DNA of 64,000 nt. It comes from an uncultured Methanomassiliicoccales archaeon (GTDB taxonomy: Archaea; Thermoplasmatota; Thermoplasmata; RBG-16-68-12; EA-27). The position numbers and the translations under genes were made by a program. How positions within the stretch are numbered: position 1 is the first letter of the stretch; the number at the start of each line of letters is the position of its first letter. Positions 1 to 64,000 of this stretch are shown here, in pieces. The notes under the pieces were generated by a model. The model saw only the letters and a list, made by a program, of their open reading frames with translations. It ran no database searches and had not been told where the DNA came from. The stretch covers positions 60,789 to 124,788 of the forward strand of contig CAYNEM010000006.1 of assembly GCA_964396265.1 (NCBI GenBank). Direction: 5' to 3'.

Positions 1-290
1 CGATGGCGAAGACGATCGACATCGAGGCGTGGTACCCCCGCCAGGACGCATACCGGGAGGTCGCGTCGTGCTCGAACGCGGAGGACTACCAGGCGCGCCG
101 CCTGAACATCCGTGTCGGGAAAGCGGGAGGCGACAAGCGCCTCGTGCACACGGTGAACAGCACCGCGGTGGCGACATCGCGCACGCTCGTCGCGATCCTC
201 GAGAACTTCCAGAATGCGGACGGCACCGTCACGGTCCCGACGGCCCTCCGCGAGTTCGTCGGAGTGGATGTGATCGATCGAGCCGCGTAG
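1..290 (+). CDS. serS: seryl-tRNA synthetase, C-terminal fragment (5' end lies outside the window)
   Basis: Frame 3..290 translates to a typical SerRS C-terminus (..[25 protein letters not shown]..). There is no start codon in the window and the ORF runs off the 5' edge. Confidence 0.8.
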
Positions 291-337
291 GGATCGGCGA
301 CATCCGGAGCCTCGCAGCCCGAATCGACGCGCGTTGC

Positions 338-772
338 TCAGTAGTCCCATGTCATGCTGACACGGAACTCGTGCTCGCGGCTACAGACGTTCAATCCCCA
401 TTGGACCCAAACGGAATCGAGCTCCACCCATCCGGCCGTGTGGGCCGGGATGTCCCCTAAGGACAGATTCATATAAAGCGTGAAATCCGGAGGTACCGCC
501 GCCACGTAAGTGAGGTTCGCGACCGTGTTGCGAGCCGTCCGGTTCCCGGTGTTCTCGTACCAGAAGTGGGGATAGAACACGGATGCGGTGCCGTTCCAGC
601 TGCACAGATCGTGAGGATCGATCGCCACGACGTCAGCGCCCTCGGCTGGACCCGGGCCTTCCGGCGCGTTGACGACCACCGGCGGTCTCAAGGCCGCAAC
701 GAGCAAGGCTGTGACGCTCACTGCAAGGGCCACCAGAACAATCACTGTATTACCCTCCTTCATGTCTGCCAT
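338..772 (-). CDS. hypothetical small membrane/secreted protein
   Basis: 144-aa ORF with an N-terminal hydrophobic segment (VIVLVALAVSVTALLVAAL). Aromatic-rich, protein-like composition, unlike the R/A/G-rich antisense ORFs. No recognisable family. Confidence 0.45.
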   Translation of the reverse strand: MADMKEGNTVIVLVALAVSVTALLVAALRPPVVVNAPEGPGPAEGADVVAIDPHDLCSWNGTASVFYPHFWYENTGNRTARNTVANLTYVAAVPPDFTLYMNLSLGDIPAHTAGWVELDSVWVQWGLNVCSREHEFRVSMTWDY

Positions 773-846
773 CGCAACTCCCCGTTGGGGAATGAGTCCA
801 TCGGATAAAGACCCGCTCCGTAAAGCCGCGACTCGAAACCTTCATA

Positions 847-2679
847 TTGGAATCAGTTCTCCGGGCGCTCGTGGCCGCCGCCAAGGTCCCGATTTCCCTC
901 CTTGCCGGCCTGACTTTGGTGGTCCTGCTCCTCGTTCCCGCTCCAATCCGCGCCGGGGACGTCACCCCCCAGCCACTTCAGGGCCCGGACGATTGGGCGA
1001 TGTATGGCGCCTCCTCGGACCATGCGTTCTCGAACACGGCAACGCCGCCGGACGCGCTGGGCCTCGTGTGGAGCCTCCCCGCGAACCGTGCCCTCGGCGG
1101 CGCCTCGGCAGTTGAGGCGGACGGCTTCGTGTACTTCGCGGACTTCGACACGACGGCTTCCCCGCAGCTCCGGGTATACAAGGTCGTCGAAGAGAACGGG
1201 AGTTTCTTCTCGGGATGGTCGACGCTCATCAACGTCGCGCTGGAATCCGGAATCCCGCAGAGCAATGCGAGCAGCGGGGTACCGCGCAGTCTGGCCGTCT
1301 CCGGGAGCCTGTTGTACGCCCTCTTCACCGCCGGGAACGCGACCGCGAACCGCGAAGTCCTCGTCGCCTTGGACGTCTCCACCGGGGTTCGCCAGTGGAC
1401 GTTCGCGGGGTCGCCGCTGTGGACGGCCGCGACGCCGGAAGGCACGCGCTCTGCGCCCGTGGTCGGGAGCGGCATCCTCGCTTTCGGTTCCCAAGACCCC
1501 AACGGCACCGTATACGCGCTGAACCCGACGACCGGCGCGGTCTCCTGGTGGTCGCCCACCGGCGAACCCGTGCGGACCGTTCCCGCCATCGTCGGGGACA
1601 TCGTCTATGTCACCGCGGGAAGCATCCTCTGGTACTACGACGTCCAGGGCCAATCGGACGGGGACCAGGGGATCCTCGACGCGAACGGCACCGGCGACCT
1701 CCTGTTCACGGTCGACCTCGGAGCGCCCGTCGCCTCGTCCCCTATCGTCTCCGGATCGTACGTGTACCTGGATGTCGCGGGCGACTTGTGGAAGGTCGAT
1801 CGCCTCCTCGCAGGTGCCCCGACCTGGGTTCAGGACACGCCGCACGAGACGGACGCGACGCCTGCGGTCGCGGGCAACCTGATCGTGACGCGACGTTCCG
1901 ATGGCCGGCTCTATGCGTACGACGCGACGACGGGACAGGTGCAATGGGTGCGTTCCGCGATGCCGAGCCCAACGAACGGCGGCGACCTGGCGGTGGCCGG
2001 CGGCCGCGTGTTCCTGAGCGCTCGGAGCGGGACGACGTACGACCTCGTCGCCCTCGACGCCACGGACGGCACGGTCGTCTTCCGGAACACGACCGCAGGA
2101 CGTGCGTCGATGGGCGCGCCTGTCGTGGCGGGCAGCAAGGTGCTCGTGACGGAGGGGGCCGCCCTTCGCGCATTCCGCGGCCAGCCGGACCTCGCGCCGG
2201 ACAAGGTCGTCCTTAGCCCCGGGAGCATCACGGAGAACTTTGCGCGCGCGAACGTCACCATCACCGTCCGGAACCTCGGCGGCGAGCCCGTGTACGGCGT
2301 CCGCATACAGGTGTACGACGGAGACAAAGTCCTCGCGAACCGCATCGGTGACTTCACGATCGGCACCGCAGGGAATCCCGTCGAGCCGAACGCGATCGCG
2401 ACGTTCTACACGGCAGACCGCGATTGGACCGTGGGGGATCACGAGGTGTGGGTCGTGATCGACCGCGCGCTCACGGAGACGAACGACGCGAACAACGAGA
2501 AGGCGTTCCCGATCTACGTGCAGCCCGGGCCGTCCCCGGACCCCGTCGTGCTTGGCGCGGGGCCGTACGCGCTCGCGCTCCTCGGCGGCTTCGGGGTCGG
2601 CATCCTTGTGCTCTGGTTCCCCATCCGACGTCTCCGCGAGTCGAAGCGCAAGGAGCCGGAGAAGGGGACGGAGAAGTAA
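847..2679 (+). CDS. secreted PQQ-like beta-propeller repeat protein with CARDB-like domain and C-terminal TM anchor
   Basis: N-terminal signal/TM segment. Repeated G..VY..xxDG.v.A.DatTG...W motifs typical of PQQ/BamB-like propellers. CARDB-like segment (VTITVRNLGGEPVYGVRIQVYDGD). C-terminal hydrophobic stretch plus basic tail (LLGGFGVGILVLWFPIRRLRESKRK). Confidence 0.7.
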   Translation: MESVLRALVAAAKVPISLLAGLTLVVLLLVPAPIRAGDVTPQPLQGPDDWAMYGASSDHAFSNTATPPDALGLVWSLPANRALGGASAVEADGFVYFADFDTTASPQLRVYKVVEENGSFFSGWSTLINVALESGIPQSNASSGVPRSLAVSGSLLYALFTAGNATANREVLVALDVSTGVRQWTFAGSPLWTAATPEGTRSAPVVGSGILAFGSQDPNGTVYALNPTTGAVSWWSPTGEPVRTVPAIVGDIVYVTAGSILWYYDVQGQSDGDQGILDANGTGDLLFTVDLGAPVASSPIVSGSYVYLDVAGDLWKVDRLLAGAPTWVQDTPHETDATPAVAGNLIVTRRSDGRLYAYDATTGQVQWVRSAMPSPTNGGDLAVAGGRVFLSARSGTTYDLVALDATDGTVVFRNTTAGRASMGAPVVAGSKVLVTEGAALRAFRGQPDLAPDKVVLSPGSITENFARANVTITVRNLGGEPVYGVRIQVYDGDKVLANRIGDFTIGTAGNPVEPNAIATFYTADRDWTVGDHEVWVVIDRALTETNDANNEKAFPIYVQPGPSPDPVVLGAGPYALALLGGFGVGILVLWFPIRRLRESKRKEPEKGTEK

Positions 2680-2725
2680 CGGCTGCGAGGCGAGAATTTA
2701 AGGGAGGCGCGGCCTTCCGTCGCCC

Positions 2726-4060
2726 GTGGTCGTCTGCCCGCTCGACTTCCGGTACGGCCGGCCCTCGATGAAGAGCCTGTTCTCCGAGGAGACGAAGCTC
2801 CAGCGGCTCCTTGACGTCGAGGCCGCCCTGGCGCGCGCGCACGCGCAGGTCGGGAACATCCCGCGGGATTCCGCGGAGGCGATCCGCAAGGCGGCGACGA
2901 CGAAGGGCGTCTCCCCGGACCGCGTCGCGCAGATCGAGAAGGAGATCGGTCACGACGTCATGGCGGTCGTGCTCGCGCTGTCCGAGAAGGCCGGGGACGC
3001 GGGGAAGTACGTGCACGTGGGGGCGACGAGCAACGACATCACGGACACGGCGACCGCGCTCCAGCTGCGGGACGCGCTCGACCTCATCGAGAAGGACCTC
3101 GTCCAGCTGAAGGGGGCTCTCCTGGGCCTCGCGCGGAAGCACAAGAAGACGATCATGCTCGGGCGCACGCACGGGCAGGCCGCTGTGCCGATTACGTTCG
3201 GCCTCAAGATGGCGGTGTTCGCGCTCGAGGTCGCGCGGCACGCGGACCGGCTTCGGGAGGCCCGGCCGCGGATCTGCGTGGGCAAGATGAGCGGCGCCGT
3301 CGGGACGGGCGCCGGGTATGGCCCGAAGGCCCTGGAGATCCAGGACCTCGTGATGAAGGACCTCGGCATCGGCTACGAGGAGGCGTCCGGGCAGATCGTC
3401 GGTCGGGACCGCCACGCCGAGCTGATGTCCGTGCTTGCGAACATCGCCGCGAGCGCCGAGAAATTCGCGACGGAGGTCCGGAACCTCCAGCGTACGGAGA
3501 TCGGGGAGGCGGCGGAAGCCTTCGGGGAGCGCCAGGTCGGCTCGTCCACGATGGCGAACAAGGAGAACCCCGTGACGAGCGAGAACGTGTGCGGCCTCGC
3601 GCGGATCGTGCGCGCCTTCGTCATCCCCGCGTACGAGAACGTCCCTCTGTGGCACGAACGCGACCTCACGAACAGCGCGGCAGAGAGGATCATGATCCCT
3701 CACGCCCTCATCCTGACGGACGACGTGCTCGCGAAGCTCTCGGACGTGTTCCGGAACCTCCGCGTATATCCCGAGCGCATGCGGGAGAACCTCGATCGCA
3801 CGAAGGGTCAGGCGATGGCGGAGTCCGTCATGCTGACGCTCGTGGGCAAGGGGATCGGCAGGCAGGAGGCGCACAAGCTCGTGCAGGACGCCGCCAAGAA
3901 GGCGAGGGAGAAGGACGCCGATCTCCGGGACGCGTTGGCGTCGGATCCGAGGATTGCCAAGGCGCTCTCGAAGAAGGAGATCGACGCGGCGCTCGACCCG
4001 AACGGATACCTCGGCTCCTCCGTGGAAATCGTGGACCGCATCGCGAAGAAGTACGGGTGA
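2726..4060 (+). CDS. purB: adenylosuccinate lyase
   Basis: N-terminus MVVCPLDFRYGRP.. and the fumarate-lyase signature (GSSTMANKENP), 444 aa. Classic PurB. Confidence 0.93.
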   Translation: MVVCPLDFRYGRPSMKSLFSEETKLQRLLDVEAALARAHAQVGNIPRDSAEAIRKAATTKGVSPDRVAQIEKEIGHDVMAVVLALSEKAGDAGKYVHVGATSNDITDTATALQLRDALDLIEKDLVQLKGALLGLARKHKKTIMLGRTHGQAAVPITFGLKMAVFALEVARHADRLREARPRICVGKMSGAVGTGAGYGPKALEIQDLVMKDLGIGYEEASGQIVGRDRHAELMSVLANIAASAEKFATEVRNLQRTEIGEAAEAFGERQVGSSTMANKENPVTSENVCGLARIVRAFVIPAYENVPLWHERDLTNSAAERIMIPHALILTDDVLAKLSDVFRNLRVYPERMRENLDRTKGQAMAESVMLTLVGKGIGRQEAHKLVQDAAKKAREKDADLRDALASDPRIAKALSKKEIDAALDPNGYLGSSVEIVDRIAKKYG

Positions 4061-4113
4061 TTCGCGCTCCTCCGGCGCATCCTTATATCGACCGCATACG
4101 GTTCCGAGCCGTC

Positions 4114-5868
4114 ATGGAGTATGCGAGCCTCGTCGGCTTCTACGAGAGACTCGACGCCACGACGAAGCGCCTCGAGATGACGGCCATCCTGGTCGAACTG
4201 TTCCGTCAGACGCTGCCCGAGGAAATCAAGGAGGTCGTCTACCTCACGGAGGGCCGCATCGCTCCCGACTACGCGGGCATCGAGCTCGGGCTCGCCGACA
4301 AGCTTGCCGTCCGCGTCCTCGCCCAGGTCACGGGACTCGACGACCAGATGGTCACGGCGATGATGAAGGAGAAGGGCGACCTGGGCATCGTCGCGGAGAC
4401 GGCGATTTCCGAAAGAAGACAGGCCGCGCTCTCCGGACGGGAACCGCTGACTGTGCGCAAGGTCTTCGAGAATCTGGCGGCAATCGCGAAAGCCGCGGGC
4501 GAGGGATCGCAACAGGCAAAGATCGACCGGCTCGCGGAACTCCTACGAGATGCCACAGCGACGGAGGCGAAGTACATCGTCCGCACGGTCATCGGGAAGA
4601 TGCGACTCGGGGTCGCGGACATGACGATCGTCGACGCGTTGGCGGCGGCGTTCGCGACGAAGGACCAGAAGGCGGCGGTCGAGCGCGCGTACAACGTGTC
4701 CTCGGACCTCGGCGACGTGGCGGCGGTCCTGGCGGCGAAGGGGATCGACGGCCTCGCGGAGGTCCATCTCAAGGTGGGCCGCCCGATCCTCTCCATGCTC
4801 TGCGAGCGCGTCCCCACGCTGAAGGAGGCGTTCGAGCGGCTCGGGCGGTGTGCATTCGAGTACAAGTACGACGGCCTCCGGATGCAGGTGCACGTGGCGC
4901 GGGAGGGCGTCCAGATCTTCTCCCGCCGCCTCGAGAACATCACGTCCCAGTTCCCCGAGATCGTGGCGGCCGTGCGCGGCGCGTTCACCGCCAACGACGG
5001 CATCATCGAGGGCGAGGGCGTCCCCGTCGACCCGAACACGGGCGACATCCTCCCGTTCCAGATCGTGAGCCACCGCCGCGGTAGGAAGTTCGACGTCGAC
5101 GCCGTGGCGGCGGAGTTCCCGGTGACGCTGTTCCTGTTCGACTGCCTCCTCAAGGACGGAGAGGACCTCACGACGCAGACGTACGAGCAACGCCGCCAAA
5201 CGCTGAAGGATGTCGTCCGCCAGGGCGACCGAGTGAAGTTCGCGCACGCGATCGATACGCACGATGAAGCCGAGGCAGAGAGGTTCTTCGAGGAGGCGAT
5301 CCAGCTCGGCTGCGAAGGGCTCGTCGCGAAGGCGCTCGACTCCGTGTACGAGGCAGGCGCCCGCGGGTACAAGTGGGTCAAGCTGAAGCGGGACTACCAG
5401 GCGGAGATGACGGACACGGTCGACCTCGTCGTCGTCGGCGGCCTCGCGGGGCGCGGAAAGCGCGCGGGCACGTGGGGCGCGCTCCTCATGGCCGCGTACG
5501 ACAAGCCCACGGACACGTTCAAGACCGTGTGCAAGCTCGGCACGGGGTTCACGGACGAGTTGCTCGCCTCGTTCCCGGGCAAGTTCGGGCCCCATCTCCT
5601 CGAGCACCGCCATGCGCGCGTGGACAGCACGATGAAGGCGGACGCGTGGTTCGAACCCACGTACGTGATGGAGGTGCTCGGCCCGGAAATCACGCTGAGC
5701 CCCGTGCACACCGCCGCCAAAGGAGCCGTTCGCGAGGGATCAGGCCTTGCGATCCGTTTCCCACGGTTCACGGGGAAGTGGCGCGAGGACAAGAGGCCCG
5801 AGGACGCGACGACGGTGCAGGAAGTGCTCGACGTGTACCGCCGCCAGCTCAAGACGGTGAAGGGATGA
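4114..5868 (+). CDS. lig: ATP-dependent DNA ligase
   Basis: KYDGLRMQVH (KxDG adenylation motif). Conserved ligase and OB domains through ..FPRFTGKWREDK. The ORF track extends 5' into purB, but the sensible start is ATG 4114 (MEYASLVGFYERLD..). Confidence 0.9.
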   Translation: MEYASLVGFYERLDATTKRLEMTAILVELFRQTLPEEIKEVVYLTEGRIAPDYAGIELGLADKLAVRVLAQVTGLDDQMVTAMMKEKGDLGIVAETAISERRQAALSGREPLTVRKVFENLAAIAKAAGEGSQQAKIDRLAELLRDATATEAKYIVRTVIGKMRLGVADMTIVDALAAAFATKDQKAAVERAYNVSSDLGDVAAVLAAKGIDGLAEVHLKVGRPILSMLCERVPTLKEAFERLGRCAFEYKYDGLRMQVHVAREGVQIFSRRLENITSQFPEIVAAVRGAFTANDGIIEGEGVPVDPNTGDILPFQIVSHRRGRKFDVDAVAAEFPVTLFLFDCLLKDGEDLTTQTYEQRRQTLKDVVRQGDRVKFAHAIDTHDEAEAERFFEEAIQLGCEGLVAKALDSVYEAGARGYKWVKLKRDYQAEMTDTVDLVVVGGLAGRGKRAGTWGALLMAAYDKPTDTFKTVCKLGTGFTDELLASFPGKFGPHLLEHRHARVDSTMKADAWFEPTYVMEVLGPEITLSPVHTAAKGAVREGSGLAIRFPRFTGKWREDKRPEDATTVQEVLDVYRRQLKTVKG

Positions 5869-6608
5869 ACGTCGCCGCGGAGCGGCGCAAGATTCTCGCG
5901 CAGATTCGAAAGCACGGCAAGAAAGGCGGCGACGCGTGGTTGCAGAAGTACGTCGGCTCACCCCATCCTGTGCTCGGGGTCTCCGTCCCGCAGATGCGCG
6001 CGATCTTGGCGGCGTTTCGAAAGGAGCATCGGGACGTGACCGCCAAGGAATCGAATACATTGGCGGTGGCGGTCTGGCGAGGAAAGACCTTCGAGGAGAA
6101 GGCGTTCGCCATCATGATGATGGACGGTTACGCAACGGTTCTCGACGAGCCTTCCTGGCGTCTTCTGGACTCGTGGGTCGACGCGTGCGTCGGCTGGGGG
6201 ATGTGCGACAGCATCGGCGCGGGACCGATCGCGAAAATGGTCTACGCGAAGCCCGCGCGTTTCCGCGACCTCCAGCGATGGGCGAAGTCGAGGAACCTTT
6301 GGCGGCGCCGCATTGCCCTGTACGCGCTCCACGACTTCGTGCTCGCGAAGGAACTGGACAAGCCTCTCCAGTTGATCGGGAGACTGCTGTACGACGAGGA
6401 GTTCTGGGTCCGGCGCGCCGTGGGCACCTGGCTGCGTGAGTGCTGGAAGCGGGACCGGGCGCGGACCGAAGCCTTCCTCGTGTCCCATGCTGGTGGCCTG
6501 CCCGCGATCGTGGTGACCGTCGCGACCGAGCGAGCGCCAGTCTACTTCCGGCGGAAACTGCGGACGCTCTCCAAGAATCCAGCGACGAGAGTCCGTGCGC
6601 GACGCTGA
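5865..6608 (+). CDS. DNA alkylation repair protein (AlkD/AlkC-like HEAT-repeat glycosylase family)
   Basis: 247-aa ORF starting at ATG 5865, which overlaps the ligase stop as ATGA. Sequence resembles AlkD-family proteins (..GKTFEEKAFAIMMMD..WDSWVDACVGWGMCDS..FWVRRAVGTWLRE..). Confidence 0.7.
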   Translation: MNVAAERRKILAQIRKHGKKGGDAWLQKYVGSPHPVLGVSVPQMRAILAAFRKEHRDVTAKESNTLAVAVWRGKTFEEKAFAIMMMDGYATVLDEPSWRLLDSWVDACVGWGMCDSIGAGPIAKMVYAKPARFRDLQRWAKSRNLWRRRIALYALHDFVLAKELDKPLQLIGRLLYDEEFWVRRAVGTWLRECWKRDRARTEAFLVSHAGGLPAIVVTVATERAPVYFRRKLRTLSKNPATRVRARR

Positions 6609-6687
6609 TTGCGACGGTCGCGGGACCCTCTTGGTTTGGGGGACGCAAACGAACCGCGAACGACGGTAGGATTACCGCGTCTCTGCC

Positions 6688-7959
6688 CTAGCCGCCCCCC
6701 GCCGAACCCAGACCGAACACATGAGGGGAGCCGGAGGATTGGGACGACGGACCTCCCGTGAGGTGCGCGACCTTGAGAGTATTGTTTGTTTCGTCGACGT
6801 AGGCGATCAGGCCAAACCCGTCCGAACCGATTGTGATCGAGGGGTACGTCCCGACGTTGGCCGCATCGTCGACGGTCACGATGACCGCCTCGGCACAGGC
6901 GGGGTTCGAGCAGTACGCGACCTTGAGGGCCGTGATTGCGCTGTCGCGGAGCGCGATCAGGCCGAGACCGTCAGGACCCACCGTCATGGAGGAATACTCC
7001 CCGAGGCTTCCGTCGAGGGTCGTCAGCTCTGCCTCGGTACAAGCGACATCCAAGCAATGGGCGACCCTGATGCCGGCGTCCGGCATGTCCATGTAGCTAA
7101 TCAGGCCGAACCCGTCCTTGCCAACCGCGATCGAGGTCCAGTGTCCCGTGTAACCCCCGCCATCGACGATGGTCACAGTAGCTCCGGAGCAAGCGGTATC
7201 CCGACAATGAGCCACCTTGAGATGACCGTCGGAGTCACCGAAGTAGCTGATGAGGCCGAGCCCGTCCGAACCGATAGCGATCGAAATGTATCCGCCAACG
7301 TAGCCCGCATTCTCAATCGTCGTCACGCTCGCTCGAGCGCAGGCGACGTCCAGGCAGTGGGCGACCAAGAGTTTCATGTTGTTGGCGTCCATGTAGCTGA
7401 TCAAGCCGAGGCCATCCGAGCCGATCGCGATGGAGCTGTAGGACCCGCCCATGACGTCGATCCTCGCGATGGTGGCCCGGCTGCACCGCGCATCCAGACA
7501 GTGGGCGACCTTGAGGGCGTCGTTCGTCGCGTCCAGATAGCTGATCAATCCTAGGCCGTCCGTCCCGATCGCGAGGGACGTATACCACCCTACAGCGTCA
7601 TCGCCATCGAGCGTCGCCAGCTCGGCCTCAGTGCACGCAATGTCCAGACAATGCGCAACCTTCAGGTCCGCGTTCGTTTCGTCGAAGTAGCTGATGAGGC
7701 CAAGCCCGTCCGACCCGATCTCAATTGAGGGAAATCGCCCGAGAGCGCCCTCGATGTGAACCGCGGTGATCCCGGAATTCGGGATGGCGATTCCGCCCTG
7801 CGAATCGTGCGAATCTTCCCTCGGAGCTGGCGCTGCGAGCACCGCGAGAGAAGCGAGGAGCACACCCAGCGCGAAAAAGCTGGCTCCCATGGTCATCGCT
7901 CGGCCAACCGAGGTCCGGAAGAGCGAGGCGGGAAGCACCGCCTTCCCGTGAGAGGCCAT
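6688..7959 (-). CDS. secreted repeat protein with seven tandem ~49-aa beta-propeller-like repeats (conserved IAIGSDGLGLISY..LKVAHCLDxAC)
   Basis: Signal-peptide-like N-terminus (MASHGKAVLPASLFRTSVGRAMTMGASFFALGVLLASLAVLAAPA; alternative starts at 7896/7890). Then 6.5 to 7 highly similar repeats, each with His-Cys-x-Asp-x-x-Cys. No named family recognised. Confidence 0.75.
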   Translation of the reverse strand: MASHGKAVLPASLFRTSVGRAMTMGASFFALGVLLASLAVLAAPAPREDSHDSQGGIAIPNSGITAVHIEGALGRFPSIEIGSDGLGLISYFDETNADLKVAHCLDIACTEAELATLDGDDAVGWYTSLAIGTDGLGLISYLDATNDALKVAHCLDARCSRATIARIDVMGGSYSSIAIGSDGLGLISYMDANNMKLLVAHCLDVACARASVTTIENAGYVGGYISIAIGSDGLGLISYFGDSDGHLKVAHCRDTACSGATVTIVDGGGYTGHWTSIAVGKDGFGLISYMDMPDAGIRVAHCLDVACTEAELTTLDGSLGEYSSMTVGPDGLGLIALRDSAITALKVAYCSNPACAEAVIVTVDDAANVGTYPSITIGSDGFGLIAYVDETNNTLKVAHLTGGPSSQSSGSPHVFGLGSAGGG

Positions 7960-8165
7960 GACGCGCGCAGGGGATTGTCTCCATAAAAGGGTTCCTGGCC
8001 CTCTCCGAATCTCCCGGGTTGTCTGTAGGACCTCCTCTCGTCGAGCCCCACCATCCCTGCCGTCGGTGAGTGAGAACTGGAACTGAGGAAAGCGCATTCC
8101 TCCCACAACGCACGCGGCGCGCGGCGCCGAAGGTTTAAGGCCCATTTCCCTCTCCCATTGACGAG

Positions 8166-9542
8166 ATGCCCGGAACCGCGGTCGTCGGCCTCCAATTCGG
8201 CGACGAGGGCAAGGGGAAGATCGTCGACGTCCTCGCTGGGGAGTCCGACCTCGTGGTGCGCTTCAACGGAGGAGCGAACGCCGGGCACACGGTCCAGGTC
8301 GGGAACGAGCAGTTCGCGTTCCGTCTCCTCCCGAGCGGCATCATCCGGCCGAAGGTCCTGAACGTGATCGGCAACGGCGTCGCCGTGGATCCCGGCCAGC
8401 TCCTCGAGGAGATCGACGGCCTGCGCAAGCGCGGGTACGCCGTCGACAACCTCCGGGTGAGCGACCGAGCGCACCTCGTGCTGCCGTGGCACAAGACGCT
8501 CGACGAGCTCGAGGAGAAGGCGAAGGGCAGCATGGCGGCGGGCACGACACGACGTGGCATCGGCCCCGTGTTCGAGGACAAGGTCGGGCGGTGGGGCATC
8601 CGCGTCACGGACGCGCTCGACGAGATCGTCCTCCGGAAGAAGCTCGACTCTATCTATCCCGTGAAACTCAAGATGTCCAACGCGCTCGGCGGCACGGACA
8701 CGTTCTCCCTCGACGCCGTGTTCAGCCGGTACCGCGGGTACGGGGCAAGGCTGCGCGAGTTCGTCACCGACACGAGCGTCGTTGTCCACGAGGCGATCCG
8801 GAGCGGCAAGTCCGTCCTGTTCGAGGGCGCGCAGGGCACGCTCCTCTGCGTTGATCACGGGATCTATCCCTACGGGACCGCGAGCGCCTGCGTCGCAGGC
8901 GCGGCGACGGTCGGCGCGGGTGTGGGGCCGACGGCGATCTCCGCCGTGCTCGGGGTCGTGAAAGCGTTCACGAGCCGCGTCGGAGAGGGCCCGTTCCCCA
9001 CAGAGGTCCAGGACCCCGTCGCGTCACACCTCCGGGAGCGCGGCGGCGGGGAATACGGGACGGTCACGCGGCGACCACGCCGGGTCGGGTGGATCGACCT
9101 CGTCATGCTTCGGATGAGCGCGCGGGTGAACGGGCTCACGGGCTTCGCGGTGACGAAGATGGATGTCCTGGCGGGGCTGGACGCCGTGCGGGCGGCGATC
9201 GCCTATGGCCACGACGACAAGGAGCTGCGGGACTTCCCCGCCAACCTGCGCATCCTCGGAGAGTGCAAACCGGTGTACAAGGACCTCGAGGGTTGGGGGG
9301 ACCTTCCTCCGGAGGAGTGGCGACGGATCGCTGCCAAGGGATTCGACGCGCTCCCGAAGGCCGCACGGGCGTATCTCCGATGGCTCGAGACGGAGCTGGG
9401 CGCCCCTCTCGCGTTCGTGTCCGTCGGCCGGGGACGGGAGGACACGATCGACTTGCGGAAGGCCGCCAAACCAACCGCCCCCCAGCGACCGAGGACGACG
9501 ACGCTCCCTCGGAAGACGAAACGTCGGAAGCCACGCCGCTAG
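8166..9542 (+). CDS. purA: adenylosuccinate synthetase
   Basis: MPGTAVVGLQFGDEGKGKIVD..NAGHTV.. P-loop and overall AdSS layout. Has a basic K/R/P-rich C-terminal tail. Confidence 0.92.
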   Translation: MPGTAVVGLQFGDEGKGKIVDVLAGESDLVVRFNGGANAGHTVQVGNEQFAFRLLPSGIIRPKVLNVIGNGVAVDPGQLLEEIDGLRKRGYAVDNLRVSDRAHLVLPWHKTLDELEEKAKGSMAAGTTRRGIGPVFEDKVGRWGIRVTDALDEIVLRKKLDSIYPVKLKMSNALGGTDTFSLDAVFSRYRGYGARLREFVTDTSVVVHEAIRSGKSVLFEGAQGTLLCVDHGIYPYGTASACVAGAATVGAGVGPTAISAVLGVVKAFTSRVGEGPFPTEVQDPVASHLRERGGGEYGTVTRRPRRVGWIDLVMLRMSARVNGLTGFAVTKMDVLAGLDAVRAAIAYGHDDKELRDFPANLRILGECKPVYKDLEGWGDLPPEEWRRIAAKGFDALPKAARAYLRWLETELGAPLAFVSVGRGREDTIDLRKAAKPTAPQRPRTTTLPRKTKRRKPRR

Positions 9543-9593
9543 CGGTGGAGAAGACGAGGGAAGCCTCAGACGTTCGAGTTTTCGGGTACATCC

Positions 9594-10529
9594 TCAAGCG
9601 TCGGCGAGCTGCTCCAGATGGAGCCGCAGCTCGCAGGCTTTGCAGATCTCGTTGGCCGCGGGCTCCCCGCAGCGCGAGCACGGGTTCGGCGTCCCGGACG
9701 CGAACCTCTCCTGGAGGAGCGGGCGGAGCTGGTCGTACGTGCTCACGATCGCGTGGCGGGTGCCCGGCGCGGCCGCCTCCATCTGCGCGAGGATGGAACC
9801 GAACCGTCCCCGTTGTGCGCGCTCCGCGTACGGACAGGTCGCCTCGTGGAACGGGATACCGCGGAGCATCGCATAGAGGTACACCTCTTTCTCGGGGATC
9901 ATGCGCAACGGGCTCAGGCGGGGGACCAGGCCCGGCTGCGGGGTCTCATGAGGCCCCAGCCGCGCGAGACGGTCCATGTCCGCGCGCGCCACATTCATGA
10001 GGATCGACTGGGCCGTGTCGTCGAGGTTGAGTCCGGTAGCGACGTAGTCCGCGTCGACATCGCGGGCAGCGCGATTCAACGCTTGGCGGCGGAAGACGCC
10101 GCAGTATCCGCACGGGATCGCGTCCGCGTCGAGCTTCACGACGCGGTCCATCTCGAATCCCACGGTCTGGCGGTAGGAGATGACGCGGTGCTCGATGCCG
10201 AGGGACGCGCAGAGGCGCTTCGCGATCTCGATGCCCTGCGGGCGGTACGTGGCGATGCCCTCGTCCACCGTGATCCCGACGAGCTCGACCTCGCGCCGCG
10301 TGGAGGCGATGTCGTGCAGGAGGGTAGTCGCCGTGCAGCTGTCCTTCCCCCCGCTGATGCCGATGGCGATGCGCAAGCCGGGCAGGAGGTCGACCTCGCG
10401 GCGGAGCTCCTCCCTCGCGCGATTCTCGACGAAGGCGAGGAAGTGCTCCTGGCACAGGTGGGCGCCGCTGTACCGGATCCAAGCGACCGCCGCGCTCCCG
10501 CACTTGTCGCACGCCACGGACACCGCCAA
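9594..10529 (-). CDS. ncsA: tRNA 2-thiolation PP-loop ATPase (TtuA/NcsA family)
   Basis: SGGKDS PP-loop motif. N- and C-terminal CxxC zinc-finger pairs (CDKCGS..C; CSRCGEP..CKAC) are typical of the NcsA/TtuA/Ncs6 family. Confidence 0.85.
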   Translation of the reverse strand: MAVSVACDKCGSAAVAWIRYSGAHLCQEHFLAFVENRAREELRREVDLLPGLRIAIGISGGKDSCTATTLLHDIASTRREVELVGITVDEGIATYRPQGIEIAKRLCASLGIEHRVISYRQTVGFEMDRVVKLDADAIPCGYCGVFRRQALNRAARDVDADYVATGLNLDDTAQSILMNVARADMDRLARLGPHETPQPGLVPRLSPLRMIPEKEVYLYAMLRGIPFHEATCPYAERAQRGRFGSILAQMEAAAPGTRHAIVSTYDQLRPLLQERFASGTPNPCSRCGEPAANEICKACELRLHLEQLADA

Positions 10530-10563
10530 TCCGTCGGACCGTATTTAGGCCCGAGCCTCGGAA

Positions 10564-11190
10564 TCACCGGAGGCCGGCGACCTGGAGGATGCCGTCGAGG
10601 ACGAACTGGACGCCGACCGCCGCCAACACGATGCCCATGATCCGCCCGAACGCGATCGTCCCCGTGCGGCCCACGCGCCGGAAGACCCGGTCCGCATAAT
10701 TGAGCAACGCGAAGGTGATCAGCACCGCCGCCAAGATGCCCGCGAACACGAACAGCTTGTCGACCGGGTCTCCCGTGTCCGTCGTCATGTACACGAGCAC
10801 GGTCGTGATGGCGCCCGGCCCCGCAAGGAGGGGGATTCCGAGGGGCACCACGCCCAACGCCTCGACCTCCTCCTCGCGCCCGCGCTCCGTGATGCGGACC
10901 CGCGACGTCCGCTGCCCCTGCGTCATCTGGAACGCGGTGGCGAACAGGAGGATGCCGCCGGCGATCTTGAACGCAGGGATCGTGAAGTTGAACACGGCGA
11001 AGATCCACACGCCGAAGATCGCGAAGACCCCGAGGGTCACGGCCGCGACGAGGCAGCTCTTCGTGATCACCTGCCGCTTCTCCTCTGCCGTGAAGCCCTC
11101 CGTCAACACGAGGAACGGCGCGATGACGCCCGGGGGATCGATGATCGCGACCAAGCTGAGGATGACCGCCAAACCGAACGCGATATCGAC
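10564..11190 (-). CDS. MarC-family (UPF0056) integral membrane protein
   Basis: Multi-TM protein whose N-terminus matches MarC (..LVDIAFGLAVILSLVAIIDPPGVIAPFLVLTEGFTAEEKRQ..). The maximal ORF reaches 11265 with a TTG start and a non-MarC leader; the likelier start is the in-frame TTG at about 11190. Start is uncertain. Confidence 0.7.
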   Translation of the reverse strand, partial: VDIAFGLAVILSLVAIIDPPGVIAPFLVLTEGFTAEEKRQVITKSCLVAAVTLGVFAIFGVWIFAVFNFTIPAFKIAGGILLFATAFQMTQGQRTSRVRITERGREEEVEALGVVPLGIPLLAGPGAITTVLVYMTTDTGDPVDKLFVFAGILAAVLITFALLNYADRVFRRVGRTGTIAFGRIMGIVLAAVGVQFVLDGILQVAGLR

Positions 11191-11326
11191 CAACGCCCAT
11201 CCCTTGCCGTCTGGCGGGGCGTCGCACGGACCGGCCCGTATAAGTGGCTTTCGAAGCGATTCCAAGGATAGGATGCGGGCATCGCGACGTGCGGGGAGAA
11301 ACTAGATATACGCCGCCAAGACTAAG

Positions 11327-12364
11327 ATGGGCAAGAGAGAAACGATGCCCGTCGACCTGAAGCTCGAGACGATGCGCCGCGGCACGGACCTGCTCAAGCG
11401 CGGGTTCGCGAAGATGCAGAAGGGCGGCGTGATCATGGACGTCACGAACGCGGAGCAGGCCTCGATCTCCGAGGAGGCGGGCGCGGTGGCGGTGATGGCC
11501 CTCGAGCGCGTCCCCGCGGACATCCGCGCGGAGGGCGGCGTCGCGCGCATGGCGAACCCTCAGAAGATCGTCGAGATCATGGAGACGGTCACGATCCCCG
11601 TGATGGCGAAGTGCCGCATCGGGCATTTCGCGGAGGCGCAGGCGCTCGAGTCCCTGGGTGTGGACATGGTCGACGAGTCCGAGGTGCTCACGCCGGCCGA
11701 CCCGTACTTCCACGTTGACAAGAGGAAGTTCACCGTGCCGTTCGTGTGCGGCTGTCGCAATCTCGGGGAGGCCGTGCGTCGGATCTACGAGGGCGCCGCA
11801 TTGATCCGCACGAAGGGCGAGGCGGGCACGGGCAATGTCGTCGAGGCGGTGCGGCACATGCGCCTCCAGACGGCGGCGGTCGCGGACCTCCGGAACAAAG
11901 ACGACGACGGGCTCCACCGCGTGGCGGTGCACTGTGCGAAATCGTACACCAAGCTCCTCGAGGAGGCGCGCGCGTCGATGGGCCTGCCGGCCAAGGTCGA
12001 CATCCACGAGCCCCTCTTCGGCGAGGACACCTTGGATACGATCGAGTCGGGTCTCCACGCGCTCCTGATCGAGGTGCGCGACGTGCGGCGCCTCCCCGTC
12101 GTGAACTTCGCCGCCGGCGGCATCGCGACGCCCGCGGACGCGGCGATCATGATGCAGCTCGGATGCGACGGCGTCTTCGTCGGCTCGGGGATCTTCAAAT
12201 CCGAGGACCCCGCGGTGCGCGCGAGGGCGATTGTGGAAGCGGTCCTGCACTTCGACGATCCTGCCATCGTCGCGGAGGTCTCGAAGGGACTCGGCCCGCC
12301 GATGAAGGGGATTGAGATCAGCCAGCTTCCTGCGGAGGAGCGTCTGCAAGAGCGCGGCTGGTGA
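11327..12364 (+). CDS. pdxS: pyridoxal 5'-phosphate synthase subunit PdxS
   Basis: Near-full-length identity pattern to PdxS/Pdx1/SNZ (..[35 protein letters not shown]..). Confidence 0.95.
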
Positions 12365-13304
12365 TCACCGCCAACGCGGCGTCTACGACCCTTGCACATC
12401 CGTCCCCGGTGAGCGCGGTGACCTTGAGGCGGTCTGATTTCGTGCGAACGAGGTCCTCCTTGTTCTCGACCTCGAGGATGACGATCTGCGGGAACGCCTC
12501 GCGGACCTCCGCGAGGAGGCGCTCCTGCAACGCCATCGGGAAGCCGCAGGATTCCGACGGATCGAAGATGAACACGATGACGTCGGCGAGATGGCGCAAG
12601 GCGACAATCGCCTGTCGCTCGACGGGGTTCCGCTCCTCCATCGATCGGTCGAGCAGCCCGGGCGTGTCGACGACGAGATACTTCCGAAATCTCCGCTCGA
12701 AGTGTCCCACGTTGATCCCCTGCGTCGTGAACGGGTACGCGGCCACCTTCGGCTTCCCGGTCGAGACCGCGCGCACGAACTGCGACTTCCCCACGTTCGG
12801 GGACCCGGCGATGACGATCGTCGGCATCGCGGGGTCGATGTCCGGGACGCGGATCAGCTTGTAGCGCATCGCCGCCAGCGACTCCAGGTTGGGTGCGATC
12901 CGGTTCACGATCGACGAGACGCGTCCATACGCGGCCTTCCGGATCCGAACAGCGTCCGTCGTCCCGGGGGCGCGCCCGCCCTCCCGCGCGGCGCGGCGGC
13001 ACACGCGCATGACCTGATCCCGGCACCAGTCGATCGCGCCCAGCTCGTGCTTCAGGTTCCCCACGCCGACGAGGACCTCCACGAGCTCCCGCTGGAAGTC
13101 GGGCAGACGCTCGAGGCTCGGGACCGCGTCCACGTACTTCTTGAGCGTGGCATCGATCGTGTCCCCGACCGTGTGGACCTTCGAGACGGCGGCCCGGCGA
13201 GCCCGTTCGACCTTCGTCAGTCCCTTCCCCGAGGTCTTGGCGGCGCGGCGGAGGGCCTTGTCGAGAAGTTCCTGTGCGGATAGCACCGTCGGGATCGGGA
13301 ACAC
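12318..13304 (-). CDS. NOG1-family GTPase (archaeal Nog1/Obg-like)
   Basis: G1 motif GSPNVGKS, G3 motif DTPG, and a Nog1-type N-terminal helical domain. 328 aa. Confidence 0.85.
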
Positions 13305-13339
13305 GCAACCCCCATGGCGGCTCGCGGATTAAGGCGTCG

Positions 13340-13868
13340 TCAGCATGGAACCCCGCCTATGAGCCCCGGGAAAATCGTCAGCGCGAGGACGAAGAACAAG
13401 GCGACCCGGCTGATCCCCGCGAGGAAGTTGCTCACGATGAACTGACGGCGGTCCAGCGCCTTCCCCTCCTCGTTGAAGAGGGCGTACAGGTACAGGACGG
13501 CGGTGTCCGACATGAAGGGGACGCTGAGCAGGATGAAGAGGCCGAGGACCCCCGTGACCCGGACGAACCGCTCGAGCGCCTTCAGGAGCCGGTCGAAGAT
13601 CCTCGACCGCTTCGCCCACTTGTGCATGGCGCCCTCGACTTTCAGACCCAGCGCGAACACGAGCCACGCCCCCACCGCCTTTCCCAACGCGACCGCGACG
13701 AGGGCGGCCGTGAACAGAGCGAGGCTTCCGGCGGTGAGCGCGAAGACGAGGGCGACCTCGATCGGAATCGGGAGGATGATCGCGACAGCAATCGAGAACG
13801 CGAAGACGATCAGGAAATAGACGAAGGGGTTCGTCAGAAACTGGCACAGGATCTGTTCGAAGGTGGCC
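13340..13868 (-). CDS. hypothetical integral membrane protein
   Basis: About 176 aa with several TM helices. The likely start is GTG 13868, which sits about 30 nt downstream of a TATA-like box (13898-13907, minus sense) and so looks leaderless. The longer ORF to 14095 would overlap taw1 with a low-complexity S/R/A-rich leader. Confidence 0.6.
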
Positions 13869-13897
13869 ACGGGATTGCGCCGCCACGGGACGGCCCC

Positions 13898-13927
13898 TAT
13901 AAAAAAGGTATCCGGGAATTCCCGGGG
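13898..13927 (-). promoter_or_regulatory. TATA-like box plus perfect palindrome CCGGGAATTCCCGG between taw1 and the downstream membrane-protein gene
   Basis: CTTTTTTATA (minus sense) about 30 nt upstream of GTG 13868. The adjacent 14-bp perfect palindrome lies at 13914-13927. Confidence 0.4.
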
Positions 13928-13934
13928 GCAAGAC

Positions 13935-14909
13935 TCACACGTTCGCCACGAACTTCGCGCCGAGCTCCGCGCGGTCGATGTGGTGGATCTGGCCGTCGCG
14001 CGTGAGGAGGCAGACGCGAGAGTCCTCGCGCTCCGACGCGATGTGGTACCCGGTCTTCGCCGCCAAGGTCGAGGAGAACTCGCGGATCGCGGCATGGCTC
14101 GGCATGTTGTCGGCCTTGAGGCGGAGCCGCGACTCGCCGACGAACATGTACGCCTTGCACTCGATGAACATCGGTTTGGCGGTGGAGTCCATGGCTGCGT
14201 ACTCGTCCTCCCATCCGAGGTTCCATCCCTCGACGAGCGTGTGTCGGATGACCGTCCTCGTCTTCAGGGAGGGAAGGAGCTCGAGCGTCTCTCCCATCTT
14301 CTTCCACTCGTGGTCCGACTTCGGCGCCATGAGCTTCTCGTACACATCCTGGTTCGGCGCCGCCACAGTCACGTACAGCTGCGTCGGGAGGTTCCCCTCC
14401 GCCGCCAGCTTCCGCAGCACGGACGGCGTCGTGCCGTTCGTCACGAGGAATGTCGTCATCCCCCGTTCGTGGTACGACGCGATCATCTCTCCGAGGCGGC
14501 GGTACAGCGTGGGCTCGCCGGTGAGGGAGATTGCGACCTGGTTCGGATGCATGGACTCGACGAACCGCTCCCGCGGGACGCGGGGATCGCCGCCAAATCC
14601 GGAGAGGAGCTTGTCCTGGGCGTCGAGCGATCCGTCGATGATGAAGTCCGGGTCCTCCGCGACCTGCAGGGAGTCCGCGCCCCACTCCTGCGCGCGCCAG
14701 CAGAATAAGCATCCGAGGTTGCATGCGTCCACGGTCGGGGTCATCTGGAGGCAGCGGTGGGAGTCGATTCCGTAAAACGTTTCCTTGTAGCAGCCGACGC
14801 CCGTCGTGAGCTTGCTCTTCGCCCAATGGCACACCTTGACGCCGCTGTGCTCGCCGACGATCTTGTAGCCCTGGCGCTCAAGGATCTCGCGCTTGACCGC
14901 GTCGACCAT
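13935..14909 (-). CDS. taw1: tRNA 4-demethylwyosine synthase Taw1 (radical SAM, TYW1 homolog)
   Basis: N-terminus ..YKIVGEHSGVKVCHWAKSKLTTGVGCYKETFYGIDSHRCLQMTP.. and radical-SAM CNLGCLFCWR motif are characteristic of archaeal Taw1. Confidence 0.9.
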   Translation of the reverse strand: MVDAVKREILERQGYKIVGEHSGVKVCHWAKSKLTTGVGCYKETFYGIDSHRCLQMTPTVDACNLGCLFCWRAQEWGADSLQVAEDPDFIIDGSLDAQDKLLSGFGGDPRVPRERFVESMHPNQVAISLTGEPTLYRRLGEMIASYHERGMTTFLVTNGTTPSVLRKLAAEGNLPTQLYVTVAAPNQDVYEKLMAPKSDHEWKKMGETLELLPSLKTRTVIRHTLVEGWNLGWEDEYAAMDSTAKPMFIECKAYMFVGESRLRLKADNMPSHAAIREFSSTLAAKTGYHIASEREDSRVCLLTRDGQIHHIDRAELGAKFVANV

Positions 14910-15658
14910 AATCGCAGGGGCGAAGAGCTGCGCGATTCATCCCCTTTTCGGCGAGTCGATCGCACGACTCCTCCAAGTCGGTGACAAGACCCCGGCGGGA
15001 CGTAAGGTTCTCGGAACCTACAAATGGGCGCACCAATATCCATTTCGCCCATAGAGCGCATGGCGACCAACGTGAAGGGGTTGGCGGGGTTTGTCGCGTG
15101 CATCATCACCGTGCTGGTGCTACCTACGGCCGCGCCGATGTCGTCGGGCGGGGTCCTTTTCGAGACCCGCGAAACCGAGCCGATTCTCCGAGTGGGCACG
15201 ATTGACGAGATGAAAACGAGAAACCCGATTAACGCGAGTGCCCGGGACATGTGGACCTCAGACGCGACGTCGACGATCGTCCGAGGCACGTCGAGGCGGT
15301 GTGCCCGCCCCGCGACGTTCGTCGGCACGACGGCGCGCACGAGGCCTGGGGGGAACCCCGCGCCCTTGAATGCCCACCACGGGTCGAAGTGGAGGAGTCC
15401 CTCGAATCGCTTCAGATCCATGGGAGGCGCCGCGATCATCTCGCCGGCGGTGCAGTTGATACGAATCTCGCGGCCTGCGTACGTCACGTCCCGGTCCCAG
15501 ATCGTCGGGGGCCTCCCGAGGACGTCGAGCGCGATGAAAGGGACGCGCCAGTGGACGTTGAAGAACGGGAGCACGTACTTCGCGTACCATCGCGTGTCTT
15601 TCAGCGCGACGTGCACGCCGGCGAGCTGGCGCTGCGTGACGACCTCGTCCGGTCTCAC
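14741..15658 (-). CDS. hypothetical protein (translationally coupled to rfcL; 3' part overlaps taw1)
   Basis: Its GTG start overlaps the rfcL stop as GTGA. The first ~215 aa look protein-like (W/F/Y-rich with one hydrophobic helix). The last ~90 aa are S/R/A low complexity and overlap taw1 by 168 nt, so a frameshift or a shorter real product is possible. Confidence 0.45.
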   Translation of the reverse strand: MRPDEVVTQRQLAGVHVALKDTRWYAKYVLPFFNVHWRVPFIALDVLGRPPTIWDRDVTYAGREIRINCTAGEMIAAPPMDLKRFEGLLHFDPWWAFKGAGFPPGLVRAVVPTNVAGRAHRLDVPRTIVDVASEVHMSRALALIGFLVFISSIVPTRRIGSVSRVSKRTPPDDIGAAVGSTSTVMMHATNPANPFTLVAMRSMGEMDIGAPICRFREPYVPPGSCHRLGGVVRSTRRKGDESRSSSPLRLWSTRSSARSLSARATRSSASTAASRCAIGRRASSRRASAATRKRFTESTPTAASR

Positions 15659-16998
15659 GTCCCCTCGCCTTCGAAGGTGCTCAGGCCGCCGCGCGCCTTC
15701 GGCGCCTCCCCGCGCATCGCCGCCAGCTCGCGCACCTCCTTCGAATCCTCGTCTGCGTCGAGCAAGAACGCGAGCTCCTTTTCATCGAGGAAGAGCGCCG
15801 CCGCCATCGCGCGCCGGAACTCCGCGTCCGCCCGGAACACCTCTTTGAAGGACGGGAGGACGTCGAGGGCCGTGCGCCGCCAGGACGCGTGGGTGCTCCC
15901 GCCGATCTTCCGACACACGGACTGCGTGGTCTGGCGGCGCGATCGGGTACGCGCCATCTTCGACAGCCACAGCGGGAACCGGTACGGCCCGCCGCCAGCA
16001 CGGCCGTGCCGCGCCACCGCCACCCCCGCGGTCATCATGTCGGACGCGTACGCCCAGAAGCGGTACGCCTGCACACGCCGCACCCGCCCCAGCCACACGT
16101 CCGCGCGAGAGAGCGCCTCGTACCCTCGCGCGAGGTCGTCGGGGTCGCGATACTCGTAGGGGAGGTTCTCGTCGATCCACAGGATGAGGTCCTCCGGGTC
16201 CTTGTCCAGGTTGTCCGTCGCGCGACGCGCGCGTCTCGCGTCCCCGGATTGGAAGATCTCGCGGAGTGCGTCGAACACGTTGCCCTCGACGTCGCGGTCA
16301 CCCAGCTTCACGACGTCTGCGGCGGGGACCACCTTCTTGCCCTCCGCGAGCGCCTGCAGGTCGTTCATCGCGCTCCGGAGGTCCCCGGCCGCATGGGCAG
16401 CAATCGCGTCGAGCGCCTCCTCGGAGAGGGACACCTCCTCCGTGTCTGCGGCGCGCTTCAGCGCCTGCTTCACGGCCTGCAGCGTGAGCCGGTTGAACTT
16501 GATCTGCCTTGTGAGGGACTTGATCGATCCGGACCGGCGGGACAGCTCGTAGTAGTCATTGCAGATGAGGACAATCGGCTGGCGGGTCTGGCGGATCGCG
16601 TCGACGATCGCGCCGATGCCGCCGAAGTCCTCGCGGCCGAACAGGTTGTCCGCCTCGTCGAGGATGATGACCGTGCGCTTCCCCTCGGAGGTCCGCAGGA
16701 ACTCCCCGGTCGCCGAGAACGTCTGCGTGATCGCCCCCTGGAGCGCGATCTTGCGTACGGCCTCCGCGTTCCGCTTGTCCGAGGCGTTCATCTCGACGAC
16801 GCCCCACCCCATGTCCGCCGCCAAGGCAAGCGCAGAGGACGTCTTCCCGACCCCCGGGGGCCCACTGAGGACGACCGCCCGCTTCTCCGGCGGCTTCTTG
16901 CGCCACGACTCCGCCCATCGCTTCAGATCCTGGATGGCGGTCGGGTTGCCGCATACGTCCTTCAGGGTCTTCGGGCGGTGCTTCTCGGCCCAGTCCAT
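15655..16998 (-). CDS. rfcL: replication factor C large subunit
   Basis: N-terminus MDWAEKHRPKTLKDVCGNP.. Walker A LSGPPGVGKTS, DEAD-like ILDEAD, and the RfcL C-terminal domain. Confidence 0.92.
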   Translation of the reverse strand: MDWAEKHRPKTLKDVCGNPTAIQDLKRWAESWRKKPPEKRAVVLSGPPGVGKTSSALALAADMGWGVVEMNASDKRNAEAVRKIALQGAITQTFSATGEFLRTSEGKRTVIILDEADNLFGREDFGGIGAIVDAIRQTRQPIVLICNDYYELSRRSGSIKSLTRQIKFNRLTLQAVKQALKRAADTEEVSLSEEALDAIAAHAAGDLRSAMNDLQALAEGKKVVPAADVVKLGDRDVEGNVFDALREIFQSGDARRARRATDNLDKDPEDLILWIDENLPYEYRDPDDLARGYEALSRADVWLGRVRRVQAYRFWAYASDMMTAGVAVARHGRAGGGPYRFPLWLSKMARTRSRRQTTQSVCRKIGGSTHASWRRTALDVLPSFKEVFRADAEFRRAMAAALFLDEKELAFLLDADEDSKEVRELAAMRGEAPKARGGLSTFEGEGT

Positions 16999-17121
16999 GA
17001 GGGTGGGAGCGCGTGAGCGGGTTTAAGGGCTCGGCTCGCACCGCCGAAACTACTCCGAACATACCGGACGGAAGTAAACATTAAGCCTCAGTCGGAGTTC
17101 CCCGCCTCGGGAGGAAGCCCC

Positions 17122-17463
17122 ATGATGTGGATGAACAGCGGCAACATCAAGGAAGGCCGGATGAAGGAATTCCAGGAGTGGACGAAGAAGAACGAGAAGC
17201 TCCTGCAGAAGAACGCCCCGTCGGGATGGACGTATCGCGGCACGTACGCGTACGTCCTCGGCTTCGGCCGGTTCGGCGTGGCGGGAATGTGGGAATGCGA
17301 GAAGTACGGCGACTTCGACAACCTGCGCAACCACGACGACAAGAACTGGATGCGCCTGAACGAGGAGATGTCCGACTTCTTCGATCAGTCCGCGAGCGAA
17401 GGCGTGCTCCTGCGAGAGATCGGTGACACGAAGATCTTGGAACCGAAGAAACCACGACCGTAG
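17122..17463 (+). CDS. hypothetical protein (lower-GC, island-associated)
   Basis: 113-aa ORF, K/E/W-rich, with a GGGAGG Shine-Dalgarno-like motif about 8 nt upstream. Lies in a locally lower-GC stretch next to the recombinase genes. Confidence 0.5.
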   Translation: MMWMNSGNIKEGRMKEFQEWTKKNEKLLQKNAPSGWTYRGTYAYVLGFGRFGVAGMWECEKYGDFDNLRNHDDKNWMRLNEEMSDFFDQSASEGVLLREIGDTKILEPKKPRP

Positions 17464-17787
17464 CCCGGCTCGTTCGTGACAGGACGTGACACATTGAGGC
17501 CAGTTTAGCTCCAGCCTAGACTATTCATCGCTGTCACGTATCCGCTTGACTAGTCAAGCTTCCACCTAGAACGCCGTCGAAACCCGCTTTTCGGGCGGTT
17601 CGACCGGGTGTTCTCGCAACGATCGCGCGATCCCCGCTCCGGACCGCTCTCATGCTCCCGCGGGCACCTCGTCGCCGGAACGCGAGCTCCGCGCACACGA
17701 GTGGCGACCATGAGCATCCGCAGCATGGAAACCCTCACTTCGGTTTGTCAAGACGGGGGAGGTCGAAACGGTCTACCGTTTCGAACG

Positions 17788-18474
17788 CTACTTTCCCCTC
17801 GACGGGGGCTTGAACAGGGCGGCGTCACGCTTCTGGTCTGGCCTCCGGATGCGCTTCTCCATCTCGACCTGCACCTGGGAGAACTTGTCCTGGTCCACGA
17901 TCGGGCGGTGCTTCCCGTTGCGGAGTCCCCCGTCCTGGCGGATGTACCCGCAGTACAGCGGGTTCCTCAGGATGTTCGCGATCGTCTGGCTTTGCCATCG
18001 CTTCCCGGTCTTTGTGCGGATCTCCGCGCGGTTGAGCTCCTCGCAGACTTTTGCGATGCCACGGCCCTCGAGATACATCTCAAAGATCAGGCCGACCGTG
18101 CGCGCCTCGTTCGGGTTCACCTTGAGCGCACCGTCGCGCGTCTCGTACCCGTAAGGCCGCGTGAACTCCTCGAACCCCAGGCCCGAGCCGCCCGAACCGT
18201 GTGACAAGATACCACGTATCATGGTCTTGTAGTCGAGCTTGCGCTCGACGCACAGCTTGCGCACCGCCTCGTCCTCGTCTTTCGCACTGAAGTGCGAGAG
18301 CATCTCCTTCGTCGACCCGAATCGCAGGAAGATCTCCCGGAAGACGACGGGGTCCTTCGGAGCTGCCTCGCGACACGCGCGGCACAGGACGGGGGCCCGC
18401 ATGTCCTCAATCGGGTGTTCCTGAAGGCCGCTCCGGCTCCAGCATCGCTCGCACCGGTCGTTCCCCACGGTCAC
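17788..18474 (-). CDS. serine-recombinase-family protein lacking the catalytic resolvase domain (zinc ribbon + recombinase domain)
   Basis: N-terminal CxxC..CxxC (CERCWS..CRACRE), then the 'recombinase' domain motif RPYGYETRDGALKVNPNEARTVGLIFEMYLEG..IAKVCEELN..GIRTKTGKRWQSQTIANILRNPLYCGYI. No YxRVSTxxQ catalytic motif. Confidence 0.75.
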   Translation of the reverse strand: MTVGNDRCERCWSRSGLQEHPIEDMRAPVLCRACREAAPKDPVVFREIFLRFGSTKEMLSHFSAKDEDEAVRKLCVERKLDYKTMIRGILSHGSGGSGLGFEEFTRPYGYETRDGALKVNPNEARTVGLIFEMYLEGRGIAKVCEELNRAEIRTKTGKRWQSQTIANILRNPLYCGYIRQDGGLRNGKHRPIVDQDKFSQVQVEMEKRIRRPDQKRDAALFKPPSRGK

Positions 18475-19286
18475 GCCTCCGCCGCCAAACGATCAGCCTC
18501 GATCGCGAGCACGACCTTTCTCCCTTGAACAGCGTCCCACAATCGGTGATCGACGATCGGCTGATGGGAATCGTCGCGGACGCTCTCGTCCCATCGGATC
18601 TTCCCGACGTAGACCGGATTGTGCAGCATGTAGCGGATCCCGGACTTGCTCCAGCGGCGGCCCCGCTGCGAAGGGATCCCATCGTCGTTGAGTTTGGCGG
18701 CGATCGCATGGAAGGCGCGCCCCTGGGCGTATTCCTCGAAAATGCCTCGGACGATGCGCGCCTCCGCCTCGTCCACGATGAGCGCACCGTCCACGTATCG
18801 ATACCCGAAGGGGCGGCGGAACCCGTTGAGCCCTTCCCCGGCCTTGTGCTTCTGCGCCATCCCCATGTACACGCGCTCCCCGATCTGCTCGGACTCGAGC
18901 TGCGCGATGCGCTGGATGATGTCCATGACGAAGCGCCCCATGGCGGTGGAGGTGTCGAGGGACTCCGTCGCGCTCACGAAGTCCTTGCCCCACTTCCCCA
19001 GGTCGTCCATCATCCCCATGAAGTTCCGCGAGTTGCGGTGGATCCGGTCCATCTTGATCACGAGCATCTTGTCCCAGGCATCTCGGTCCGCAAGCATCCG
19101 CTGGTACGCGGGACGGTTCACGTTCCTCCCGGTGTGGCCGTCGTCCACGTACTCCTGCGCGACGGTCCAGCCCTGGGCGCGGCAGAATGCATGGAGACGC
19201 TCGCTCTGCGCGTCGAGGGAGAAGCCCTCCTTCGCCTGATCCTCCGTGGATACGCGGGTGTAGAGTGCGACGCGTTGAGCTGCCAT
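18471..19286 (-). CDS. serine recombinase (resolvase/invertase catalytic domain + recombinase domain)
   Basis: Catalytic-Ser motif VALYTRVSTEDQ, then the recombinase-domain motif (RPFGYRYVDGALIVDEAEARIVRGIFEEY..GIPSQRGRRWSKSGIRYMLHNPVYVG). Its stop overlaps the downstream gene start by 4 nt. Confidence 0.88.
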   Translation of the reverse strand: MAAQRVALYTRVSTEDQAKEGFSLDAQSERLHAFCRAQGWTVAQEYVDDGHTGRNVNRPAYQRMLADRDAWDKMLVIKMDRIHRNSRNFMGMMDDLGKWGKDFVSATESLDTSTAMGRFVMDIIQRIAQLESEQIGERVYMGMAQKHKAGEGLNGFRRPFGYRYVDGALIVDEAEARIVRGIFEEYAQGRAFHAIAAKLNDDGIPSQRGRRWSKSGIRYMLHNPVYVGKIRWDESVRDDSHQPIVDHRLWDAVQGRKVVLAIEADRLAAEA

Positions 19287-19352
19287 CTAGGAATCCTTCT
19301 CCTGCGGGAGCGTCGATACGCGCGCGTAGAGTGCGACTCGCTGAGTGCCCAT
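19287..19352 (-). pseudogene. duplicated 5' fragment of the serine recombinase gene (21 codons then a stop)
   Basis: Translates MGTQRVALYARVSTLPQEKDS* against MAAQRVALYTRVSTEDQ.. of the full gene immediately downstream. A ~30-bp direct repeat (GTAGAGTGCGAC.CG.TGAG.TGCCCAT) spans both start codons. Confidence 0.6.
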
Positions 19353-19626
19353 CCCGGGCCCGCATTTGCGCGTCGGCACTTAAAAGTGAGTCCGCAAGAG
19401 CACGCGATGCCCCAGAGTGAGTTCGAACCATGCCCCACATCGTGCTACATCGTGGCGAGTGACGGACCGTGTTTAGATTCAAGCTTGAATCGCCTCGTTC
19501 CAAACGCGAACTGCGAGACTAGTCTTGGATGCACCTAAACCGACCGCATCCGCGGTACAACGTCCCACCCTGGGCAACGATCGGGCCTGCCCGTTCCGCG
19601 GCCCTCGTTCGCTAGGCCCCCGGCTG

Positions 19627-19761
19627 ATGAACGAAAAAGAAAAGCAAGGCCCCGCGCTCGGCGCGTTCTGCAAGCTGGATTGGCGGCTCTTCGACCCGGC
19701 GAACCTCGAGGGGCGGTTCGATGGAGAGCGGTACTTGGAAGCTGTCCCGGGAATGAAGTGA
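19627..19761 (+). CDS. small conserved ORF A (~44 aa), paralog of ORF B
   Basis: MNEKEKQGPALGAFCKLDWRLFDPANLEGRFDGERYLEAVPGMK. It shares LDWRLFDxAxLxxRFxGxRYxE with ORF B at 20632. The two copies differ mostly at synonymous sites. Confidence 0.5.
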   Translation: MNEKEKQGPALGAFCKLDWRLFDPANLEGRFDGERYLEAVPGMK

Positions 19762-19802
19762 CGGACGGTCGCTGAGGTCCGGCTGATTACATTTAATTAC
19801 AT

Positions 19803-19810
19803 TTATATAC
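19803..19810 (+). promoter_or_regulatory. TATA box (TTTATATA) for the UPF0175/PIN operon, preceded by tandem ATTACATTTA repeats
   Basis: AT-rich motif 30 nt upstream of ATG 19833 in an otherwise GC-rich genome. Implies a leaderless transcript. Confidence 0.6.
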
Positions 19811-19832
19811 AAGTGTAACGCTGGCAACCTCC

Positions 19833-20132
19833 ATGAAGGTCATCACCGTCCGGATCCCCGACGAGGATGCCGAGTCCCTGGAGTCCATCGAGCGCGCCGA
19901 GAAGGTGGACCGCGCGGCCGCGGTCCGGAAGCTCCTCTCCGAGGGCATCAACCGGTGGAAGGTGCAGAGGGCCCTGGATCTCCTCCGCCAGCATCGGGTG
20001 ACCCTGCGCACAGCGGCGCGCATGGCGGGCCTCTCCTACGGGGAGATGTTCGATCTGGCGGGCCGGGCGGACATCACGACAGGCTATTCCCTTCAGGACC
20101 TCCGACAGGACCTGGGGGAGCCGGACCGGTGA
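19833..20132 (+). CDS. UPF0175-family antitoxin-like protein
   Basis: 99 aa. C-terminal HTH (VTLRTAARMAGLSYGEMFDLAGRADI) typical of UPF0175. Strong TATA box TTTATATA at 19803-19810, 30 nt upstream of the ATG. Its stop overlaps the start of the PIN gene. Confidence 0.75.
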   Translation: MKVITVRIPDEDAESLESIERAEKVDRAAAVRKLLSEGINRWKVQRALDLLRQHRVTLRTAARMAGLSYGEMFDLAGRADITTGYSLQDLRQDLGEPDR

Positions 20133-20632
20133 TCGTCGATTCCTCCGCCCTCATCCCGCTCAGCCGCATCGGCCGCCTCGACCTGCTTCGCCGGTTGTAC
20201 CGCCCTGTGAGGACGACGCGGGACGTCTACCGCGAGTGCGTCGAGGAGGGGGCAGCCCGGCCCGGAGCCGACGCCCTTCGCGAGGCCTGCGAGCGGTGGC
20301 TTGAGGTCGTGGAGCCCCCCCGCGGCGCCGCGCGACTGGCCGCCGCCGAGGGGATCGAGCTAGCCGACGCCTCGCTCCTGCTCCTGTGCGAGGAGGCGAA
20401 GGACGCCCTGCTCACGAACGACGACCACCTGATGCGCGTGGCCCGGGCGCGCGGGATCCGGGGGCGCTGGCTCACGGGCGCCGTCCTCGCCGCCACACGG
20501 AGGGGACTGTTGACCCCCGCGGAGGCGAAGGAGCTCGTGACCCGGCTCGTCGGCGAGGGACTGTGGCTCTCCCCCCAGGTCTTCGTGGCAGTGCTGGACG
20601 CAATTGAGGCGATGACCGCTTCCCCGCGGTGA
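20129..20632 (+). CDS. PIN-domain toxin (DUF3368-like), partner of the UPF0175 gene
   Basis: GTG start overlapping the antitoxin stop as GTGA. VIVDSSALIPL.. and ..LLTNDDHLMRVA.. acidic residues fit a PIN nuclease of the type usually paired with UPF0175. Confidence 0.7.
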   Translation: MIVDSSALIPLSRIGRLDLLRRLYRPVRTTRDVYRECVEEGAARPGADALREACERWLEVVEPPRGAARLAAAEGIELADASLLLLCEEAKDALLTNDDHLMRVARARGIRGRWLTGAVLAATRRGLLTPAEAKELVTRLVGEGLWLSPQVFVAVLDAIEAMTASPR

Positions 20633-20772
20633 TGGCAGGTGAACGCAGAGAGCTATTGGACTGGCGACTGTTTGATTCCGCGACACTGTCCCGGCGGTTC
20701 AACGGGGACAGGTACGTCGAGCGCCTGAAGGGCCTGAGGCCGTCCCCGGACGAGGTTCGGCGAAAGGCTTAG
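20632..20772 (+). CDS. small conserved ORF B (~46 aa), paralog of ORF A
   Basis: MAGERRELLDWRLFDSATLSRRFNGDRYVERLKGLRPSPDEVRRKA. Its ATG overlaps the PIN gene stop as TGATG. Confidence 0.5.
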   Translation: MAGERRELLDWRLFDSATLSRRFNGDRYVERLKGLRPSPDEVRRKA

Positions 20773-20784
20773 GGCCCAGATGGG

Positions 20785-21138
20785 TCAGCCTTTGAGCCAC
20801 TTGGAGGCCCTCTTTGCGTCCCGCTCGAGTTCCTCGGGCGAATACCGGAAGTAGGGGATGCCCCGCTTGGCGGCCTCGTCGACCATTTCGTAGATACTCA
20901 CGCCAGCGTAGGCGGCAGCCCCGCCAAGGCTGAACTTGCCATGGAGGTACTTCTCCAGCGCGCGTTCCATTCGCAGCCGCCGGAGGCCCTCGTCCACCGC
21001 CCGCCGCGCCACGTCGGATCGGAGGAGGCGGAGGTCCGCGGCCAGCTCATCGATCTCCTCTAGGACATGCTCGTCCTTGCGGATCTGGAGGTTCTTCACA
21101 GGGCGATGTAATGACTTGTCATGTGATAAACTTTCCAT
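20785..21138 (-). CDS. UPF0175-like HTH protein (orphan antitoxin-like)
   Basis: 117 aa from ATG 21138. C-terminal ..KFSLGGAAAYAGVSIYEMVDEAAKRGIPY.. resembles the UPF0175 HTH. The longer 266-aa ORF upstream of it is low-complexity and unlikely to be translated. Confidence 0.5.
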   Translation of the reverse strand: MESLSHDKSLHRPVKNLQIRKDEHVLEEIDELAADLRLLRSDVARRAVDEGLRRLRMERALEKYLHGKFSLGGAAAYAGVSIYEMVDEAAKRGIPYFRYSPEELERDAKRASKWLKG

Positions 21139-21287
21139 CAGACGAGCCTCAGTGGAGGTTCCACCCTCCGCCGCGGGAAAGGAAGGAAGGGGAACAGGAC
21201 CCCCGGCGGAGGAACGTGCGCCAGGTCCAAGGCATGGGATTCTGCCATCGATGTATTTAAATGGCATTATGGCATAGTCTACCGCCG

Positions 21288-21554
21288 ATGGCGGAGCTCG
21301 TTTCGGTGGACCGCGCAGGGCGCGTCGTGCTGCCCAAGAAGATCCGAGACGCCTTGGGTATCGACGAGCGGACGAAGCTCCTCGTCGCGGTCGGTGAGCA
21401 CGGTCGACTGGTGCTCCAGAAAGTGGATGTGGAGGCCATCGCGGGTCGGCTGGAGAAGGAACTCGCCGGGAAGGACGTGGATGCGATTGTCCGGAAAGTC
21501 CGGAGGGAGATGAAGGCCCTTGCCCGCCGCCGGTATCCGGACCTTCTTGCTTGA
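21288..21554 (+). CDS. vapB: AbrB/SpoVT-type antitoxin (VapB-like)
   Basis: MAELVSVDRAGRVVLPKKIRDALGI.. swapped-hairpin AbrB motif. TATA-like TATTTAAAT at 21254-21262. Confidence 0.8.
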   Translation: MAELVSVDRAGRVVLPKKIRDALGIDERTKLLVAVGEHGRLVLQKVDVEAIAGRLEKELAGKDVDAIVRKVRREMKALARRRYPDLLA

Positions 21555-21951
21555 CACGAACGTCTTCGTGGCAGCGGTGAAGCACCCGGCGAGGGAGACC
21601 GCCACGCTCCGTCTCCTCCTCGAGGTCCTTCGGCGCGACGACGTCGCTCTCGTCGGGAACGACCTGTGGCTCGAAGAGATGCTCCGGTATGCCGAGGCCT
21701 TCCGTTCCGAGACCGCCTCCCAGCTCGTCGCCGCCTTAGTCGAGAAGACGCGGTTCGTTCGCGTCGACGCAAGCTTTCGGGCCGTCTGCCGACGGTTCAT
21801 GACCACTCCCGACCCCGCGGATGTCCTCCACGCCGCGACCTGCCTGCAGGAACGGGCGGTCCTCGTCACGAACGATCGGCACTTCGACCGGATCCGGAAG
21901 GAGGGCATCGTCGAGGTCTGGGACATCGCGAAAGCCATTCACTCCCTCTGA
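21520..21951 (+). CDS. vapC: PIN-domain toxin VapC
   Basis: FLLDTNVFVAA.. and ..VTNDRHF.. match conserved PIN acidic residues. Overlaps the 3' end of vapB, so its exact start is uncertain. Confidence 0.8.
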   Translation: MPAAGIRTFLLDTNVFVAAVKHPARETATLRLLLEVLRRDDVALVGNDLWLEEMLRYAEAFRSETASQLVAALVEKTRFVRVDASFRAVCRRFMTTPDPADVLHAATCLQERAVLVTNDRHFDRIRKEGIVEVWDIAKAIHSL

Positions 21952-22178
21952 GTCCCGCCGTTAGGTCGATGGACGAGTGCGAGCCGTAGCTGGACTAGCC
22001 GACGTTCTGCAAGGTGGAGTGGCAGCTCTTGACCCCGTCGACCTGACGCCCGTCCCGAAAGCTGGCATCGGATCCCCGATGGGGCGAGGCGACTTCTCCG
22101 CGACATGTCGCGCGCATCCCTTTCGACAGAGAAACCCAACCAGGCTCGGCGGCGACGAGCCGCCAGAAGGACCCAACC

Positions 22179-22637
22179 ATGCGAACGAACGAAGAAGGTG
22201 TGTCTCCGGTGATTGCGACCATCCTGATGGTGGCGATCACCGTGGTGTTGGCGGCGGTGCTGTACGTGATGGTGACGAACCTGATCGACGACCCCGGCGG
22301 ACGGCGACCCATCGTCACCCTGGACTCGATGGGATGCGATGCGGTTGAGTGCCGGGGGCGCGTGACGGCTGCCTCGTCGCCCTCGGTCGATCTGGGCCGG
22401 TTCCGCGTGACCGTCCTCGCCGACGGGAACGCCCTGATCCTCCCGACGGAACTTGTGGCCGGCGTGGACATCAGCGGAGGGGGCCTCACGCTCCGATACA
22501 CGGATCTTGGTGCCGAGGGGAAGGTGACGGGCGGCGACACGTTCCGCATCACGGGGATCTCGGCGGGGGTGGAGTACGAGGTCGTTCTCTTGTGGAACGA
22601 CGGAACGGGAATCCAGTCCGTGACGTTCAGCACCTAG
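22179..22637 (+). CDS. archaeal type IV pilin-like protein (class III signal peptide, DUF1628-type N-terminus)
   Basis: MRTNEEGVSPVIATILMVAITVVLAAVLYVMV is a typical prepilin-peptidase (PibD/FlaK) substrate N-terminus (..G/VSPVIA..). Confidence 0.8.
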   Translation: MRTNEEGVSPVIATILMVAITVVLAAVLYVMVTNLIDDPGGRRPIVTLDSMGCDAVECRGRVTAASSPSVDLGRFRVTVLADGNALILPTELVAGVDISGGGLTLRYTDLGAEGKVTGGDTFRITGISAGVEYEVVLLWNDGTGIQSVTFST

Positions 22638-22664
22638 GCGGGAGCCCCCCGCCTCCTCTTTTTT

Positions 22665-24953
22665 TCAATTCCCCCGATCCACCAACAGCCGCTGGACCTC
22701 GTCGCGGTCCCTGCGCGCCCCGAGCCCTTCGAAGATCGCGAGCGCTCGCCGCAGGTGCTCGAGGCCACGGGCATCCGTGCGGAGGCGCCCGAGGTTGCGG
22801 TGCACCTCCCCCATCTGCCAGAGGAAGCCGAGCTTCTCGGACAGCACGAGGCTCCGCTCGTAGAACCTGGCGGCGTTCGCCGCATCCCCCTTCCGCCGGT
22901 ACGCCTCCCCGATGTTGTTGTACAGGATCGCGACCGTGCGGTGGTCGCCCAGCTCCTCGCTCAGCCGGAGCGCGTCCGCGTAGTCCGCGAGCGCGCCGTC
23001 GACGTCGTCCCGCTGCCACCGCAGGATTCCGAGGTTGTTGAGCGCGCCCGCGACCCCGGCCGCATCGCCGACGGCCTCGTACGCCTCCCGGCTGCGGCGG
23101 TACAGGTCCGCGGCGGCGTCGAGGTTCCCCGCCTGCCATTCGAGGATGCCCAATGCGTTGAGGATGCGCGCCACGATCGACTGGTCGGCGTCGCCGACGA
23201 TCCCCAGTGCGCGCTCGAACGAGGCGCGCGCGACATCGAAGTCCCCTTGGCGGTATTCGATCACGCCGAGCTCGAGGACGCCGCGCGCCTCGCCTCGCCG
23301 GTCGCCAAGATCCTCCGCGAGGGAGCGCGCCTCGTCGAAGCTCTCCCGGGCGCCGGGCCATTCGCCGCGGACGGACTGGAGCTCGCCTCGCAGGAGGAGC
23401 AGGGGGACGCGGCCCGCGGGCTCCAGCGCCCGCAGGTCGAACGAGGCGAGGAGCTTCATCACGTCGTTCTGGAGGCCTTTGGCGGCGAGGGAGCGGCCGA
23501 TTCCGCCGAGGAGCGCGGCCGCGTCCTTCGTGCGTCCCGCCTGGATGAGGTGGTACAGCATCTCGACGCGCGCCTCGGGGTCCGCGAGGGCCTCGTAGTG
23601 CGACGCCGCGAGCGCGTGCAACCGGAGGCGCTGGGGCGTGGTCAGGCGTGAATAGAAGAACTCCCGGAGGAGGTCGTGCATGTCCGCAGTGCCGCCGCCA
23701 ATCCGGACGAGGGACCGCTCCGCAAGCGCCTCGAGGCGACCGACGTCGCTGACCTCTGGCGCGACGGCCTCGAGGGCGACGGGATGGCGGTGCACCGCCA
23801 GCGAGGCGACGATATCCTGTTCTCGTGCATCAAGCTTCGAGGCGACCTCCTCGCGCAGGTACGCGCGCACGTCCGTCATTCCCTGACCGCCCGAGGCCGC
23901 GACGAGCTCGAGGAACAGGGGATGGCCCTTCGTCGCCACCACGAGTTCCGCGCGCCGGTCTGCGGGTACGCCCCGATCTTGCAGGAGCCGGAGGGCGCTC
24001 GCCTCATCGAGGCCGCCAAACTCGAGCTCGACCACGAGGCCCTCGAGGCTGACCTCCCGCCGCGAGTAGAACACGGGGATCCGACGCCCGGCGATCACGA
24101 GCTTCGCGCGCGTCCCCCCGAGCACGCGAACGAGCTGGGTCAGCAGGCCGGCCAACCCCTCCGGAGCCTTGTGGACATCGTCCAGGAAGGCAATCATGGG
24201 GAGGTCGCGGACCTCCGCGGCGATCCGGGTCAGCATCTCCTCGACGGGGACCGTCCGCTGCACGTCGATTGTGCGCCCGACCTCCCGCAGTTTGGCGGCG
24301 ATCCCCGCGAGGACCTGCTCCGTGGTCGTCCACTCCGTCACGCGGAACCATACGGTGACGGCGGAATCGGCGCCCTCCGCGAGCCGCGCGAGGAAGGCGG
24401 TCTTGCCGACGCCTGGCAGTCCCCGGACCGTTAAGCACACGGCCGGTGACTTGAGGAACTCGCGCGCTGCCGCCAATTCCCGGGACCGCCCGTAGAAGCG
24501 CCTGGGGGTCGCGGTCGTCGGGGGCGCACGCGCGCGGGAGGCGTCAAGATCGAGTACACCGTCCGTCGCCGCCAATGCGAGGTCGAGGAGCGTCGTTCCC
24601 ATGGGGGCGAGCGGCAGAGATTGCGAGAGTTCGGCGATCTGTTCCGTGCCGCCGGAACGCACGCGCACACGCGTGGCGGCGATCCGCGTCCGCAAGGCCT
24701 CCGCCGCCTGGGCCCCCGCGGGGGTCAGCACGTACACCTTGCGCCGCCGGCCGCCCGCCTCCACGTGGGCCATCCGTTTCGTGACGTGCCCGCGCGTCTC
24801 CATCTCGCCGAGGACGGCGGAGACGTGGCTGCGGCGCACGCTGACCGCGAGGGCGATCCCCTGCTGCGTCATCTCGAACGGGACCTCGAAGCGCTCCCCG
24901 CGGCGCACGTACGCGAGGAGGTGGAGCAGGATGCGCTCCTCCGCGGTCAGCAT
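22665..24953 (-). CDS. STAND-class NTPase with N-terminal winged-helix, central NB-ARC-like AAA ATPase and C-terminal TPR repeats
   Basis: N-terminal MarR/ArsR-like wHTH (LLHLLAYVRRGERFEVP..). Walker A GLPGVGKTAFLARL and Walker B MIAFLDDVH. C-terminal TPR units (ALNNLGILRWQRDDVDGALADYADALRLSEELGD..). Confidence 0.85.
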   Translation of the reverse strand: MLTAEERILLHLLAYVRRGERFEVPFEMTQQGIALAVSVRRSHVSAVLGEMETRGHVTKRMAHVEAGGRRRKVYVLTPAGAQAAEALRTRIAATRVRVRSGGTEQIAELSQSLPLAPMGTTLLDLALAATDGVLDLDASRARAPPTTATPRRFYGRSRELAAAREFLKSPAVCLTVRGLPGVGKTAFLARLAEGADSAVTVWFRVTEWTTTEQVLAGIAAKLREVGRTIDVQRTVPVEEMLTRIAAEVRDLPMIAFLDDVHKAPEGLAGLLTQLVRVLGGTRAKLVIAGRRIPVFYSRREVSLEGLVVELEFGGLDEASALRLLQDRGVPADRRAELVVATKGHPLFLELVAASGGQGMTDVRAYLREEVASKLDAREQDIVASLAVHRHPVALEAVAPEVSDVGRLEALAERSLVRIGGGTADMHDLLREFFYSRLTTPQRLRLHALAASHYEALADPEARVEMLYHLIQAGRTKDAAALLGGIGRSLAAKGLQNDVMKLLASFDLRALEPAGRVPLLLLRGELQSVRGEWPGARESFDEARSLAEDLGDRRGEARGVLELGVIEYRQGDFDVARASFERALGIVGDADQSIVARILNALGILEWQAGNLDAAADLYRRSREAYEAVGDAAGVAGALNNLGILRWQRDDVDGALADYADALRLSEELGDHRTVAILYNNIGEAYRRKGDAANAARFYERSLVLSEKLGFLWQMGEVHRNLGRLRTDARGLEHLRRALAIFEGLGARRDRDEVQRLLVDRGN

Positions 24954-25010
24954 GTCGGACGCCGAGCGGGGTCCGGGGGTATGAAGATGAGGGCGACGTG
25001 TCGGTCCGCT

Positions 25011-25514
25011 TCACTTGGGGGCCTCGGAGGACTCAGGCCCCGGGCCAACTTCAGCTTCCTTGGTCTTTGGCAGATACTTCACCGCACGACCCCATCTGTA
25101 GATGACCCACAGCTCCGTCTTCTCGGGCGAGACAATGAACATCATGGGGTTGGCGATCGAGCCGATCAGGTTACCAAGCGGTCGCTGCCGTCCGCTGGCG
25201 AGACGAGCCGAAGCGGCAAACAGCCGCTCGTCCTGGGGCTTCTTGAGTTCGTTCGCCTGAAGGGACAGGGAGAGATGCTCAATGGTGTCCCATCGCATGC
25301 GTTCCGTCCGGGGGACCCATGTCAAGACCACCGCGTCCCTTGAGAACCCGACGCGGATGGGCTGGGACACGAGGAGCACCCCCGCGGATAATCCCACCAA
25401 GAGAAGTATGGCTCCGAGGAGGCCGATTCGATGGGGTGTCGAGGTGAAGATGATGCCCACCACGATGAACATGGGGAGAACGACAAGCCACAGTTCAGCC
25501 ATGAAGCGTGCCAT
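25011..25514 (-). CDS. small membrane protein with PH-like (YdbS/bPH_2-like) domain
   Basis: 167 aa from ATG 25514, two N-terminal TM helices then a soluble domain. The ORF-track extension to 26636 is antisense junk. Confidence 0.6.
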   Translation of the reverse strand: MARFMAELWLVVLPMFIVVGIIFTSTPHRIGLLGAILLLVGLSAGVLLVSQPIRVGFSRDAVVLTWVPRTERMRWDTIEHLSLSLQANELKKPQDERLFAASARLASGRQRPLGNLIGSIANPMMFIVSPEKTELWVIYRWGRAVKYLPKTKEAEVGPGPESSEAPK

Positions 25515-25640
25515 CCAACGGACCGCCCCACGGTTGGTTTCCCAGTGGATGTCGCTCTCCAACCTTACACCTTGGATTGCGACCCCATGGCATGAGGCGG
25601 CTTGAATTCGTCCGAAAAGGGTTAGAACCCGTGCGGCCGT

Positions 25641-26567
25641 GTGGCGCCGATGGTCTTCGCGAACCGACTGCGCGACTTCCCTCTGGTCCTTGAGGTCGTG
25701 CCCCCCCACGGCCGCGCGAGCGACAAGGCCGTCCGGAGCCTCGTGAAGAAGGTCCACGAGGCCGTCGGCACGATCCCCCGACTCGACGCCGTGAACATCC
25801 CGGAGATCCTGGACGAGAACCACGCGGGGATGCCGTTCTATCGGAACATGGACCCGCGGCGGTTCGCGGGCCTGCTGAACCTCGAGGGTCCCCTCGAGCC
25901 GATCGTGAACAAGGTCGTCGTCCACATGGAGGGCGTGGGGGCGTTCGACACGTGGGTCAAGGAGTCCCTCGACGCGTACGGCCTGCGGAACTTCGTCCTC
26001 GTCGGCGGGGGGAGCAGCCGCGTCACCTACCCGGGGCCGACGGTGGCGGGGGCGAACGAGAGGCTCGCGCACCTCACCGAGGCGTACAAGGGAGTCGTGG
26101 GGGGAAACATCGCGATCCCGGAGCGGAGGGACGAGGTGTCCCGCCTCGTCGGGAAGACGCGCACGGGCAGCCGGTTCTTCACGACGCAGGTGCTGTTCGA
26201 GGCGGAGCCGATCGCGACGACGCTGCGGCACTACGGCGAGGCGTGCCACTACGAGGGCGTGCACCCCGCGACGGTGCTCCTCAGCTTCGCGCCCGTGTCG
26301 GACTACCAGGACGTAGAGTTCCTCGCATGGCTCGGGGCGACCGTGACGCCGGAGACGGAGGAGCGCCTGCTCCAGCGCGGGGTTCGCCCGGGCGTCGCGT
26401 CGCTCCAGGTGGCCCTCAAGATCCTCACGAAGATCCGCGACGCGGTCGAGGGCTCGCCACACCCGGTGCCGCTCGGCGCGAACGTCGAGCAGATCGCGAC
26501 GCACAACTTCGAGCTGGCGGTGAAAATGGCGCAGGAGTTCCTCGCGTGGAAGGACGCGAAGGTCTAA
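25641..26567 (+). CDS. methylenetetrahydrofolate reductase (MetF)-like protein
   Basis: 308 aa, TIM-barrel-like. ..LVLEVVPPHGRASDKAVRSLVKKVHEAVGTIPRLDAVNIPE.. resembles the MTHFR family start. Moderate confidence without a search. Confidence 0.5.
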   Translation: MAPMVFANRLRDFPLVLEVVPPHGRASDKAVRSLVKKVHEAVGTIPRLDAVNIPEILDENHAGMPFYRNMDPRRFAGLLNLEGPLEPIVNKVVVHMEGVGAFDTWVKESLDAYGLRNFVLVGGGSSRVTYPGPTVAGANERLAHLTEAYKGVVGGNIAIPERRDEVSRLVGKTRTGSRFFTTQVLFEAEPIATTLRHYGEACHYEGVHPATVLLSFAPVSDYQDVEFLAWLGATVTPETEERLLQRGVRPGVASLQVALKILTKIRDAVEGSPHPVPLGANVEQIATHNFELAVKMAQEFLAWKDAKV

Positions 26568-27002
26568 GGTCCTCCCAGGTTGATCCCTCCCATTGAGTTT
26601 TCGTCCGCGATCAGAACTCACGACGGTGGAGGACAAGGTCCCTCACTCGAGGGGAACGGTCCCTCGAACGCAGGGAACATCCCTCGATTGGGGGGCCAAG
26701 AAGGACCGCACCGTGCACACTCGGCACCGCTTGAGGCCGAGCCGCCCTTGGTTGAGGGGACCTCTGCCCCCATCGAAGGGAACGTCCCATCAGTCCGGGG
26801 GATGCACGCCGGACTCCCGAGCGCGTCGCCCCCCATTGAGGGAAATCTCGCAGCGTGGAGAGAAGGTCTACCCGGATGGGGCGGCCCCCTTCCTCAATCG
26901 AGACGGAGACGCCCTCCATCGATGGAGAGTTCCTAACGACCGAGGGGAGAGGAGCCTGCACATCGACGACCGCCGACGCCAAAGAAGACGGTCCACCGCC
27001 CT

Positions 27003-29774
27003 TCACGATCGCTTCGCATCCGGAGATGTCGACACGCTCCGGCTGCGGCCCCTGAGGACCGCGACGGTCACACCCGCCGCCAGGATCCCTCCGTCGACCA
27101 CGGCGCCGACGCCAAGCAAGGGCGGGATTGACAGCAACCCGGTGAAGTGCGACAGGATCCCGGTCGCAGCTTCCGCGAGGACGAAGGGGAGACTCGTGGT
27201 GGCAAATGCGACGATAGCGGAACTGCGCCCTCCCTCGTGCCCTTGCGCGCTCCGCCTCGACGACGATGCGCCCAAGGCGATGAGCACGGCGGCGAACACC
27301 GCGGCGACGAGGGGCTTCCAGTTGACATTCGCGGGCGCGAGCGGAATGACGACCTCTACCGCTACGCTCGCCGAGCTCACATTCCCGTCGTCGTCCGCCA
27401 CGACTAACCAGACGATGTAGAACCCGGGCCTGGAGAAAGCGTGCGCCTGCGCGGAGCTCGGCCCGCTCACCGGCGGCGTCCCGTCGCCGAAGTCGAACGC
27501 GTAGTCCACGATCGTCCCGTCGAGATCGCTCGAGCCGCTTCCATCGAAGGTGATCGAGACCTCGACTTCCACGGTGGTCACGCTCGCCGTAATCACCGCC
27601 GTCGGAGCCAGGCCCCACACCGTGACCGTGACCTGATCCGAATCGGTCAGTCCCTCCGTGTCCGCGGCGGTGAACTGCAGGACGTAGGTTCCCAGGACGG
27701 GCGCAAAGAAGTCCGCCGCGTTCGTCGTCCCGCCATTCAGGGTCACGCTCGCGGGCCCGGAGACTTGCGACCATGCGACGACGAGGGCGTCTCCGTCCGG
27801 GTCGGAAACGATGCCGTACACAAAGACCTGGGTGCCCTTGCGGGCCATGAAGCTCGACCCAGCATCGACCGATGGCCCCGCGTTGGAGACGGACACCGTC
27901 ACTTGGACGGAATCCGTGCCCTCGAAGTCCCCGTCATCAACGGTCAGCTCGAACACGTACGTCCCCGAGACCGATGGCGTGAAGTCGGCCGTCGCTGTGC
28001 CTGCGCCGTTCATGACCACGGGAGGCCCGGATATCTGAGACCAAACGTAGGCGAGTCCGTCTCCGTCCGGATCGGAGGAGGCCAAGCCGTCAAGGGGCAC
28101 CGCGGAGTACTTCGGAGCCGTGATGGGCGCTGTGGCAACCGCGACCGGCCGCGCGTTGAGGACCGTCACCACGATCGTGTCTGAGTCGGCGCCGCCAAAG
28201 CCGTCGTCCGCCCGAAGGAGGAACATGCACGTGCCGCTCCGTATCGCGGTGAAGGCCGGCATCGCGTCATTTGGGTCGGACAATGTGATTCCAGTAGGTG
28301 CCGTCCACGCGTACGTCAGAGCGTCGCCGTCAGGGTCAACCGACCCGGTGGCGTCGAGTGCGAGGAGGACGTTCTTCGCGGCGGTGGTCTGATCCGGACC
28401 CGCGTTCGCAACCGGGTTCCGGTTGAGCGGGGTTACTGCGACGGAGGTCTCCCCGATTCCTCCGAAGCCGTCGTCCACGGTGAGGTTGAACACATACGTT
28501 CCAAGCTCGGTCGGGATGAAGGATGCCGTGGCGGTATTGGCGCCCGTCAGGGTCACCTCGGGACCGCTGACCTTGCTCCAGGAAAACGTCAACGAGTCTC
28601 CGTCGGGGTCACCGCTGCCCGTGCCGTCCAATACGACGATCTGTCCGCGGAAGATCGGGGGGGCCGTGGCGGTGGCGCTCGCCGTCGGCGGGCGGTTCTC
28701 AATCTGGATCGTGAGCCCGTCCGTATCATTCTGGTCGGCGCTGTCCCAAACGGTCAGGCTTACGATAAAGGCGCCACGAACGGCGTAGGCGTGCGTCGCG
28801 AGGGGGTTCGTGTTCATCTCTCCGTCGCCGAAATCCCAGAGGTGTGCAGTGAGGCCGACGTCGTCGGTCGATCCCGTGGCGTCGAAGAGGATCTGGGTTC
28901 CGATGTAGCCGCTCATCGGGGTGGCCGCGGCCAAGGCCGTGGGGGGGTTGTCGATCAGGTTCAGCGAACCGCCAAAGACCACCCCGGCCGGATTGCAGTT
29001 GTACGGTCCGTCGCCGCAGCCGAAGAAGCCATTCGCGGCACGGATGGTGATGACGTTTGTGCCCGGGAGAAGGTACGGCAGAATGTCGAAGGTGGCCAGC
29101 GAATCGTGCGCTGGACCGGCAAGGGACTCATCCGTCACGCTGCCAGTTGTTCCCACGAACATGCCGTTGACGCGCACCTCAGCGAAGTCATCCACGGCTA
29201 CCGATGTTGTTCCTCCCGTAAACACCCCGGGGAAGTCGAACACTTTCGAGAAGAAGAATTCCGCGGGGAACGCTGGGGACGTTGTACCATCGATCGCAGG
29301 AGCCCAAATCCACGTCGCGCCTGGAATACTCGACAAGTCGGCCGTCCATCCGTCATAAGGGTAATCATACAACGTGGCCCCCGGAGGGCAATTCGACGGC
29401 GCGAAGTCGTTTAGGCAAATATTCTGCGCGAGGCCCAGGAAGGTCCCCGCGGAATCGGAGACTGACCAGGTGGTGTCCGAGACGAACGGAATCGTTCCCG
29501 TTGGGGCGTCCTCTTCGTCGTCGTTCAGAACGCCGGTGTTCGCGGCCACGAACAGGTCCGGGCCTGTATCGGGGATTGGCAGCGCGCTCAGGGGGTGGGG
29601 TTGGAGGAGACCTGCGGAGGGCGCCTCGTCCAGACGAGGGCTTGCGATCGACGAGCCCCCATCGTCCGCCGAACTCGCGAGGAGTTGGGACGACGGGGGG
29701 AGGACCAACACCGCCAACACCGCCAAGGCGACGACCGCTGCGGCTCGCAACCCCTCGCCCTCCCTCCGGTACAT
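27003..29774 (-). CDS. cell-surface protein with multiple PKD domains and C-terminal TM anchor
   Basis: Signal peptide. At least five PKD-like units (e.g. GTQILFDATGSTDDVGLTAHLWDFGDGE..; FDGSGSSDLDGTIVDYAFDFGDGT..). C-terminal hydrophobic helix plus basic tail. Confidence 0.8.
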   Translation of the reverse strand: MYRREGEGLRAAAVVALAVLAVLVLPPSSQLLASSADDGGSSIASPRLDEAPSAGLLQPHPLSALPIPDTGPDLFVAANTGVLNDDEEDAPTGTIPFVSDTTWSVSDSAGTFLGLAQNICLNDFAPSNCPPGATLYDYPYDGWTADLSSIPGATWIWAPAIDGTTSPAFPAEFFFSKVFDFPGVFTGGTTSVAVDDFAEVRVNGMFVGTTGSVTDESLAGPAHDSLATFDILPYLLPGTNVITIRAANGFFGCGDGPYNCNPAGVVFGGSLNLIDNPPTALAAATPMSGYIGTQILFDATGSTDDVGLTAHLWDFGDGEMNTNPLATHAYAVRGAFIVSLTVWDSADQNDTDGLTIQIENRPPTASATATAPPIFRGQIVVLDGTGSGDPDGDSLTFSWSKVSGPEVTLTGANTATASFIPTELGTYVFNLTVDDGFGGIGETSVAVTPLNRNPVANAGPDQTTAAKNVLLALDATGSVDPDGDALTYAWTAPTGITLSDPNDAMPAFTAIRSGTCMFLLRADDGFGGADSDTIVVTVLNARPVAVATAPITAPKYSAVPLDGLASSDPDGDGLAYVWSQISGPPVVMNGAGTATADFTPSVSGTYVFELTVDDGDFEGTDSVQVTVSVSNAGPSVDAGSSFMARKGTQVFVYGIVSDPDGDALVVAWSQVSGPASVTLNGGTTNAADFFAPVLGTYVLQFTAADTEGLTDSDQVTVTVWGLAPTAVITASVTTVEVEVSITFDGSGSSDLDGTIVDYAFDFGDGTPPVSGPSSAQAHAFSRPGFYIVWLVVADDDGNVSSASVAVEVVIPLAPANVNWKPLVAAVFAAVLIALGASSSRRSAQGHEGGRSSAIVAFATTSLPFVLAEAATGILSHFTGLLSIPPLLGVGAVVDGGILAAGVTVAVLRGRSRSVSTSPDAKRS

Positions 29775-29807
29775 GTGCGTTCGCCCCCAGCTAAGGAACG
29801 CCGCCGC

Positions 29808-32210
29808 TCACGGGATGAAGTTCTGCGTCTCCGGCAGCGGCAGCACGATCGGGACCTCGAAGAGGTTCGTCGGCGTCGGGTGGATCACGACGAGGCCGTC
29901 GCTCGCGAGGAACTGCGCGGCCTGTTCCTGCGCGCCCCGTGAGATGGCGGCGAAGTACGCGTCGGTGATGACCCCCTGGATAGGGAACGGGTGGGGGTTC
30001 TTCCGCGCGGCCGTCGTGCAGGGGTTGGCGGCGCACGCGAGGTCGTGGCGGTAGTACGTCGTGTACGCCTCGAGGCCTCCGGCCCGGATCACGGCGCTGG
30101 CGCTGGGATTCGGCTGGGTCTGGTCTCCCTTTGCCATCTGGATGAGAACGCCTCGAACGCGCACGTCGTCCTCGTCGCATTCGTCATCATCGTCGTCGTC
30201 ATCATCGTCGTCGTCATCCTCGCAGCTCTGGAGGACCGTCCGAAGGTGTTTCGCGTAAGCGATCGGTTCCCCGGATTGCATCGCCCACTCGCTCCACTCC
30301 ATGTACTCTTGGATCGCGATCGCTCCGGCCACGGTGTTGACGAGCGGCGGCTGGTCTCGGAGCGGGATGTTCTCGTTGAAGACGATGCCACCCACGTTGA
30401 TCAGGGAGGGAATCCGGCTCGCGAGCGTCCTCCCGACGATGTCCCGCTGGTTCCCTAGGCGCTGGAGATGAATCTGCGGGCCGCCCATCGCATTCAGGAC
30501 GCTGGCCCGGATGGCGGGCTCGATCGCAACGAGTGGGCCGCCGAAATTGGTGCCTAACGACCACCCGAGGAAGTACATCCGGTCGGCATCCAGGTCCGGG
30601 GCGCCGTCGCCGTCCACGTCGATGCCCAGCTGGACGGCGCGGACGAGGACCAAGTGGTCAATGGCCGTCTGCTTCATGGCGTGCGCACGGCTGAGCAGTT
30701 CGTACGGTTTGAGCGCGAGCCCGCCCTCCTGTGATCCGATGACCTGGTTGCCGTCGACGTCCCTGCTGCGTCCGCCCGCGAGGAAAGTCGTCGAGGAGCC
30801 GTCGACCAGCGTCACCCGATTCGTGCTGTTCGGACCGAGTCCTCGCCCCACCGGATTTATCACCATGGAGGCGATGCCATACTTGGCAAGGGTGGGCGCG
30901 AGCAGCGTCGGGAACACTTCCTTTTCCCGGTCGCCGCCGACCCCGAGCATCGCCACGGGCCAGCCGTCCTCCGGCTCCGGCCCCGAGGGCAGCAGGAGGT
31001 TGAAGTAGAGGTCCTGCATGCCGGTGACTGGCGGCACTCCGTCCTCCGTTCCGACGACATTGAAAGTCACGTCGGGCCTCAGGAAGTTCGGCGCTGAGAG
31101 GCGCCCGTAGGCGATCGATCCGACGGCCCCCGGGACGAAGGCGAATGCGTTGAAGTTGACGTTGACCGTCGTGAACGAGTCCGGGGAGACTCCGGTGTGC
31201 CGGATGGCGGCGATCGATCCGATTTCCGAGAAGGAGTACACGGTTCGCGCTCCCCCGGGTCCAAGCCCGAAGTCCGCGACGGGCGCCGGGAGCGAGCGCA
31301 CATAGTCGCGAATCCGCGACATAGCACCGGTAGTGGACTGCGTCGTGAACACGGTGGCCACCGCGACCTCTTTCTTCGAGACTCCAGCGTCACGCGCCGC
31401 ATCCAGGGCGTCTTGGATCGCCTCCCTGTAGTGACGGGTTCTGCGGTCCCCCGAATGGCGCTCGTCGTCATCGTCATCGTGGTCGGCCTTGCCTCTAAGG
31501 AATGCGGCGAATTCCGGACTCTTCCCCACAGGGTTGCCCGCGGGGTCGCGCACGCCGGTCGTAACAATCAGGGCGTAACGCGTCGCCTCCTCGAGCAGTG
31601 GATCCGCCTCGACGAACAGCGTGGAGGTCGCCGGGTCCCAGACGACTTGGTTAATTCCAATCCTCATCGCCCTTTCATTGTCGTCGTGACGTCCGCCCCG
31701 GTCCTGATCTCGCCCTCGATCGTCATCGTCGTCATTCAGTACGAGAAGAAATACGGTGTCCGAGCTCACGGAGGTCGGGTCGATGGCCCCGTTGAACGGG
31801 ATGGCGAGCCGCGGCAGCAGGTTGAACCCATCGAGCGTGTTCAGGATGTCGATGTCCTGGCAGTCGGAGGGACGCACCGCACAGTCAGGCTTTGGCAGAG
31901 AGATGCGCAGACCGGTGATTTGGTCGTGATCCCGGATAGTCCACAAGTCGCTGGGGAACGGCGACGTCTGCGTCGTCCCCAGGTCGAACCGCGGATATGT
32001 GCCCGCAGGCGGACTTCCGGGCGCGGCCACGACGCCCGCGAGCGCCGGTATCACCAATGCCGCCAAGATCCACCCGCCCCACCAAGCGCGACCGAGTGGA
32101 AATCCGTTCGAACCCCTTCCCGCATTCCTCCCTGCACTCCTCCACACCGAAGCCGTTTCGATCGAGTCCGACATATAATCGCCGAACTGCGAAGGATGGG
32201 GGCGATACAA
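29808..32210 (-). CDS. secreted alpha/beta-hydrolase-like protein with poly-Asp insertions
   Basis: Signal peptide (an alternative start at MSDS 32174 is possible). GWSLG nucleophile-elbow-like motif. Acidic tracts DDDDDD, ADHDDDDDERH and CEDDDDDDDDDDDDECDEDD, the last encoded by a (GAC/GAT)n microsatellite at about 30171-30230. Confidence 0.6.
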   Translation of the reverse strand: MYRPHPSQFGDYMSDSIETASVWRSAGRNAGRGSNGFPLGRAWWGGWILAALVIPALAGVVAAPGSPPAGTYPRFDLGTTQTSPFPSDLWTIRDHDQITGLRISLPKPDCAVRPSDCQDIDILNTLDGFNLLPRLAIPFNGAIDPTSVSSDTVFLLVLNDDDDDRGRDQDRGGRHDDNERAMRIGINQVVWDPATSTLFVEADPLLEEATRYALIVTTGVRDPAGNPVGKSPEFAAFLRGKADHDDDDDERHSGDRRTRHYREAIQDALDAARDAGVSKKEVAVATVFTTQSTTGAMSRIRDYVRSLPAPVADFGLGPGGARTVYSFSEIGSIAAIRHTGVSPDSFTTVNVNFNAFAFVPGAVGSIAYGRLSAPNFLRPDVTFNVVGTEDGVPPVTGMQDLYFNLLLPSGPEPEDGWPVAMLGVGGDREKEVFPTLLAPTLAKYGIASMVINPVGRGLGPNSTNRVTLVDGSSTTFLAGGRSRDVDGNQVIGSQEGGLALKPYELLSRAHAMKQTAIDHLVLVRAVQLGIDVDGDGAPDLDADRMYFLGWSLGTNFGGPLVAIEPAIRASVLNAMGGPQIHLQRLGNQRDIVGRTLASRIPSLINVGGIVFNENIPLRDQPPLVNTVAGAIAIQEYMEWSEWAMQSGEPIAYAKHLRTVLQSCEDDDDDDDDDDDDECDEDDVRVRGVLIQMAKGDQTQPNPSASAVIRAGGLEAYTTYYRHDLACAANPCTTAARKNPHPFPIQGVITDAYFAAISRGAQEQAAQFLASDGLVVIHPTPTNLFEVPIVLPLPETQNFIP

Positions 32211-32341
32211 GGGAAGATTGGAACGTGACCTGATAGATTATCAAGTCTCTTTGGTGCGTCAGCTTATACGTCTTGGGGGGGAGGCGCCTTCGGAGGCTAT
32301 GCCTCCCACATGGGTTGGCGATTCGATTGCGGCTCCAGGGG

Positions 32342-35300
32342 CTATCGCGGCGCCCCCCAATCGTCGGTTTCGTCGACGGGCTCGGGGTCGGTGGCACTGC
32401 CTCGATCGGCCTGGGATCCCGCATCGCCCGGGACGTCGCCGAGATTTGCGGTGTACCTTTTCGCGCGCCCTTTCCTCTCCACGCGTAGGACCCCCAGCGC
32501 TGCCATCCGACTGATGTGGTAGCTGACGGCGGGCTGGCTCACGCCCACATCCTTCGCGAGTTCCTTTTGTGTGAGTCCCGATGTCCCGCGGATCCTCTGG
32601 AGCAGGAGGAGTTCGATGTCCGTGAGCCTGGGCTGCATCTCCGCCACGCGATGCCCGTACGGAGCGTACCGCCGGAACCGGCCGTCTCTCCAAGACTTGA
32701 TTTCTCCTTCCTTTTCAAGGACCCAGAGGTGGTAGGTCAGCGTGCCCATCGCCATCTTGAGGTCCGCGCGGATTGCGGCGAAGTTCGCGGCAGGGTTTGC
32801 CGCCAGGTAGCCCACGACCATGCCGCGCTTCTCGTGGTCCAGGATGTCGCCGTGGGTGAGCCGCGCCCACAACACAGCGAACGGTACCCAGAACGACCGC
32901 CGCAGGTACTCGTACAGCCATGAGATGGAGACCGCGATACTTACGGTCACCGCGAGGACGATCCAGATGAGCGGGAAGGGAGCGGCGGGCGTCGCCACGA
33001 TGGTCACGAGGAACGCGCGTTCCACCGCCTGGTTGTTCAGTCGATCCCAAGCGCGGTGGACCACCACATGATCGCCCGCCGGGAGCGAAAAGCTGACTTC
33101 ATACGGAATCCAGGACCCGTTGTCCACTTGGTACTCGATGCGGTCGACTCCGCTCCCTGCATCGGAGGCGGACAAGGTGAACCGAGTGGCCGTCGTGAAG
33201 GGGCCTTGGTCGGGCGTGTATGTCGTGGCCGGCGGCGTATTGTCAAGCACGACGCGGAGCACGCCCGCCACGTTATTGCCTAGGAGGTCCGTCGCTCGGT
33301 ACTCCAGCGTCCTCGGTCCGTCAGCGCCGACGAGAGTCAACGGCGCCGCGTACGGAGTCCACGCGCCGTCCCCGTCGAGGCGGTATTCCGTCAGGGCGAC
33401 ACCAACAGGAGTTGCCCCGCCATCCGCCGCCGCGAGCGCAAGCGCAGTGGAGGAGTTCACGAACGTGTCCGCAGCGACGAACTTGGGCTCTCCAATCGCG
33501 AGGGTCGTCGACGGCGGTGTGTCGTCCACGCGGAGCCGTGCGGAACGCGCCACTTCCCGCGTCCCCGTGTTGTCCTCGCTGTACCACCCGAGAAGGTGCT
33601 CGCCCTCGCTAAGCAGCGAGAACGGGCCCACGTAGTCAATCCACAGCGGGGCGTTGTCGATCCTGTAGCGCGTGAACCTGATGCCTGTGCCGTTCCTGTC
33701 GAGGACCGAGAGGGAAAGGGGAGTGACCGATGTAACGTACGTCTCCGGAGCTGTGTGGTTGGGTTGCCCGATGAGGAGGGCGGTGATAGGTCCGAAGATC
33801 ACTTGGATCGTCGCGCACGCTTCGTTGTTCGACTCGTTGAGCTCGTCGATCCCGTCTCCCGAGTCCACGACCACGCAGATGTCATGTGCACCGGACGGCC
33901 ACGCTGTCCATGTCACCGAGGCGCGGCCGGTCCCGCCGAAAGGGCCTATCTGCGGGATTAGCTGGTCCGTCCCAATCGGGAACCCGCCGGTTGGGGGACC
34001 GTCGAAGAAGCGGACGCGGACCGCGGATGCGACGCCAACGCCTTCATTGTGCACGGTCGCTTCGATGATCAGGTCCTCTCCGGGGTTCACCGCGAGCGGT
34101 GGGACGAAGGCGATGTCCGCGGGGACGACGCTTAGGTCGGAAGGCCACACGAACTTCGCTACGAAGGCATCCTTCCAGTTGTTGACGTCTGCACTTGAGT
34201 CATCCAAATCCGTATCCCATGCGCCGAAGGTGGACGGGAAGTTCGACGACTGCGTTTCTCCGGTCACGTACGCATTGCCCGCGGAATCGAGGGCGATCGA
34301 CCTCGCGAAGTCGAGGTCACGCCCGCCCAGGTACGTGGAGTAGTCGAGAACGACGCCCCCTGGACCCAGCCTCGTCACGAAGCCGTCGCGTGCCCCCCGG
34401 TTCTGCGTGGAGTTTGCGTCGGGGGTGGGGGGGAAATCGGCTGAGTTCGTGTCCCCCGCCACGTAGGCGTTCCCCGCGCGGTCCACCGCAATCCCGTATC
34501 CGTAGTCACGCTTAGCGCCCCCGAGAAATGTGGCGTAGAGGAGGGCGGTCCCCGTGGGATCGACCTTCGCCACGAAGGCGTCGGTTACGCCGTTATGGGT
34601 GGTGTCGTTGGCCCCATTCGTAGTGGTGAAATTCGTGACGTCTTCCACCGTGGACCCCGTCACGTAGGCGTTTCCGGCGCCGTCCACGGCAATCCCCGAT
34701 CCTTCGTCGAGCCCACTGCCTCCGAGGAACGTGGCGTACACGAGGGAGGTGCCCGCGGGATTCACCATCGCCACGAACGCGTCCCCCGGTCCGCCACCGT
34801 AGGTCTCTTGGACTACACCGGCAGTGACAGGGAAGAATGATGCCGAATCCACCTGTCCCGTTACGTATGCGTTGCCGCCCGAGTCGACCGCGATCGAGAG
34901 GCCCGAGTCGTTCCCAGACCCGCCTAGATACGTTGCATAGTCCAGTGAGCCGCCAGTGACGTTGAGCTTCGCCACGAAGGCGTCCGACGCTCCGCCAAGG
35001 GTCGTGTCGTTCGCGCCAATTCTCCAGGGGAAGTCATCGGAAGATGTGTCTCCTGTAAGGAACACGCTCCCTCCGGGGGCCACCGCAACGGAGTTCCCTC
35101 CGTCTGCCCCTCTGCCCCCGAGATAGCTTGCATAGAGGAGGGCTGCGCCCGTTGCGTTCAGACTCGCCACGAACGCGTCCGACGGTCCGCCAAGGGCCGT
35201 GTCGTTCGCGTTAGGGGTGAAAGGGAAGTTGTCGGAAGATGTGTTTCCCGTGACATAGACAGCACCTAGGGTGTCAACGGCGATCGACCGCCCGCGGTCT

Positions 35301-36388
35301 TCGCCGCCGCCGCCGAGATAGGTCATGTAGATGAGGGAACTGAGCGTGCGATCCAGCTTCGCCACGAAGGCGTCGACTGTTCCATTGAGCGTTTCGTCGA
35401 AAGACCCGAGTGTCGCTGTGAAGTTCGCGGACTCGGTCTCCCCCGTCACGTAGGCATTGCCGTCCGCGTCCACAGCGATGGCGGTTCCCCCGTCGGCGCC
35501 GGGCCCGCCAAGAAACGTAGCGGTGAGGAGAGGGTCGATCACCAAGGGTTTAGAGCCTTCCACCCCTTGGCATCGCAGGCCGTAGGAACGAGGACCGCGA
35601 GGGACGAACGCGCACGGAACGCGATCTGCTCCTTGATATGCGATCGGCGCGGAGTCGGTGAGACTCCCCACGGATGTTTGGATCCACGCGTTGCCGGCTC
35701 CATCAATCTCAATCCCGTCCGCACCATCGTACACCAACGTGATGTCCTCGGGGCTTACGCCCGCAAGGAGGTGGAACTCGTATTTCACGCCAGTAGGAGT
35801 TGCGCGGTAAATGAGATCCACGCCTCGATATAGATCCTCATACACGACCTCGCCGTAACTCCGGACGCCCGTCCGCCAGAGAGCGGGATCGCTTCCCAGG
35901 AAGAAGTGGCTCAGATGGGGGCTGGGTTCCCTCGCCCGCGGGAGTACATCGTTCGCACCTTCGAACAGGAGCTGCAGCATCACTCCCCTCGAGTGGGCAG
36001 ATCCGTGCAGCTGTGCCGTGGGCATCATCGGATGACGTTCGTCTCCCATCGACGATTGCGAAGTCTCGACGACTTTGAGGAGAACGGAGCTCTCCGCAAA
36101 TCCCGCTTGGAGATCCCGCGATACGATGTAGAACCGCACATCTCGGTTGTGGATCTGACCTCGGTTTTCTATGAAAGATGAAGACACCGGTTCATCGAGA
36201 ACCCGGTTCGCAACCATCTCCATAGGAACGGACTGCGCTCTGTCCTCAGCGTTCATGTGATCACTGTCTGGCGAGGGGGCGATTCCGGCGAGGCCCGAAG
36301 AGACCGCGAGAAGAAGCGGCCAGAGCCACCACGATTTGTTCCGCGCGTCGAAACCTCGCGTTGGCATCTCTGACCTAAGCGAAATCAA
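32342..36388 (-). CDS. membrane-anchored beta-propeller (SBBP-type repeats) / CARDB protein with cytoplasmic tandem winged-helix DNA-binding domains
   Basis: Signal peptide. About 8 repeats of DAFVAKLNxTG..LxYATYLGGxGxDxGxxIAVDxxGNAYVTGxTxSxxFP (SBBP-like). CARDB segment. One TM helix (PFPLIWIVLAVTVSIAVSISWLY). C-terminal MarR/TrmB-like wHTH twice (..GMVVGYLAANPAANFAAIRADL..; ..LLLQRIRGTSGLTQKELAKDVGVSQPAVSYHISRM..). Confidence 0.8.
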   Translation of the reverse strand: MISLRSEMPTRGFDARNKSWWLWPLLLAVSSGLAGIAPSPDSDHMNAEDRAQSVPMEMVANRVLDEPVSSSFIENRGQIHNRDVRFYIVSRDLQAGFAESSVLLKVVETSQSSMGDERHPMMPTAQLHGSAHSRGVMLQLLFEGANDVLPRAREPSPHLSHFFLGSDPALWRTGVRSYGEVVYEDLYRGVDLIYRATPTGVKYEFHLLAGVSPEDITLVYDGADGIEIDGAGNAWIQTSVGSLTDSAPIAYQGADRVPCAFVPRGPRSYGLRCQGVEGSKPLVIDPLLTATFLGGPGADGGTAIAVDADGNAYVTGETESANFTATLGSFDETLNGTVDAFVAKLDRTLSSLIYMTYLGGGGEDRGRSIAVDTLGAVYVTGNTSSDNFPFTPNANDTALGGPSDAFVASLNATGAALLYASYLGGRGADGGNSVAVAPGGSVFLTGDTSSDDFPWRIGANDTTLGGASDAFVAKLNVTGGSLDYATYLGGSGNDSGLSIAVDSGGNAYVTGQVDSASFFPVTAGVVQETYGGGPGDAFVAMVNPAGTSLVYATFLGGSGLDEGSGIAVDGAGNAYVTGSTVEDVTNFTTTNGANDTTHNGVTDAFVAKVDPTGTALLYATFLGGAKRDYGYGIAVDRAGNAYVAGDTNSADFPPTPDANSTQNRGARDGFVTRLGPGGVVLDYSTYLGGRDLDFARSIALDSAGNAYVTGETQSSNFPSTFGAWDTDLDDSSADVNNWKDAFVAKFVWPSDLSVVPADIAFVPPLAVNPGEDLIIEATVHNEGVGVASAVRVRFFDGPPTGGFPIGTDQLIPQIGPFGGTGRASVTWTAWPSGAHDICVVVDSGDGIDELNESNNEACATIQVIFGPITALLIGQPNHTAPETYVTSVTPLSLSVLDRNGTGIRFTRYRIDNAPLWIDYVGPFSLLSEGEHLLGWYSEDNTGTREVARSARLRVDDTPPSTTLAIGEPKFVAADTFVNSSTALALAAADGGATPVGVALTEYRLDGDGAWTPYAAPLTLVGADGPRTLEYRATDLLGNNVAGVLRVVLDNTPPATTYTPDQGPFTTATRFTLSASDAGSGVDRIEYQVDNGSWIPYEVSFSLPAGDHVVVHRAWDRLNNQAVERAFLVTIVATPAAPFPLIWIVLAVTVSIAVSISWLYEYLRRSFWVPFAVLWARLTHGDILDHEKRGMVVGYLAANPAANFAAIRADLKMAMGTLTYHLWVLEKEGEIKSWRDGRFRRYAPYGHRVAEMQPRLTDIELLLLQRIRGTSGLTQKELAKDVGVSQPAVSYHISRMAALGVLRVERKGRAKRYTANLGDVPGDAGSQADRGSATDPEPVDETDDWGAPR

Positions 36389-36486
36389 TCGGCGTCCCCT
36401 TGATGTAGTAATTGGAAGGCCATCTTATAGGTCTGCCGAGGGCAAGTCGAAGCCTTGATATGGGGACACTATGATACGTTCTGTCA

Positions 36487-39156
36487 GTGGGTGTTGCCAT
36501 GAAATTCGCGCTGCTATTCGGCGTTGTAGCGATCCTCCTCCTGAGCGTGAACTCCGGCGCTGCGCCCCCGTCCTCTGTGCTCTCCGGTTGGTCGGTCCCC
36601 GTGAATCTCGGCCCTATGATCAACTCAGACAGGGTAGACGGGGGGCCCACACTCTCCGAAGACGGCCTCACTCTCTTCTTCGGATCACAACGTGCAGGCG
36701 GGGCTGGCCTAAACGACATATGGGTCTCTCAACGGGCTCGCCCGGCAGATTCGTGGGGGCCCCCCGCGAATGTCGGCGCCCCCGTCAACACGGCTTGGTT
36801 CGATCAGGCGCCTTCGCTGTCACGCGACGGACACTGGTTGTTCCTCAACAGCAATCGGACGGGGACTTTCGGGCGCAATGACTTGTGGGTCTCCCATCGC
36901 GATAACGTCACCGACAATTTCGGCTGGCAGACCCCGGTCAATCTCGGCCCTGGAGTCAACACGGCATTCATCGACCAAGGCGCGAGCTACTTCGAGAACC
37001 ACTCCGGCGTCCCGTTGCTCTACTTCGGCAGCAACCGGCCAGGAATGGGTGCCTCCGACATCTACGTGAGCGCCCAACTGCCCGACGGCTCGTTCGGCCC
37101 CGCGGAGCTCGTCGAAGAGCTGAGTTCCCCGTATCAGGACCAGCGGCCGGTCGTTCGCTTCGACGGACTCGAGATGTTCCTCTTTTCCGACCGACCCGGA
37201 ACGCTCGGGGATTACGACCTGTGGAGCTCCAGCCGCAGGTCGGTATCCGACCCTTGGACCACCCCGGTGAACCTCGGCGCACAAGTGAACAGCGATTCAC
37301 CCGATCAGCAGGGGTGGCTAGCCTCCGACCGCCGGACCCTCTACTTCTCGTCCTCCCGCCCCGGTGGGATCGGAGGGCTCGACCTCTACGTGACCACTCG
37401 GGCCAACCGGCAGCCCAACGCCGGAGGACTTGGTGTGGGGCTTGAAGGCAGCCCCACGACGTTCGATGCTTCCGACTCACGCGATTCCGATGGAGACCCG
37501 CTCCAGTTCCGTTGGGACTTCACCGCCGACGGGAGGTGGGACACGGGCTGGAACTCAAGCTCAACCGCCATGTACACGTTCGGCGACGACTGGACGGGGA
37601 CGGCCCAGGTCCAGGTAACCGACGGTGATCTCACGGACGTCGCGACGGTGGCGGTCGCCGTTCGCAACACTGTGCCGTCACCCTTCGTCAATGCGGCGAC
37701 CCAAGAGCACGATCACAACTTGCCGCGAGGTCACTTCTACCCCCTCGACCCGATCACGTTCGATAGCGCCGCGTTAGACCCGGGGAGCGACGACCTCTCG
37801 TTCGCATGGGAATTCGGGGACGGCACGAGCCTCGCAGGCGGCACGTACTTCAACGACGGCCTTGGGCCGGACCCCCCGAACTCCCCGGGCGGCACAACCC
37901 CGTTCGCCGCGGAAGATCCCGTGCAGCACGCGTACGACCTGCCGGGGGACTACGTCGTCCGCTTGACCGTCCGGGACGACGACGACGGGGAGGCGACCGC
38001 AGAGTTCCCGATTCACATCACCTCAGCAATGGACCTCAAGCAGGAGGCAATCCAGCGAATCAAGGCGCTCAAGGAGCAGGCGCTCGACCACGGGGATTCG
38101 CGGTTCGTCCGCCACCTCGACGACGCGGAGCGGTCCGTGTGGATGAGCCTCGGCCATGTGGAACCGTTCCGGCCGGGGGGGATCAACGCGGCGACGGCCG
38201 CAGACGTTTCCGTGACGCGGAGCCGCGGCAACCGCGTCGACCTCGTCCTCGGCGCCTCGTGGACGCCGCGACTGAGAGGCTACGGTTCTCTCCTGGTGGC
38301 CTGGGACAACGGCGACGTCACCACCGTGGACTTGCCCGACCGTTGGCCCTGGAGGTCACTTCGCTACCACGGGGACGTGTGGATCGATGCGTGGAACCAG
38401 GACGTTTCGATCCTCTCAAGCCAGAATCGGTGGACGGGACAAGTGACCCTGCGGGTTGCTGTGCGCGACGTCAGCCACGGGTTCACCCTCTCCCTCGACG
38501 CGGACCCGGTCGCGAGCCTCACGTTCGCGTACAACGTGCGCCCATGGTGGACCGACGGAGTCCATCTCGACCCGACACACGGGCACCGGGTGTTCGACTT
38601 CGAGCGGAAGGCGGTGGAGTGCCTCGTCACCTTCACGCAGGATAACGACGACGATGAAGACGAGGACGGGGAGCGTGGCGGCATTGGCGTCCTCGATGGG
38701 GACCACGACCGCGAGGAACGCGGCGGTTGCCGCGACCGGGACCACGACGATGACGACGAGGATGAGGGGGACGACGATCGTGGGGACGAGGACGAAGACG
38801 GGCACGACGAGGACGACGGGTCGGACGAAGGCGTCCGCACCGTCCACTGCCGCCTCACGTCGCGCCTCTGGACGGACGCGCAGCGCGCTATCCTGGACGC
38901 GGAGTGCGACGCGATCGCGAATCTGCTTGTAAAGGCAGACGAGATCCTTGCCCGCATCGCGCTGGAGGAGGCGAAGGAGACGCCCGTCCGAGAGCCGCGG
39001 AACCAGGGCAGGGTGGACCGCGACATCGGGAGGGCCGAGCGGGCCCTCGTCAGGGGGCGCGCCGCGTGGGACGACTCCGAGTACGGGGACGCGATCCGGC
39101 AGTTCAGGAAGGGGTGGGAGCATGCGCAGCGGGCGATGCGGCTCGCGATGCGTTAG
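36487..39156 (+). CDS. secreted TolB-like (PD40 beta-propeller) / PKD-domain protein with His/Asp-rich acidic region
   Basis: Signal peptide. PD40-like repeats (PVNLGPxxNSxxxDxxPsLSxDGxxLyFxSxR.G..G..DlWvS) five times. PKD-like units. A D/E/H-rich tract (..DNDDDEDEDGERGG..DHDREERGGCRDRDHDDDDEDEGDDDRGDEDEDGHDEDDGSDEG..). Confidence 0.75.
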   Translation: MGVAMKFALLFGVVAILLLSVNSGAAPPSSVLSGWSVPVNLGPMINSDRVDGGPTLSEDGLTLFFGSQRAGGAGLNDIWVSQRARPADSWGPPANVGAPVNTAWFDQAPSLSRDGHWLFLNSNRTGTFGRNDLWVSHRDNVTDNFGWQTPVNLGPGVNTAFIDQGASYFENHSGVPLLYFGSNRPGMGASDIYVSAQLPDGSFGPAELVEELSSPYQDQRPVVRFDGLEMFLFSDRPGTLGDYDLWSSSRRSVSDPWTTPVNLGAQVNSDSPDQQGWLASDRRTLYFSSSRPGGIGGLDLYVTTRANRQPNAGGLGVGLEGSPTTFDASDSRDSDGDPLQFRWDFTADGRWDTGWNSSSTAMYTFGDDWTGTAQVQVTDGDLTDVATVAVAVRNTVPSPFVNAATQEHDHNLPRGHFYPLDPITFDSAALDPGSDDLSFAWEFGDGTSLAGGTYFNDGLGPDPPNSPGGTTPFAAEDPVQHAYDLPGDYVVRLTVRDDDDGEATAEFPIHITSAMDLKQEAIQRIKALKEQALDHGDSRFVRHLDDAERSVWMSLGHVEPFRPGGINAATAADVSVTRSRGNRVDLVLGASWTPRLRGYGSLLVAWDNGDVTTVDLPDRWPWRSLRYHGDVWIDAWNQDVSILSSQNRWTGQVTLRVAVRDVSHGFTLSLDADPVASLTFAYNVRPWWTDGVHLDPTHGHRVFDFERKAVECLVTFTQDNDDDEDEDGERGGIGVLDGDHDREERGGCRDRDHDDDDEDEGDDDRGDEDEDGHDEDDGSDEGVRTVHCRLTSRLWTDAQRAILDAECDAIANLLVKADEILARIALEEAKETPVREPRNQGRVDRDIGRAERALVRGRAAWDDSEYGDAIRQFRKGWEHAQRAMRLAMR

Positions 39157-39429
39157 CTGCACACCTGCGCACCCGACCTCATTCCTCCAATTCAGCGGGC
39201 GACCGGGTCTCGCCTCGGCACTCGTCCTCACGCCCCGGTAGGACGGAGTCGTTGATTTGTACGGGATCGCTCGTGTGCGGAAGTAGTCCGTCACGCAGAC
39301 GCTCGGGCCAAGCAGGATTCTTTCGGGCGGCGATGCTGCTGCCGTTGTCGCACGGGGGCGCGGGGCTGGCGGCGATGATCTGATTCGGACTGTAGGTCCG
39401 TTCTCGCCCGTGATGACGGGCCAATCTTC

Positions 39430-39993
39430 TTGGGAACGAACGACAATTCCGGATCCATGTCCGGCGAAGGCCCCTTCCTCTGGCTCTCGAAGAGCGGACC
39501 GCCCGCGGGCTTCTGGCAGCTCCCGCCCGGCGGCATGTGCGTATGCGCGTTCCTTTTCGTGAAGAAGGATGGGAAGATCCTCCTCGGAAAGTACGCCGAT
39601 GACCCAATGCTGGAGGAGCTCACGGGACTCGATGCGAGGCGCCGCCAAGTGCACGGGAAGGGCCTCACGATTCCCGCCACGCACCTGAAGTTCGGGGAGG
39701 ATCCGCGGGACGCCGCCAAGCGCGTGGGAGACGACGTCCTCCTTCTCCCCGGCATGCGATACTCGGAGCCGCGCGTGGAAGTCGACACGTACCCGTCGCG
39801 CGACTTTCCGGGAAACATGCATTCGGACCTGTGGTTCCTCGTGGACGCGATGCCGCCAGAAGGGCTCCATCTCCGGGAGCCGCCCTGGTACGCCGAACTC
39901 GGATGGCACGATCCGACGACGGTTCCGCCGGAGGCGTACGCTCGGAGCCACGAGGATGTGGTCGCGCGATGGCAGCAGCCGCGGCGTGCCTGA
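39430..39993 (+). CDS. hypothetical protein, possibly degenerate NUDIX-fold
   Basis: 187 aa. ..GKILLGK.. followed by FGEDPRDAAKRVGDDVLLL, which resembles a decayed Nudix box. Weak call. Confidence 0.35.
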   Translation: MGTNDNSGSMSGEGPFLWLSKSGPPAGFWQLPPGGMCVCAFLFVKKDGKILLGKYADDPMLEELTGLDARRRQVHGKGLTIPATHLKFGEDPRDAAKRVGDDVLLLPGMRYSEPRVEVDTYPSRDFPGNMHSDLWFLVDAMPPEGLHLREPPWYAELGWHDPTTVPPEAYARSHEDVVARWQQPRRA

Positions 39994-40161
39994 GCGAGAG
40001 CGGACCTGTGCTTAGTTAGGGAGAATATTGGCGGCCACCCTCGGAGGGATCGCTATTCCCGGGTGGGACCTTCCAGACTCGATCCATGCGTCGCGACCGA
40101 GGCGAACGGTTAAACGCGCTCCATCAATGCCCCCGACTGTCCCAGGTGGGGAGGTGTCCAA

Positions 40162-41535
40162 ATGGGCGAACCAGTGATTGCGGAACTGAAAACCCAGGTC
40201 CGAGGCGAGGTGATCCTCCCCGGAGAGGAACGCTACGACGAAGCGCGAAAGGTCTACAACGCGCTGATCGACAAGCGGCCTTCCGTCATCGTCCGGTGCA
40301 CGGGCGTCGCGGACGTCATCGCGGCCGTGAAGGCGGCCCGCGCGTTGGGAGTCAGCGTCGCCGTCCGCGGAGGCGGCCACAGCGTCCCGGGCTTCGGGAC
40401 CGCGGACGACGCCCTCGTCGTGGACCTGGGTCGAATGAGGGGCATCCGCGTGAACCCCGCTACGAAGACGGTGTCGGCTGAGGGCGGATGCACGTGGGGC
40501 GACTTCAACCACGCGACAGCCGCCTTCGGGTTGGCGACCACGGGCGGCATCATCTCGACGACGGGGATCGCGGGACTCACGCTCGGCGGCGGGATCGGCT
40601 ATCTGACCCGCGGGCTCGGACTGTCGCTCGACAACCTCGTGTCCGCGGACGTCGTGCTCGCGGACGGATCGTTCGTGAACGCGAGCGAGAAGAAGCACGC
40701 GGATCTGTTCTGGGCGCTTCGCGGCGGCGGAGGGAACTTCGGCGTGGTCACGAACTTCGAGTTCCGCCTGCACCCCGTCTCCAAGGTCGTCTGGGGGCCG
40801 ATGTTCTTCGAGGTCGAGGACGCACCCGAGGTCATGAGCGCTTATGACACGTACATCACGAAGGCGCCCCGGCAGCTTGGAGCGTTCTTCGCGTGGCAGA
40901 TCGCCCCGCCCCTGCCGTTCATCCCCAAGGACCGCCACGGCGACACGTTCTGCGCCCTCGTCGCGTGCTGGACCGGCGCGCCGGAGAAAGCGAAGAAGGC
41001 GATCGCGCCGCTGCGCGACGCGGCGCCCGTCGTCGCGGAGTCCGTCGGACCGATGCCGTACCCCGCGATCAACAGTGCATTCGACGGGCTCGTCCCGCCC
41101 GGGATGCAGCACTACTGGAAGGCCGTCTTCGCGAAGGGGCTCCCGGACAAGGCGATCGCGGTCCACGCGAAGCACGGGCCGAAGATCCCCGTCGTGAACT
41201 CCACCATGCACATCTATCCGATCAACGGGGCCGTCCACGATGTCGCGCCGGGCGCGACCGCGTTCGGGCACCGCGACGCGAAGTACGCGACGGTGATCGC
41301 CGGCATGTGGCCCGACCCGGCACAGAACGAGGCGAACACGCGGTGGGTGAAGGAGTACTACCGCGACCTCGCGCCGCACGCGGAGGAGGGCGGGTACATC
41401 AACTTCGCCGCCGCCGACGACGCGAACCGCGTCCAGGCGAACTTCGGGCGAGGCTACGCGCGGCTGCGAAAGGTGAAGTCGAAGTACGACGCGAAGAACG
41501 CGTTCCGCCACAACCAGAACATCATGCCCGCCTGA
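40162..41535 (+). CDS. FAD-linked oxidoreductase (PCMH-type FAD-binding, BBE/VAO family)
   Basis: FAD-binding domain (..VAVRGGGHSVPGFG..), GGGxGxxxN (ALRGGGGNFGVVTNFEF), and a BBE-like C-terminus (..YINFAAADDANRVQANFGRGYARLRKVKSKYDAKNAFRHNQNI). Confidence 0.85.
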   Translation: MGEPVIAELKTQVRGEVILPGEERYDEARKVYNALIDKRPSVIVRCTGVADVIAAVKAARALGVSVAVRGGGHSVPGFGTADDALVVDLGRMRGIRVNPATKTVSAEGGCTWGDFNHATAAFGLATTGGIISTTGIAGLTLGGGIGYLTRGLGLSLDNLVSADVVLADGSFVNASEKKHADLFWALRGGGGNFGVVTNFEFRLHPVSKVVWGPMFFEVEDAPEVMSAYDTYITKAPRQLGAFFAWQIAPPLPFIPKDRHGDTFCALVACWTGAPEKAKKAIAPLRDAAPVVAESVGPMPYPAINSAFDGLVPPGMQHYWKAVFAKGLPDKAIAVHAKHGPKIPVVNSTMHIYPINGAVHDVAPGATAFGHRDAKYATVIAGMWPDPAQNEANTRWVKEYYRDLAPHAEEGGYINFAAADDANRVQANFGRGYARLRKVKSKYDAKNAFRHNQNIMPA

Positions 41536-41633
41536 TGCTTGTTGCGCGTCTCGAATGACACGGCATTCTGCCGGTCGCCGACCTGAAGGTGGTTTGGCGG
41601 TGAGCAGTAGCTCCCCCAAGGATATGAGAACGG

Positions 41634-42014
41634 TCACCAGCCTTTCGGGGGGCGACCGATCTTCTCCCGAACTCGAACCGCCTCTTGAACGAGCGCGCGC
41701 AACGCGGGACTCCTCGCTTCGTGCATGCGACGGACCTTCACGTGCTTCAGCCGCTTGCCCGTGCCCTCCAGAAGTTTCTTCGGGTCGTCGAGATCGACAC
41801 CGTCGTAGAACCCGAGGTTCACGTGGTCCGCCGCGGGCATGATGTAGACCACCGTGTGATTCTCCTTCGTGTAGGACGGCATCCCGTACTTCATCTGCTC
41901 CGCGAGGTTTGGCGCGATCTTTCTAACCAGCTTGCGAAGCTCCCTGACGAGGGGCTTGAAATCATCTGGCGTGTTCGCGAAAAACGCGTCGAAGTCGTTC
42001 GGCCGCTTCGGCAC
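41634..42014 (-). CDS. DUF1801 (YdhG-like) domain protein
   Basis: 126 aa. ..FKPLVRELRKLVRKIAPNLAEQMKYGMPSY..HVNLGFY.. matches DUF1801. Its start is 1 nt after the hmgA stop. Confidence 0.6.
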   Translation of the reverse strand: MPKRPNDFDAFFANTPDDFKPLVRELRKLVRKIAPNLAEQMKYGMPSYTKENHTVVYIMPAADHVNLGFYDGVDLDDPKKLLEGTGKRLKHVKVRRMHEARSPALRALVQEAVRVREKIGRPPKGW

Positions 42015-42015
42015 G

Positions 42016-43287
42016 TCACTTCCTCCGCAGTTCGTCGAGGACTTCCTTTGCGCGGTCCATGCGGACCTTCCGCTCTTTCACGAGGACCTCGGCGACCCGG
42101 TCGATCTCGTCGCCCGTTGCTCCGACCGTGGCGGCGATGTTCCGCGCGTGAAGTCCCATGTGCCCACGCTGGATGCCTTCCGTCGCAAGAGCGCGCAGAG
42201 CGGCGAAGTTCTGTGCGAGGCCGACGGAGGCGATGATCTCCGCGAGCTCCTGCGCGGACTTCACCCCGAGCAGTTTCACGTTCGCCTTGGCGGTGGGATG
42301 CACGGCCGTCGCGCCGCCAACGAGGCCCACCGCCATCGGGAGCTCAATCGTCCCGACGAGATCCCCATCCGCGTTCTTCTCCCACTTCGTGAGCGAGTGG
42401 TACCCGGGTCCGTGCGCCCACGCCGCGTACGAGTGCGCGCCCGCCTCGATCGCGCGGAAGTCGTTGCCGGTGGCGATCACGACCGCGTCGATGCCATTCA
42501 TGATCCCCTTGTTGTGGGTCGCGCATCGGAAAGGGTCGGCCTCGGCGAACGCATAGGCCTCGAGGATTCCCTCGATGACCTCACCACCTCCGATCGCCTC
42601 CTGCGAGAATACCGCCCGGGCCCGCGCGAGCCGCTTCACCGCCAGATTGGAGATGATCCGCAGGTACACGCGGCCGCCGGTGATCTCCTCGAGGTACGGG
42701 GCGACGGCCTCCGCCATCGTGTTCACCGCGTTCGCGCCCATCGCGTCCCGGCAGTCCACGAGGAGGTGGACGATGAGCATGGGGCCGCGGATCGTGGAGA
42801 GGACGCGGGCCTCGACGTCCTTCGCGCCGCCGCCGAACTTCACGAGGACGGGGTCCTTCTCGTTGCACATCTCCAGGATGCGGTCGCGGTGATGGAGGAC
42901 GGTCATCTTCGCCCCGTGCGGGTCCGGCACGTCGACGATCTGGACCTGGCCGATCATCACGGGTCCCGTCGTGCTGGCGGTGAACCCGCCCTTCGCGCGC
43001 GCCATCTTGGCCGCGTTGCTCGCGGCCGCGACGACGGAGGGCTCCTCGATCGCCATCGGCACGAGGTAGTCCCTCCCGTTGATCTGGAAGTTCACCGCGA
43101 TGCCCAGGGGCATGGAGAAGGTGCCGACGACGTTCTCGATCATCCGGTTCGCGAGGTCGAGCGGGAGCGCGCCGCCCTGGGAGATGGCGCTCGCCTCTGC
43201 GTCCGAGAACCCGCCAACGTCGCGAACGATCCTCAGACGCTCCTCAAGGCTGAGCTTGTAGAAGCCCGAGACTTCCGAGCTCTTCAT
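42016..43287 (-). CDS. hmgA: HMG-CoA reductase, class II-type
   Basis: 423 aa from ATG 43287. ..VDCRDAMGANAVNTMAE.., ENVVGTFSMPLG and GTVGG-like motifs match class II (P. mevalonii/Thermoplasma-type) HMGR. The ORF-track N-extension is R-rich junk. Confidence 0.88.
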   Translation of the reverse strand: MKSSEVSGFYKLSLEERLRIVRDVGGFSDAEASAISQGGALPLDLANRMIENVVGTFSMPLGIAVNFQINGRDYLVPMAIEEPSVVAAASNAAKMARAKGGFTASTTGPVMIGQVQIVDVPDPHGAKMTVLHHRDRILEMCNEKDPVLVKFGGGAKDVEARVLSTIRGPMLIVHLLVDCRDAMGANAVNTMAEAVAPYLEEITGGRVYLRIISNLAVKRLARARAVFSQEAIGGGEVIEGILEAYAFAEADPFRCATHNKGIMNGIDAVVIATGNDFRAIEAGAHSYAAWAHGPGYHSLTKWEKNADGDLVGTIELPMAVGLVGGATAVHPTAKANVKLLGVKSAQELAEIIASVGLAQNFAALRALATEGIQRGHMGLHARNIAATVGATGDEIDRVAEVLVKERKVRMDRAKEVLDELRRK

Positions 43288-43318
43288 GGGCCGACCCGCC
43301 GCGCGATGGCCGTGCGGG

Positions 43319-46300
43319 TTAAAGGCTTTCCTCGTTCGTGTCCTCGGCTTTCTCGGCGTCGCGCATCTTGCGGAGGTTCTGCTCGTATGCTTCCTTGGAG
43401 ATGCGTCCCTCCTTGTAGGCCGTGCGCAACCGCGTGACGCGGTCGACATCGCGCATCGCTTCCGGTGGTGCCTCGGCCGCCCCGGTCGGTTCCGCGTTCT
43501 CCCCTTCGGGAGTTCCCACGTCCTCGATCGGTTCTTTCTGCTTGCGCGTCGGCAGGCCCGGGACGCGGATCCCGTACCGCGGGAGGACGAACCCGAGCAG
43601 CACCCCGAGGAAGATGCCGACCACCGCCAAGCCCGCAGGCAGCAGGAGCGCGGACGTGCCCGCCGGCGCGACCACGACGATCGTGAACCGCTGCTCGTCG
43701 ACGTTGCCGACCGCGTCCCGTGCGACGACGACCACGGTGTTCGTGCCGTAGCCCAGGGTCACGTTCGTCTCGAACGCGCCGCCCGGCGCGGCCACGTTGA
43801 TCCCGTTCACGGTCACGAAGGCCCCGGGCTCCGTCGTCCCCGCGATGCGCACGATGCGCGACTCCGTCCGCGCGGGCGGCAACGGGGCGAACGTCATCGT
43901 GGGGTCGGAGGTATCCCGCACGGCGGACGTCGTGGCGGTCACCTGGTTGCCCGCGGGATCGCGGACGATCGCGGTGATCGTGTTCGTGCCCTCGACGCCA
44001 AGCGTGACGACCTCTCGGAACGAGCCATCTGCGCCGACGGTGGCGGCGTTGCCGTTGATCTCCACGACGAGCGTCCTCGGATCTGCGGGCTCCACGCCGG
44101 AGAGCGCGTCCCGGACGAGGCCCGTCACGAAGACTTGCGTCTCCCCCGTCGCGAAGACCTCGGTGGTGAACCGCGGGATCTCCGGCGCCACGAGGTCGCG
44201 GACGATCGAGATCACGTGGCTCGTCGGGTTGCCGGGGATCCGGTTGCCGGCGCCGTCCTGGTCGAACCAGTCCGTGGAGCTCACTATCACGGAGTTCGTC
44301 CCGTTCTCGAGCGCGACCGTCTCGGAGAACGCCCCCGTGGCGTCCGTTTGCGTCCAGTTCCCGCGGACGCGGTACGACGCAAACGGCTCCGTCGCGCCGA
44401 CGACCGCGTGCGTGTCGAGCGTCGTGTACACGAGGTCGGGGGTCGAGAAGGTGAGGATTGGTACGGTATCGTCGACCACGAAGGTGAACGTCGCGTTCGC
44501 GAGGTTCCCGGCACGGTCTCCGACCCAGGCGTCGACGGTGTGCGTGCCCTCCGACAGGACCGCCGAGGGCGAGTACGTGGCCGTCCCCTCCCAGAGGGCG
44601 AACCGGTTCGCACGCGTCGTGTACAGGATGCTGACAATCGTCCGCGAGGACACGTCGACGCCGTCCAGGAGGAACTGCACGGAGTCGCGATCCAGCTGCC
44701 CGAGGTCCGGGTCCTCGAGGCTCACGATGAGGTACGGCGCCCGGTCGTCTGTCGTCCGGTTGTCCGCGCGGTTGAGGTTGCCGCCGAGCGCGGCGACCTG
44801 GAAGCTCACGATGCTGGGAGCGGCGCGGTCCAGGGTGACGGACACGGGGATCACGACGACGCCCGGCGCGGTCGGCAGGCCGAGGAGCACCGCCCCGCCA
44901 TATGGTGCGTCGACCGTGTCGTTCGGGAAGTCCCAGGTCACGCTGAGCGTCACGGACGCGTACGCCGCCAGCCCGGACTCCGTGCCGTTCACGATCTCTG
45001 CGGGCCTCGGCGCCTCCGGGACCTGGTACCCCGTCCCGGTGTCGAGCGTGACCGCGACGTCCATGTCGAAGTGCCCGATGCCGCCGGGGACCGTGAACCC
45101 GAGGACCTTGACGATGTACTGCCCGTCCGCAGGGGCCACCCATGTCACGCGCTCTTCCGCGTCGCCGTCCGCATTATAGTTCCACAGGCTGCCGCCCTGG
45201 CACAGGCCGGGCGCGACGGGCTGGCAGTCGATCACGAGGTACTCCTCCGGGTCGATGATGCCGTTCGCGTTCCCGTCGCGGAACACCGCCATGTCCAGGT
45301 CCTCGACATCGGACTGGCCGGCGATGTGGACCTCGAGGATGAGCGCCTTCTCCACCGTGAAGATGTAGGAGAAGGAAGCCCGGAACATCCACTCGCCCCA
45401 ACCGGGGAAGTTCCACCAGGTCTGCACGTCCTGCGGGATCTCCAGGTCCGCGAAGGCGGTCGTCGTCGCGGGGCCGACGGCGGACGCGCGGAGCGCGGGG
45501 AAGTTCATGTTCGAGAGGAAGGGGAAGGTCTCGCGGCCGACGAGGGCCCGCGTCACGACGTCGAGGCTCGTGGGCGCGGACACCCAGCCCGCTTGGCCGA
45601 CCGTGAGGGTCGCGTTCGCCTCGAGCCCGCGGAGGGCGAACGCGCGGACCGCGATCACGTTGAGGCCGGGGCTCAGGTCGTACGCGACGACCTCCTCGCC
45701 GCCGCCCGTCAGGGTGCGGAACTCCGGCTTGTCGAGCTCCTCGCTCTTCGCGACCTGGCGCAGGGGGAATGGGCCGTACGTCGTGGCGCTGCCCTGCGTG
45801 GCGGCGTCGCCGCTCGCGCGGTTGAACGCGAAGGTGTCGACGTCGCTCGGGGCGTCCTGCCACGCGGTGCGCACGATGACGCGGAGTCCCGCGGGCGCCG
45901 CGAAGAGGCCCTGGTCCGGGATCTCGAAGAAGAAGAACCGCCAGTCGCCCATGTGCGGATTGCGAAGCCGCGTCCCGCTCGCGAGCGTCTTGTCGTAGCC
46001 GCCGAAGACGCGGTGGTTGTCGTACAGCGCGGTGCTGGCCAGGTCGCCGCCGAACGTGAGGGACGGCGCGCGGGACCCGACGTTCGCGAGCACGGGGATG
46101 GTCGTCGTCACGCCGTTCGTAGTGTCGCGCACGAGGATGGCGCCCTCGTACGAGCCGAGCGCCGCGGTCGGGGGCACGGTCATCGTGGCGGTGATCACCT
46201 GGGAGCTATTGCCGAGGACGTTGGCGGTGCCCTGAGAGAGGGAGACCCACGCCCACGGCGCGCGGTCGAAGAACTCGATCACGAACGTCCAGGCAAGGCC

Positions 46301-49300
46301 GTCGATGTAGACGGGGGTGCCCGTGTCCTCGAGGCTCAGGACGAGACCCTCATGGAGGGACGTCGCGGGGAACGCCGCGCGGACCTCGAGGACGTTCGAC
46401 GTGTGGAACGTCTCGCCGACCGTGTTCAGCTCGTCGCGGAAGAACGCGGGAGCGGGGAACGGGTCGACCCCGACCCAGCGCGACCACTCGATCGTCCAGT
46501 CGTACGCACGCAGCGCGTACGAGTAGTTCGTCTTGAACTGCGTCCCTTGGTGTTCGACGAGCCGTCCCAGGTCTGCGTACGCGGTCACCTTCACGAGCTC
46601 CGCGTTCGCCCAAAGGCCCGCGATGGGTGGAGAGACCCGGATGCCGGTAAACGTCGTGCCGTCGACCTTCCATACTCCCGTCCCGTTCACCCAGAGGGCG
46701 ATGTCGCCGTTGGGCTGGTACGCGTCCCTGCGCGTCGCGTTGGCATGCACGTACTGGCCGATCTTCCGATAGGCGACCGCGTCGAGGTTCGTGGAGATCG
46801 CGGCCGTGCCGTGGTTCCTCAGAGTGAGCGCGAGCGGCGAGACACCCCCCGCATACAGGAGTCGCGTGAAGGCGGCGTGCGTGTTCCCTCGGTACGCGCC
46901 GGGATGCCACATCGGCGGCGTCACCTCGAGGCCTGCATCCGCGGTCCCCGCCGCGAGCCGCACGGAGCGCGAGACGTTGAGATATCCCGACCCTTGAGTG
47001 AGGACGTCGTGGCCTGCGTCGTCCGCGCCCGACAGGAGGAGCGACCGTACCTCCGAGACCGTCGGCGTGCGATTATTCGCCGCCGTGAACGCCTCGTACA
47101 CGAGGGCCGCGGCCCCCGCAACGACCGCAGCAGAGACGTCGGAGCCGATCATCGCTGCGGAGGTTACCGCCGAGCTCCCGTCCCCGGCGGCGTGGAGGGG
47201 GATCGCGAGGGTCGCGGTGTCCGCCGCCAGGAGCTCCGGCTTCACGAACCCTTGCGCGCTCGGGCCCCGCGACCCGGGGATTGCCGGGGCCCTCGCATGG
47301 GGGTTCGGCCCCTCGGGCCCGCCGGTCAGCAACGACTGCATCGTGAAGTCGCCCGCACGGCCGGCGGCGAGCACGTTCGGTCCGGAGGCGGGCGAGGCGA
47401 CCGTCCCGTACCCGAAGCCGTAGTCCCCCGCGCTCGCCACGAAGACCGCCCGTCCCCCGGAGTAGGTCGTGGACAGATAGTCGGCGGTGCGGGACGAGAC
47501 GTCCCAGCCGTCGTTGTGGACCGTCGGGAAGTTGAAGGCGCTCACGACCACGTGCGCGTCGTCGGTCGTCCCGACGGTGGCATCGTACCCCTCGACCGCG
47601 AACGTCCACGACTCCACCACGTCGCTCAGACCGTTCATGATCGTGATGAGCCGGCTCGCGTCGGCCAAGCCCGTGAGCGGCGTCGGAAGCCTTCCCTGCG
47701 CGACGATCGCGCTCGCGATCCGCGTCCCGTGCTCCGACTTCGCGCCGGTGATCGCGTCCACGCCGAAGTCCCCGGCGAGCGCGACGAGGTCGCCCGCCCC
47801 GGGGATGCGCATCAGGAGCCCCTCCGCAGCTTTCCGAGACAAGAGCCGTGCGGAGTACGGGACGGGGTTCACACCGTCTGCGATGAAATACACCATGCCC
47901 GCGGACACGTCCGGATACCCGTCCTGCCCCGGCAGCCCAGTGGTCGCGTTGTACGAGTCGAGCGCCGCGATCGGGCTCGCACGCGATGCGAAGACGTCCG
48001 TCGGGTCGAACACCTTGTCGTCGTTCATGTCGAAATAGACGCGGTCGTACTCGCTCGCGTTCGCCGTGTCCACGACGAGGAGGCCGAGGGCCCCGAACTC
48101 CCTCTGCACGGTCGGCGCGGGGTGGAAACCGAAATGGAATACTCCGGAGGCGCTCGTGAGCCCGGCGATCGAGTACTGCTCGATCTCCCGCCAGACCCAG
48201 GCGCTCAGGCTCACCCAGCCCGGGGTGAAGTCGAGGTTCTGGAAATCGACGTTCTGGTCCGAGGGCACGGTGTCCTGCGCACGGGACCCGGTCTCGTGCA
48301 TGGAGAAGAGGGTCGCGGACACCCCGGACGGATCGCCGAGCAGGGCCCGCGGGATCGAGAACTCGTTGAACAGCTGCTCGCCGAACTGGAACGCCGCTTG
48401 GGTGCCGCCCACGCCGAGCAGCGGGGAGGGCTCCCAAGCCCCCGAGGTCGCGTTCCACGCGTACCAGGTGCCAAACTCCATCCCGTGCACGTACTTGTTC
48501 TCCCGGTCCTCGTAGCGGCTGAACCCGTGCGCGAGGAGGGCGTAGTCCGGTCGGTGCGCGACGAACGTGCGGATGTACGCCCCGCCGGATGTCCACGACT
48601 TGGCGGTGAGGTCCCCGCCGCCCGTCGCGACCTCCCCGAGGACGGACCAGTGCACCGCGTACAGAGCGCCCGGCTGCGGGGTCTGGCGCACGAATGCGCC
48701 GCTGGCGTCGTACACGAGGAACGAGGGGGAGATGGAGGGCGAGAGGCCCTGCGTGGCCACGACGAACTGCGCGCCGCTCGGCGACCAGTCCGCCGCCAGG
48801 ACCCAGCTCTGGGCCTCGGGAAGCGTCGCAAGCAGGAGGGGGGCCGGGGGCGTCATGTCCCACAGTTTGGCGGTGTCGTCCCGCGCGCCGGTCACGAGCC
48901 GCGCCCCCGAAGGAGACCACGAGACCTCGACCACGGGCTGCGAGTGAGAGGAGGCGGTCTTGAGCGGGGTCGCGCGGACGACGGGCGTCGTGGGCTGCAC
49001 GTTCGTCCCGTTCAGCGAATAGACGACCGCGTTGTTCGTCCCGAGCGCGACCGCGATCTGGTCCGGCGCGCCCGGGCGGAACGCCACCGCATTGACCTCC
49101 GTGTTCTCGGCCCAAAGCGTGCCGAACTTCGTGCCCGTCGCGACGTCGAAGAAGTGCACGAACTTGAACGTGCTCGCGGCGATCCACGTGCCGTTCGGGC
49201 TGAAGGCGAGGATGCCGTTCTCGCTGATCGCCACGTCCCCGAAGGGCACGTACTGGATCTGGCGGACCAGACCACCCGTGGCCGCATCCCAGAGGCGCAG

Positions 49301-50314
49301 GAAGTCTTTGTCCGCGCTCGCGACCTTCGTGCCATCGGGGGACCATGCGACGCTGAGGGGCTCGCTCGCGTGGCCTGACATCGTATGGAGCACGGCGCCA
49401 GTCCGGTCCCAGAGGCGGACGAGGCGGTCTCCCGCCACGGTCGCGAGCTTCGACCCGTCGGGGGACCATGCGACGTCGTTCACGCGGTCCGCGTGCGACG
49501 CGTTCGTGTCGACGGTCGCGCCGCCCGGGGCCACGTACGCCCCGCTCGTCTCGTTGTCCACGTCGAACAGCACGACGAACGAGGCGTTCTGATCGCGCAG
49601 ATAGGCGGGATATCCCACGTACCAGTTGTCGTCGTCGCGCGTGATGGACAGCGTCGTGAGGTCCCAGTCCGCCTTGTCGCCGCCGGGCGCGCCGGCGCTG
49701 TTGTCCCGCGGGTCCGTGGCCCACCGCTCGCGGTCCCCGAAGTCGTTCGTACCGTCAACACGGATCGTGTGCGTGACGTCGAAGGGACCCGCGCCCGTCC
49801 TCGTCGTGTTTGCGAAGTACGTCGTGTCCGCGAAGCCCGTGCGGAGGTACGTCGTGAGGGACCGTGGATCGTAGACGATCGGCCAGCCGAAGTACGTCGA
49901 GTTCGGGTCCGTCACCACCGCCTGCGTGCCCTGGAGGTCGAGGTGCCCGAAGTCCAGACCCTCGTCGACGACCGCGACGCGCACGCCGGAACCCCGGTAT
50001 CCTAGGGACCACGCATCGTCGAATCCGTGGTTCGTGACGACGTTCGAGAGCAACGGCTGAGGCCCGACGGGCCCTTCCAAGGGCTGCGGGTAGCGAGAGG
50101 AAGGGTATTCCGCCAGGGGATCCGCCTCCGCGACGGGCTTGGCGGCGGAATCGGGGGCGATCGGGACGTCGCCTCCGGACTGGGGGACATCGGTCGCCGG
50201 CGGCATCTCCGCTGCAGCGCGGGGGGCGATGGGATAGCCCGCGAGGATCGAAAGGGCCAGAACCGCCACGAGGGCGACGGCTGAGACCCTCTGGCGGGGG
50301 TACCTCCTCCCCAT
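43319..50314 (-). CDS. giant (2331 aa) cell-surface protein: S8 subtilase-like domain interrupted by WD40 propeller, many beta-rich domains, C-terminal TM anchor and SHOCT-like tail
   Basis: Signal peptide. Subtilase Asp box AWSLGYRGSGVRVAVVDEGLDFGHLDL. About 700 aa with WD40 repeats (WSPDGSKLATVAGDRLVRLWD..). His box SEHGTRIASAIVAQG. An atypical Ser region (IGSDVSAAVVAGAAALV). TM (LAVVGIFLGVLLGFVL). C-terminal LRTAYKEGRISKEAYEQNLRKM (SHOCT-like). Confidence 0.8.
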   Translation of the reverse strand: MGRRYPRQRVSAVALVAVLALSILAGYPIAPRAAAEMPPATDVPQSGGDVPIAPDSAAKPVAEADPLAEYPSSRYPQPLEGPVGPQPLLSNVVTNHGFDDAWSLGYRGSGVRVAVVDEGLDFGHLDLQGTQAVVTDPNSTYFGWPIVYDPRSLTTYLRTGFADTTYFANTTRTGAGPFDVTHTIRVDGTNDFGDRERWATDPRDNSAGAPGGDKADWDLTTLSITRDDDNWYVGYPAYLRDQNASFVVLFDVDNETSGAYVAPGGATVDTNASHADRVNDVAWSPDGSKLATVAGDRLVRLWDRTGAVLHTMSGHASEPLSVAWSPDGTKVASADKDFLRLWDAATGGLVRQIQYVPFGDVAISENGILAFSPNGTWIAASTFKFVHFFDVATGTKFGTLWAENTEVNAVAFRPGAPDQIAVALGTNNAVVYSLNGTNVQPTTPVVRATPLKTASSHSQPVVEVSWSPSGARLVTGARDDTAKLWDMTPPAPLLLATLPEAQSWVLAADWSPSGAQFVVATQGLSPSISPSFLVYDASGAFVRQTPQPGALYAVHWSVLGEVATGGGDLTAKSWTSGGAYIRTFVAHRPDYALLAHGFSRYEDRENKYVHGMEFGTWYAWNATSGAWEPSPLLGVGGTQAAFQFGEQLFNEFSIPRALLGDPSGVSATLFSMHETGSRAQDTVPSDQNVDFQNLDFTPGWVSLSAWVWREIEQYSIAGLTSASGVFHFGFHPAPTVQREFGALGLLVVDTANASEYDRVYFDMNDDKVFDPTDVFASRASPIAALDSYNATTGLPGQDGYPDVSAGMVYFIADGVNPVPYSARLLSRKAAEGLLMRIPGAGDLVALAGDFGVDAITGAKSEHGTRIASAIVAQGRLPTPLTGLADASRLITIMNGLSDVVESWTFAVEGYDATVGTTDDAHVVVSAFNFPTVHNDGWDVSSRTADYLSTTYSGGRAVFVASAGDYGFGYGTVASPASGPNVLAAGRAGDFTMQSLLTGGPEGPNPHARAPAIPGSRGPSAQGFVKPELLAADTATLAIPLHAAGDGSSAVTSAAMIGSDVSAAVVAGAAALVYEAFTAANNRTPTVSEVRSLLLSGADDAGHDVLTQGSGYLNVSRSVRLAAGTADAGLEVTPPMWHPGAYRGNTHAAFTRLLYAGGVSPLALTLRNHGTAAISTNLDAVAYRKIGQYVHANATRRDAYQPNGDIALWVNGTGVWKVDGTTFTGIRVSPPIAGLWANAELVKVTAYADLGRLVEHQGTQFKTNYSYALRAYDWTIEWSRWVGVDPFPAPAFFRDELNTVGETFHTSNVLEVRAAFPATSLHEGLVLSLEDTGTPVYIDGLAWTFVIEFFDRAPWAWVSLSQGTANVLGNSSQVITATMTVPPTAALGSYEGAILVRDTTNGVTTTIPVLANVGSRAPSLTFGGDLASTALYDNHRVFGGYDKTLASGTRLRNPHMGDWRFFFFEIPDQGLFAAPAGLRVIVRTAWQDAPSDVDTFAFNRASGDAATQGSATTYGPFPLRQVAKSEELDKPEFRTLTGGGEEVVAYDLSPGLNVIAVRAFALRGLEANATLTVGQAGWVSAPTSLDVVTRALVGRETFPFLSNMNFPALRASAVGPATTTAFADLEIPQDVQTWWNFPGWGEWMFRASFSYIFTVEKALILEVHIAGQSDVEDLDMAVFRDGNANGIIDPEEYLVIDCQPVAPGLCQGGSLWNYNADGDAEERVTWVAPADGQYIVKVLGFTVPGGIGHFDMDVAVTLDTGTGYQVPEAPRPAEIVNGTESGLAAYASVTLSVTWDFPNDTVDAPYGGAVLLGLPTAPGVVVIPVSVTLDRAAPSIVSFQVAALGGNLNRADNRTTDDRAPYLIVSLEDPDLGQLDRDSVQFLLDGVDVSSRTIVSILYTTRANRFALWEGTATYSPSAVLSEGTHTVDAWVGDRAGNLANATFTFVVDDTVPILTFSTPDLVYTTLDTHAVVGATEPFASYRVRGNWTQTDATGAFSETVALENGTNSVIVSSTDWFDQDGAGNRIPGNPTSHVISIVRDLVAPEIPRFTTEVFATGETQVFVTGLVRDALSGVEPADPRTLVVEINGNAATVGADGSFREVVTLGVEGTNTITAIVRDPAGNQVTATTSAVRDTSDPTMTFAPLPPARTESRIVRIAGTTEPGAFVTVNGINVAAPGGAFETNVTLGYGTNTVVVVARDAVGNVDEQRFTIVVVAPAGTSALLLPAGLAVVGIFLGVLLGFVLPRYGIRVPGLPTRKQKEPIEDVGTPEGENAEPTGAAEAPPEAMRDVDRVTRLRTAYKEGRISKEAYEQNLRKMRDAEKAEDTNEESL

Positions 50315-50337
50315 GACATCGCGCGATGCTGCCGCCG

Positions 50338-50432
50338 TTATTTATATTGATGCCCGGAGCGTCGGGATCGTGCCCTTATCACCGAGCGCTCTGATTATTA
50401 TCCAGTACAATGAATTAATATAGACGCCACCT
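50338..50432. promoter_or_regulatory. AT-rich divergent promoter region between the two giant peptidase genes (TATA-like AATATAAATA for the minus gene; TTAATATAG for the plus gene)
   Basis: A 222-bp intergenic region, markedly AT-rich. TATA-like boxes lie about 30 nt from the minus-gene ATG and about 115 nt upstream of the plus-gene ATG. The plus gene has the SD-like GGAGTGGGG. Confidence 0.5.
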
Positions 50433-50536
50433 TCGAAAGGGAGGGACAAGGTGCGGGTCTGGGGAACTTTGAAATACCCCGGCCCTCTTAGCCGAGATTC
50501 GGGACAGGGTTTCGGGCTAGCCAGGGGAGTGGGGTC

Positions 50537-53500
50537 ATGCGTTTCGTCCGCTTTGCCGGTGTCGTCGCAATTGCAATCGCTTTCGTCGTGATCACGTCGC
50601 CGATCCGGGCAGGACCGGTCGCGGACGCGATGGGCTCGGGGGGCCCGGTCGTGGTCGTCGATTCGTACCGGATGGACCCGGGAGCACTGGTCGCTTCCGG
50701 GGCGAAGATCCTCGTCGACTACGATAACGGGTACCTCCTCATGCGCCTCCCACGGGCGAGCGCGAGCTTCTTGAGCGCCCTTCCGGGGGTCGACCCGCTC
50801 GAGGGGCGGACGCAGATCGACCTCTTCTTCTCCGGAATCGACTTCGACACCGCCGTCGCCGAGCCCGCGTTCACAGGGGGCATGGACGCCCCGACGGACG
50901 GGGCGTACCTCCTGCAGTTCCTCGGTCCCATCCGGAGCGAGTGGCTCGCGGACCTCGAACGGCAGGGCTTGGTGTTCGACCAGTACCTCGCGAACTATGC
51001 CTTCGTCGTCCGGGGCACGCCCGCGGCAATCGGGGCCGCGAAAGCCTCGCCCTTCGTCTCGTGGGTCGGCCCGTACCGTGCCGGGTACAAGATGTCGGCG
51101 GACCTCCTCGAGCACGAGGGCCTCGTCGACCTGTTCGTCGTCGGCTTTGGCGGCGTCGATGCGATGGTCCTCGCCCAGCACGTCGGGGCGACGGGCGCGG
51201 GCGTCGAGTCCATGTGGCCGTCCCCGGCCACCGTCCTCGCCCGGGCCCCCGCGTCCCTCCTGCTCGACCTCGCGAAGCTCCCGGACGTCCTCTACATCGA
51301 GGAGCGTTTCCCGTTCGTCACGATGGACCGGATCGCGGGTCAGATCCACAAGTACCACCCCGCGTGGGACACGAGCCGCAGCGGTCTCACGTCGAAACTC
51401 ACGGGCCGCTCCCCGGGCCCGGACAATACCATGTACAATTCGGACGATTACTTCGAGGGCGCGGGCATCCTCGACACCGGCTTCGACGAGGGGGACCCGA
51501 ACGACGGCACCCCCGACTTCTTTGACAGCCCGAACGGGGACCGCGTCACCCGCCTCTTCCGACACACGGGGCCCACTTTGGACGGCAGGTGCGGGTCCGC
51601 GCACGGGACCCACGTGGCGGGGATCATCGCCGCGGACGGGTACTCATGGGAGCGAGATCTGATCGAGGACTCCGGAGACACTTCGGTCTCCGTGACGGAC
51701 CAGGAGTGGCACAAGTCCGAAGCCGGCGTCGCGCCGGAGGCGAAGATCTCCCTGGACGGCACGCAGAACGGGAACGACGTCTTCTGCAGCGCGGGGCTCG
51801 CCGCGAGCCCCGCGTACTGGGACTGCCAGTACCTCAACGGCTACATCACGGTCACGCTCACCGCTGGCGTCAGCTCCGCGATCTGCGGGGCGCCATGGAT
51901 CGACGGCGTGAACGTCGTTACGCATAATTCCGCGATCGGTACGGGCGCGCGGGCTTGGTTCGCGCTCCACAGCAACAGCTGGGGCAGCGGCTCGCGGACG
52001 TACGGCGCCACCGCGGGCGGCGCAGATGGCCGGACCAACTCGGCCCCGGAGAGGCTCATCGTATTCGCCGCCGGGAACGACGGGCCCGACGCGAACTCGG
52101 TCAGCGGCGAGGCGCTCCTCAAGAACGGCCTCTCCGTCGCCGCCGGGCAGAACTTCCGCCCGGAGCAGTTCGAGTCGGACAACCCGAACCTCTTGGCGAG
52201 CTTCAGCAGCCGGGGCGGCCCCGGGGAGAGCAGCGGCCGGATCAAGCCGGATATCGTCGGCATCGGCACGTCCGTTGTCGCGCTCTTCGCGAGGGGCGAG
52301 ACCCTCTCCACGGGCTTCACGGCGGGTGCGGATCTCATCAACGAGGTCGACAAATATTGCAGCATCCCGAAGACCTACTGCTCGGGGGGCGACGCAATCG
52401 CGGACTACCGGTACCTCCAGGGCACGAGCATGGCGGCGCCCCACGTGACGGGCGGCGCCCTCCTCGTCCGCGAGTACCTCCGGGAGGTCGTGGCAGGTAA
52501 CAACCCCGCCTCCCCGTACTTCAACCCACCCTCGCAGCTCGTGAAGGCGATGCTGATCAACGGCGCGGTCCGCATGGACCAGAACCTGTACGCGTATCCC
52601 GGATACGACCAGGGGTGGGGGCGCATGGACCTCGAGCAGTCCCTGTTCCCGCCGGTCCCGCGGACGAACCAGATCGACATCGGGGAGTTCACGAGCACGG
52701 GCTCGTGGTCGCCCTCGAGCATGAACCTCAACGTCGTCGGGAACGACGTGCCCGTGAAGGTCACGCTCGTGTGGATTGACGCGACCGGGGACGCGCTGTC
52801 GCGGAACCTGAACCTCGTGGTGCGTTCCCCGAGCGGCGCCGAGTACCATGGGAACCGTTATCTGAACGGGTGGTCGAACCCCAGCGACGCCGCGTACGAT
52901 GGGATCAACAACGTGGAGCAGGTCGAGGTTCAGACCCCGGAAATCGGCACATGGACCGTCGAGGTCCGCGGGGTGACGATCCCGACCGCCGCCAAATTCG
53001 CGCTCGTGTTCTCCGCGAACATCGGCCCGCAGTCGACGTACAAGGTGGACCTGAGCACGACATATTCCACGACCGTGAGCCTCGCGCCTCTGGGGTCCGC
53101 CGAGATCCCGCTGACGACCCTGAACTACGGCACGGGCCCGGACCAGGTGCAGCTGTCGTCCGGGGCCCCGGCCGGCCTGACGGTCACCTTCTGGCCGAGC
53201 AACGCGATCAACCTCGGGAGCGCGCAGTCCGCGAACGTCCTCGCGAACTTCACCGCCAGCGTCGCAATCACCCCCGGGATCTACGAATTCGACCTCCGCG
53301 CGCGGAGCGCGAACGATCCGAGCCCGACGCCCGCATCGGACTTCATCGCGGTGCGCGTCGAGGTGCTCAGCACCCCGCTGCCGTTCCCCCTCCAAGTCAC
53401 GAACGGGCCTGTCGACGAACTCGACCCGTCCGTCCTCGTCTTCGAGGACCCGCCGGGCAGCCGCCACATCTTCATCGCATACCGCAAGACCGCGCAGGTC

Positions 53501-62383: not shown

Positions 62384-63622
62384 TCAGGCGAAGATCTCCT
62401 TCACCTTCAGAAGCGCCGCCACGAGCCGGTCCACGTCGTCGGCCTCGTTGTACACGTAGAACGACGCGCGTGACGTCGCCGGGACGCCGAGCCTCTCCAT
62501 CAGGGGCTGGGCGCAGTGGTGGCCCGATCGAATCGCGACCCCCTCCACGTCGAGGATCGACGCAACGTCGTGGGCGTGCGCGCCCTCGAGCAGGAAGCTG
62601 ATCACGCCGCCCCGGATCTTCACGTCCTCGGGACCGAACCCGCGGAATCCCGGGACGCGGCGGAGCTCGTCGAGCGCGTACTCCGTGAGCTCCATCTCGT
62701 GGCGCCGCACGTTCTCCATCCCGAGGTCCATCAGGTACTCCGCGGCGGTGCCCAGGCCGACGGAACCCTCGATGTTCATCGTGCCCGCCTCGAATTTGTA
62801 CGGCACGTCGTTCCACTTCGCCCATCCCTTGTGGACCTCGCGGATCATCTCGCCGCCGCCAAGGAACGGCTCCATCCGTTCGAGCACCTCGCGCTTCCCA
62901 TAGAGGAGGCCGCTCCCCGTCGGCCCCAGCATCTTGTGGCCGGAGACCGTGTAGAAGTCGCAGTCCATCGCCTGCACATCGACGGGCATGTGCGGGGCGC
63001 CCTGCGCGCCGTCCACGACGCAGATCGCACCGACCTCGTGCGCGCGCTTCGCGATCTCCCTTATCGGGTTGATCGTGCCGAGCACGTTCGAGACGTGCGT
63101 CACGGTCACAATCTTCGTGTTCTCCGTCACGAGGTCGTCGTACTGCTCCATGCGGAGGGTGCCGTCGTCGTGGATGTCCACCCACTTGAGCGTCACGCCC
63201 TTGTGATCCTGCACGAAGTACCACGGGATCGTGTTCGAGTGGTGCTCCATGATCGTTGTCACGATCTCGTCGCCCTTCTTCAGCGGCCCCCGGATACCCC
63301 ACGAGTACGCGACCGCGTTGATCGACTCCGTCGTGCCGCGCGTGAACACGATCTCGCTCGCGTCCTTCGCGTGGAGGAACTTCGCGAGCGTCTCCCGCGC
63401 GCCCTCGTACGCCCTCGTGGCCTCCTCGCTGAGTTCGTACACGCCGCGATGCACGTTCGCGTTGATTCGCGTATAGTAGTCCTCGATCGCCTTGATGACC
63501 TGCATCGGCTTCTGGCTGGTGGCCCCGCTGTCCAGGTACACGAGGGACTTGCCGTGCGGCATCCTCTTCAAGATCGGGAAGTCATCCTTGACCTTGAGGG
63601 CGTGAACCGACTTCGTCGCCAT
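62384..63622 (-). CDS. sufS: cysteine desulfurase (class V aminotransferase, SufS/CsdA-type)
   Basis: 412 aa from ATG 63622. PLP-lysine motif SGHKMLGPTGSG and catalytic Cys loop RSGHHCAQP. Confidence 0.9.
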   Translation of the reverse strand: MATKSVHALKVKDDFPILKRMPHGKSLVYLDSGATSQKPMQVIKAIEDYYTRINANVHRGVYELSEEATRAYEGARETLAKFLHAKDASEIVFTRGTTESINAVAYSWGIRGPLKKGDEIVTTIMEHHSNTIPWYFVQDHKGVTLKWVDIHDDGTLRMEQYDDLVTENTKIVTVTHVSNVLGTINPIREIAKRAHEVGAICVVDGAQGAPHMPVDVQAMDCDFYTVSGHKMLGPTGSGLLYGKREVLERMEPFLGGGEMIREVHKGWAKWNDVPYKFEAGTMNIEGSVGLGTAAEYLMDLGMENVRRHEMELTEYALDELRRVPGFRGFGPEDVKIRGGVISFLLEGAHAHDVASILDVEGVAIRSGHHCAQPLMERLGVPATSRASFYVYNEADDVDRLVAALLKVKEIFA

Positions 63623-63651
63623 GGGAATCGCAGGGAAAAGGCGGTGCGTAC

Positions 63652-63999
63652 TTAAGTGATTGGCGGCACCGCGCTCCCCCGACGCGGCCCATCCGGCACG
63701 TCCACGTACACGATCCCGTCCTCGACAGACACGGGATACTTCGGCAGGGGGTCCGTTGCAGGCGGAGAAATGGCTTCCCCTGTCCGCACCTCGAATTGCG
63801 ACAGGTGAAGTGCGCACGTAACGAACTCCCCGCGGAAGAACCCTTTATCCAGCTCGGAGTACGCGTGCGAACAGATACCGGAGAGCGCGTGGAACTCGCC
63901 GTCGAGATTCACGACGATGATCCTCCGTCCCAACACGTCGAATCCTTTCATCGTGCCCGGCGGCACGTCCGCCTCTTGCGCGATCGCGACGCGCGTCAT
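63652..63999 (-). CDS. Rieske [2Fe-2S] domain protein
   Basis: CSHAYSELDKG and CALH Rieske ligand boxes. 115 aa; the start sits at the window edge. Confidence 0.75.
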   Translation of the reverse strand: MTRVAIAQEADVPPGTMKGFDVLGRRIIVVNLDGEFHALSGICSHAYSELDKGFFRGEFVTCALHLSQFEVRTGEAISPPATDPLPKYPVSVEDGIVYVDVPDGPRRGSAVPPIT

Positions 64000-64000
64000 C

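Follow-up and report, generated by a model that had tools for sequence, protein, structure and literature searches.

The 64,000-nucleotide stretch of DNA from an uncultured Thermoplasmata archaeon analysed here (hereafter the window) carries a gene for a predicted PH0952-type STAND transcription factor that converges on a stand-alone type IV pilin gene, and the promoters of the two genes share one palindrome, CGACAnGTCG. We lean, by a small measure, towards reading the protein as an autoregulated, ligand- and ATP-gated STAND activator of the pilin gene that acts through this palindrome. The PH0952-type architecture is already known; what the locus appears to add is a candidate target gene and a candidate operator. 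In the literature, we found experimental studies of STAND transcription factors for bacteria only (MalT, GutR, AfsR). For the archaeal PH0952 clade a crystal structure exists, and our literature search returned no target, operator or ligand. How archaea regulate their type IV pilin genes is poorly understood (PMC4858521). The present locus could yield a first regulon for the PH0952 clade and a first regulator for the pili of Thermoplasmata.

Results

The STAND gene and its product

The 762-aa ORF is a real gene (Table 1). Its GC3 of 0.90 is gene-like, and its protein has one identical copy (P0001) and orthologues in about 18 clusters at 58-91% identity, all of about 760-770 aa. Several lineages have one orthologue each, in syntenic position amid housekeeping genes. 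From its N-terminus the product carries a winged helix, a STAND NTPase core and about seven TPRs, and its AF2 model has a pLDDT of 87. A preliminary description of this DNA had recognized the ORF, its winged helix-turn-helix, STAND core and TPRs, the convergent pilin gene and the small membrane-protein ORF upstream, all of which stand; its labels of NB-ARC (in the Pfam sense), PH domain, operon and mobile island are not confirmed.

Table 1. Features of the STAND-pilin locus, with positions in the window
Feature	Position	Strand	Remarks
STAND transcription-factor gene, 762 aa (predicted)	22665..24953	-	stop codon at 22665-22667
N-terminal winged helix-turn-helix, aa 1-92	24678..24953	-	weak Pfam/NCBIfam matches, AF2, conservation
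NOD (NBD-HD-WHD), aa 152-435	23649..24500	-	phmmer, profile, AAA_16, invariant columns
Arm and TPR sensor, aa 439-762	22668..23639	-	about 14 paired helices from aa 512; Pfam, AF2
Lineage-specific small two-TM protein gene, 167 aa	25011..25514	-	57 bp upstream of the STAND gene, same strand
Palindrome CGACACGTCG in the STAND promoter	24994..25003	-	predicted operator (autoregulation)
TATA-like box tCTTCATAC, STAND promoter	24979..24987	-	some 25-30 nt upstream of the ATG
Stand-alone archaeal type IV pilin gene, 152 aa	22179..22637	+	convergent with the STAND gene; Pilin_N, TIGR02537
Palindrome CGACATGTCG in the pilin promoter	22101..22110	+	predicted operator
Degenerate palindrome copy	22091-22100	+	10 bp upstream of the pilin palindrome
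Weak T-rich TATA-like element CCTTTCGAC	22119..22127	+	8 nt past the pilin palindrome; putative assignment
Inverted repeat GGCGGC-GACGA-GCCGCC, then AGAAGGA	22148..22171	+	directly before the pilin ATG
Pilin terminator, G+C hairpin and T7 run	22638..22665	+	occupies the entire gap to the STAND stop codon

Conservation in the orthologue alignment is highest in the winged helix-turn-helix, whose recognition helix, VRRSHVSA, and wing, GGRRRKVYVLTP, are almost invariant across 17 orthologues. AF2 gives it a clear H-H-H-beta-hairpin topology (helices at residues 4-13, 30-37, 41-53 and 78-92; strands at 57-64 and 70-76). Family profiles match it weakly: in Pfam, HTH_Crp_2 reaches 27.3 bits, barely over its cut-off of 27, with PadR and DUF7343 under theirs, and in NCBIfam there are weak matches to MreA and MarR.

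The NOD carries a Walker A motif (GLPGVGKT, G178-T185), a Walker B motif (LDDVHK, D258-D259), R290 within AGRR, GHPL (G343-H344-P345) and an MHD motif (M425-H426-D427), which are invariant or nearly so across the 17 orthologues, so that the core is intact. All the marks of the STAND superfamily are present, namely a P-loop NBD, a helical domain with GxP and a WHD with an MHD-like histidine. The best Pfam NTPase match, AAA_16, scores 32.2 bits against a cut-off of 32.6 and is followed by AAA_22 and nSTAND6; NB-ARC (PF00931), the name first given to this core, has no match in the protein at E<=0.01. Precomputed PF00931 matches are present in some paralogues of 30% identity. In the arm and TPR region, Pfam detects TPR_12 (9e-28) and TPR_MalT (1e-8), and AF2 places helices over residues 439-761 at a pLDDT above 90.

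Searches of the PDB converge on PH0952 (6mfv). It matches residues 152-434 by phmmer (E 1.5e-11) and, by profile, positions 158-769 against chain residues 7-595, spanning NOD, arm and TPR (E 1.5e-62). Foldseek, run with the AF2 model, likewise ranks it first (638 aligned columns, E 4.9e-20), ahead of MalT (8bob_C, E 1e-9) and Apaf-1. With this homology over NOD, arm and TPR, and with an N-terminal winged helix-turn-helix given by AF2 and weak HMM matches, the NTPase core is placed by these comparisons in the PH0952 clade, described in the PH0952 paper as the sister of APAF1. The product is predicted to be a PH0952-type archaeal STAND transcription factor. This bears out the suggestion of a MalT/AfsR-like signal-integrating regulator, the architecture being exactly that of PH0952, itself a predicted archaeal STAND transcription factor (PMC6468293).

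Linkage to a type IV pilin gene

The convergent gene encodes a pilin with a class III signal peptide (MRTNEEG|VSPVIATILMVAITVVLAAVLY) and matches Pilin_N (3e-11) and TIGR02537 (6e-14), both over their cut-offs. Its orthologues lie at the STAND loci of L003, L005, L006, L008, L009, L010, L093 and L091, and its N-terminus is invariant in eight orthologues. The convergent pair occurs in nine of ten orthologous lineages, down to 35% identity. In the window and in the first seven of these loci, the STAND and Pilin_N genes lie 19-169 bp apart at 58-100% identity, whereas L091 keeps the pair at only 35% identity and at 53% GC, a shift of 14 points. The outer genes on both sides of the pair differ among lineages. 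The tenth orthologous lineage, L092 (59% identity), has membrane proteins other than Pilin_N downstream of its STAND gene, and L061, a relative of 34% identity, has no pilin neighbour. No pilin neighbour turned up at any of 80 loci from other genomes (L011-L090, most of them Thermoplasmatota paralogues), which were scanned with two pilin HMMs, one full-length and one N-terminal, and with a regular expression for class III signal peptides; this indicates a link peculiar to the orthologous clade.

The terminator behind the pilin gene, a hairpin with a T-run, is visible at seven of eight loci, L091 being unclear; its stem sequences differ from locus to locus, and at L003 the hairpin lacks the T-run. 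The 64-kb window contains no pilus-assembly genes. The convergent layout of the two genes is not the classic divergent arrangement of a regulator and its target.

A palindrome common to both promoters

Upstream of a TATA-like box, the 10-bp palindrome CGACAnGTCG occurs in both promoters of all eight lineages, and its distance to that box is alike in the two (7-9 nt). The intergenic DNA has mostly diverged, and the flanks of the STAND-promoter palindrome cannot be aligned across the eight lineages. When a position weight matrix built from the STAND-promoter sites alone is run upstream of the pilin gene, its best match falls between -74 and -87 relative to the ATG in eight of eight lineages. L092 has a variant, CAACACGTCG, in its STAND promoter and no second copy of the motif, and in distant L091 we found no palindrome common to both promoters, only shared TATA-like AT-rich words and a chance-level 9-mer. 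Within the 64-kb window the exact motif is found in three places, the two promoters and one coding-region site; these sites amount to 4 strand matches, no more than chance would give (2.9 expected), and by our estimate a 10-mer with at most one mismatch common to two 100-nt regions is also expected by chance. The case for an operator therefore rests on position and on conservation across lineages that are themselves related.

The TATA-like box of the STAND gene aligns with TTTTTACC, TATTTACC and CTATAAG in the orthologous loci. Its distance from the ATG points to a leaderless or near-leaderless STAND mRNA, with the transcription start placed provisionally from sequence. Elsewhere in the window, genes are preceded by cTTAAg boxes near -31. 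In the pilin leader, the hairpin and the SD-like element are the sole conserved parts besides the palindrome region. The inverted repeat may be either a 5'-UTR hairpin or a second operator, with AGAAGGA as a probable SD-like element; its loop varies and its stem is invariant, so that there is no covariation. Rfam gives no credible match over 21900-25700; the single one, to IRES_Bip, reaches 13 bits where the gathering score is 40, which is chance level. We also considered that the adjacent serine recombinase might invert the pilin promoter and rejected the idea, as no conserved flanking inverted repeats were found at five loci.

The small two-TM protein

The small protein upstream of the STAND gene has two predicted N-terminal TM helices, and its gene has a GC3 of 0.76, below that of its neighbours. 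Among 1.8 billion representatives, a word-index search finds only its own copy (100%), and full HMMER adds four remote relatives of 23-29% identity. It has no match in Pfam (at E<=0.01), NCBIfam or PADLOC, and its profile finds nothing in the PDB; a single-sequence AF2 model (pLDDT 51) is unusable. The PH domain first attributed to it amounts to a bPH_10 trace at E 0.26 in a longer reading of the ORF, the sole such trace in the protein itself, and to a bPH_10 match at E 0.004 in the remote relative P0129 (17 bits against a cut-off of 27).

The preliminary description had also proposed that this protein forms an operon and a partnership with the STAND protein. The 57-bp gap between the genes contains the STAND gene's own conserved promoter, and a homologue of the small protein precedes the STAND gene in none of the seven other lineages with a readable upstream gene (L003, L005, L006, L008, L009 and L010 among them). 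HEAT-repeat, Mg-chelatase-like AAA or opposite-strand genes stand there instead. The one relative of the small protein with a readable, if short, context has no STAND gene after it. The small two-TM protein is a neighbour of the STAND gene, not a conserved partner.

Gene neighbourhood

Across the lineages examined, the STAND gene lies among genes for DnaG primase, AlaRS, an MTHFR-like protein, a Mg-chelatase-like AAA protein, a HEAT-repeat protein, GNAT and pilins. Synteny with the nearby serine recombinase is conserved in six lineages, and only the toxin-antitoxin genes are specific to the present lineage, which does not bear out the mobile island described earlier. A frameshift as the origin of the two recombinase ORFs was rejected because their relative frames differ between lineages. 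In PADLOC-DB, the STAND protein matches only PDLC01169, a generic TPR model, over residues 592-706, and it contains no effector domain of the nuclease, protease, Sir2 or TIR type. Its gene shows vertical, syntenic inheritance and, in the lineages examined, lies in no defence island but among genes for housekeeping and surface proteins. We conclude that the STAND gene is very probably not a defence gene. The locus also shows that toxin-antitoxin and recombinase genes beside a STAND/TPR gene do not in themselves mark it as one of defence.

Discussion

Our proposed mechanism is modelled on MalT and AfsR and on the autoinhibition described for PH0952. At rest, the ADP-bound core would be held shut by the arm and TPRs. 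A ligand binding to the TPRs would release this clamp, ADP would be exchanged for ATP, and the protein would then multimerise, so that its clustered winged helices could bind CGACAnGTCG directly upstream of the BRE/TATA region. The protein would act on its own promoter, so that a leaderless STAND mRNA is positively autoregulated, and on the promoter of the convergent stand-alone pilin gene. The latter promoter would depend on an activator, given its poor TATA box and the degenerate second site that lies a helical turn farther upstream. Sequence-specific DNA binding and ATP-dependent multimerisation are ascribed to the protein by analogy, the evidence for them being the candidate operator. We infer that the STAND protein is what binds the palindrome and that the regulation is activating; another factor could bind the palindrome. 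The earlier interpretation fared unevenly: a signal-integrating regulator and a regulator of surface structures both gain support, the latter from the conserved pilin neighbour and the palindrome common to both promoters, while the defence role and the PH-membrane partner in one operon are not supported.

Unlikely, though far from negligible, is the reading that the protein is a STAND transcription factor with its regulon elsewhere, that its adjacency to the pilin gene is inherited synteny within one Thermoplasmata family, and that the palindrome is bound by another factor or is a promoter-architecture element of the two genes. The evidence from architecture serves this reading as well as ours, and so do the relatedness of the lineages, the lack of enrichment of the motif by count, the loci L092 and L061 without a pilin, and the paralogues without a pilin link. 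However, the pair survives at L091 to 35% identity and through the GC shift while both outer flanks turn over, and the palindrome is among the few conserved blocks of both intergenic regions, at an equal offset from the TATA-like box. These observations argue for the autoregulated activator of the pilin gene. A bolder form of that reading, which we hold to be improbable, would make this the first archaeal STAND transcription factor with a nameable target and operator. It would be a switch, gated by ATP and working by oligomerisation, through which an intracellular signal sensed by the TPRs sets type IV pilin expression; the signal might be a peptide derived from pilin or pilus assembly, or a viral protein. 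If true, it would form a regulatory bridge between the control of surface filaments and STAND-type pattern recognition.

We regard as very improbable an Avs-like antiviral sensor in which the TPRs detect a viral protein and the winged helix-turn-helix carries out or regulates a defensive or abortive response, such as shutting off a pilus that serves as virus receptor. Archaeal viruses do use type IV pili, and toxin-antitoxin genes lie nearby in the present lineage. Foldseek lists Avs3 (8dgc) at E 4e-9, but with a TMq of only 0.21. Defence and non-defence STAND clades are interspersed (PMC13581612). Avs proteins share with ours a STAND core, a TPR-like sensor and the logic of ligand-triggered oligomerisation; they differ in having an enzymatic effector and lying in defence islands, whereas the present protein has a DNA-binding domain, no defence-system model match beyond the generic TPR one, and a single-copy syntenic place among the DnaG primase, AlaRS and MTHFR-like genes, with the toxin-antitoxin genes absent in other lineages. 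Hardly any chance is left for a membrane-signal/regulator pair formed in one operon by the STAND protein and the small two-TM (PH-like) protein: the shared strand, the short gap, the TM helices and the weak bPH hints speak for it, yet the lack of conservation has already largely refuted it, as the rarity of the small protein, its one relative without a STAND gene, the promoter in the gap and the lower GC3 also suggest.

PH0952 of Pyrococcus horikoshii is like our protein in its domain order (N-terminal winged helix, NOD, arm, TPR sensor), in sequence and fold, with significant similarity across NOD, arm and TPR (the parts compared, the crystal lacking the N-terminal domain), and in being archaeal. 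The two share only about 16% identity and come from different phyla (Thermococcales versus Thermoplasmatota), and at the present locus a target, the pilin gene, and an operator can be proposed, whereas we found neither for PH0952. MalT of Escherichia coli is likewise a STAND transcription activator, resembling ours in its NOD fold and TPR_MalT match; on binding ligand and ATP it multimerises and binds cooperatively at repeated promoter sites upstream of the core promoter. It differs in its C-terminal LuxR-type HTH, its bacterial host and its sigma-70 promoters, and its ligand (maltotriose) and inhibitors (MalK, MalY and Aes) are known. AfsR and the SARP-STAND proteins of actinomycetes are transcription activators in which a DNA-binding domain at the N-terminus is followed by a STAND ATPase and then by TPRs. 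Our profile matches AfsR over the arm and TPRs (E 5e-23); this similarity lies outside the NTPase core, and these regulators are bacterial and have an OmpR-type winged helix-turn-helix and a BTAD that are absent here.

The EarA site lies upstream of BRE/TATA. Control of a pilin or archaellin promoter, the role proposed here, is also that of EarA, ArnR/ArnR1 and Lrs14/AbfR1 (PMC4858521; PMC13286277). These are unrelated small or membrane-bound HTH proteins, which differ from the STAND protein in lacking an NTPase switch and a TPR sensor.

A PH0952-type STAND regulator

The preliminary description placed a wHTH-NB-ARC-TPR protein at this locus, and the genes and STAND architecture it reported are real. 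The window is archaeal, with ~67% G+C, and near-identical and orthologous database proteins are named 'Thermoplasmata archaeon'. The G+C content of the STAND ORF by codon position (0.77/0.47/0.90) is gene-typical; one database copy (P0001) of the protein is 100% identical, and ~18 clusters of orthologues share 58-91% identity, every one 759-772 aa long. In Pfam, the TPRs are strong (aa ~518-740; TPR_12, 9e-28), the AAA_16 P-loop match (aa 152-279) is marginally below threshold (32.2 against 32.6 bits), and N-terminal winged-helix matches are weak: HTH_Crp_2 only just passes its cut-off (27.3 against 27), and PadR and DUF7343 do not reach theirs. Across 17 aligned orthologues, Walker A (GLPGVGKT), Walker B (LDDVHK), AGRR, GHPL and MHD are invariant or nearly so, and the best-conserved stretch is the N-terminal wHTH (recognition helix VRRSHVSA, wing GGRRRKVYVLTP). 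The AlphaFold2 model, computed from 36 sequences, is confident (mean pLDDT 87) and comprises the wHTH (aa 1-92), a short linker domain, an NBD-HD-WHD core and ~14 paired arm and TPR helices. Pfam, motif conservation and the model thus bear out the wHTH-STAND-TPR architecture; the label NB-ARC was close in spirit, although the sequence gives no match to the NB-ARC model of Pfam.

The closest solved relative by sequence is the Pyrococcus horikoshii STAND protein PH0952 (PDB 6MFV; E 1.5e-11 over aa 152-434, single-sequence search), and the family profile matches it at E 1.5e-62 across NOD, arm and TPR. Foldseek also ranks PH0952 top by structure (E 4.9e-20, 638 aligned columns), above MalT, Apaf-1 and then, weakly, Avs3. 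The protein therefore has the PH0952 architecture and is a well-conserved PH0952-type wHTH-STAND-TPR regulator. In PMC6468293 the PH0952 clade is placed as the sister group of APAF1, and MalT branches basal to the two.

Features of the window and of related loci (L-numbers, database loci with STAND relatives)
Feature	Position	Strand	Remarks
Large serine recombinase	17788-19286	minus	two consecutive ORFs, next to pilin gene
Three toxin-antitoxin modules	19833-21951		between pilin gene and recombinase
Inverted repeat GGCGGC-GACGA-GCCGCC and AGAAGGA	22148-22171	plus	before pilin ATG
Archaeal type IV pilin gene	22179-22637	plus	Pilin_N, TIGR02537; convergent with STAND gene
Pilin terminator	22638-22665	plus	G+C hairpin and T7 run; last T belongs to STAND stop codon
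STAND gene	22665-24953	minus	762-aa ORF
Small protein gene	25011-25514	minus	167 aa, two predicted TM helices; upstream of STAND gene, same strand
MTHFR-like gene	25650-26567	plus	305 aa
PKD proteins	27003-29774; 36487-39156
DUF7948/SBBP/CARDB ORF	32345-36388	minus	1348 aa
Giant surface protein	43322-50314	minus	2331 aa
Putative giant surface-protein gene	50537-55918	plus	1793 aa
Ras/Roc-family small GTPases	58322-59278; 59324-60142	minus; plus	adjacent, divergent
Split recombinase, L005	9068-10577
Split recombinase, L006	9074-10597
Split recombinase, L008	4175-5685
Split recombinase, L010	9106-10607
Split recombinase, L093	3365-4881
Convergent neighbours of STAND gene, L092	3116-4619	minus	216 and 265 aa

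A conserved pilin companion

A stand-alone type IV pilin gene, with a textbook class III signal peptide (MRTNEEG/VSPVIATILMVAITVVLAAVLY), is the conserved companion of the STAND gene. A Pilin_N gene lies tail-to-tail with it, across a gap of 19-169 bp, in the window (= L001/L002; STAND identity 100%) and in orthologous lineages whose STAND proteins are 85% (L010), 81% (L006/L007), 70% (L005, L093), 69% (L008), 63% (L009), 58% (L003/L004) and 35% (L091, 53% G+C) identical to that of the window. These pilins are orthologous, with an invariant N-terminus, and both outer flanks of the pair vary in gene content across lineages; L091 and L003 share the gene order STAND, pilin, GNAT. Exceptions are L061 (34%), where the pilin is absent, and L092 (59%), where two paralogous TM-anchored proteins that lack a class III signal are encoded convergently instead. 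Their pilin-like C-terminal GD[ST][FI]R[IL] motif suggests a globular domain related to the pilin's on a different anchor. None of the 80 STAND-relative loci recovered from other genomes at 22-34% identity (mostly Methanomassiliicoccales, Poseidoniales and other Thermoplasmatota paralogues, plus a few bacterial matches) has a pilin neighbour.

The pilin terminator takes up the whole interval as far as the STAND stop codon, and a hairpin with T-run is seen in seven of eight loci compared, with differing stem sequences; it would protect the STAND gene from convergent read-through. No terminator is visible on the STAND gene's own strand.

The neighbouring DNA had been regarded as a mobile island, a view at odds with the recombinase being syntenic in six lineages, always between the pilin gene and an RFC-like AAA gene; the toxin-antitoxin modules alone are lineage-specific. 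The first recombinase ORF (271 aa, ending in AAEA and a stop) holds the Resolvase domain and part of the Recombinase domain, and the second (~230 aa, starting ..GDRCERCW) a Zn-ribbon and the remainder. As the split point is identical in the six lineages and the relative frames differ, the recombinase is a stable split gene; the varying frames rule out a frameshift. No inverted repeats indicating an invertible pilin promoter were found.

A palindrome shared by both promoters

In a 140-nt upstream alignment from seven lineages, the conserved blocks before the STAND gene are the palindrome CCGACAnGTCG, then, after 7-9 nt, a TATA-like box (CTTCATAC, TTTTTACC, TATTTACC, TCTTTATC or TTAATAG) and, ~25-30 nt further on, the ATG, with a few scattered conserved columns besides; the L093 and L092 promoters conform to this pattern. 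The STAND gene thus has its own predicted promoter, with a putative transcription start, in the 57-bp gap downstream of the small-protein gene. Leaderless mRNAs seem the rule in the window, since cTTAAg-type boxes lie ~31 nt before the start codons of other genes.

The 230-nt alignment upstream of the pilin gene contains three conserved blocks: the palindrome (CGACATGTCG; variants CCACATGTCG, CGACATGTCT, CGACGTGTCA and CGACATGTGA), with a weak T-rich element 7-8 nt beyond it; an inverted repeat, GCGGC-N4-5-GCCGC, in the leader; and a Shine-Dalgarno-like AGAAGGA directly 5' of the ATG. A degenerate palindrome copy lies one helical turn upstream of the first (for example CGACACTTCG in L005). The leader repeat, which has an invariant stem and a variable loop in relatives (GCGGC-GNNA-GCCGC), might form a 5'-UTR hairpin or serve as a second operator; together with the Shine-Dalgarno-like element it is unusual in a genome most of whose genes look leaderless.

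In each of the eight lineages, which are mutually related, the top match of a weight matrix built from the STAND sites only lies at -74 to -87 relative to the pilin ATG; depending on lineage, 1.4%-10.6% of random 150-nt windows score equally, in a null that includes the true sites. The exact pattern occurs at three sites in the window, in both promoters and within one coding region, a count not above chance. The argument for a shared element therefore draws on where the sites lie and on their conservation within largely diverged flanks, not on number.

Because both promoters share this conserved palindrome at the same position, the best explanation, towards which we lean slightly, is that the STAND protein would be an autoregulated pilin regulator. 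The earlier suggestion of a regulator of surface structures is strengthened by the conserved pilin and the common palindrome; we infer DNA binding, the sign of regulation and the transcription starts. In a mechanism modelled on MalT, AfsR and the double-autoinhibition model of PH0952 (PMC6468293), the resting protein would be ADP-bound and closed, with arm and TPR acting as a clamp. Ligand binding to the TPR and arm would open the core and exchange ADP for ATP, the protein would multimerise, and the clustered winged helices would sit on the palindrome directly upstream of BRE/TATA. Sites directly upstream of BRE/TATA are typical of archaeal activators. The position of the palindrome and the poor TATA box of the pilin promoter favour activation and positive autoregulation. 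For an archaeal STAND clade with none known so far, the locus supplies a candidate target and a candidate operator that can be tested directly.

The proposed membrane partner and defence role

The small membrane protein encoded upstream had been proposed as a PH-domain partner in an operon. Its ORF probably represents a genuine gene belonging to a very small family, because a full HMMER scan of 1.8 billion representatives gave four relatives of similar length (154-173 aa, 23-29% identity); a word-index search returned the 100% copy only. It has no Pfam, NCBIfam or PADLOC match at E <= 0.01, and the PH domain is reduced to sub-threshold bPH_10 traces (E 0.26 for the ORF itself, E 0.004 for a relative). 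Its GC3 (0.76) is lower than its neighbours', and its single-sequence structure model is unusable. Upstream genes at orthologous loci are unrelated to it: a HEAT-repeat protein in L005 and L006 (in L006 behind an opposite-strand gene), primase and a Mg-chelatase-like AAA protein in L003 and L009, another gene (285 aa) in L008 and, despite 85% STAND identity, an opposite-strand 265-aa gene in L010. The pair is thus absent from all six of these loci, and the STAND gene has its own predicted promoter in the 57-bp gap; neither a partnership nor an operon with the small membrane protein is supported.

An Avs-type defence function had also been raised. Defence and non-defence STAND clades are interspersed, with transcription regulators among them (PMC13581612, a recent survey). 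The sole pointer to defence is the nearby toxin-antitoxin set (RHH/UPF0175 with DUF3368 PIN-like; a lone UPF0175; MazE/AbrB with PIN), which is confined to the window lineage; orthologous loci run directly from pilin to recombinase. The only PADLOC-DB match of the STAND protein is a generic TPR model, and the protein contains no enzymatic effector domain. Neighbours at orthologous loci are a DnaG-type primase, a Mg-chelatase-like AAA protein, a HEAT-repeat protein, an MTHFR-like protein, GNAT, an M50 peptidase and AlaRS, and the wider window encodes DNA ligase, adenylosuccinate synthetase, TtuA, PdxS, a NOG1-type GTPase, Tyw1 and large surface proteins. A defence function of the STAND gene is very unlikely.

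Other genes of the window

The 305-aa protein has sub-threshold similarity to methylenetetrahydrofolate reductases (MTHFR_2, E 5.5e-4) and is kept near the STAND gene in L005 and L006 (65-71% identity); L010 has a gene of equal length at the matching place, a likeness by length and position alone. The region is rich in cell-surface genes, with two giant genes plus PKD proteins; the 2331-aa protein combines WD40 propeller, subtilase S8, Big_13 and glucodextranase-B domains. The 1348-aa ORF joins extracellular-type domains (DUF7948, six SBBP beta-propeller repeats, CARDB) to C-terminal HTH domains (HVO_0163-type, HTH_20/HTH_24/MarR), and could represent either a transmembrane transcription regulator or two genes merged by ORF calling. 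The divergent GTPase genes match Ras at 1e-25 and 2.5e-32.

Follow-up and report, generated by a model that had tools for sequence, protein, structure and literature searches.

CRISPR arrays alternate near-identical repeats of ~24–40 nt with unique spacers of about the same length. Iteron arrays and repeat-type centromeres such as F sopC are built from direct repeats of ~17–22 bp, or from longer units whose cores are inverted repeats; the copies have a phase of about two turns of the helix and are clustered within a few hundred bp. These near-identical copies lie beside the gene of the binding protein. The archaeal ORB and mini-ORB elements are TCC...GGAAAC-like dyads with G-strings, accompanied by an adjacent orc1/cdc6 gene, an AT-rich unwinding element, and ORBs in inverted orientation. 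REPs and BIMEs are short (20–40 nt) GC-rich imperfect palindromes clustered extragenically, often between converging genes, and they have been credited with mRNA stabilization or termination (PMC2817692, PMC3733652). A genome has >100 dispersed REPs, whose orientation alternates within BIMEs and which bear a GTAG or CGTC tag at one end (PMC2817692, PMC3733652).

Here, we analyzed a repeat in the DNA of an uncultured high-GC Thermoplasmata archaeon. The window, meaning the whole 64-kb stretch under study, comes from an NCBI/Logan contig 141,766 bp in length. In a gap between two convergent genes, it holds a degenerate 21-nt tandem repeat, found at a single locus, whose unit is an imperfect palindrome. 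With a degenerate minisatellite, this array shares head-to-tail copies at a constant period (21 nt), a single locus, copies only ~55–79% identical to one another, and no conservation above neutral. It differs from one in that the unit itself is an imperfect palindrome, in that three lineages differing at ~30% of sites have the same copy number and phase, and in that the hairpin potential decays slightly less than expected.

For a possible action of the array, the nearest analogue is the bacterial REP/BIME group (REPINs, mobilized by RAYT transposases), with which it shares the short stem-loop palindrome. The array differs from this group in its archaeal host and its restriction to one locus (in the window and 90 related loci, 1.05 Mb); in addition, its units are all direct and in a fixed 21-nt phase, and their consensus carries no GTAG or CGTC tag. 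Direct repeats phased at exactly 21 bp recall iterons and centromeres, but these copies have degenerated, and neither a rep nor a par gene was found among the neighbors in the three lineages that carry the array. The likeness to ORBs is superficial and limited to the style of the motif, as the units are direct and not inverted, are dispensable in sister lineages, and have no AT-rich element beside them. No Orc1/Cdc6 gene was found in the window and no Cdc6 domains nearby (the AAA+ gene at 15655–16998 has an RFC-type lid domain), and a replication origin was ruled out on the missing Orc1/Cdc6 gene and AT-rich element. The array is not of the CRISPR type either, its units being 21 nt long, contiguous, degenerate, and spacer-free.

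Results

The repeat lies between two convergent genes

The gap and its flanking genes are placed as follows.

25650–26567, + strand: MTHFR-like gene, 305 aa (translation; weak Pfam match to MTHFR_2).
26568–27002: non-coding gap of 435 bp separating the two genes.
27003–29774, − strand: gene for a PKD-domain surface protein, 923 aa, convergent with the MTHFR-like gene (Pfam search and translation).

The MTHFR-like protein has 619 homologues, labeled 5,10-methylenetetrahydrofolate reductase or Thermoplasmata hypothetical protein, and an identical protein is present on the Logan and NCBI contigs. Both flanking genes have homologues in uncultured high-GC Thermoplasmata from metagenomes of soil, groundwater, and sediment. 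By eye, no promoter-like element is evident in the GC-rich gap.

Array architecture

The sequence-only reading of this DNA had described an array of about ten palindromic units between converging genes, quoting five of them. All five are present in the setting described: CCCTCACTCGAGGGGAACG at 26640, CCCTCGAACGCAGGGAACA at 26661, CCCCCATCGAAGGGAACG at 26767, CCCCCCATTGAGGGAAATC at 26829, and CTCCATCGATGGAG at 26914. The repeat itself is upheld, but it is more than about ten scattered units: these belong to a phased 21-nt tandem array of ~16 periods.

26583–26606, + strand: u0, a weak outlying unit (ATCCCTCCCATTGAG...), not significant in the leave-one-out position weight matrix (PWM).
26638–26958, + strand: array core, ~15–16 head-to-tail periods of exactly 21 nt, all direct (autocorrelation, 21-nt stacking, unit alignment, and PWM).
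26638–26700, + strand: u1, u2, and u3, contiguous, starting at 26638, 26659, and 26679/26680 (unit alignment, PWM, and hairpin tests).
26743–26805, + strand: u4, u5, and u6, starting at 26743, 26764, and 26785 (repeat family D2, PWM).
26827–26847, + strand: u7 (CGCCCCCCATTGAGGGAAATC), with the top leave-one-out PWM score, 18.5.
26866–26952, + strand: u7b, u8, u9, and u10, with rows starting at 26869, 26890, 26911, and 26932 (alignment, 21-nt stacking).
26963–26974, + strand: TCGACGACCGCC, the longest block invariant in the three lineages (12 nt), just outside the periodic core.

About ten of the ~15–16 periods are still recognizable as a GC-rich imperfect palindrome, approximately GTCCCTC-nATYGA-GGGGAAC; the unit alignment gives the consensus ~nnGTCCCTC(C)ATYGAGGGGAACnn, in which a C-run and a G-run form a stem of 4–7 bp around a loop with TCGA or TTGA, followed by AAC. 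In each of u1, u2, and u3, the C-run/G-run stem has 4–6 bp and the loop 4–6 nt; u4 and u5 are similar to u1 and u2 at a lag of 105 nt (5 × 21), and u9 is the palindrome CTCCATCGATGGAG. When rows of 21 nt are cut from 26638 onward, they hold register for ~15 rows, to ~26958, including decayed rows that start at 26701, 26722, 26806, and 26848. The exact 21-nt phase extends over ~320 nt, both here and in the two orthologous arrays. The apparent spacers between recognizable units are thus decayed units.

Several short blocks are invariant in the three lineages that carry the array. Besides TCGACGACCGCC, they include GAGGGGACCTC (26754–26764) in the u4–u6 region and CGGATGGGGCG (26873–26883) and TCCTCAAT (26891–26898) in the u7b–u10 region. 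Upstream of the main array, u0 ends in TTTCGTCC (26599–26606), which contains a short T run and is likewise invariant in all three; judging from its sequence, this T run could possibly end transcription of the MTHFR-like gene as an archaeal oligo-T signal.

The periodicity is beyond chance

The periodicity is statistically solid. Autocorrelation peaks were found at lags of 21, 42, 63, 84, 105, and 126 nt, with z values that range from 3.5 to 5.3 for the window and reach 7.3 in two orthologous arrays, and no other period competes. The lack of any dot-plot periodicity that had been named as grounds for refutation is therefore not what the sequence shows. A repeat search recovered five copies of 23 nt with at least 70% identity, at spacings of 21, 105, 63, and 83 nt. 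With a leave-one-out PWM, u1, u5, and u7 scored above all background positions in the window, u2 and u4 reached p ≤ 1.6e-5 per position, two further units p ~2e-4, and one 1.6e-3. Across the 1.05 Mb scanned, clustered PWM matches were found in the arrays only (11 matches against a background maximum of 4).

Generic tests understate the repeat. Self-similarity of 12-mers was modest against shuffles (z ~2.9 for direct and ~1.4 for inverted matches), and Tandem Repeats Finder reported nothing for the array, because its copies are <~70% identical.

In the DNA searched, the unit is confined to one locus and matches no known family

Regular expression, nhmmer, blastn, and PWM-cluster searches covered the rest of the 64-kb window and 90 loci from related archaea, 1.05 Mb in all, and revealed no other copy or cluster of the unit. 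A scan of IMG/VR with a two-block signature of the array gave no array match, nor did blastn against PLSDB and phage records. As these searches yielded only orthologous arrays or chance matches, a dispersed repeat family was rejected. Of the three identities first proposed for the feature, a decayed mini-repeat remains the best one, as a local decayed tandem repeat and not as a dispersed element.

A second weak PWM cluster, at 7100–7800 of the window, was dismissed as a coding repeat with a different unit within a 485-aa ORF. This ORF (6688–8145, − strand) contains a degenerate internal repeat of ~120 nt, especially at 7080–7860, which produced the small false cluster; motifs such as GTAGCTGATxAxGCCGAxCCCGTCC recur in it, and Tandem Repeats Finder was silent here. 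The ORF probably encodes a repeat-domain protein.

Two Rfam scans ruled out a known RNA family: with Rfam 15, nothing reached the gathering thresholds over the array, and the region 26000–27600 gave only chance-level matches (E ≥ 2.5). The sole Rfam match in the window at the gathering threshold is a tRNA gene at 58232–58315 (+ strand; 84 nt against a model of 71 positions, 54.7 bits). Intrinsic terminators occur at chance level only, with a single − strand site against 0.6 expected from shuffles, and no T run follows the units; a classical terminator of the hairpin-plus-T type is thus not supported.

The array is not coding

A period of 21 nt equals seven codons, and an open frame of 118 codons (26580–26936), in the same frame as the MTHFR-like gene, spans the array; in L075, one of the orthologous contigs, one pipeline even called a 210-aa ORF across it. 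The array could on these grounds be a current or recent protein-coding gene with a heptapeptide repeat (P-x-L/I-E-G-N-x), including a read-through extension of the MTHFR-like gene. Other properties contradict this. GC content by codon phase is 0.67/0.62/0.61 in the array, with a GC3 of 0.61 in the open frame against at least 0.9 in genes. Substitutions between lineages follow no phase pattern (identities of 0.76/0.72/0.70, 0.68/0.68/0.70, and 0.63/0.71/0.70), whereas the MTHFR-like gene shows 95–97% identity at positions 1 and 2 and 82–86% at position 3. A net frameshift of 1 nt separates the window from lineages B and E (introduced below), so that the open frames differ. No gene was called over the array in L005, L006, L076, or L091, and in L077 only a 75-aa call overlaps its PKD-proximal edge. 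The array has no Pfam match, and its translation has no relative among 5.8 billion proteins except one spurious gene call.

A coding or pseudogene origin was rejected on codon-phase GC, substitutions, frameshifts, and missing relatives, and we consider it almost certainly wrong. The sequence-only reading had also taken the repeat to be a nucleotide-level one, citing a peptide periodicity in several frames. Its conclusion agrees with the evidence above, but the periodicity it cited was misread: since 21 nt make seven codons, four of the five best copies share one frame.

Orthologous arrays and lineages without one

The same strain is represented on two Logan contigs, in which the array region is 100% identical. 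Beyond this strain, a collinear array directly follows the same MTHFR-like stop codon in two other species-level lineages. Lineage B (L075, L076, and L077, mutually identical and from three samples) has an MTHFR-like protein 92.5% identical and a PKD protein 81% identical to those of the window. In lineage E (L091), the MTHFR-like protein is 93% identical to that of the window, and the array is followed by an orphan 122-aa gene instead of the PKD gene. The array thus lies directly downstream of the MTHFR-like gene in all three lineages that carry it, even where the downstream neighbor has changed. It adjoins the PKD gene in the window's lineage and lineage B only, and the possibility that it is part of the PKD gene was discarded on the different downstream gene of lineage E.

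Lineages C, D (L001), and L089 have no array, though they are as close or closer in their MTHFR-like protein. In lineage C, a 65-bp gap and a 254-aa PKD gene take its place, and nucleotide homology to the window breaks off precisely at the stop codon, to return at 29711. The intervening 3.1-kb segment of the window (26567–29710), which includes the PKD gene, has only short internal PKD-repeat matches to lineage C at the nucleotide level. In lineage D and L089, the sequence downstream of the MTHFR-like gene is unrelated. From the presence of the array in lineages B and E and its absence from C, D, and L089, comparison of these sequences indicates that the array is old and dispensable; it keeps to the 3′ end of the MTHFR-like gene and marks the border of a hypervariable island.

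The region around the array varies in further respects. The hypervariable island after the MTHFR-like gene corresponds to 26567–29710 of the window and to L067:6918–7847, and its PKD proteins (923 aa in the window, 254 aa in lineage C) are 50% identical over 159 aa. At 27003–27230 (− strand), the 923-aa protein has an extra hydrophobic tail of ~74 aa beyond its transmembrane segment and basic patch; the tail is kept in lineage B and absent from the 254-aa version of lineage C. The DNA at 27055–27097 shows a weak likeness to a portion of the array (families D4 and D5 of the repeat search), which may be due to chance. The lineage D contig ends 234 nt past the MTHFR-like stop codon (L001:2033–2266), in sequence unrelated to the array, and several other close relatives are represented by short contigs that break near the MTHFR-like gene; such breaks fit a variable or hard-to-assemble region.

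In lineage E, 82 nt of the MTHFR-like 3′ end, including the stop codon, occur as a direct repeat (L091:1196–1277 and L091:2321–2402, 80/82 identical). The two copies enclose a segment of 1,043 bp with the array, the orphan 122-aa gene (− strand), and a TTTATA-like box. This arrangement resembles what a Campbell-type or site-specific integration at the gene's 3′ end would leave behind. The orphan gene has no Pfam or PHROG match and no homologue in the window, and the window holds no second copy of the MTHFR-like 3′ end.

Elsewhere in the window, a serine recombinase is split into two neighboring ORFs at 17788–19286 (Resolvase and Recombinase, then Recombinase), followed at ~19600–22000 by toxin-antitoxin pairs (RHH/UPF0175, DUF3368, and MazE/PIN). 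The recombinase pair is kept in lineages both with and without the array.

Divergence of the primary sequence

The array was compared with the fourfold degenerate sites of the adjacent MTHFR-like gene.

Window and lineage B: array identity 69.2%, fourfold sites 78.4%.
Window and lineage E: array identity 68.5%, fourfold sites 78.8%.
Lineages B and E: array identity 72.3%, fourfold sites 82.9%.

In all three pairs, identity is lower in the array than at the fourfold sites, and conservation is no higher in the units (64%) than in the stretches that separate them (63%). Drift of the primary sequence is thus no slower than that of synonymous sites.

Hairpins and spacing

Many of the units had been noted to form short hairpins, and this was seen in all three lineages, with unit stems of 4–7 bp in each. 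The summed hairpin energies of the units were −65.6, −82.6, and −72.1 kcal/mol in the three lineages, against −40.5, −49.1, and −50.5 kcal/mol for mononucleotide shuffles (sd 6–7), and 91.9% of the cells in local stems were paired, against 47–69% with slid partners. We then asked how far hairpins are retained relative to random substitutions with a matched spectrum, applied to a majority-rule ancestor, a choice of ancestor that may bias the test. For + strand RNA, the hairpin sum over 10 units and three lineages was −220 kcal/mol against −193 ± 12 kcal/mol (z −2.4, P ~0.009); for − strand RNA, P was 0.047, and with DNA parameters the result was not significant. An earlier version of this test, in which the window was randomly mutated, had given P < 0.0005 and was discounted because the window had been treated as the ancestor; the ancestor-based version is much weaker.

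Both sides have changed in only 2 of 45 stem pairs, and the shuffle control was not significant (45/500). An asymmetry between G.U and C.A pairs was discounted as an indicator of the strand, because the stem prediction had allowed G.U pairs. The region as a whole folds unremarkably (z-scores of −1.5 and −0.7), and the covariation term of the RNAalifold consensus fold is unfavorable (+5.4), which argues against a single global RNA fold. Together with the empty Rfam scans, these values speak against the defined multi-hairpin ncRNA that had been envisaged.

Further signs concern spacing. A non-coding stretch of 435–485 bp persists in the three lineages. Within the periodic core, the lineages differ by only three indels, of 1–2 nt, while larger ones (5–20 nt) lie in the flanks; by our count, this difference between core and flanks is not significant. 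Six invariant runs of at least 8 nt (8–12 nt) were found in the three lineages where 1.2 were expected, although anchoring of the alignment inflates such clustering. Taken as sequence comparisons, these observations hint at a constraint on structure or spacing. Each of them is weak, since there are three sequences only, the stems come from the very alignment on which they were assessed, and anchoring adds to the number of invariant runs.

Discussion

The array is neither a mobile repeat of the dispersed kind nor a known RNA, and it does not code for protein. Its best reading, to which we give roughly even probability, is that one hairpin-forming 21-bp unit was amplified locally and is now decaying, in the manner of a minisatellite. 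A single GC-rich 21-bp hairpin unit would have been amplified head to tail ~16 times after the MTHFR-like stop codon, before the split of the three species-level lineages. The array would afterwards have been inherited in place and have drifted approximately neutrally, with no homogenization between units, and several sister lineages would have lost it. The array most likely has no sequence-specific function. The only property that may be weakly retained is a short stem-loop per unit in the + strand transcript, which has the same sense as the MTHFR-like gene. A remaining role, if any, would then be passive, with stem-loops in the 3′ flank hindering 3′ exonucleases or read-through between the convergent genes.

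An array of selected stem-loops is a stronger version of this last point. The units would act as RNA hairpins in the 3′ flank of the MTHFR-like gene in the manner of REPs and BIMEs, with folding ability and not sequence under selection, and they would block 3′-to-5′ exonucleases or stop read-through or collisions of the converging transcripts. That the hairpins are better than shuffles in all three lineages fits this explanation, and so does their advantage over random substitutions on the + strand, but this advantage disappears with DNA parameters, is marginal for the − strand, and was obtained with an ancestor that may favor one outcome. A palindrome can be kept despite sequence change, as in u9, where CTCCATCGATGGAG of the window corresponds to CTCCCATCGAGGGAG of lineage B; yet stem pairs changed on both sides are few, their number does not stand out from the shuffle control, and the fold of the whole region is unremarkable. 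The constant position directly 3′ of the MTHFR-like gene is also in keeping with an RNA role, whereas related lineages manage without the array, and if transcription ends at the conserved T-run block upstream of the main array, most units would remain untranscribed. On balance, we think selection for RNA stem-loops unlikely.

Less likely again, in our view, is that the array is or was a DNA-level platform for protein binding (iterons, a centromere-like site, or recombinase arm sites), left by an element that integrated at the MTHFR-like 3′ end, the edge of the hypervariable island. Homology between lineages breaks off at the stop codon, precisely where the array begins to follow the gene, and lineage E has the array enclosed with the orphan gene within the 82-nt repeat, as after integration of a circular element; the window, however, shows no such second copy of the gene end, and viral, plasmid, and phage collections gave no match. 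Recombinase and toxin-antitoxin genes do occur in the wider region, but the serine recombinase pair is shared with array-free lineages, and no rep, par, Orc1/Cdc6, or integrase gene adjoins the array in any lineage that carries it. The exact two-turn phase over ~15 units, with an almost indel-free core, suits a binding array, and the palindromic unit cores are as expected for dimeric proteins. The originally proposed regulator-binding array may likewise fit the 21-bp phase, but the poor sequence conservation speaks against it, no partner gene was found, and no promoter-like element is evident in the gap. Units this dissimilar, with half-sites that drift freely, are poorly suited to a single binding specificity, and no AT-rich unwinding region is present, the GC content being at least 0.60 in every 200-nt segment. 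A more specific and improbable form of this proposal is that the 21-bp phase and the hairpin cores would be selected because the array serves as a platform for an iteron-like, centromere-like, or recombinase arm-site binder, making the 3′ end of the MTHFR-like gene a hot spot of integration and recombination at which different lineages of these Thermoplasmata swap surface-protein cassettes; the 82-nt repeat of lineage E would then be the footprint of such an integration.

With local amplification and decay as the preferred reading, the array is a real but ordinary feature with faint hints of constraint and probably little or no function. A convincing-looking intergenic hairpin array in an archaeon can be a drifting relic, and three moderately diverged orthologues suffice to reveal such drift. 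If the signs of constraint hold, namely the hairpins, the 21-bp phase with few indels, and the position at the edge of an island, the array would be among the few candidate REP-like or iteron-like cis-elements in uncultured Thermoplasmata and would offer a handle on the exchange of surface-protein islands in these archaea.

What the first reader, a model, noticed from the sequence alone, without database searches (positions are those of the whole stretch)
27003..55918. ~29-kb secretome block dominated by giant surface proteins
Within 29 kb there is a PKD protein (923 aa), a hydrolase (800 aa), the TM-wHTH propeller protein (1348 aa), a TolB/PKD protein (889 aa), and the S8 giants (2331 and 1793 aa). 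Only four small metabolic genes (a Nudix-like gene, an FAD oxidase, a DUF1801 gene and hmgA) interrupt the block.

This suggests an extracellular protein-degradation and adhesion specialisation, with a dedicated membrane regulator encoded alongside the hydrolases.
Basis: inference. Interest (0 to 1): 0.5.

Follow-up and report, generated by a model that had tools for sequence, protein, structure and literature searches.

The report
Mosaic cluster of giant archaeal surface proteins
The 29-kb run of giant secreted-protein genes is real, but it is two unrelated modules placed side by side in an uncultured Thermoplasmata archaeon: an ancient protease/pseudo-protease gene pair, and a recently acquired island with its own membrane-bound regulator and an esterase-like hydrolase.

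Summary
The gene inventory is correct: six secreted or membrane-anchored proteins of 800-2331 aa fill 84% of 27003-55918. The block is not one conserved system.

Module A (43319-55918) is a divergent pair. One gene encodes a secreted KP-43-like subtilase with an intact Asp-His-Ser triad. The other encodes a 2331-aa membrane-anchored subtilase homologue whose S8 domain is split by a 7-bladed WD40 propeller. Its nucleophile Ser and oxyanion Asn are replaced by Asp/Glu in 21/21 clade members. The pair sits beside hmgA in all five relatives examined, down to 38% identity, and has native codon usage.

Module B (26564-40124) is missing from a relative that is 92-96% identical in DNA, smaller in another, and has lower GC3. 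Its core is a cassette: PD40/PKD protein | transmembrane transcription regulator (SBBP-propeller ectodomain, one TM helix, two wHTH) -> alpha/beta-hydrolase. The cassette recurs in four genotypes and lies at another locus in some of them.

So a regulator does sit alongside a hydrolase, but that hydrolase is esterase-like, not one of the proteases. No PGF-CTERM signal was found, and "Nudix-like" is unverified. All functions are inferred. The components are variants of known kinds; interest is moderate.

The parts
26564..40124 (.). Strain-variable island of 13.56 kb carrying PKD923, the hydrolase, the regulator, the PD40/PKD protein and p187.
   Evidence: L100 is 92-96% identical in nucleotides on both sides, but has only 477 bp here (a 121-aa Asp_protease_2 ORF). 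L106 has a smaller version of the island. GC3 is 0.76-0.82, against a mean of 0.90 for the other genes (p = 4e-5). No terminal repeats were found.
27003..29774 (-). 923-aa PKD-repeat surface protein with a signal-like N-terminus and two C-terminal hydrophobic anchor segments. It lies 33 nt downstream of the hydrolase gene.
   Evidence: Pfam shows five K319L-PKD/PKD_4 repeats and the hydrophobic segments are. Residues 1-73 and 275-817 match the ends of the 2219-2351-aa DUF7948-SBBP-PKD giants that follow hydrolase paralogues in relatives.
29808..32210 (-). 800-aa secreted alpha/beta-hydrolase, esterase/lipase-like, with an N-terminal Ig-like/Lipase_bact_N region and three poly-Asp inserts.
   Evidence: AF2 gives pLDDT 85 and pTM 0.86. 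Foldseek matches alpha/beta-hydrolases and esterases at E about 1e-8. The GWSLG Ser551 is near-invariant and Asp696 and His740 are invariant in 47 homologues. There is a weak VolA/Pla-1 hit below the family cut-off. More than 2000 homologues exist, mostly bacterial at about 45% identity.
32342..36388 (-). 1348-aa type-I transmembrane transcription regulator. Order of parts: signal peptide, DUF7948, 6 SBBP repeats (propeller), CARDB, OmpL47-type barrels, a single TM helix (about 1137-1159, followed by RR), then HTH_HVO_0163_N and an ArsR/MarR-type wHTH.
   Evidence: The TTG start aligns with the ATG start of the L087 orthologue. N-X-S/T sequons are enriched, 17 against 7.7 +/- 2.5 in shuffles.
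36389..36498 (.). 110-bp divergent intergenic region between the regulator gene and the PD40/PKD gene. It contains a conserved TATA-like CCTATAAG box about 35 nt upstream of the regulator start.
   Evidence: It is 86.5% identical to L087, although the flanking proteins are only 61% and 74% identical.
36487..39156 (+). 889-aa secreted protein (885 aa from the ATG at 36499) with PD40 (TolB-like) repeats, two PKD domains, an acidic tract and a charged helical C-terminus. It has no membrane anchor.
   Evidence: Domains are. An orthologue (74-78% identical) is divergently paired with the regulator in the L087/L089/L102-104 type, and a shorter 328-aa PD40 protein takes that place in the L088/L110 type.
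29696..39225 (.). Three-gene cassette (hydrolase <- regulator | PD40/PKD) that is shared as a unit with genomes where it lies at a different locus.
   Evidence: blastn of the window against L087 gives 90% identity over 29696-32869 and 80% over 33813-39225. Homology stops about 110 bp beyond the hydrolase stop and 70 bp beyond the PD40/PKD stop.
39430..39993 (+).
   Evidence: It has no Pfam, NCBIfam or PDB match. It is 91% identical in L106, where it sits next to FAD457.
40162..41535 (+). 457-aa FAD-linked oxidase of the BBE/VAO type. It is cytoplasmic (pI 8.8, no signal).
   Evidence: Domains and properties are. It is present in L100 and L106 but absent in L096.
41634..42014 (-). DUF1801 protein of 126 aa.
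   Evidence: Pfam assignment is. It is syntenic with hmgA in L096, L099 and L100.
42016..43287 (-). HMG-CoA reductase, 423 aa.
   Evidence: Pfam E = 9e-117. The start is as called in four independent assemblies. It lies downstream of the giant in L096-L100.
43319..50314 (-). 2331-aa type-I membrane-anchored subtilase homologue (pseudo-protease). The Asp motif is at about residue 117. Between it and His862 lie a 7-bladed WD40 propeller and beta-domains. Asp replaces the oxyanion Asn (about 964) and the nucleophile Ser (about 1059). An Ig-like stalk (Big_13, three Glucodextran_B) follows, then a TM segment (2210-2249) and an 80-aa cytoplasmic tail.
   Evidence: Full-length orthologues span 95% to 36% identity, and every one that carries a source name is from Thermoplasmata or 'Methanobacteriota' archaea. 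Sequons are enriched, 24 against 12.6 +/- 3.2. GC3 is 0.92.
50315..50536 (.). Divergent intergenic region of the S8 pair, with TATA-like boxes facing each gene (ATATAAATAA upstream of the giant).
   Evidence: Alignment with L096 and L097.
50537..55918 (+). 1793-aa secreted subtilase related to KP-43, with an intact triad (DTG313, HGTH356, GTSMA629-633), a roughly 100-aa insert, and about 970 C-terminal residues with no Pfam match. The protein ends in a conserved GWNFVGFP...GxGYW domain and has no anchor.
   Evidence: Orthologues are divergently paired with the giant in L096, L097, L099 and L100, and lie nearby in L098. Sequons are depleted, 2 against 13.5 +/- 3.3.

Best explanation
The block is a mosaic of two independent modules that lie side by side because a flexible site next to an old gene pair has accumulated secreted-protein genes.

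Shown:
- Module A (43319-55918, with hmgA/DUF1801) is vertically inherited in this Thermoplasmata lineage.
- It is a divergently transcribed pair. One gene encodes a secreted, catalytically intact KP-43-like subtilase. The other encodes a membrane-anchored subtilase homologue with a WD40 propeller inserted in the S8 domain. In that homologue the Ser nucleophile and oxyanion Asn are replaced by conserved acidic residues.
- Module B (26564-40124) is a strain-variable, compositionally foreign island built up stepwise between the FAD oxidase and the 308-aa gene.
- Its core is a portable three-gene cassette.

Inferred, module B:
- The type-I transmembrane regulator senses an extracellular ligand with its 1100-aa SBBP-propeller ectodomain.
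- From the membrane, its two cytoplasmic wHTH domains control the 110-bp divergent promoter region and the co-directional hydrolase -> PKD-protein genes.
- The cell would then deploy an esterase/lipase-like enzyme and binding proteins when the cognate polymer or surface is present.

Inferred, module A:
- The anchored, glycosylated pseudo-protease acts as a cell-surface docking or regulatory partner for the unanchored active protease.

The regulator is not dedicated to the proteases.
For: Module A synteny:
- The order GCD14 <- S8(active) <-|-> S8(WD40 giant) -> ... hmgA is found in L100 (95% identity of the giant), L096 (62%), L097 (42%) and L098 (38%; complete genome CP070767.1). L099 (78%), whose contig ends inside the active S8 gene, shows the same order from that gene to DUF1801.
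- None of these loci has the regulator module nearby.
- In L097 and L098 the backbone continues to the serine recombinase, RFC, Tyw1, NOG1 and PdxS, as in the window.

Catalytic residues:
- In the giant's clade, 21/21 sequences have Asp or Glu at the nucleophile position and at the oxyanion position, and all keep the His.
- Three outgroup members keep the canonical SGN and GTS motifs.
- The active partner keeps DTG/HGT/GTS in all orthologues and aligns to KP-43 (1wmd, E = 5e-34).

Island:
- It is absent from L100, which has 477 bp in its place.
- L106 has FAD457 - p187 | hydrolase - short PKD at the same locus, with only 80 bp where the window has the 7.2-kb regulator + PD40/PKD pair.
- L096 has nothing between DUF1801 and the p308 homologue.
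- Island GC3 is 0.76-0.82, against 0.92 for the S8 giants and a window mean of 0.90.

Cassette:
- The regulator -> hydrolase adjacency occurs in four genotypes. The PD40 partner is seen in three of them; the L101 contig is too short to tell.
- The cassette is 80-90% identical in nucleotides to L087, with sharp ends. There it is flanked by different genes: LysRS, PRTase and ParE on one side, a Ras-like GTPase and STAND NTPases on the other.

Regulator:
- It has a signal peptide, a single TM helix followed by RR, and two wHTH domains.
- The C-terminal TM + 2 wHTH module occurs at the C-terminus of proteins in 1681 cluster representatives (E <= 1e-10), with varied ectodomains.
- Transmembrane transcription regulators are an established class in archaea (PMC10269533).

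Assembly: the same arrangement appears in independent assemblies of four sequencing runs.
Against: - No expression, binding or activity data exist. Regulation of the hydrolase by the transmembrane regulator rests only on conserved adjacency and the conserved intergenic region.
- Hydrolase paralogues also occur without the regulator (L092, L095, L106), so the hydrolase does not strictly need it.
- The physical partnership of the two S8 proteins is inferred from conserved divergent pairing alone. In L098 two genes (AttH and a 66-aa ORF) separate them.
- The strict conservation of acidic residues at the former nucleophile and oxyanion positions could mean a retained, altered catalytic or metal-binding function rather than a passive scaffold.
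- The direction of the indel events is inferred by parsimony from five to six relatives, not from a phylogeny.
- Signal peptides were judged from hydrophobicity and charge, not with a dedicated predictor.
Confidence: 0.72

Rival explanations
1. The whole 29 kb is one functional, co-regulated locus for extracellular protein degradation and adhesion, and the TM-wHTH protein is the dedicated regulator of the S8 proteases and the other surface proteins.
For: Large secreted-protein genes are strongly enriched in the block relative to the rest of the window. In related strains the same zone between DUF1801 and p308 repeatedly carries secreted-protein genes: a third S8 paralogue in L099/L106 and a hydrolase plus PKD protein in L106. 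This hints that the location may favour such genes.
Against: - The S8 pair exists without the regulator in L096, L097, L098, L099 and L100.
- The regulator cassette exists without the S8 pair nearby in L087/L089/L102-104 and L088/L105/L110.
- Four cytoplasmic genes, including hmgA, and 4 kb separate the two modules.
- The modules have different codon usage.
- Each S8 gene has its own TATA-like box, conserved in relatives that lack the regulator.
Confidence: 0.07
2. The 2331-aa protein is not a protease partner. It is the main cell-envelope (S-layer-like) glycoprotein of this wall-less lineage, and the neighbouring active subtilase matures or remodels it.
For: - It is single-copy and conserved across the lineage next to housekeeping genes.
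- Its type-I topology, with an Ig-like stalk, a C-terminal TM helix and a short tail, is what I recall of several archaeal surface-layer glycoproteins; I did not check this.
- N-glycosylation sequons are enriched about twofold, whereas the unanchored enzymes are depleted.
- It has native, highly biased codon usage (GC3 0.92).
Against: - There are no abundance or expression data.
- The retained His and Asp, and the strictly acidic replacements at two catalytic positions, argue for a specific site function rather than a purely structural role.
- I know of no S-layer protein built on an S8 + WD40 scaffold (from memory; not searched systematically).
Confidence: 0.2
3. The adjacency has no meaning at all. 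Genomes of this lineage are simply rich in giant secreted proteins, so runs like this arise by chance. The island is neutral strain-to-strain gene-content noise.
For: Other giant secreted-protein genes lie near the same backbone or the cassette in relatives: a NosD/PKD protein of more than 986 aa and a 1336-aa cellulase/CBM protein in L097, and a 1910-aa BNR/LTD/VWA protein in L087. No mobility genes or repeats flank the island.
Against: The two sub-modules are each conserved well beyond chance. At least four different states of the same intergenic site involve secreted-protein genes. A genome-wide density test could not be run.
Confidence: 0.25
4. The juxtaposition is an assembly chimera of a metagenome-assembled contig.
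For: The source is an uncultured MAG, and the island differs in composition from its flanks.
Against: Both junction regions are spanned with identical gene order in independent Logan assemblies. L001 (SRR12685303) and L086 (SRR12685296) run from the hydrolase or regulator through to the S8 giant. L085 (SRR6155509) runs from the S8 giant across the whole island to STAND762 and the pilin gene.
Confidence: 0.02

Closest known systems
Csp subtilisin-like proteins of Clostridioides difficile: active CspB with pseudoproteases CspA and CspC (PMC7200643, PMC12880746)
   Same: A subtilase-family pseudo-protease that has lost catalytic residues is encoded next to an active subtilase. In C. difficile the pseudo-proteases act as signal receptors and regulators of the active enzyme.
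   Different: Here the pseudo-protease is a 2331-aa archaeal type-I membrane protein with a WD40 propeller inserted in the S8 domain. Its replacements are conserved acidic residues at both the nucleophile and oxyanion positions. No interaction or signalling role has been shown. The only sequence relation is S8 homology (weak NCBIfam CspBA hit for the active partner).
KP-43 oxidatively stable alkaline subtilase of Bacillus (PDB 1wmd) and SubHal (5fax)
   Same: The 1793-aa protein aligns over the catalytic core and the C-terminal beta-barrel domain (residues 473-820 to 121-426, E = 5e-34) and keeps the Asp/His/Ser triad.
   Different: It is four times larger. It has a roughly 300-aa N-terminal region, a roughly 100-aa insert between His and Asn, and about 970 further C-terminal residues with no Pfam match.
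Transmembrane transcription regulators (TTRs): ToxR/CadC/TcpP in bacteria and ArnR/ArnR1 in Sulfolobus; surveyed in PMC10269533 and PMC6396743
   Same: It is a one-component regulator with a DNA-binding domain and a TM segment, expected to act on DNA from the membrane in response to an extracellular cue. It is single-pass, like about 56% of TTRs.
   Different: The topology is the reverse of ToxR/CadC: the ectodomain is N-terminal behind a signal peptide and the DNA-binding domains are C-terminal. The ectodomain is about 1100 aa and resembles a surface protein (DUF7948 + SBBP propeller + CARDB + OmpL47-type barrels). There are two tandem wHTH domains (HVO_0163-type plus ArsR/MarR-type). I found no characterised member of this sub-family.
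VolA/Pla-1 family phospholipases (TIGR03502) and Lipase_bact_N proteins
   Same: The hydrolase shares the N-terminal 'virulence factor lipase' region and is a secreted alpha/beta-hydrolase.
   Different: It scores far below the family cut-off (43 against 384 bits). Structural neighbours are generic esterases, CE7 acetyl-xylan esterases and S9 catalytic domains. The substrate is unknown.
Flexible genomic islands (strain-variable replacement hot spots) in prokaryotic populations
   Same: There is presence/absence and content polymorphism at one intergenic site among closely related strains. The cargo is surface-exposed proteins of deviant composition, and no integrase or att repeats are present.
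   Different: This is documented here from only four to five metagenomic genotypes of an uncultured archaeon. The comparison rests on general knowledge, not on a formal test.

Membership tests
Peptidase S8 (subtilase): 1793-aa protein | Pfam PF00082 match above the gathering score | tested here: met
   88.5 bits against a cut-off of 21.8, residues 310-695.
Peptidase S8 (subtilase): 1793-aa protein | Asp-His-Ser catalytic triad and oxyanion Asn in the canonical motifs | tested here: met
   DTG313, HGTH356, NSWG about 480 and GTSMA629 are present and conserved in three orthologues.
Peptidase S8 (subtilase): 1793-aa protein | Proteolytic activity | not testable with these tools
   This needs an enzyme assay.
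Peptidase S8 (subtilase): 2331-aa protein | Pfam PF00082 match above the gathering score | tested here: met
   48.7 bits against 21.8, residues 858-1109 matching profile positions 52-285. The Asp-motif segment lies at about 108-128, upstream of the WD40 insert.
Peptidase S8 (subtilase): 2331-aa protein | Catalytic Ser in the GTSxA motif | tested here: not met
   The motif reads GSDVSAA. Asp or Glu occupies this position in 21/21 clade members, while three outgroup members keep GTS. The protein is a homologue but not a canonical serine protease.
Peptidase S8 (subtilase): 2331-aa protein | Oxyanion-hole Asn | tested here: not met
   The motif is AGD or AGE in 21/21 clade members, against SGN in the outgroup.
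Transmembrane transcription regulator (TTR, as defined in PMC10269533) | A predicted DNA-binding domain and at least one TM region in the same polypeptide | tested here: met
   HTH_HVO_0163_N at 1186-1244, HTH_24/MarR/ArsR at 1255-1315, and a TM helix at about 1137-1159 with a positive-inside RR.
Transmembrane transcription regulator (TTR, as defined in PMC10269533) | Sequence-specific DNA binding and control of target genes | not testable with these tools
   There is only indirect support: conserved adjacency to the hydrolase in four genotypes and an 86.5%-conserved 110-bp divergent intergenic region.
Alpha/beta-hydrolase fold serine hydrolase: 800-aa protein | Alpha/beta-hydrolase fold | tested here: met
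   The AF2 model has pLDDT 85. Foldseek finds more than 800 PDB matches at E <= 1e-3, led by alpha/beta-hydrolases and esterases.
Alpha/beta-hydrolase fold serine hydrolase: 800-aa protein | Nucleophile elbow GxSxG plus conserved Asp and His | tested here: met
   G549-W-S551-L-G553 is at least 90% conserved, and D696 and H740 are invariant in 47 sequences. The triad assignment follows sequence order and was not checked in 3D.
VolA/Pla-1 phospholipase family (TIGR03502) | Score at or above the curated cut-off | tested here: not met
   43.4 bits against a cut-off of 383.9.
PGF-CTERM / archaeosortase substrates | C-terminal PGF motif followed by a TM helix and a short basic tail | tested here: not met
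   The C-termini of all six proteins were inspected and none has PGF. PKD923 and the 2331-aa protein have ordinary TM anchors, the latter with an 80-aa tail. No HMM for PGF-CTERM was run separately.
Conserved gene cluster (whole 27003-55918 block) | Linkage of the member genes maintained in relatives | tested here: not met
   Only two sub-modules are conserved, and they are unlinked in L087-L091, L096-L100 and L102-L110.
Integrative mobile element / classical genomic island | Flanking direct repeats (att), an integrase at the border, or a tRNA target | tested here: not met
   No terminal repeats were found at 26564 or 40124. The nearest recombinase (17788-19286) is syntenic in all relatives, including those without the island. 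tRNA-Ser is 18 kb away.
Integrative mobile element / classical genomic island | Presence/absence polymorphism and deviant composition | tested here: met
Nudix hydrolase: 187-aa protein | Match to the NUDIX profile / Nudix box | tested here: not met
   No Pfam or NCBIfam hit at E <= 0.01 and no PDB sequence match. By eye there is only a degenerate GEx7-like stretch.

The most novel reading that the evidence does not exclude
The conserved divergent pair is a previously undescribed archaeal cell-surface machine. A membrane-anchored subtilase homologue carries an inserted WD40 propeller and has a remodelled Asp-His-Asp(+Asp) site. It would work as a ligand- or metal-sensing receptor, or as an enzyme with a new catalytic chemistry, that tethers and controls the giant active subtilase. 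This would be an archaeal counterpart of the CspC/CspA-CspB system. The strictly acidic replacements in 21/21 sequences imply a selected site function, not decay.
Probability: 0.2. Interest if true: 0.65.

Novelty: new variant of a known kind. Interest (0 to 1): 0.4.

Why it matters
Uncultured, high-GC Thermoplasmata are common in soils and sediments and are thought to live on detrital polymers. Which of their giant surface proteins are core and which are strain-variable accessories is largely unknown.

This locus gives three results:
- It separates a core, lineage-wide protease/pseudo-protease pair from an accessory sensing-and-hydrolysis cassette.
- It gives a concrete, testable case of an archaeal one-component regulator that reads the outside world through a surface-protein-like propeller. 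About 1,700 cluster representatives share its C-terminal module.
- It documents a hot spot where secreted-protein genes are gained stepwise.

It also cautions against reading a run of secreted-protein genes as an operon-like system.

Tried and rejected
- hmgA as a synteny anchor in GTDB genomes. All 80 loci were too distant (75% identity or less) and showed no block genes nearby. This was uninformative rather than negative.
- First metagenome scan with the full hydrolase. It was swamped by its poly-Asp tract. It was repeated with residues 290-660 and gave 11 useful loci.
- PDB sequence searches for the hydrolase and p187 found nothing significant.
- Foldseek on the S8/WD40 model was dominated by WD40 propellers and said nothing about the active-site geometry.
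- Literature searches for the source genomes (CP070767 / GCA_020345725) and for HVO_0163 gave nothing functional. The Lutacidiplasmatales paper mentions S53, thermopsin and A4 peptidases and does not contain the word 'subtilisin' or 'subtilase', so the order-level taxonomy of the source was left open.
- A search for terminal repeats or att sites at the island borders found none.
- The idea that the nearby serine recombinase mobilises the island was considered and rejected. It is syntenic, and split in the same way, in relatives that lack the island.
- An Rfam scan found only tRNA-Ser.

Full report
**Source and gene calls.** The window is 66% G+C. Its cytoplasmic proteins are basic (pI 8.8-9.9), so the organism is not a salt-in halophile. 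Archaeal markers are present: type IV pilin N-terminal domain, RFC-like AAA, NOG1, Tyw1, GCD14 and HMG-CoA reductase. The closest hmgA among GTDB species representatives is 75% identical, in a Thermoplasmata MAG. Named orthologues of the largest protein all come from Thermoplasmata or 'Methanobacteriota' archaea. Identical proteins occur on contigs assembled independently from several sequencing runs and on a 141.8-kb NCBI contig, so the arrangement is not an assembly artefact. Because high G+C creates many spurious ORFs, I called genes by third-position GC.

**Checking the observation.**
- a 923-aa PKD-repeat protein;
- an 800-aa hydrolase;
- a 1348-aa protein with DUF7948, six SBBP repeats, CARDB, one TM helix and two helix-turn-helix domains;
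- an 889-aa PD40 + PKD protein;
- two Peptidase_S8 proteins of 2331 and 1793 aa;
- four small genes: a 187-aa unknown, an FAD/BBE oxidase, DUF1801 and HMG-CoA reductase.

All six large proteins start with a basic stretch followed by a hydrophobic signal-like segment. Three also have C-terminal membrane anchors: PKD923, the 1348-aa protein and the 2331-aa protein. None ends in a PGF-CTERM motif.

The six genes fill 84% of the interval. They make up 6 of 10 genes there, against 2 of 33 in the rest of the window (post hoc Fisher p = 8e-4). The flanks are housekeeping genes: purA/B, DNA ligase, PdxS, NOG1, Tyw1, RFC and SufS.

Corrections:
- hmgA is 423 aa, starting at 43287.
- 'Nudix-like' is unsupported.

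**The two S8 giants differ in kind.** The 1793-aa protein aligns to the KP-43 subtilase (1wmd, E = 5e-34) through the catalytic core and the following beta-barrel domain. It carries DTG, HGTH, NSWG and GTSMA motifs, which are conserved in three orthologues.

In the 2331-aa protein the S8 domain is split. The Asp motif (VAVVDEG) is at about residue 117. The His motif (HGT) is at 862. Between them lie a canonical 7-bladed WD40 propeller (TM-score 0.9 to solved propellers) and further beta domains.

The oxyanion Asn is Asp (SAGD), and the nucleophile motif reads GSDVSAA instead of GTSMAAP. In an alignment of the family, 21/21 members of the window's clade have Asp or Glu at both positions and all keep the His. 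Three more distant members keep SGN and GTS. This is therefore a conserved pseudo-subtilase or a re-purposed site, not random decay.

After the S8 region come Ig-like domains (Big_13, three Glucodextran_B), a TM segment at 2210-2249 and an 80-aa charged tail.

N-X-S/T sequons are enriched about twofold in the two TM-anchored ectodomain proteins (2331 aa: 24 against 12.6 +/- 3.2; 1348 aa: 17 against 7.7 +/- 2.5). They are depleted in the unanchored enzymes (1793 aa: 2 against 13.5 +/- 3.3; 800 aa: 1 against 3.7).

**Synteny of the S8 pair.** Full-length orthologues of the giant span 95% to 36% identity. Contexts were retrieved for five of them.
- L100 (95%), L096 (62%), L097 (42%) and L098 (38%; the complete 1.99-Mb genome CP070767.1) all show GCD14 <- active S8 <-|-> WD40-S8 giant -> (0-5 small genes) -> hmgA. 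L099 (78%), whose contig ends inside the active S8 gene, shows the same order from that gene to DUF1801.
- In the longer loci this continues to a serine recombinase, RFC, Tyw1, NOG1 and PdxS. That is the window's own order read right to left.
- In L098 an AttH gene and a 66-aa ORF separate the pair.
- The pair has native codon usage (GC3 0.92). Each gene has its own TATA-like box in an intergenic region that aligns with L096 and L097.
- None of these loci carries the regulator module.

**The regulator module is a separate, portable unit.** Homologues of the 1348-aa protein with the full architecture exist at 42-75% identity. On the contigs of relatives the same core recurs: PD40(/PKD) protein <- divergent -> regulator -> about 790-aa hydrolase (L087, L088, L089-L091, L102-L105, L110; a partial view in L101). 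That makes four distinct genotypes including the window. In those genomes the module is flanked by LysRS, a phosphoribosyltransferase and ParE on one side, and by a Ras-like GTPase and STAND NTPases on the other. It is not next to hmgA or the S8 genes.

At the DNA level the window matches L087 at 90% over 29696-32869 and at 80% over 33813-39225. Homology ends about 110 bp beyond the hydrolase stop and 70 bp beyond the PD40/PKD stop, so the three genes travel together.

Hydrolase paralogues (71-78% identical) that lack the regulator are always followed, after about 33 nt, by a protein of the same kind as the window's PKD923. In L092, L095 and L108 this is a DUF7948-SBBP-PKD giant of 2219-2351 aa; L107 shows only part of a protein of that kind. 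In L106 it is a short PKD protein. PKD923 matches the two ends of those giants. In every context examined, the hydrolase is thus next to a protein of this DUF7948-SBBP/PKD group.

**The island is strain-variable and was built stepwise.** L100 is 92-96% identical to the window in nucleotides over 41630-58118, 40125-41531 and 25940-26563. Between the FAD oxidase and the 308-aa gene, however, it has only 477 bp encoding a 121-aa retropepsin-like ORF. The window has 13.56 kb there (26564-40124).

L106 shares the same flanks (FAD457 94%, p187 91%, p308 91%, STAND762 85%). It carries only p187 | hydrolase (77%) -> short PKD. Just 80 bp lie where the window has the 7.2-kb regulator + PD40/PKD pair, and 0.93 kb where the window has the 3.1-kb PKD923 region.

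L096 has nothing between DUF1801 and the p308 homologue. L099 and L106 have an extra S8 paralogue after DUF1801.

The five island genes have GC3 of 0.76-0.82, against a mean of 0.90 for the other 26 genes (Mann-Whitney p = 4e-5). No terminal repeats were found. The nearby serine recombinase is syntenic even in relatives without the island. This looks like a replacement hot spot, not an integrative element.

**What the island proteins are.** The hydrolase model is confident (pLDDT 85, pTM 0.86). Its C-terminal half is an alpha/beta-hydrolase fold whose neighbours are esterases, CE7 acetyl-xylan esterases and S9 catalytic domains. A GWSLG nucleophile elbow (Ser551) is near-invariant and Asp696 and His740 are invariant across 47 homologues. 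The N-terminal half resembles the Lipase_bact_N / VolA-Pla-1 region but scores far below family cut-offs. The family has more than 2000 members, mostly bacterial at about 45% identity.

The regulator has:
- a signal peptide;
- an ectodomain of about 1100 aa (DUF7948, SBBP propeller, CARDB, OmpL47-type barrels);
- one TM helix (about 1137-1159) followed by Arg-Arg;
- two cytoplasmic winged-helix domains.

This fits the published definition of a transmembrane transcription regulator, a class found in most archaeal genomes (PMC10269533; the archaeal examples are ArnR/ArnR1, PMC6396743).

Its C-terminal TM + 2 wHTH module matches 4902 cluster representatives (1681 at E <= 1e-10). Nearly all of the 150 matches listed lie at or close to the C-terminus of proteins of about 110-1900 aa. 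Eight of these that I scanned carry NosD/beta-helix, Kelch, DUF11, SBBP + PKD or Ig-like ectodomains. I found no functional study of this sub-family.

The 110-bp region between the regulator and the PD40/PKD gene is 86.5% identical to L087, although the flanking proteins are 61% and 74% identical. It contains a TATA-like box at the expected distance from the regulator's start.

**Most likely mechanism (inference).**
- Module B is a one-component sensing unit. The ectodomain is homologous (45-49%) to the propeller of the giants that accompany hydrolase paralogues. It binds an extracellular ligand, plausibly the polymer or surface on which the hydrolase acts.
- The membrane-tethered wHTH domains then adjust transcription of the divergent promoter region and of the hydrolase -> PKD genes.
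- Module A is a core surface feature. The glycosylated, anchored pseudo-subtilase with its WD40 platform probably docks or regulates the unanchored active subtilase. The nearest precedent is CspC/CspA with CspB in C. difficile (PMC7200643, PMC12880746). An S-layer-like structural role is a serious alternative.
- The two modules are neighbours because secreted-protein genes have accreted at a flexible site next to the old pair, not because they work together.

Novelty lies in variants of known kinds:
- a lineage-wide WD40-inserted pseudo-subtilase paired with a giant active subtilase;
- a large, uncharacterised sub-family of type-I transmembrane regulators with surface-protein-like ectodomains.

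All functional statements are inferences from sequence, models and synteny.

Noticed in passing
window 17788-19286 (-); L096 24788-26297; L097 22726-24299; L098 19115-19987: A large serine recombinase is split into two adjacent ORFs: 271 aa (Resolvase + Recombinase) and 228 aa (Recombinase), overlapping by 4 nt. It sits at the same syntenic position, between the hmgA side and RFC, in relatives down to 38% identity of the giant. The same split is present in L096 and L097. That is unusual for a mobile-element gene and suggests a domesticated or programmed-frameshift recombinase.
   Followed up: partly
window 58319-59278 (-) and 59324-60145 (+), next to tRNA-Ser 58232-58315: Two divergently oriented Ras/Roc-family small GTPase genes are present in this archaeon. 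A paralogue (40% identical to the 273-aa one), together with STAND AAA16-TPR NTPases, flanks the regulator cassette in relatives (L087, L089).
   Followed up: partly
window 30160-30235, 31460-31490 and 31670-31740 (hydrolase); 38640-38820 (PD40/PKD protein): Both island proteins contain long poly-Asp/Glu tracts (for example EDDDDDDDDDDDDECDEDD). These could bind cations or mineral surfaces. They also spoiled the first metagenome scan.
   Followed up: no
L099 11289-13442 and L106 1-4884: Relatives at about 78% identity carry a third giant S8 gene (52-58% identical to the 1793-aa protease) between DUF1801 and the FAD oxidase. The same flexible zone therefore also gains protease paralogues.
   Followed up: partly
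window 43319-50314, residues about 964 and 1059, and orthologues P0241-P0263: Both catalytic positions lost from the subtilase (nucleophile Ser and oxyanion Asn) are replaced specifically by Asp or Glu in all 21 clade members, while His and Asp are retained. This points to a selected new site, either metal-binding or an altered chemistry, rather than simple inactivation. It remains unexplained.
   Followed up: partly
window 27003-55918 (sequon counts): N-X-S/T sequons are about twofold enriched in the TM-anchored 2331-aa and 1348-aa proteins. They are strongly depleted in the unanchored 1793-aa protease (2 observed against 13.5 expected) and in the hydrolase. This could reflect different glycosylation regimes for anchored and released proteins.
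   Followed up: no
window 29808-32210 compared with L087 and L106: The hydrolase is 92% identical to the copy in L087-type genomes, which lies at a different locus. It is only 77% identical to the copy at the same locus in L106. The adjacent regulator is only 61% identical to L087's, except for its cytoplasmic C-terminus (about 90% at DNA level). This mosaic pattern suggests recombination or gene conversion among paralogous cassettes.
   Followed up: partly
window 41634-42014 (-): DUF1801 has a low GC3 (0.81) and is only 82% identical to its L100 counterpart, while its neighbours are 93-97% identical. It may mark the true edge of the variable zone.
   Followed up: no
window 19833-21951: A small cluster of toxin-antitoxin-type genes (RHH/UPF0175 and PIN) lies between the recombinase and the pilin gene. 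It is absent from the corresponding position in L096.
   Followed up: no
window 22665-24953 (-): A 762-aa STAND-type regulator (N-terminal HTH, AAA_16, TPR) is conserved in synteny with the 308-aa gene and the pilin gene in L096 and L106. It is a second, cytoplasmic, candidate regulator bordering the variable zone.
   Followed up: no

Follow-up and report, generated by a model that had tools for sequence, protein, structure and literature searches.

ToxR-type proteins carry their DNA-binding domain at the cytoplasmic N-terminus: in the ToxR/CadC family an OmpR-type (Trans_reg_C) winged helix comes first, a TM helix next and a periplasmic domain at the C-terminus. MarR-family proteins are about 140-150 aa long, and their winged helix-turn-helix (wHTH) is flanked on its N- and C-terminal sides by dimerisation helices. 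Among archaea, transmembrane transcription regulators (TTRs), defined by a DNA-binding domain and at least one TM region, have been counted in 367 of 404 species surveyed, and the DNA-binding domains listed for them include HTH_20 and HTH_24 (Demey 2023, PMC10269533). ArnR and ArnR1 of Sulfolobus acidocaldarius regulate genes for cell-surface structures; in ArnR an N-terminal HTH is joined to a HAMP-like domain and a sensing domain, and two TM helices lie at the C-terminus (PMC6396743).

Here we describe a protein encoded in a 64,000-nucleotide stretch of DNA (the window) from an uncultured Methanomassiliicoccales archaeon, with its features collected in Table 1. On our best reading, to which we assign a probability of roughly 55%, it is a transmembrane one-component transcription regulator of a Thermoplasmata archaeon, inverted in topology and with a DNA-binding module of an unusual kind. 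The minus-strand ORF 32342..36388 is present as initially annotated, with 1348 aa if counted from the TTG; the likely start, judged from sequence conservation, is ATG 36367, giving 1341 aa, because the orthologue at locus L012 (54% identity along its full length) starts at a matching ATG (MPTRG / MPPRG) and has an equivalent signal-type segment.

Table 1. Features of the regulator gene, its product and the adjoining genes (coordinates are those of the window).
Feature	Residues	Coordinates	Strand	Basis or remark
Gene for membrane-spanning protein	1341 aa	32342..36367	-	stop codon included; furthest possible start TTG 36388
Signal-peptide-like N-terminus	1-30	36278..36367	-	basic n-region then h-region WWLWPLLLAVSSGLAGI
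DUF7948	65-280	35528..36175	-	Pfam, E 6.3e-43
Seven SBBP beta-propeller repeats	~283-700	34268..35521	-	Pfam E 2.2e-55, 7 stretches
CARDB	744-850	33818..34138	-	Pfam, E 3.9e-11
Three OmpL47-type beta-barrel domains	~865-1123	32999..33775	-	NCBIfam NF047446, E 3.8e-35, 3 stretches; two listed matches span ~965-1123, lower bound ~865 is an estimate
Single TM helix	1131-1153	32909..32977	-	Kyte-Doolittle peak 2.36; helical in AF2 model
Conserved juxtamembrane helix	1153-1169	32861..32911	-	AF2; reads EYLRRSFWVPFAVLWAR; family motif TE.GKY...PLY.RL
wHTH1	1172-1236	32660..32854	-	PF24266 HTH_HVO_0163_N 35.3 bits (cut-off 31), match at 1179-1237; AF2
wHTH2, ArsR/MarR-like	1250-1307	32447..32620	-	HTH_20, HTH_24, MarR_2, HTH_5 above cut-offs, matches at 1248-1308
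Acidic C-terminal tail	1308-1341	32345..32446	-	ends ..PVDETDDWGAPR
Upstream region of the gene, candidate promoter and operator		36410..36429	-	conserved with L012 orthologue
Promoter region of downstream gene		32216..32268	-	alignment; conserved in three loci
Secreted hydrolase-like protein, downstream gene	~800 aa	29808..32174	-	weak Lipase_bact_N match, GWSLG motif, poly-Asp inserts
PKD-repeat surface protein, C-terminal TM anchor		27003..29774	-	same order in L001, 50% identity
Secreted PD40 (TolB-like) + PKD protein, divergent		36499..39156	+	ATG 36499; PD40 part syntenic in L012

Pfam, hydropathy and AlphaFold2 (AF2) agree that the ORF, with ectodomain, TM helix and two wHTH domains as initially annotated, is real. 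Exclusively extracellular-type domain families precede the TM helix. The signal peptide, SBBP propeller and CARDB domain had all been recognised beforehand, with about eight propeller repeats; Pfam gives seven blades, and seven '..AVD..GN.YVTG.T.S..FP...DAFVAKL' repeats, corresponding to repeated PF06739 units, are readable in the translated protein. DUF7948 and the OmpL47-type barrels were missing from that earlier domain list.

Apart from the N-terminal h-region (residues 13-29), the TM helix is the lone strong hydrophobic segment by Kyte-Doolittle analysis, and a hydrophobic segment occupies the equivalent place, just upstream of the module, in 131 of 152 relatives. Arg-Arg follows it immediately on the C-terminal side, and K+R in the 15 residues flanking the TM segment stands at 1.55 on the C-side vs 0.93 on the N-side (126 relatives; C-side more in 75, fewer in 24). 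N-X-S/T sequons number 16 in the outside part of the window protein and 0 after the TM helix. Its module has a pI of 10.1 and its ectodomain is acidic, a charge asymmetry found throughout the family: each of the 148 relatives measured has a basic module (median pI 9.8, net charge +1 to +21), and the ectodomains are acidic (median pI 4.4). Together with the signal-type N-terminus, these sequence rules support the proposed outside-in orientation, in which the sensor would lie outside and the wHTH domains inside. A TM helix is present, the wHTH domains are placed inside, and both fold as such; on these three points the initial annotation had made its reading depend.

That the architecture is an artefact, with the ORF a chimera due to mis-assembly or to a frameshift in sequencing, or with the wHTH domains in fact outside the cell, is hardly credible and has largely been refuted. 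The hydrophobic stretch FWVPFAVLWA after the TM helix might pass for a second membrane crossing, but it is only ~10-12 residues long. Some relatives are split or in differing frames; the module of split relatives lacks a signal peptide of its own. Independent assemblies (L012, L002, P0009, P0011, P0014) carry the architecture unbroken, GC3 is uniform over the ORF (0.75, similar to the adjoining genes), and the module is basic and free of sequons.

The AlphaFold check of the C-terminus suggested initially was run, and both domains fold as wHTH (pLDDT 89.9 over the last 193 residues before the tail), in the order TM helix, juxtamembrane helix, H-H-H-hairpin, linker, H-H-H-hairpin. The namesake of the Pfam family of wHTH1, HVO_0163, has been termed an ArsR-type transcription protein (PMC10294847), and in the PDB wHTH1 matches 5duk_A, a 'putative DNA binding protein' (E 4e-12). 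For wHTH2 the Pfam scores, with cut-offs in brackets, are 38.7 bits for HTH_20 (27), 36.6 for HTH_24 (21.9), 31.2 for MarR_2 (27) and 27.4 for HTH_5 (22); its PDB matches are MarR and ArsR proteins, and in Foldseek it overlays ArsR, YgaV and NolR at 1.3-2.2 A. The protein also scores 25.0 bits for the Pfam domain MarR (24.6). Across both wHTHs, the Pfam and PDB matches comprise ArsR, MarR and Lrp-type repressors and 5duk. Of the earlier label 'MarR/TrmB-like', the two wHTHs and the MarR likeness stand (Pfam, AF2); TrmB is not among the Pfam matches, and 'ArsR/MarR-like' is therefore more accurate. Membership of the whole-protein ArsR/SmtB family was rejected (NCBIfam NF033788, 51.9 bits vs a cut-off of 55), with the HTH_5 domain passing. 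In the tail, the ..PDETDEW.. stretch is kept only in the closest relatives (P0001, P0002); the family median tail length is 12 aa.

An exhaustive search at E<=1e-10 returned at least 1614 cluster representatives (50% identity) with the module, and every named match is a Thermoplasmata-related MAG; the NCBI label on members is the generic 'winged helix-turn-helix transcriptional regulator'. We define the family by HTH_HVO_0163_N and HTH_24/MarR end to end at the C-terminus, behind a TM helix, with the TE.GKY/PLY.RL motif, and the window protein belongs to it with a diverged juxtamembrane motif (EYLRR...LWARL) common to its closest relatives. An architecture initially taken not to be a described family is thus one member of many, and falls in the archaeal TTR class (PMC10269533). 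Throughout the top 150 relatives, of 113-1884 aa, the two-wHTH module sits at the extreme C-terminus, and a constant C-terminal module is joined to variable ectodomains, the N-terminal parts being shuffled among PKD, CARDB, DUF11, beta-helix, Big domains and SBBP. This large family probably couples cell-surface events directly to gene control; our search of the literature found no experiment on any member. Column entropy is lowest in wHTH1 (1.1-1.7 bits) and reaches 1.9-2.5 bits in wHTH2, and the juxtamembrane helix has 1.95 bits vs 2.92 bits for the TM helix. The wHTH2 recognition helix differs among paralogues, and the greater variation of wHTH2 is as expected if paralogues recognise different sites.

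In a sister subfamily a conserved T6 run and a strong hairpin precede the module, which lies in the -1 frame, possibly through a programmed frameshift; archaeal programmed frameshifting has been documented for very few genes (PMC1616953, PMC8211752). Translation in frame 0 yields just the surface protein, ending in a short basic tail, so that the module is evidently dispensable for the working of the ectodomain. By eye, 'PGF(E/G)A - hydrophobic stretch - WRRERR*' in this subfamily resembles the PGF-CTERM of archaeosortase targets; the NCBIfam PGF-CTERM model gave no match at E<=0.01 on its L013 and L014 proteins, and the window protein has no PGF motif. A speculative and rather improbable extension is that the family is the archaeal counterpart of receptor-type membrane-tethered transcription factors, in which an adhesion ectodomain would report contact or damage and the tandem wHTH would be activated or released, with the tail of the sister subfamily added only on a -1 shift. 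If true, one sister-subfamily gene would yield two products at a fixed ratio, an anchored surface protein without the tail and a fusion of receptor and regulator.

Family members repeatedly have a same-strand gene for a large secreted protein directly downstream, be it hydrolase-like (window, L012, L001), Beta_propel/LVIVD (L006, L009) or RTX-repeat (L002, L003); the downstream gene at L010 (~990 aa) lies outside the domain scan. Among fairly close relatives, to which the observed synteny is confined, the hydrolase-like gene (likely ATG 32172-32174) keeps its place beside the regulator gene, with 74% identity to its L012 counterpart and 54% to that of L001; because of a spacing of 33 nt, it probably forms one operon with the PKD gene. 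Only these two genes (the PKD gene in L001) and the divergent PD40 gene are syntenic. Control of the whole cluster (27003-39156, 43319-55918), as proposed initially, therefore does not follow. Two S8 protease genes lie nearby, the giants past the genes for an FAD/BBE oxidase and an HMG-CoA reductase; the proposed co-occurrence with S8 giants fails at the orthologous locus L012, from which they are absent.

Upstream of the regulator gene, TATAAG (36424-36429) is followed after a 6-nt gap by TTCCAATT (36410-36417). The promoter region of the downstream gene contains TATAAG (32263-32268), an inverted repeat TTGATA-ATC-TATCAG (32230-32244), sitting where the transcript start is expected, and TTCCAATC (32216-32223). 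The window has a single copy of the palindrome, as do L001 and L012, where its position is the same. The 8-mer in common, TTCCAATY, is short, with 4 matches in the window vs 1.28 expected, a number reached by 2 of 100 shuffles. The conserved elements do not recur upstream of the S8 giants.

For DNA binding, dimerisation, signal, target genes and sign of regulation we infer the following. As a type-I single-pass membrane protein, the regulator would expose ~1100 acidic residues comprising DUF7948, a seven-bladed SBBP propeller, CARDB and three Ig-like barrels, and its juxtamembrane helix would hold the basic tandem winged-helix module, probably acting as a dimer, against the inner membrane face. 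Gain or loss of a binding partner by the ectodomain could then alter how the module engages DNA at the membrane. The juxtamembrane helix and wHTH1 would form the constant, family-wide part, and the more variable wHTH2 presumably gives specificity. The regulator would most likely target its own promoter and the neighbouring hydrolase-PKD operon, where a conserved inverted repeat at the expected transcript start would suit repression.

The regulator reading draws on the sequence matches of both wHTHs to DNA-binding families, the uniformly basic module and the conserved promoter elements nearby. Also in its favour are the architecture, fold and topology indicators, the constant module behind shuffled ectodomains, the greater variation of wHTH2, the recurrent downstream genes for large secreted proteins and the established existence of membrane-bound transcription factors in archaea. 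The protein is connected to these operator candidates by proximity alone, its ectodomain consists of adhesin- or surface-layer-like repeats rather than classical ligand-sensor domains, and wHTH1 lies nearly against the membrane and lacks a flexible linker, which is awkward for wrapping DNA. Such surface repeats (PKD, CARDB, DUF11, beta-helix, Big domains) are typical of the family, and the protein could instead be primarily a surface adhesin or enzyme scaffold, whose tandem winged helix serves as a cytoplasmic docking module; this might tether the protein non-specifically to the nucleoid, or to some conserved partner, so that surface proteins are positioned, sorted or stabilised. The Foldseek matches to the whole module are tandem winged-helix proteins (ScpB, ESCRT-II, RPC34/62) with protein partners as much as DNA, the conservation of wHTH1 and the juxtamembrane helix is far above expectation for a specificity determinant, and the frame-0 product of the sister subfamily dispenses with the module. 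We nevertheless consider this unlikely: the sequence likeness is to DNA-binding repressors, high pI and basic wings fit nucleic-acid binding, and a common docking role would not need a recognition helix that varies among paralogues.

Decidedly unlikely, too, is a membrane-tethered factor freed by proteolysis with Notch-, SREBP- or RsgI-like logic, in which ectodomain engagement or shedding would trigger cleavage in or near the TM helix and the two-wHTH fragment would become a soluble regulator. The type I topology, the long repeat-built ectodomain, the compact cytoplasmic effector and the poorly conserved, Gly/Ala/Ser/Thr-rich TM segments of the family would all fit, the same tandem module also occurs in soluble proteins (e.g., P0220, which lacks a TM helix), two S8 proteases are encoded close by, and regulated proteolysis is known for bacterial TTRs such as TcpP (PMC10269533). 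However, no cleavage motif, site-2 protease or rhomboid gene adjoins the gene (the window was scanned beyond its first 15 kb), and the S8 genes lack synteny in L012. The juxtamembrane helix runs on into wHTH1 and is strongly conserved, which suggests that it works at the membrane and is not just a tether to be discarded.

Compared with known systems, the regulator that we propose has partial likenesses in several directions. With Notch it has in common a type-I orientation, a repeat-built ectodomain, a single TM helix and a small intracellular transcription module; Notch and SREBP are both membrane-tethered transcription factors of unrelated domains, an analogy only, and sequence and neighbourhood gave no evidence of cleavage of their kind. 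The ectodomain shares building blocks (SBBP propeller, OmpL47-type barrels) with the Leptospira lipoprotein LipL53 and with OmpL47, a domain-level likeness with scores well under the equivalog cut-offs (74.9 vs 400; 79.4 vs 250), and unlike the window protein these have no cytoplasmic module. Soluble ArsR/SmtB and MarR repressors, HVO_0163-type proteins and PDB 5duk have the same winged-helix fold and sequence signatures, whereas here two wHTHs stand in tandem behind a TM helix; the juxtamembrane helix and linker take the place of the flanking helices of ArsR, and the alignment with MarR covers only the ~60-aa wHTH core, without MarR-type dimerisation helices.

The ToxR/CadC/TcpP-type TTRs likewise unite an extracytoplasmic domain, a single TM helix and a cytoplasmic winged helix in one polypeptide, and by analogy transcription control from the membrane would be the expected logic here too; 'ToxR/CadC-like logic built from unrelated domains', as the initial annotation put it, is a fair description, with the wHTH inside and the domain families different. 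The order is inverted, with a signal peptide and ectodomain first and the DNA-binding module at the C-terminus, the module is a tandem ArsR/MarR-like pair rather than an OmpR-type Trans_reg_C, the ectodomain is a 1100-aa repeat assembly, and the host is archaeal. Membership of the ToxR/CadC family was rejected on the reversed domain order and the lack of a Pfam Trans_reg_C match at E<=0.1. ArnR and ArnR1 are also archaeal membrane-bound one-component transcription factors (PMC6396743), but ArnR has a single HTH and no large extracellular domain, and the comparison here shows no sequence relationship. The protein fits the TTR definition of Demey 2023, with recognised DNA-binding domains (HTH_20, HTH_24, MarR_2, HTH_5, PF24266) and a TM region (hydropathy, AF2 helix, conserved position); that survey does not single out this architecture, and the terms CARDB, PKD and SBBP do not occur in its available supplementary text (PMC10269533). 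Its sample was 404 archaeal species, whereas the named family matches here are all MAGs.

The open reading frame at 32342..36388 on the minus strand encodes 1348 aa when counted from a TTG, as in the ORF listing of the window, and its third-position GC of 0.75 is similar to that of the adjoining genes. The orthologue in locus L012 aligns from an ATG matching window position 36367 (MPTRG vs. MPPRG), with a signal-type hydrophobic stretch next in both; the product was therefore taken as 1341 aa, and domain residue numbers refer to this form. The public gene call for the orthologue (P0008) begins at an internal ATG, position 1926 of L012, and carries no signal peptide, while the alignment with the window protein begins at ATG 1797 (stretch 1797-1925). 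Because gene calls such as P0008 start internally, counts of N-terminal signals in the family are underestimates. An exact look-up of the window protein sequence returned no existing record. The ORF and the architecture claimed in the initial annotation were confirmed by the ORF listing, the Pfam and NCBIfam matches and the hydrophobic segment. The domains it named (SBBP, CARDB, a TM helix and two winged helices, wHTH) are present, but it counted about 8 propeller blades where seven were found, and missed two types of domain; the winged helices, described there as MarR/TrmB-like, are ArsR/MarR-like by profile matches and not TrmB-like. The acidic C-terminal tail (window 32345-32446, minus) terminates in ..PVDETDDWGAPR, and its PDETDEW stretch, acidic residues and then Trp, is retained in the closest relatives P0001 and P0002, the tail being short in most family members; partner binding or auto-inhibition are possible roles for this motif.

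Coordinates of features in the window, the window protein, the structural model and the related loci (L-numbers)
Feature	Location	Details
DUF7948	residues 65-280	Pfam, E 6e-43
SBBP		seven stretches, repeats visible by eye; Pfam, E 2e-55
CARDB	residues 744-850	Pfam, E 4e-11
OmpL47-type beta-barrel x3	matches listed span about 965-1123	NCBIfam, E 4e-35
Single strong hydrophobic segment	residues 1131-1153	Kyte-Doolittle peak 2.36
PF24266 HTH_HVO_0163_N	residues 1179-1237	Pfam
HTH_20, HTH_24, MarR_2, HTH_5	residues 1248-1308	Pfam, each above gathering score
TM helix, AlphaFold2	model 11-29
Second helix, AlphaFold2	model 31-47
First helix-helix-helix-hairpin unit, AlphaFold2	model 50-114
Linker between winged-helix units, AlphaFold2		13 residues
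Second helix-helix-helix-hairpin unit, AlphaFold2	model 128-185
PKD x5 protein	window 27003-29774	C-terminal anchor
Hydrolase-like protein	window 29808-32210	minus; 800 aa, GWSLG motif
PD40+PKD protein	window 36487-39156	divergent
Giant S8 protease 1	window 43319-50314	minus; 2331 aa
Giant S8 protease 2	window 50537-55918
TATAAG	window 32263-32268	in conserved spacer block
Inverted repeat TTGATA-ATC-TATCAG	window 32230-32244	18 nt past TATAAG
TTCCAATC	window 32216-32223	in conserved spacer block
Downstream gene	L006, L009	Beta_propel/LVIVD protein
Downstream gene	L010	~990 aa, same position
Downstream gene	L002, L003	RTX-repeat protein
Downstream gene	L005	HHH_3+SAP protein
Overlap junctions	L013	2069-2150, 4993-5071, 8164-8242
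Overlap junctions	L016	3993-4074, 7366-7444
Overlap junction	L017	1757-1835
Overlap junctions	L019-L034	one or two sites per locus

From an alignment of 33 sequences covering the 193 residues that precede the tail (model residue k being protein residue 1122+k), AlphaFold2 produced a model with a mean pLDDT of 89.9. In profile searches of PDB sequences its first helix-helix-helix-hairpin unit matched 5duk, a ‘putative DNA binding protein’ (E 4e-12), and the matches of the second unit were MarR, ArsR and Lrp-type regulators; in Foldseek the second unit superposes on ArsR, YgaV and NolR at 1.3-2.2 A, and the whole module finds tandem winged-helix matches, e.g., ScpB, RPC34/62, ESCRT-II and PF0095. 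The predicted orientation, with the N-terminus out and the C-terminus in, rests on several indicators in the sequences: a signal-type N-terminus and extracellular-type domain families ahead of the TM helix; Arg-Arg immediately behind that helix in the window protein; a mean K+R count in the 15 residues flanking it of 1.55 on the C-side vs. 0.93 on the N-side among 126 relatives (C-side higher in 75/126, lower in 24/126); a module pI of 10.1 (median 9.8, all >8, in 148 relatives) and an ectodomain median pI of 4.4 among relatives; 16 N-X-S/T sequons in the predicted outside part and 0 past the TM helix; and the occurrence of the module as a separate ORF without a signal peptide in some relatives. 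A hydrophobic stretch behind the TM helix, within the conserved juxtamembrane helix, is at ~10-12 residues too short for a membrane pass. Taken with the model, these indicators bear out the topology first suggested, that of a regulator with its sensor outside, one TM helix and the winged helices inside.

The 165-residue cytoplasmic part, searched exhaustively with HMMER against 1.84 billion cluster representatives, matched 4830 of them at E<=1e-3, of which 1614 passed E<=1e-10; the window protein thus belongs to a large family. Among the best 150 matches, in proteins of 113-1884 aa, the module aligns end to end at the extreme C-terminus with a median tail of 12 aa past it, and a hydrophobic segment lies directly upstream in 131 of 152 sequences, the exceptions being mostly short or fragmentary. 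The module was constant in a Pfam census of 59 full-length members (PF24266 in 58, HTH_24 in all 59), and the N-terminal parts were shuffled, with ectodomains comprising PKD (11/59), CARDB (10/59), DUF11 (8/59), NosD/beta-helix, DUF7948 with SBBP, and NPCBM_assoc (5/59 each), as well as Glucodextran_B and Big_13 (4/59 each). Column entropy across 137 modules is lowest in the strongly conserved wHTH1, at 1.1-1.7 bits; the juxtamembrane helix stands at 1.95 bits, wHTH2 varies more (1.9-2.5 bits) and the TM helix is unconserved (2.9 bits). Named sources are exclusively MAGs, each labelled as a Thermoplasmata or Methanomassiliicoccales archaeon save for one Methanobacteriota archaeon (L011); the NCBI annotation of the proteins reads ‘winged helix-turn-helix transcriptional regulator’. 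Genes for HMG-CoA reductase, an archaeal pilin and an RFC-like AAA+ ATPase give the window as a whole an archaeal look.

The simplest interpretation is that the window protein is a transmembrane one-component transcription regulator, to which we assign a probability of roughly 0.55. Coupling between the ectodomain at the surface and the basic tandem winged helix, which is proposed to bind DNA while at the membrane, would run through a single TM helix and the rigid, conserved juxtamembrane helix. Three features favour a docking role of the tandem winged helix outside transcription, an explanation that we hold to be unlikely: the ectodomains are adhesin-like, wHTH1 is conserved to a very high degree, and the structural neighbours of the module include protein-binding proteins. 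Liberation of the module from the membrane through proteolysis seems more doubtful still. There is very little likelihood of an artefact or of an inverted topology, given that independent assemblies share the uninterrupted architecture.

A different gene organization is evident in a sister subfamily. Many ~170-aa module matches start MAAGTEVGKY.... Such short matches resemble minimal soluble members, but the three placed in their genomic context, P0197, P0204 and P0182, are -1-frame ORFs of the overlapping subfamily. In L013, L016 and L017 there is a 22-nt overlap between the 3' end of the upstream ectodomain gene and the module ORF, which is read in the -1 frame, and three such pairs stand in tandem in L013. 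The overlaps have in common GGG CTT TTT TGG CGG CGG GAA CGG AGG TAG, with an invariant GGGCTTTTTTGG inside and then, immediately past the T-run, a long and very stable hairpin (MFE -38.7 to -45.2 kcal/mol, z -5 to -8; as stable in 0 of 200 shuffles). The frame-0 product ends in ...PGF(E/G)A, a hydrophobic stretch and GLFWRRERR*; membership in PGF-CTERM was rejected, with no HMM match. Going upstream, the -1 frame closes after 17-27 codons, its sole possible start is a TTG made by the end of the T6 run, and a -1 shift in the T-run would yield ...GLF-LAAGTEVGKY..., reproducing the fused architecture of the window protein (predicted trans-frame peptide ...GLFLAAGTEVGK...). A metagenome scan added 16 further stretches, leading to 18 unique junctions with the two reading frames alike in each; covariation in the hairpin is modest and seen in the apical stem only. 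With GGGCUUUUUUGG plus hairpin as the candidate recoding element, the overlap is a candidate for programmed -1 frameshifting, or alternatively for termination-reinitiation. Archaeal precedents for frameshifting are few (PMC1616953, PMC8211752). In fused genes, the window gene included, the equivalent domain junction lacks a hairpin (z +0.2, +0.6, -0.1), and the recoding signal is therefore not applicable to the window gene.

The L015 pair (666-5612) is a two-gene version of the ectodomain-TM-module architecture: the gene for a 203-aa member, composed of a 19-aa N-terminal stub, TM helix and two-wHTH module, starts 9 nt past the gene for a 1441-aa Big_7/Fn3_arc protein whose C-terminal end has no hydrophobic anchor. 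At L005 (1400-1470) the ectodomain ORF terminates ...GVVACFRRRRHL* and from a TTT-C site onward the module is read in frame +1, with neither a start codon in the module frame nor a hairpin at the junction; for this single case a +1 recoding site, a pseudogene and a sequencing error are all conceivable. L003, considered as a split gene, was rejected as two separate genes. From the occurrence of split forms (overlapping pairs, L015, L005) we argue that ectodomain and module function jointly.

The adjoining window genes encode secreted or surface proteins, in agreement with the initial annotation, and the conserved gene context is far narrower than this entire cluster. The related-locus search used the seven closest sequences and returned 10 loci, a set biased to the near subfamily for that reason. 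The L012 orthologue has a Pfam architecture identical to that of the window protein, and its locus retains both the divergent PD40 gene and, downstream, the hydrolase-like gene, at 75% and 74% identity respectively, beyond which come an M1 peptidase and then housekeeping genes; L001 has the order regulator, hydrolase (54%), PKD protein (50%) as in the window. Genes for a FAD/BBE oxidase and HMG-CoA reductase stand between the S8 genes and the window gene. A large same-strand gene also comes next after more distant family members.

The 131-nt spacer from the window gene to the hydrolase-like gene is divergent among the window, L012 and L001 save for one block. The inverted repeat lies where an archaeal transcript start would be expected, and its palindrome core occurs once each in the window, L001 and L012, at the equivalent position. 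Upstream of the window gene, TATAAG-N6-TTCCAATT (36410-36429) is conserved with L012. TTCCAATY is found 4 times in the window vs. 1.28 expected, a count reached by 2 of 100 shuffles; two of these matches are at the promoters of the regulator and hydrolase genes, and L012 has exactly two, in equivalent places. We consider these conserved promoter elements candidate operators, their binding by the window protein being putative. A regulon spanning the whole cluster, as initially envisaged, was rejected as unsupported, since the window has a single copy of the palindrome CTGATA-N3-TATCAG, none of the TTCCAATY matches is near the S8 genes, and in L012 the S8 genes are non-syntenic. What is retained of the initial interpretation is the regulator-type topology, and not the control of the whole cluster or the uniqueness.

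Among the neighbouring products, the hydrolase-like protein (gene given here as 29808-32174, minus) has long poly-Asp inserts (e.g., DDDDDDDDDDDECDEDD), which its orthologues in L012 and L001 lack or have in shortened form. In S8 protease 1 a signal-type N-terminus is joined to a WD40 propeller, Glucodextran_B and Big_13 domains and a hydrophobic segment (2222-2240), behind which comes a ~90-aa charged tail; WD40 repeats are unusual for a secreted archaeal protease. A gene encoding an HTH + STAND ATPase + TPR protein (window 22668-25010, minus) lies 5-7 kb from the window family member, and ~30%-identical homologues are found near family members in L007 (940-3742) and L009 (2482-5353), two loci that are probably closely related to each other; this proximity may be coincidence or may reflect a second regulatory partner. 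Taken together, two adjacent same-strand ORFs at 17791-19286 (minus) resemble a single large serine recombinase, with Resolvase + Recombinase in one and Recombinase again in the next; with the PIN-domain and archaeal type IV pilin genes nearby (21514-21948 plus and 22047-22634 plus) they may represent a mobile-element remnant. The stretch 58322-59353 (minus) encodes a small GTPase domain of the Ras/Roc family (Ras E 1e-25), here in an archaeal context.

Apart from a few two-component systems and ArnR, little is known about how signals cross the membrane in archaea. Thermoplasmata are abundant in soils, sediments and guts, and a family of >1000 sequence clusters, joining interchangeable surface domains to one conserved cytoplasmic module predicted to bind DNA, would constitute a major signalling route in this group if it signals. 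Being modular, with a constant tail that can be expressed alone and candidate operators named, the family is directly testable; its split and overlapping relatives provide a natural experiment on what the tail contributes to a surface protein, and may supply a new case of archaeal recoding.

The literature searched held no published description of the family, and that on ‘dark matter’ and ESCRT made no mention of the window-protein architecture. A COG for a ‘membrane-associated transcriptional regulator’ (COG2512) was set aside, as the literature searched gave only irrelevant matches for it. Transmembrane transcription regulators are a class already known in archaea. Demey et al. (PMC10269533) report 1384 of them in 367/404 species and name HTH_20 and HTH_24 among the DNA-binding domains; characterised examples at the membrane are the Sulfolobus factors ArnR and ArnR1 (PMC6396743). 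Compared with these regulators, the family described here places the ectodomain first and the DNA-binding part last, carries a tandem ArsR/MarR-like module behind a conserved juxtamembrane helix, has large ectodomains built from repeats, and is, within present sampling, apparently restricted to Thermoplasmata-related lineages.
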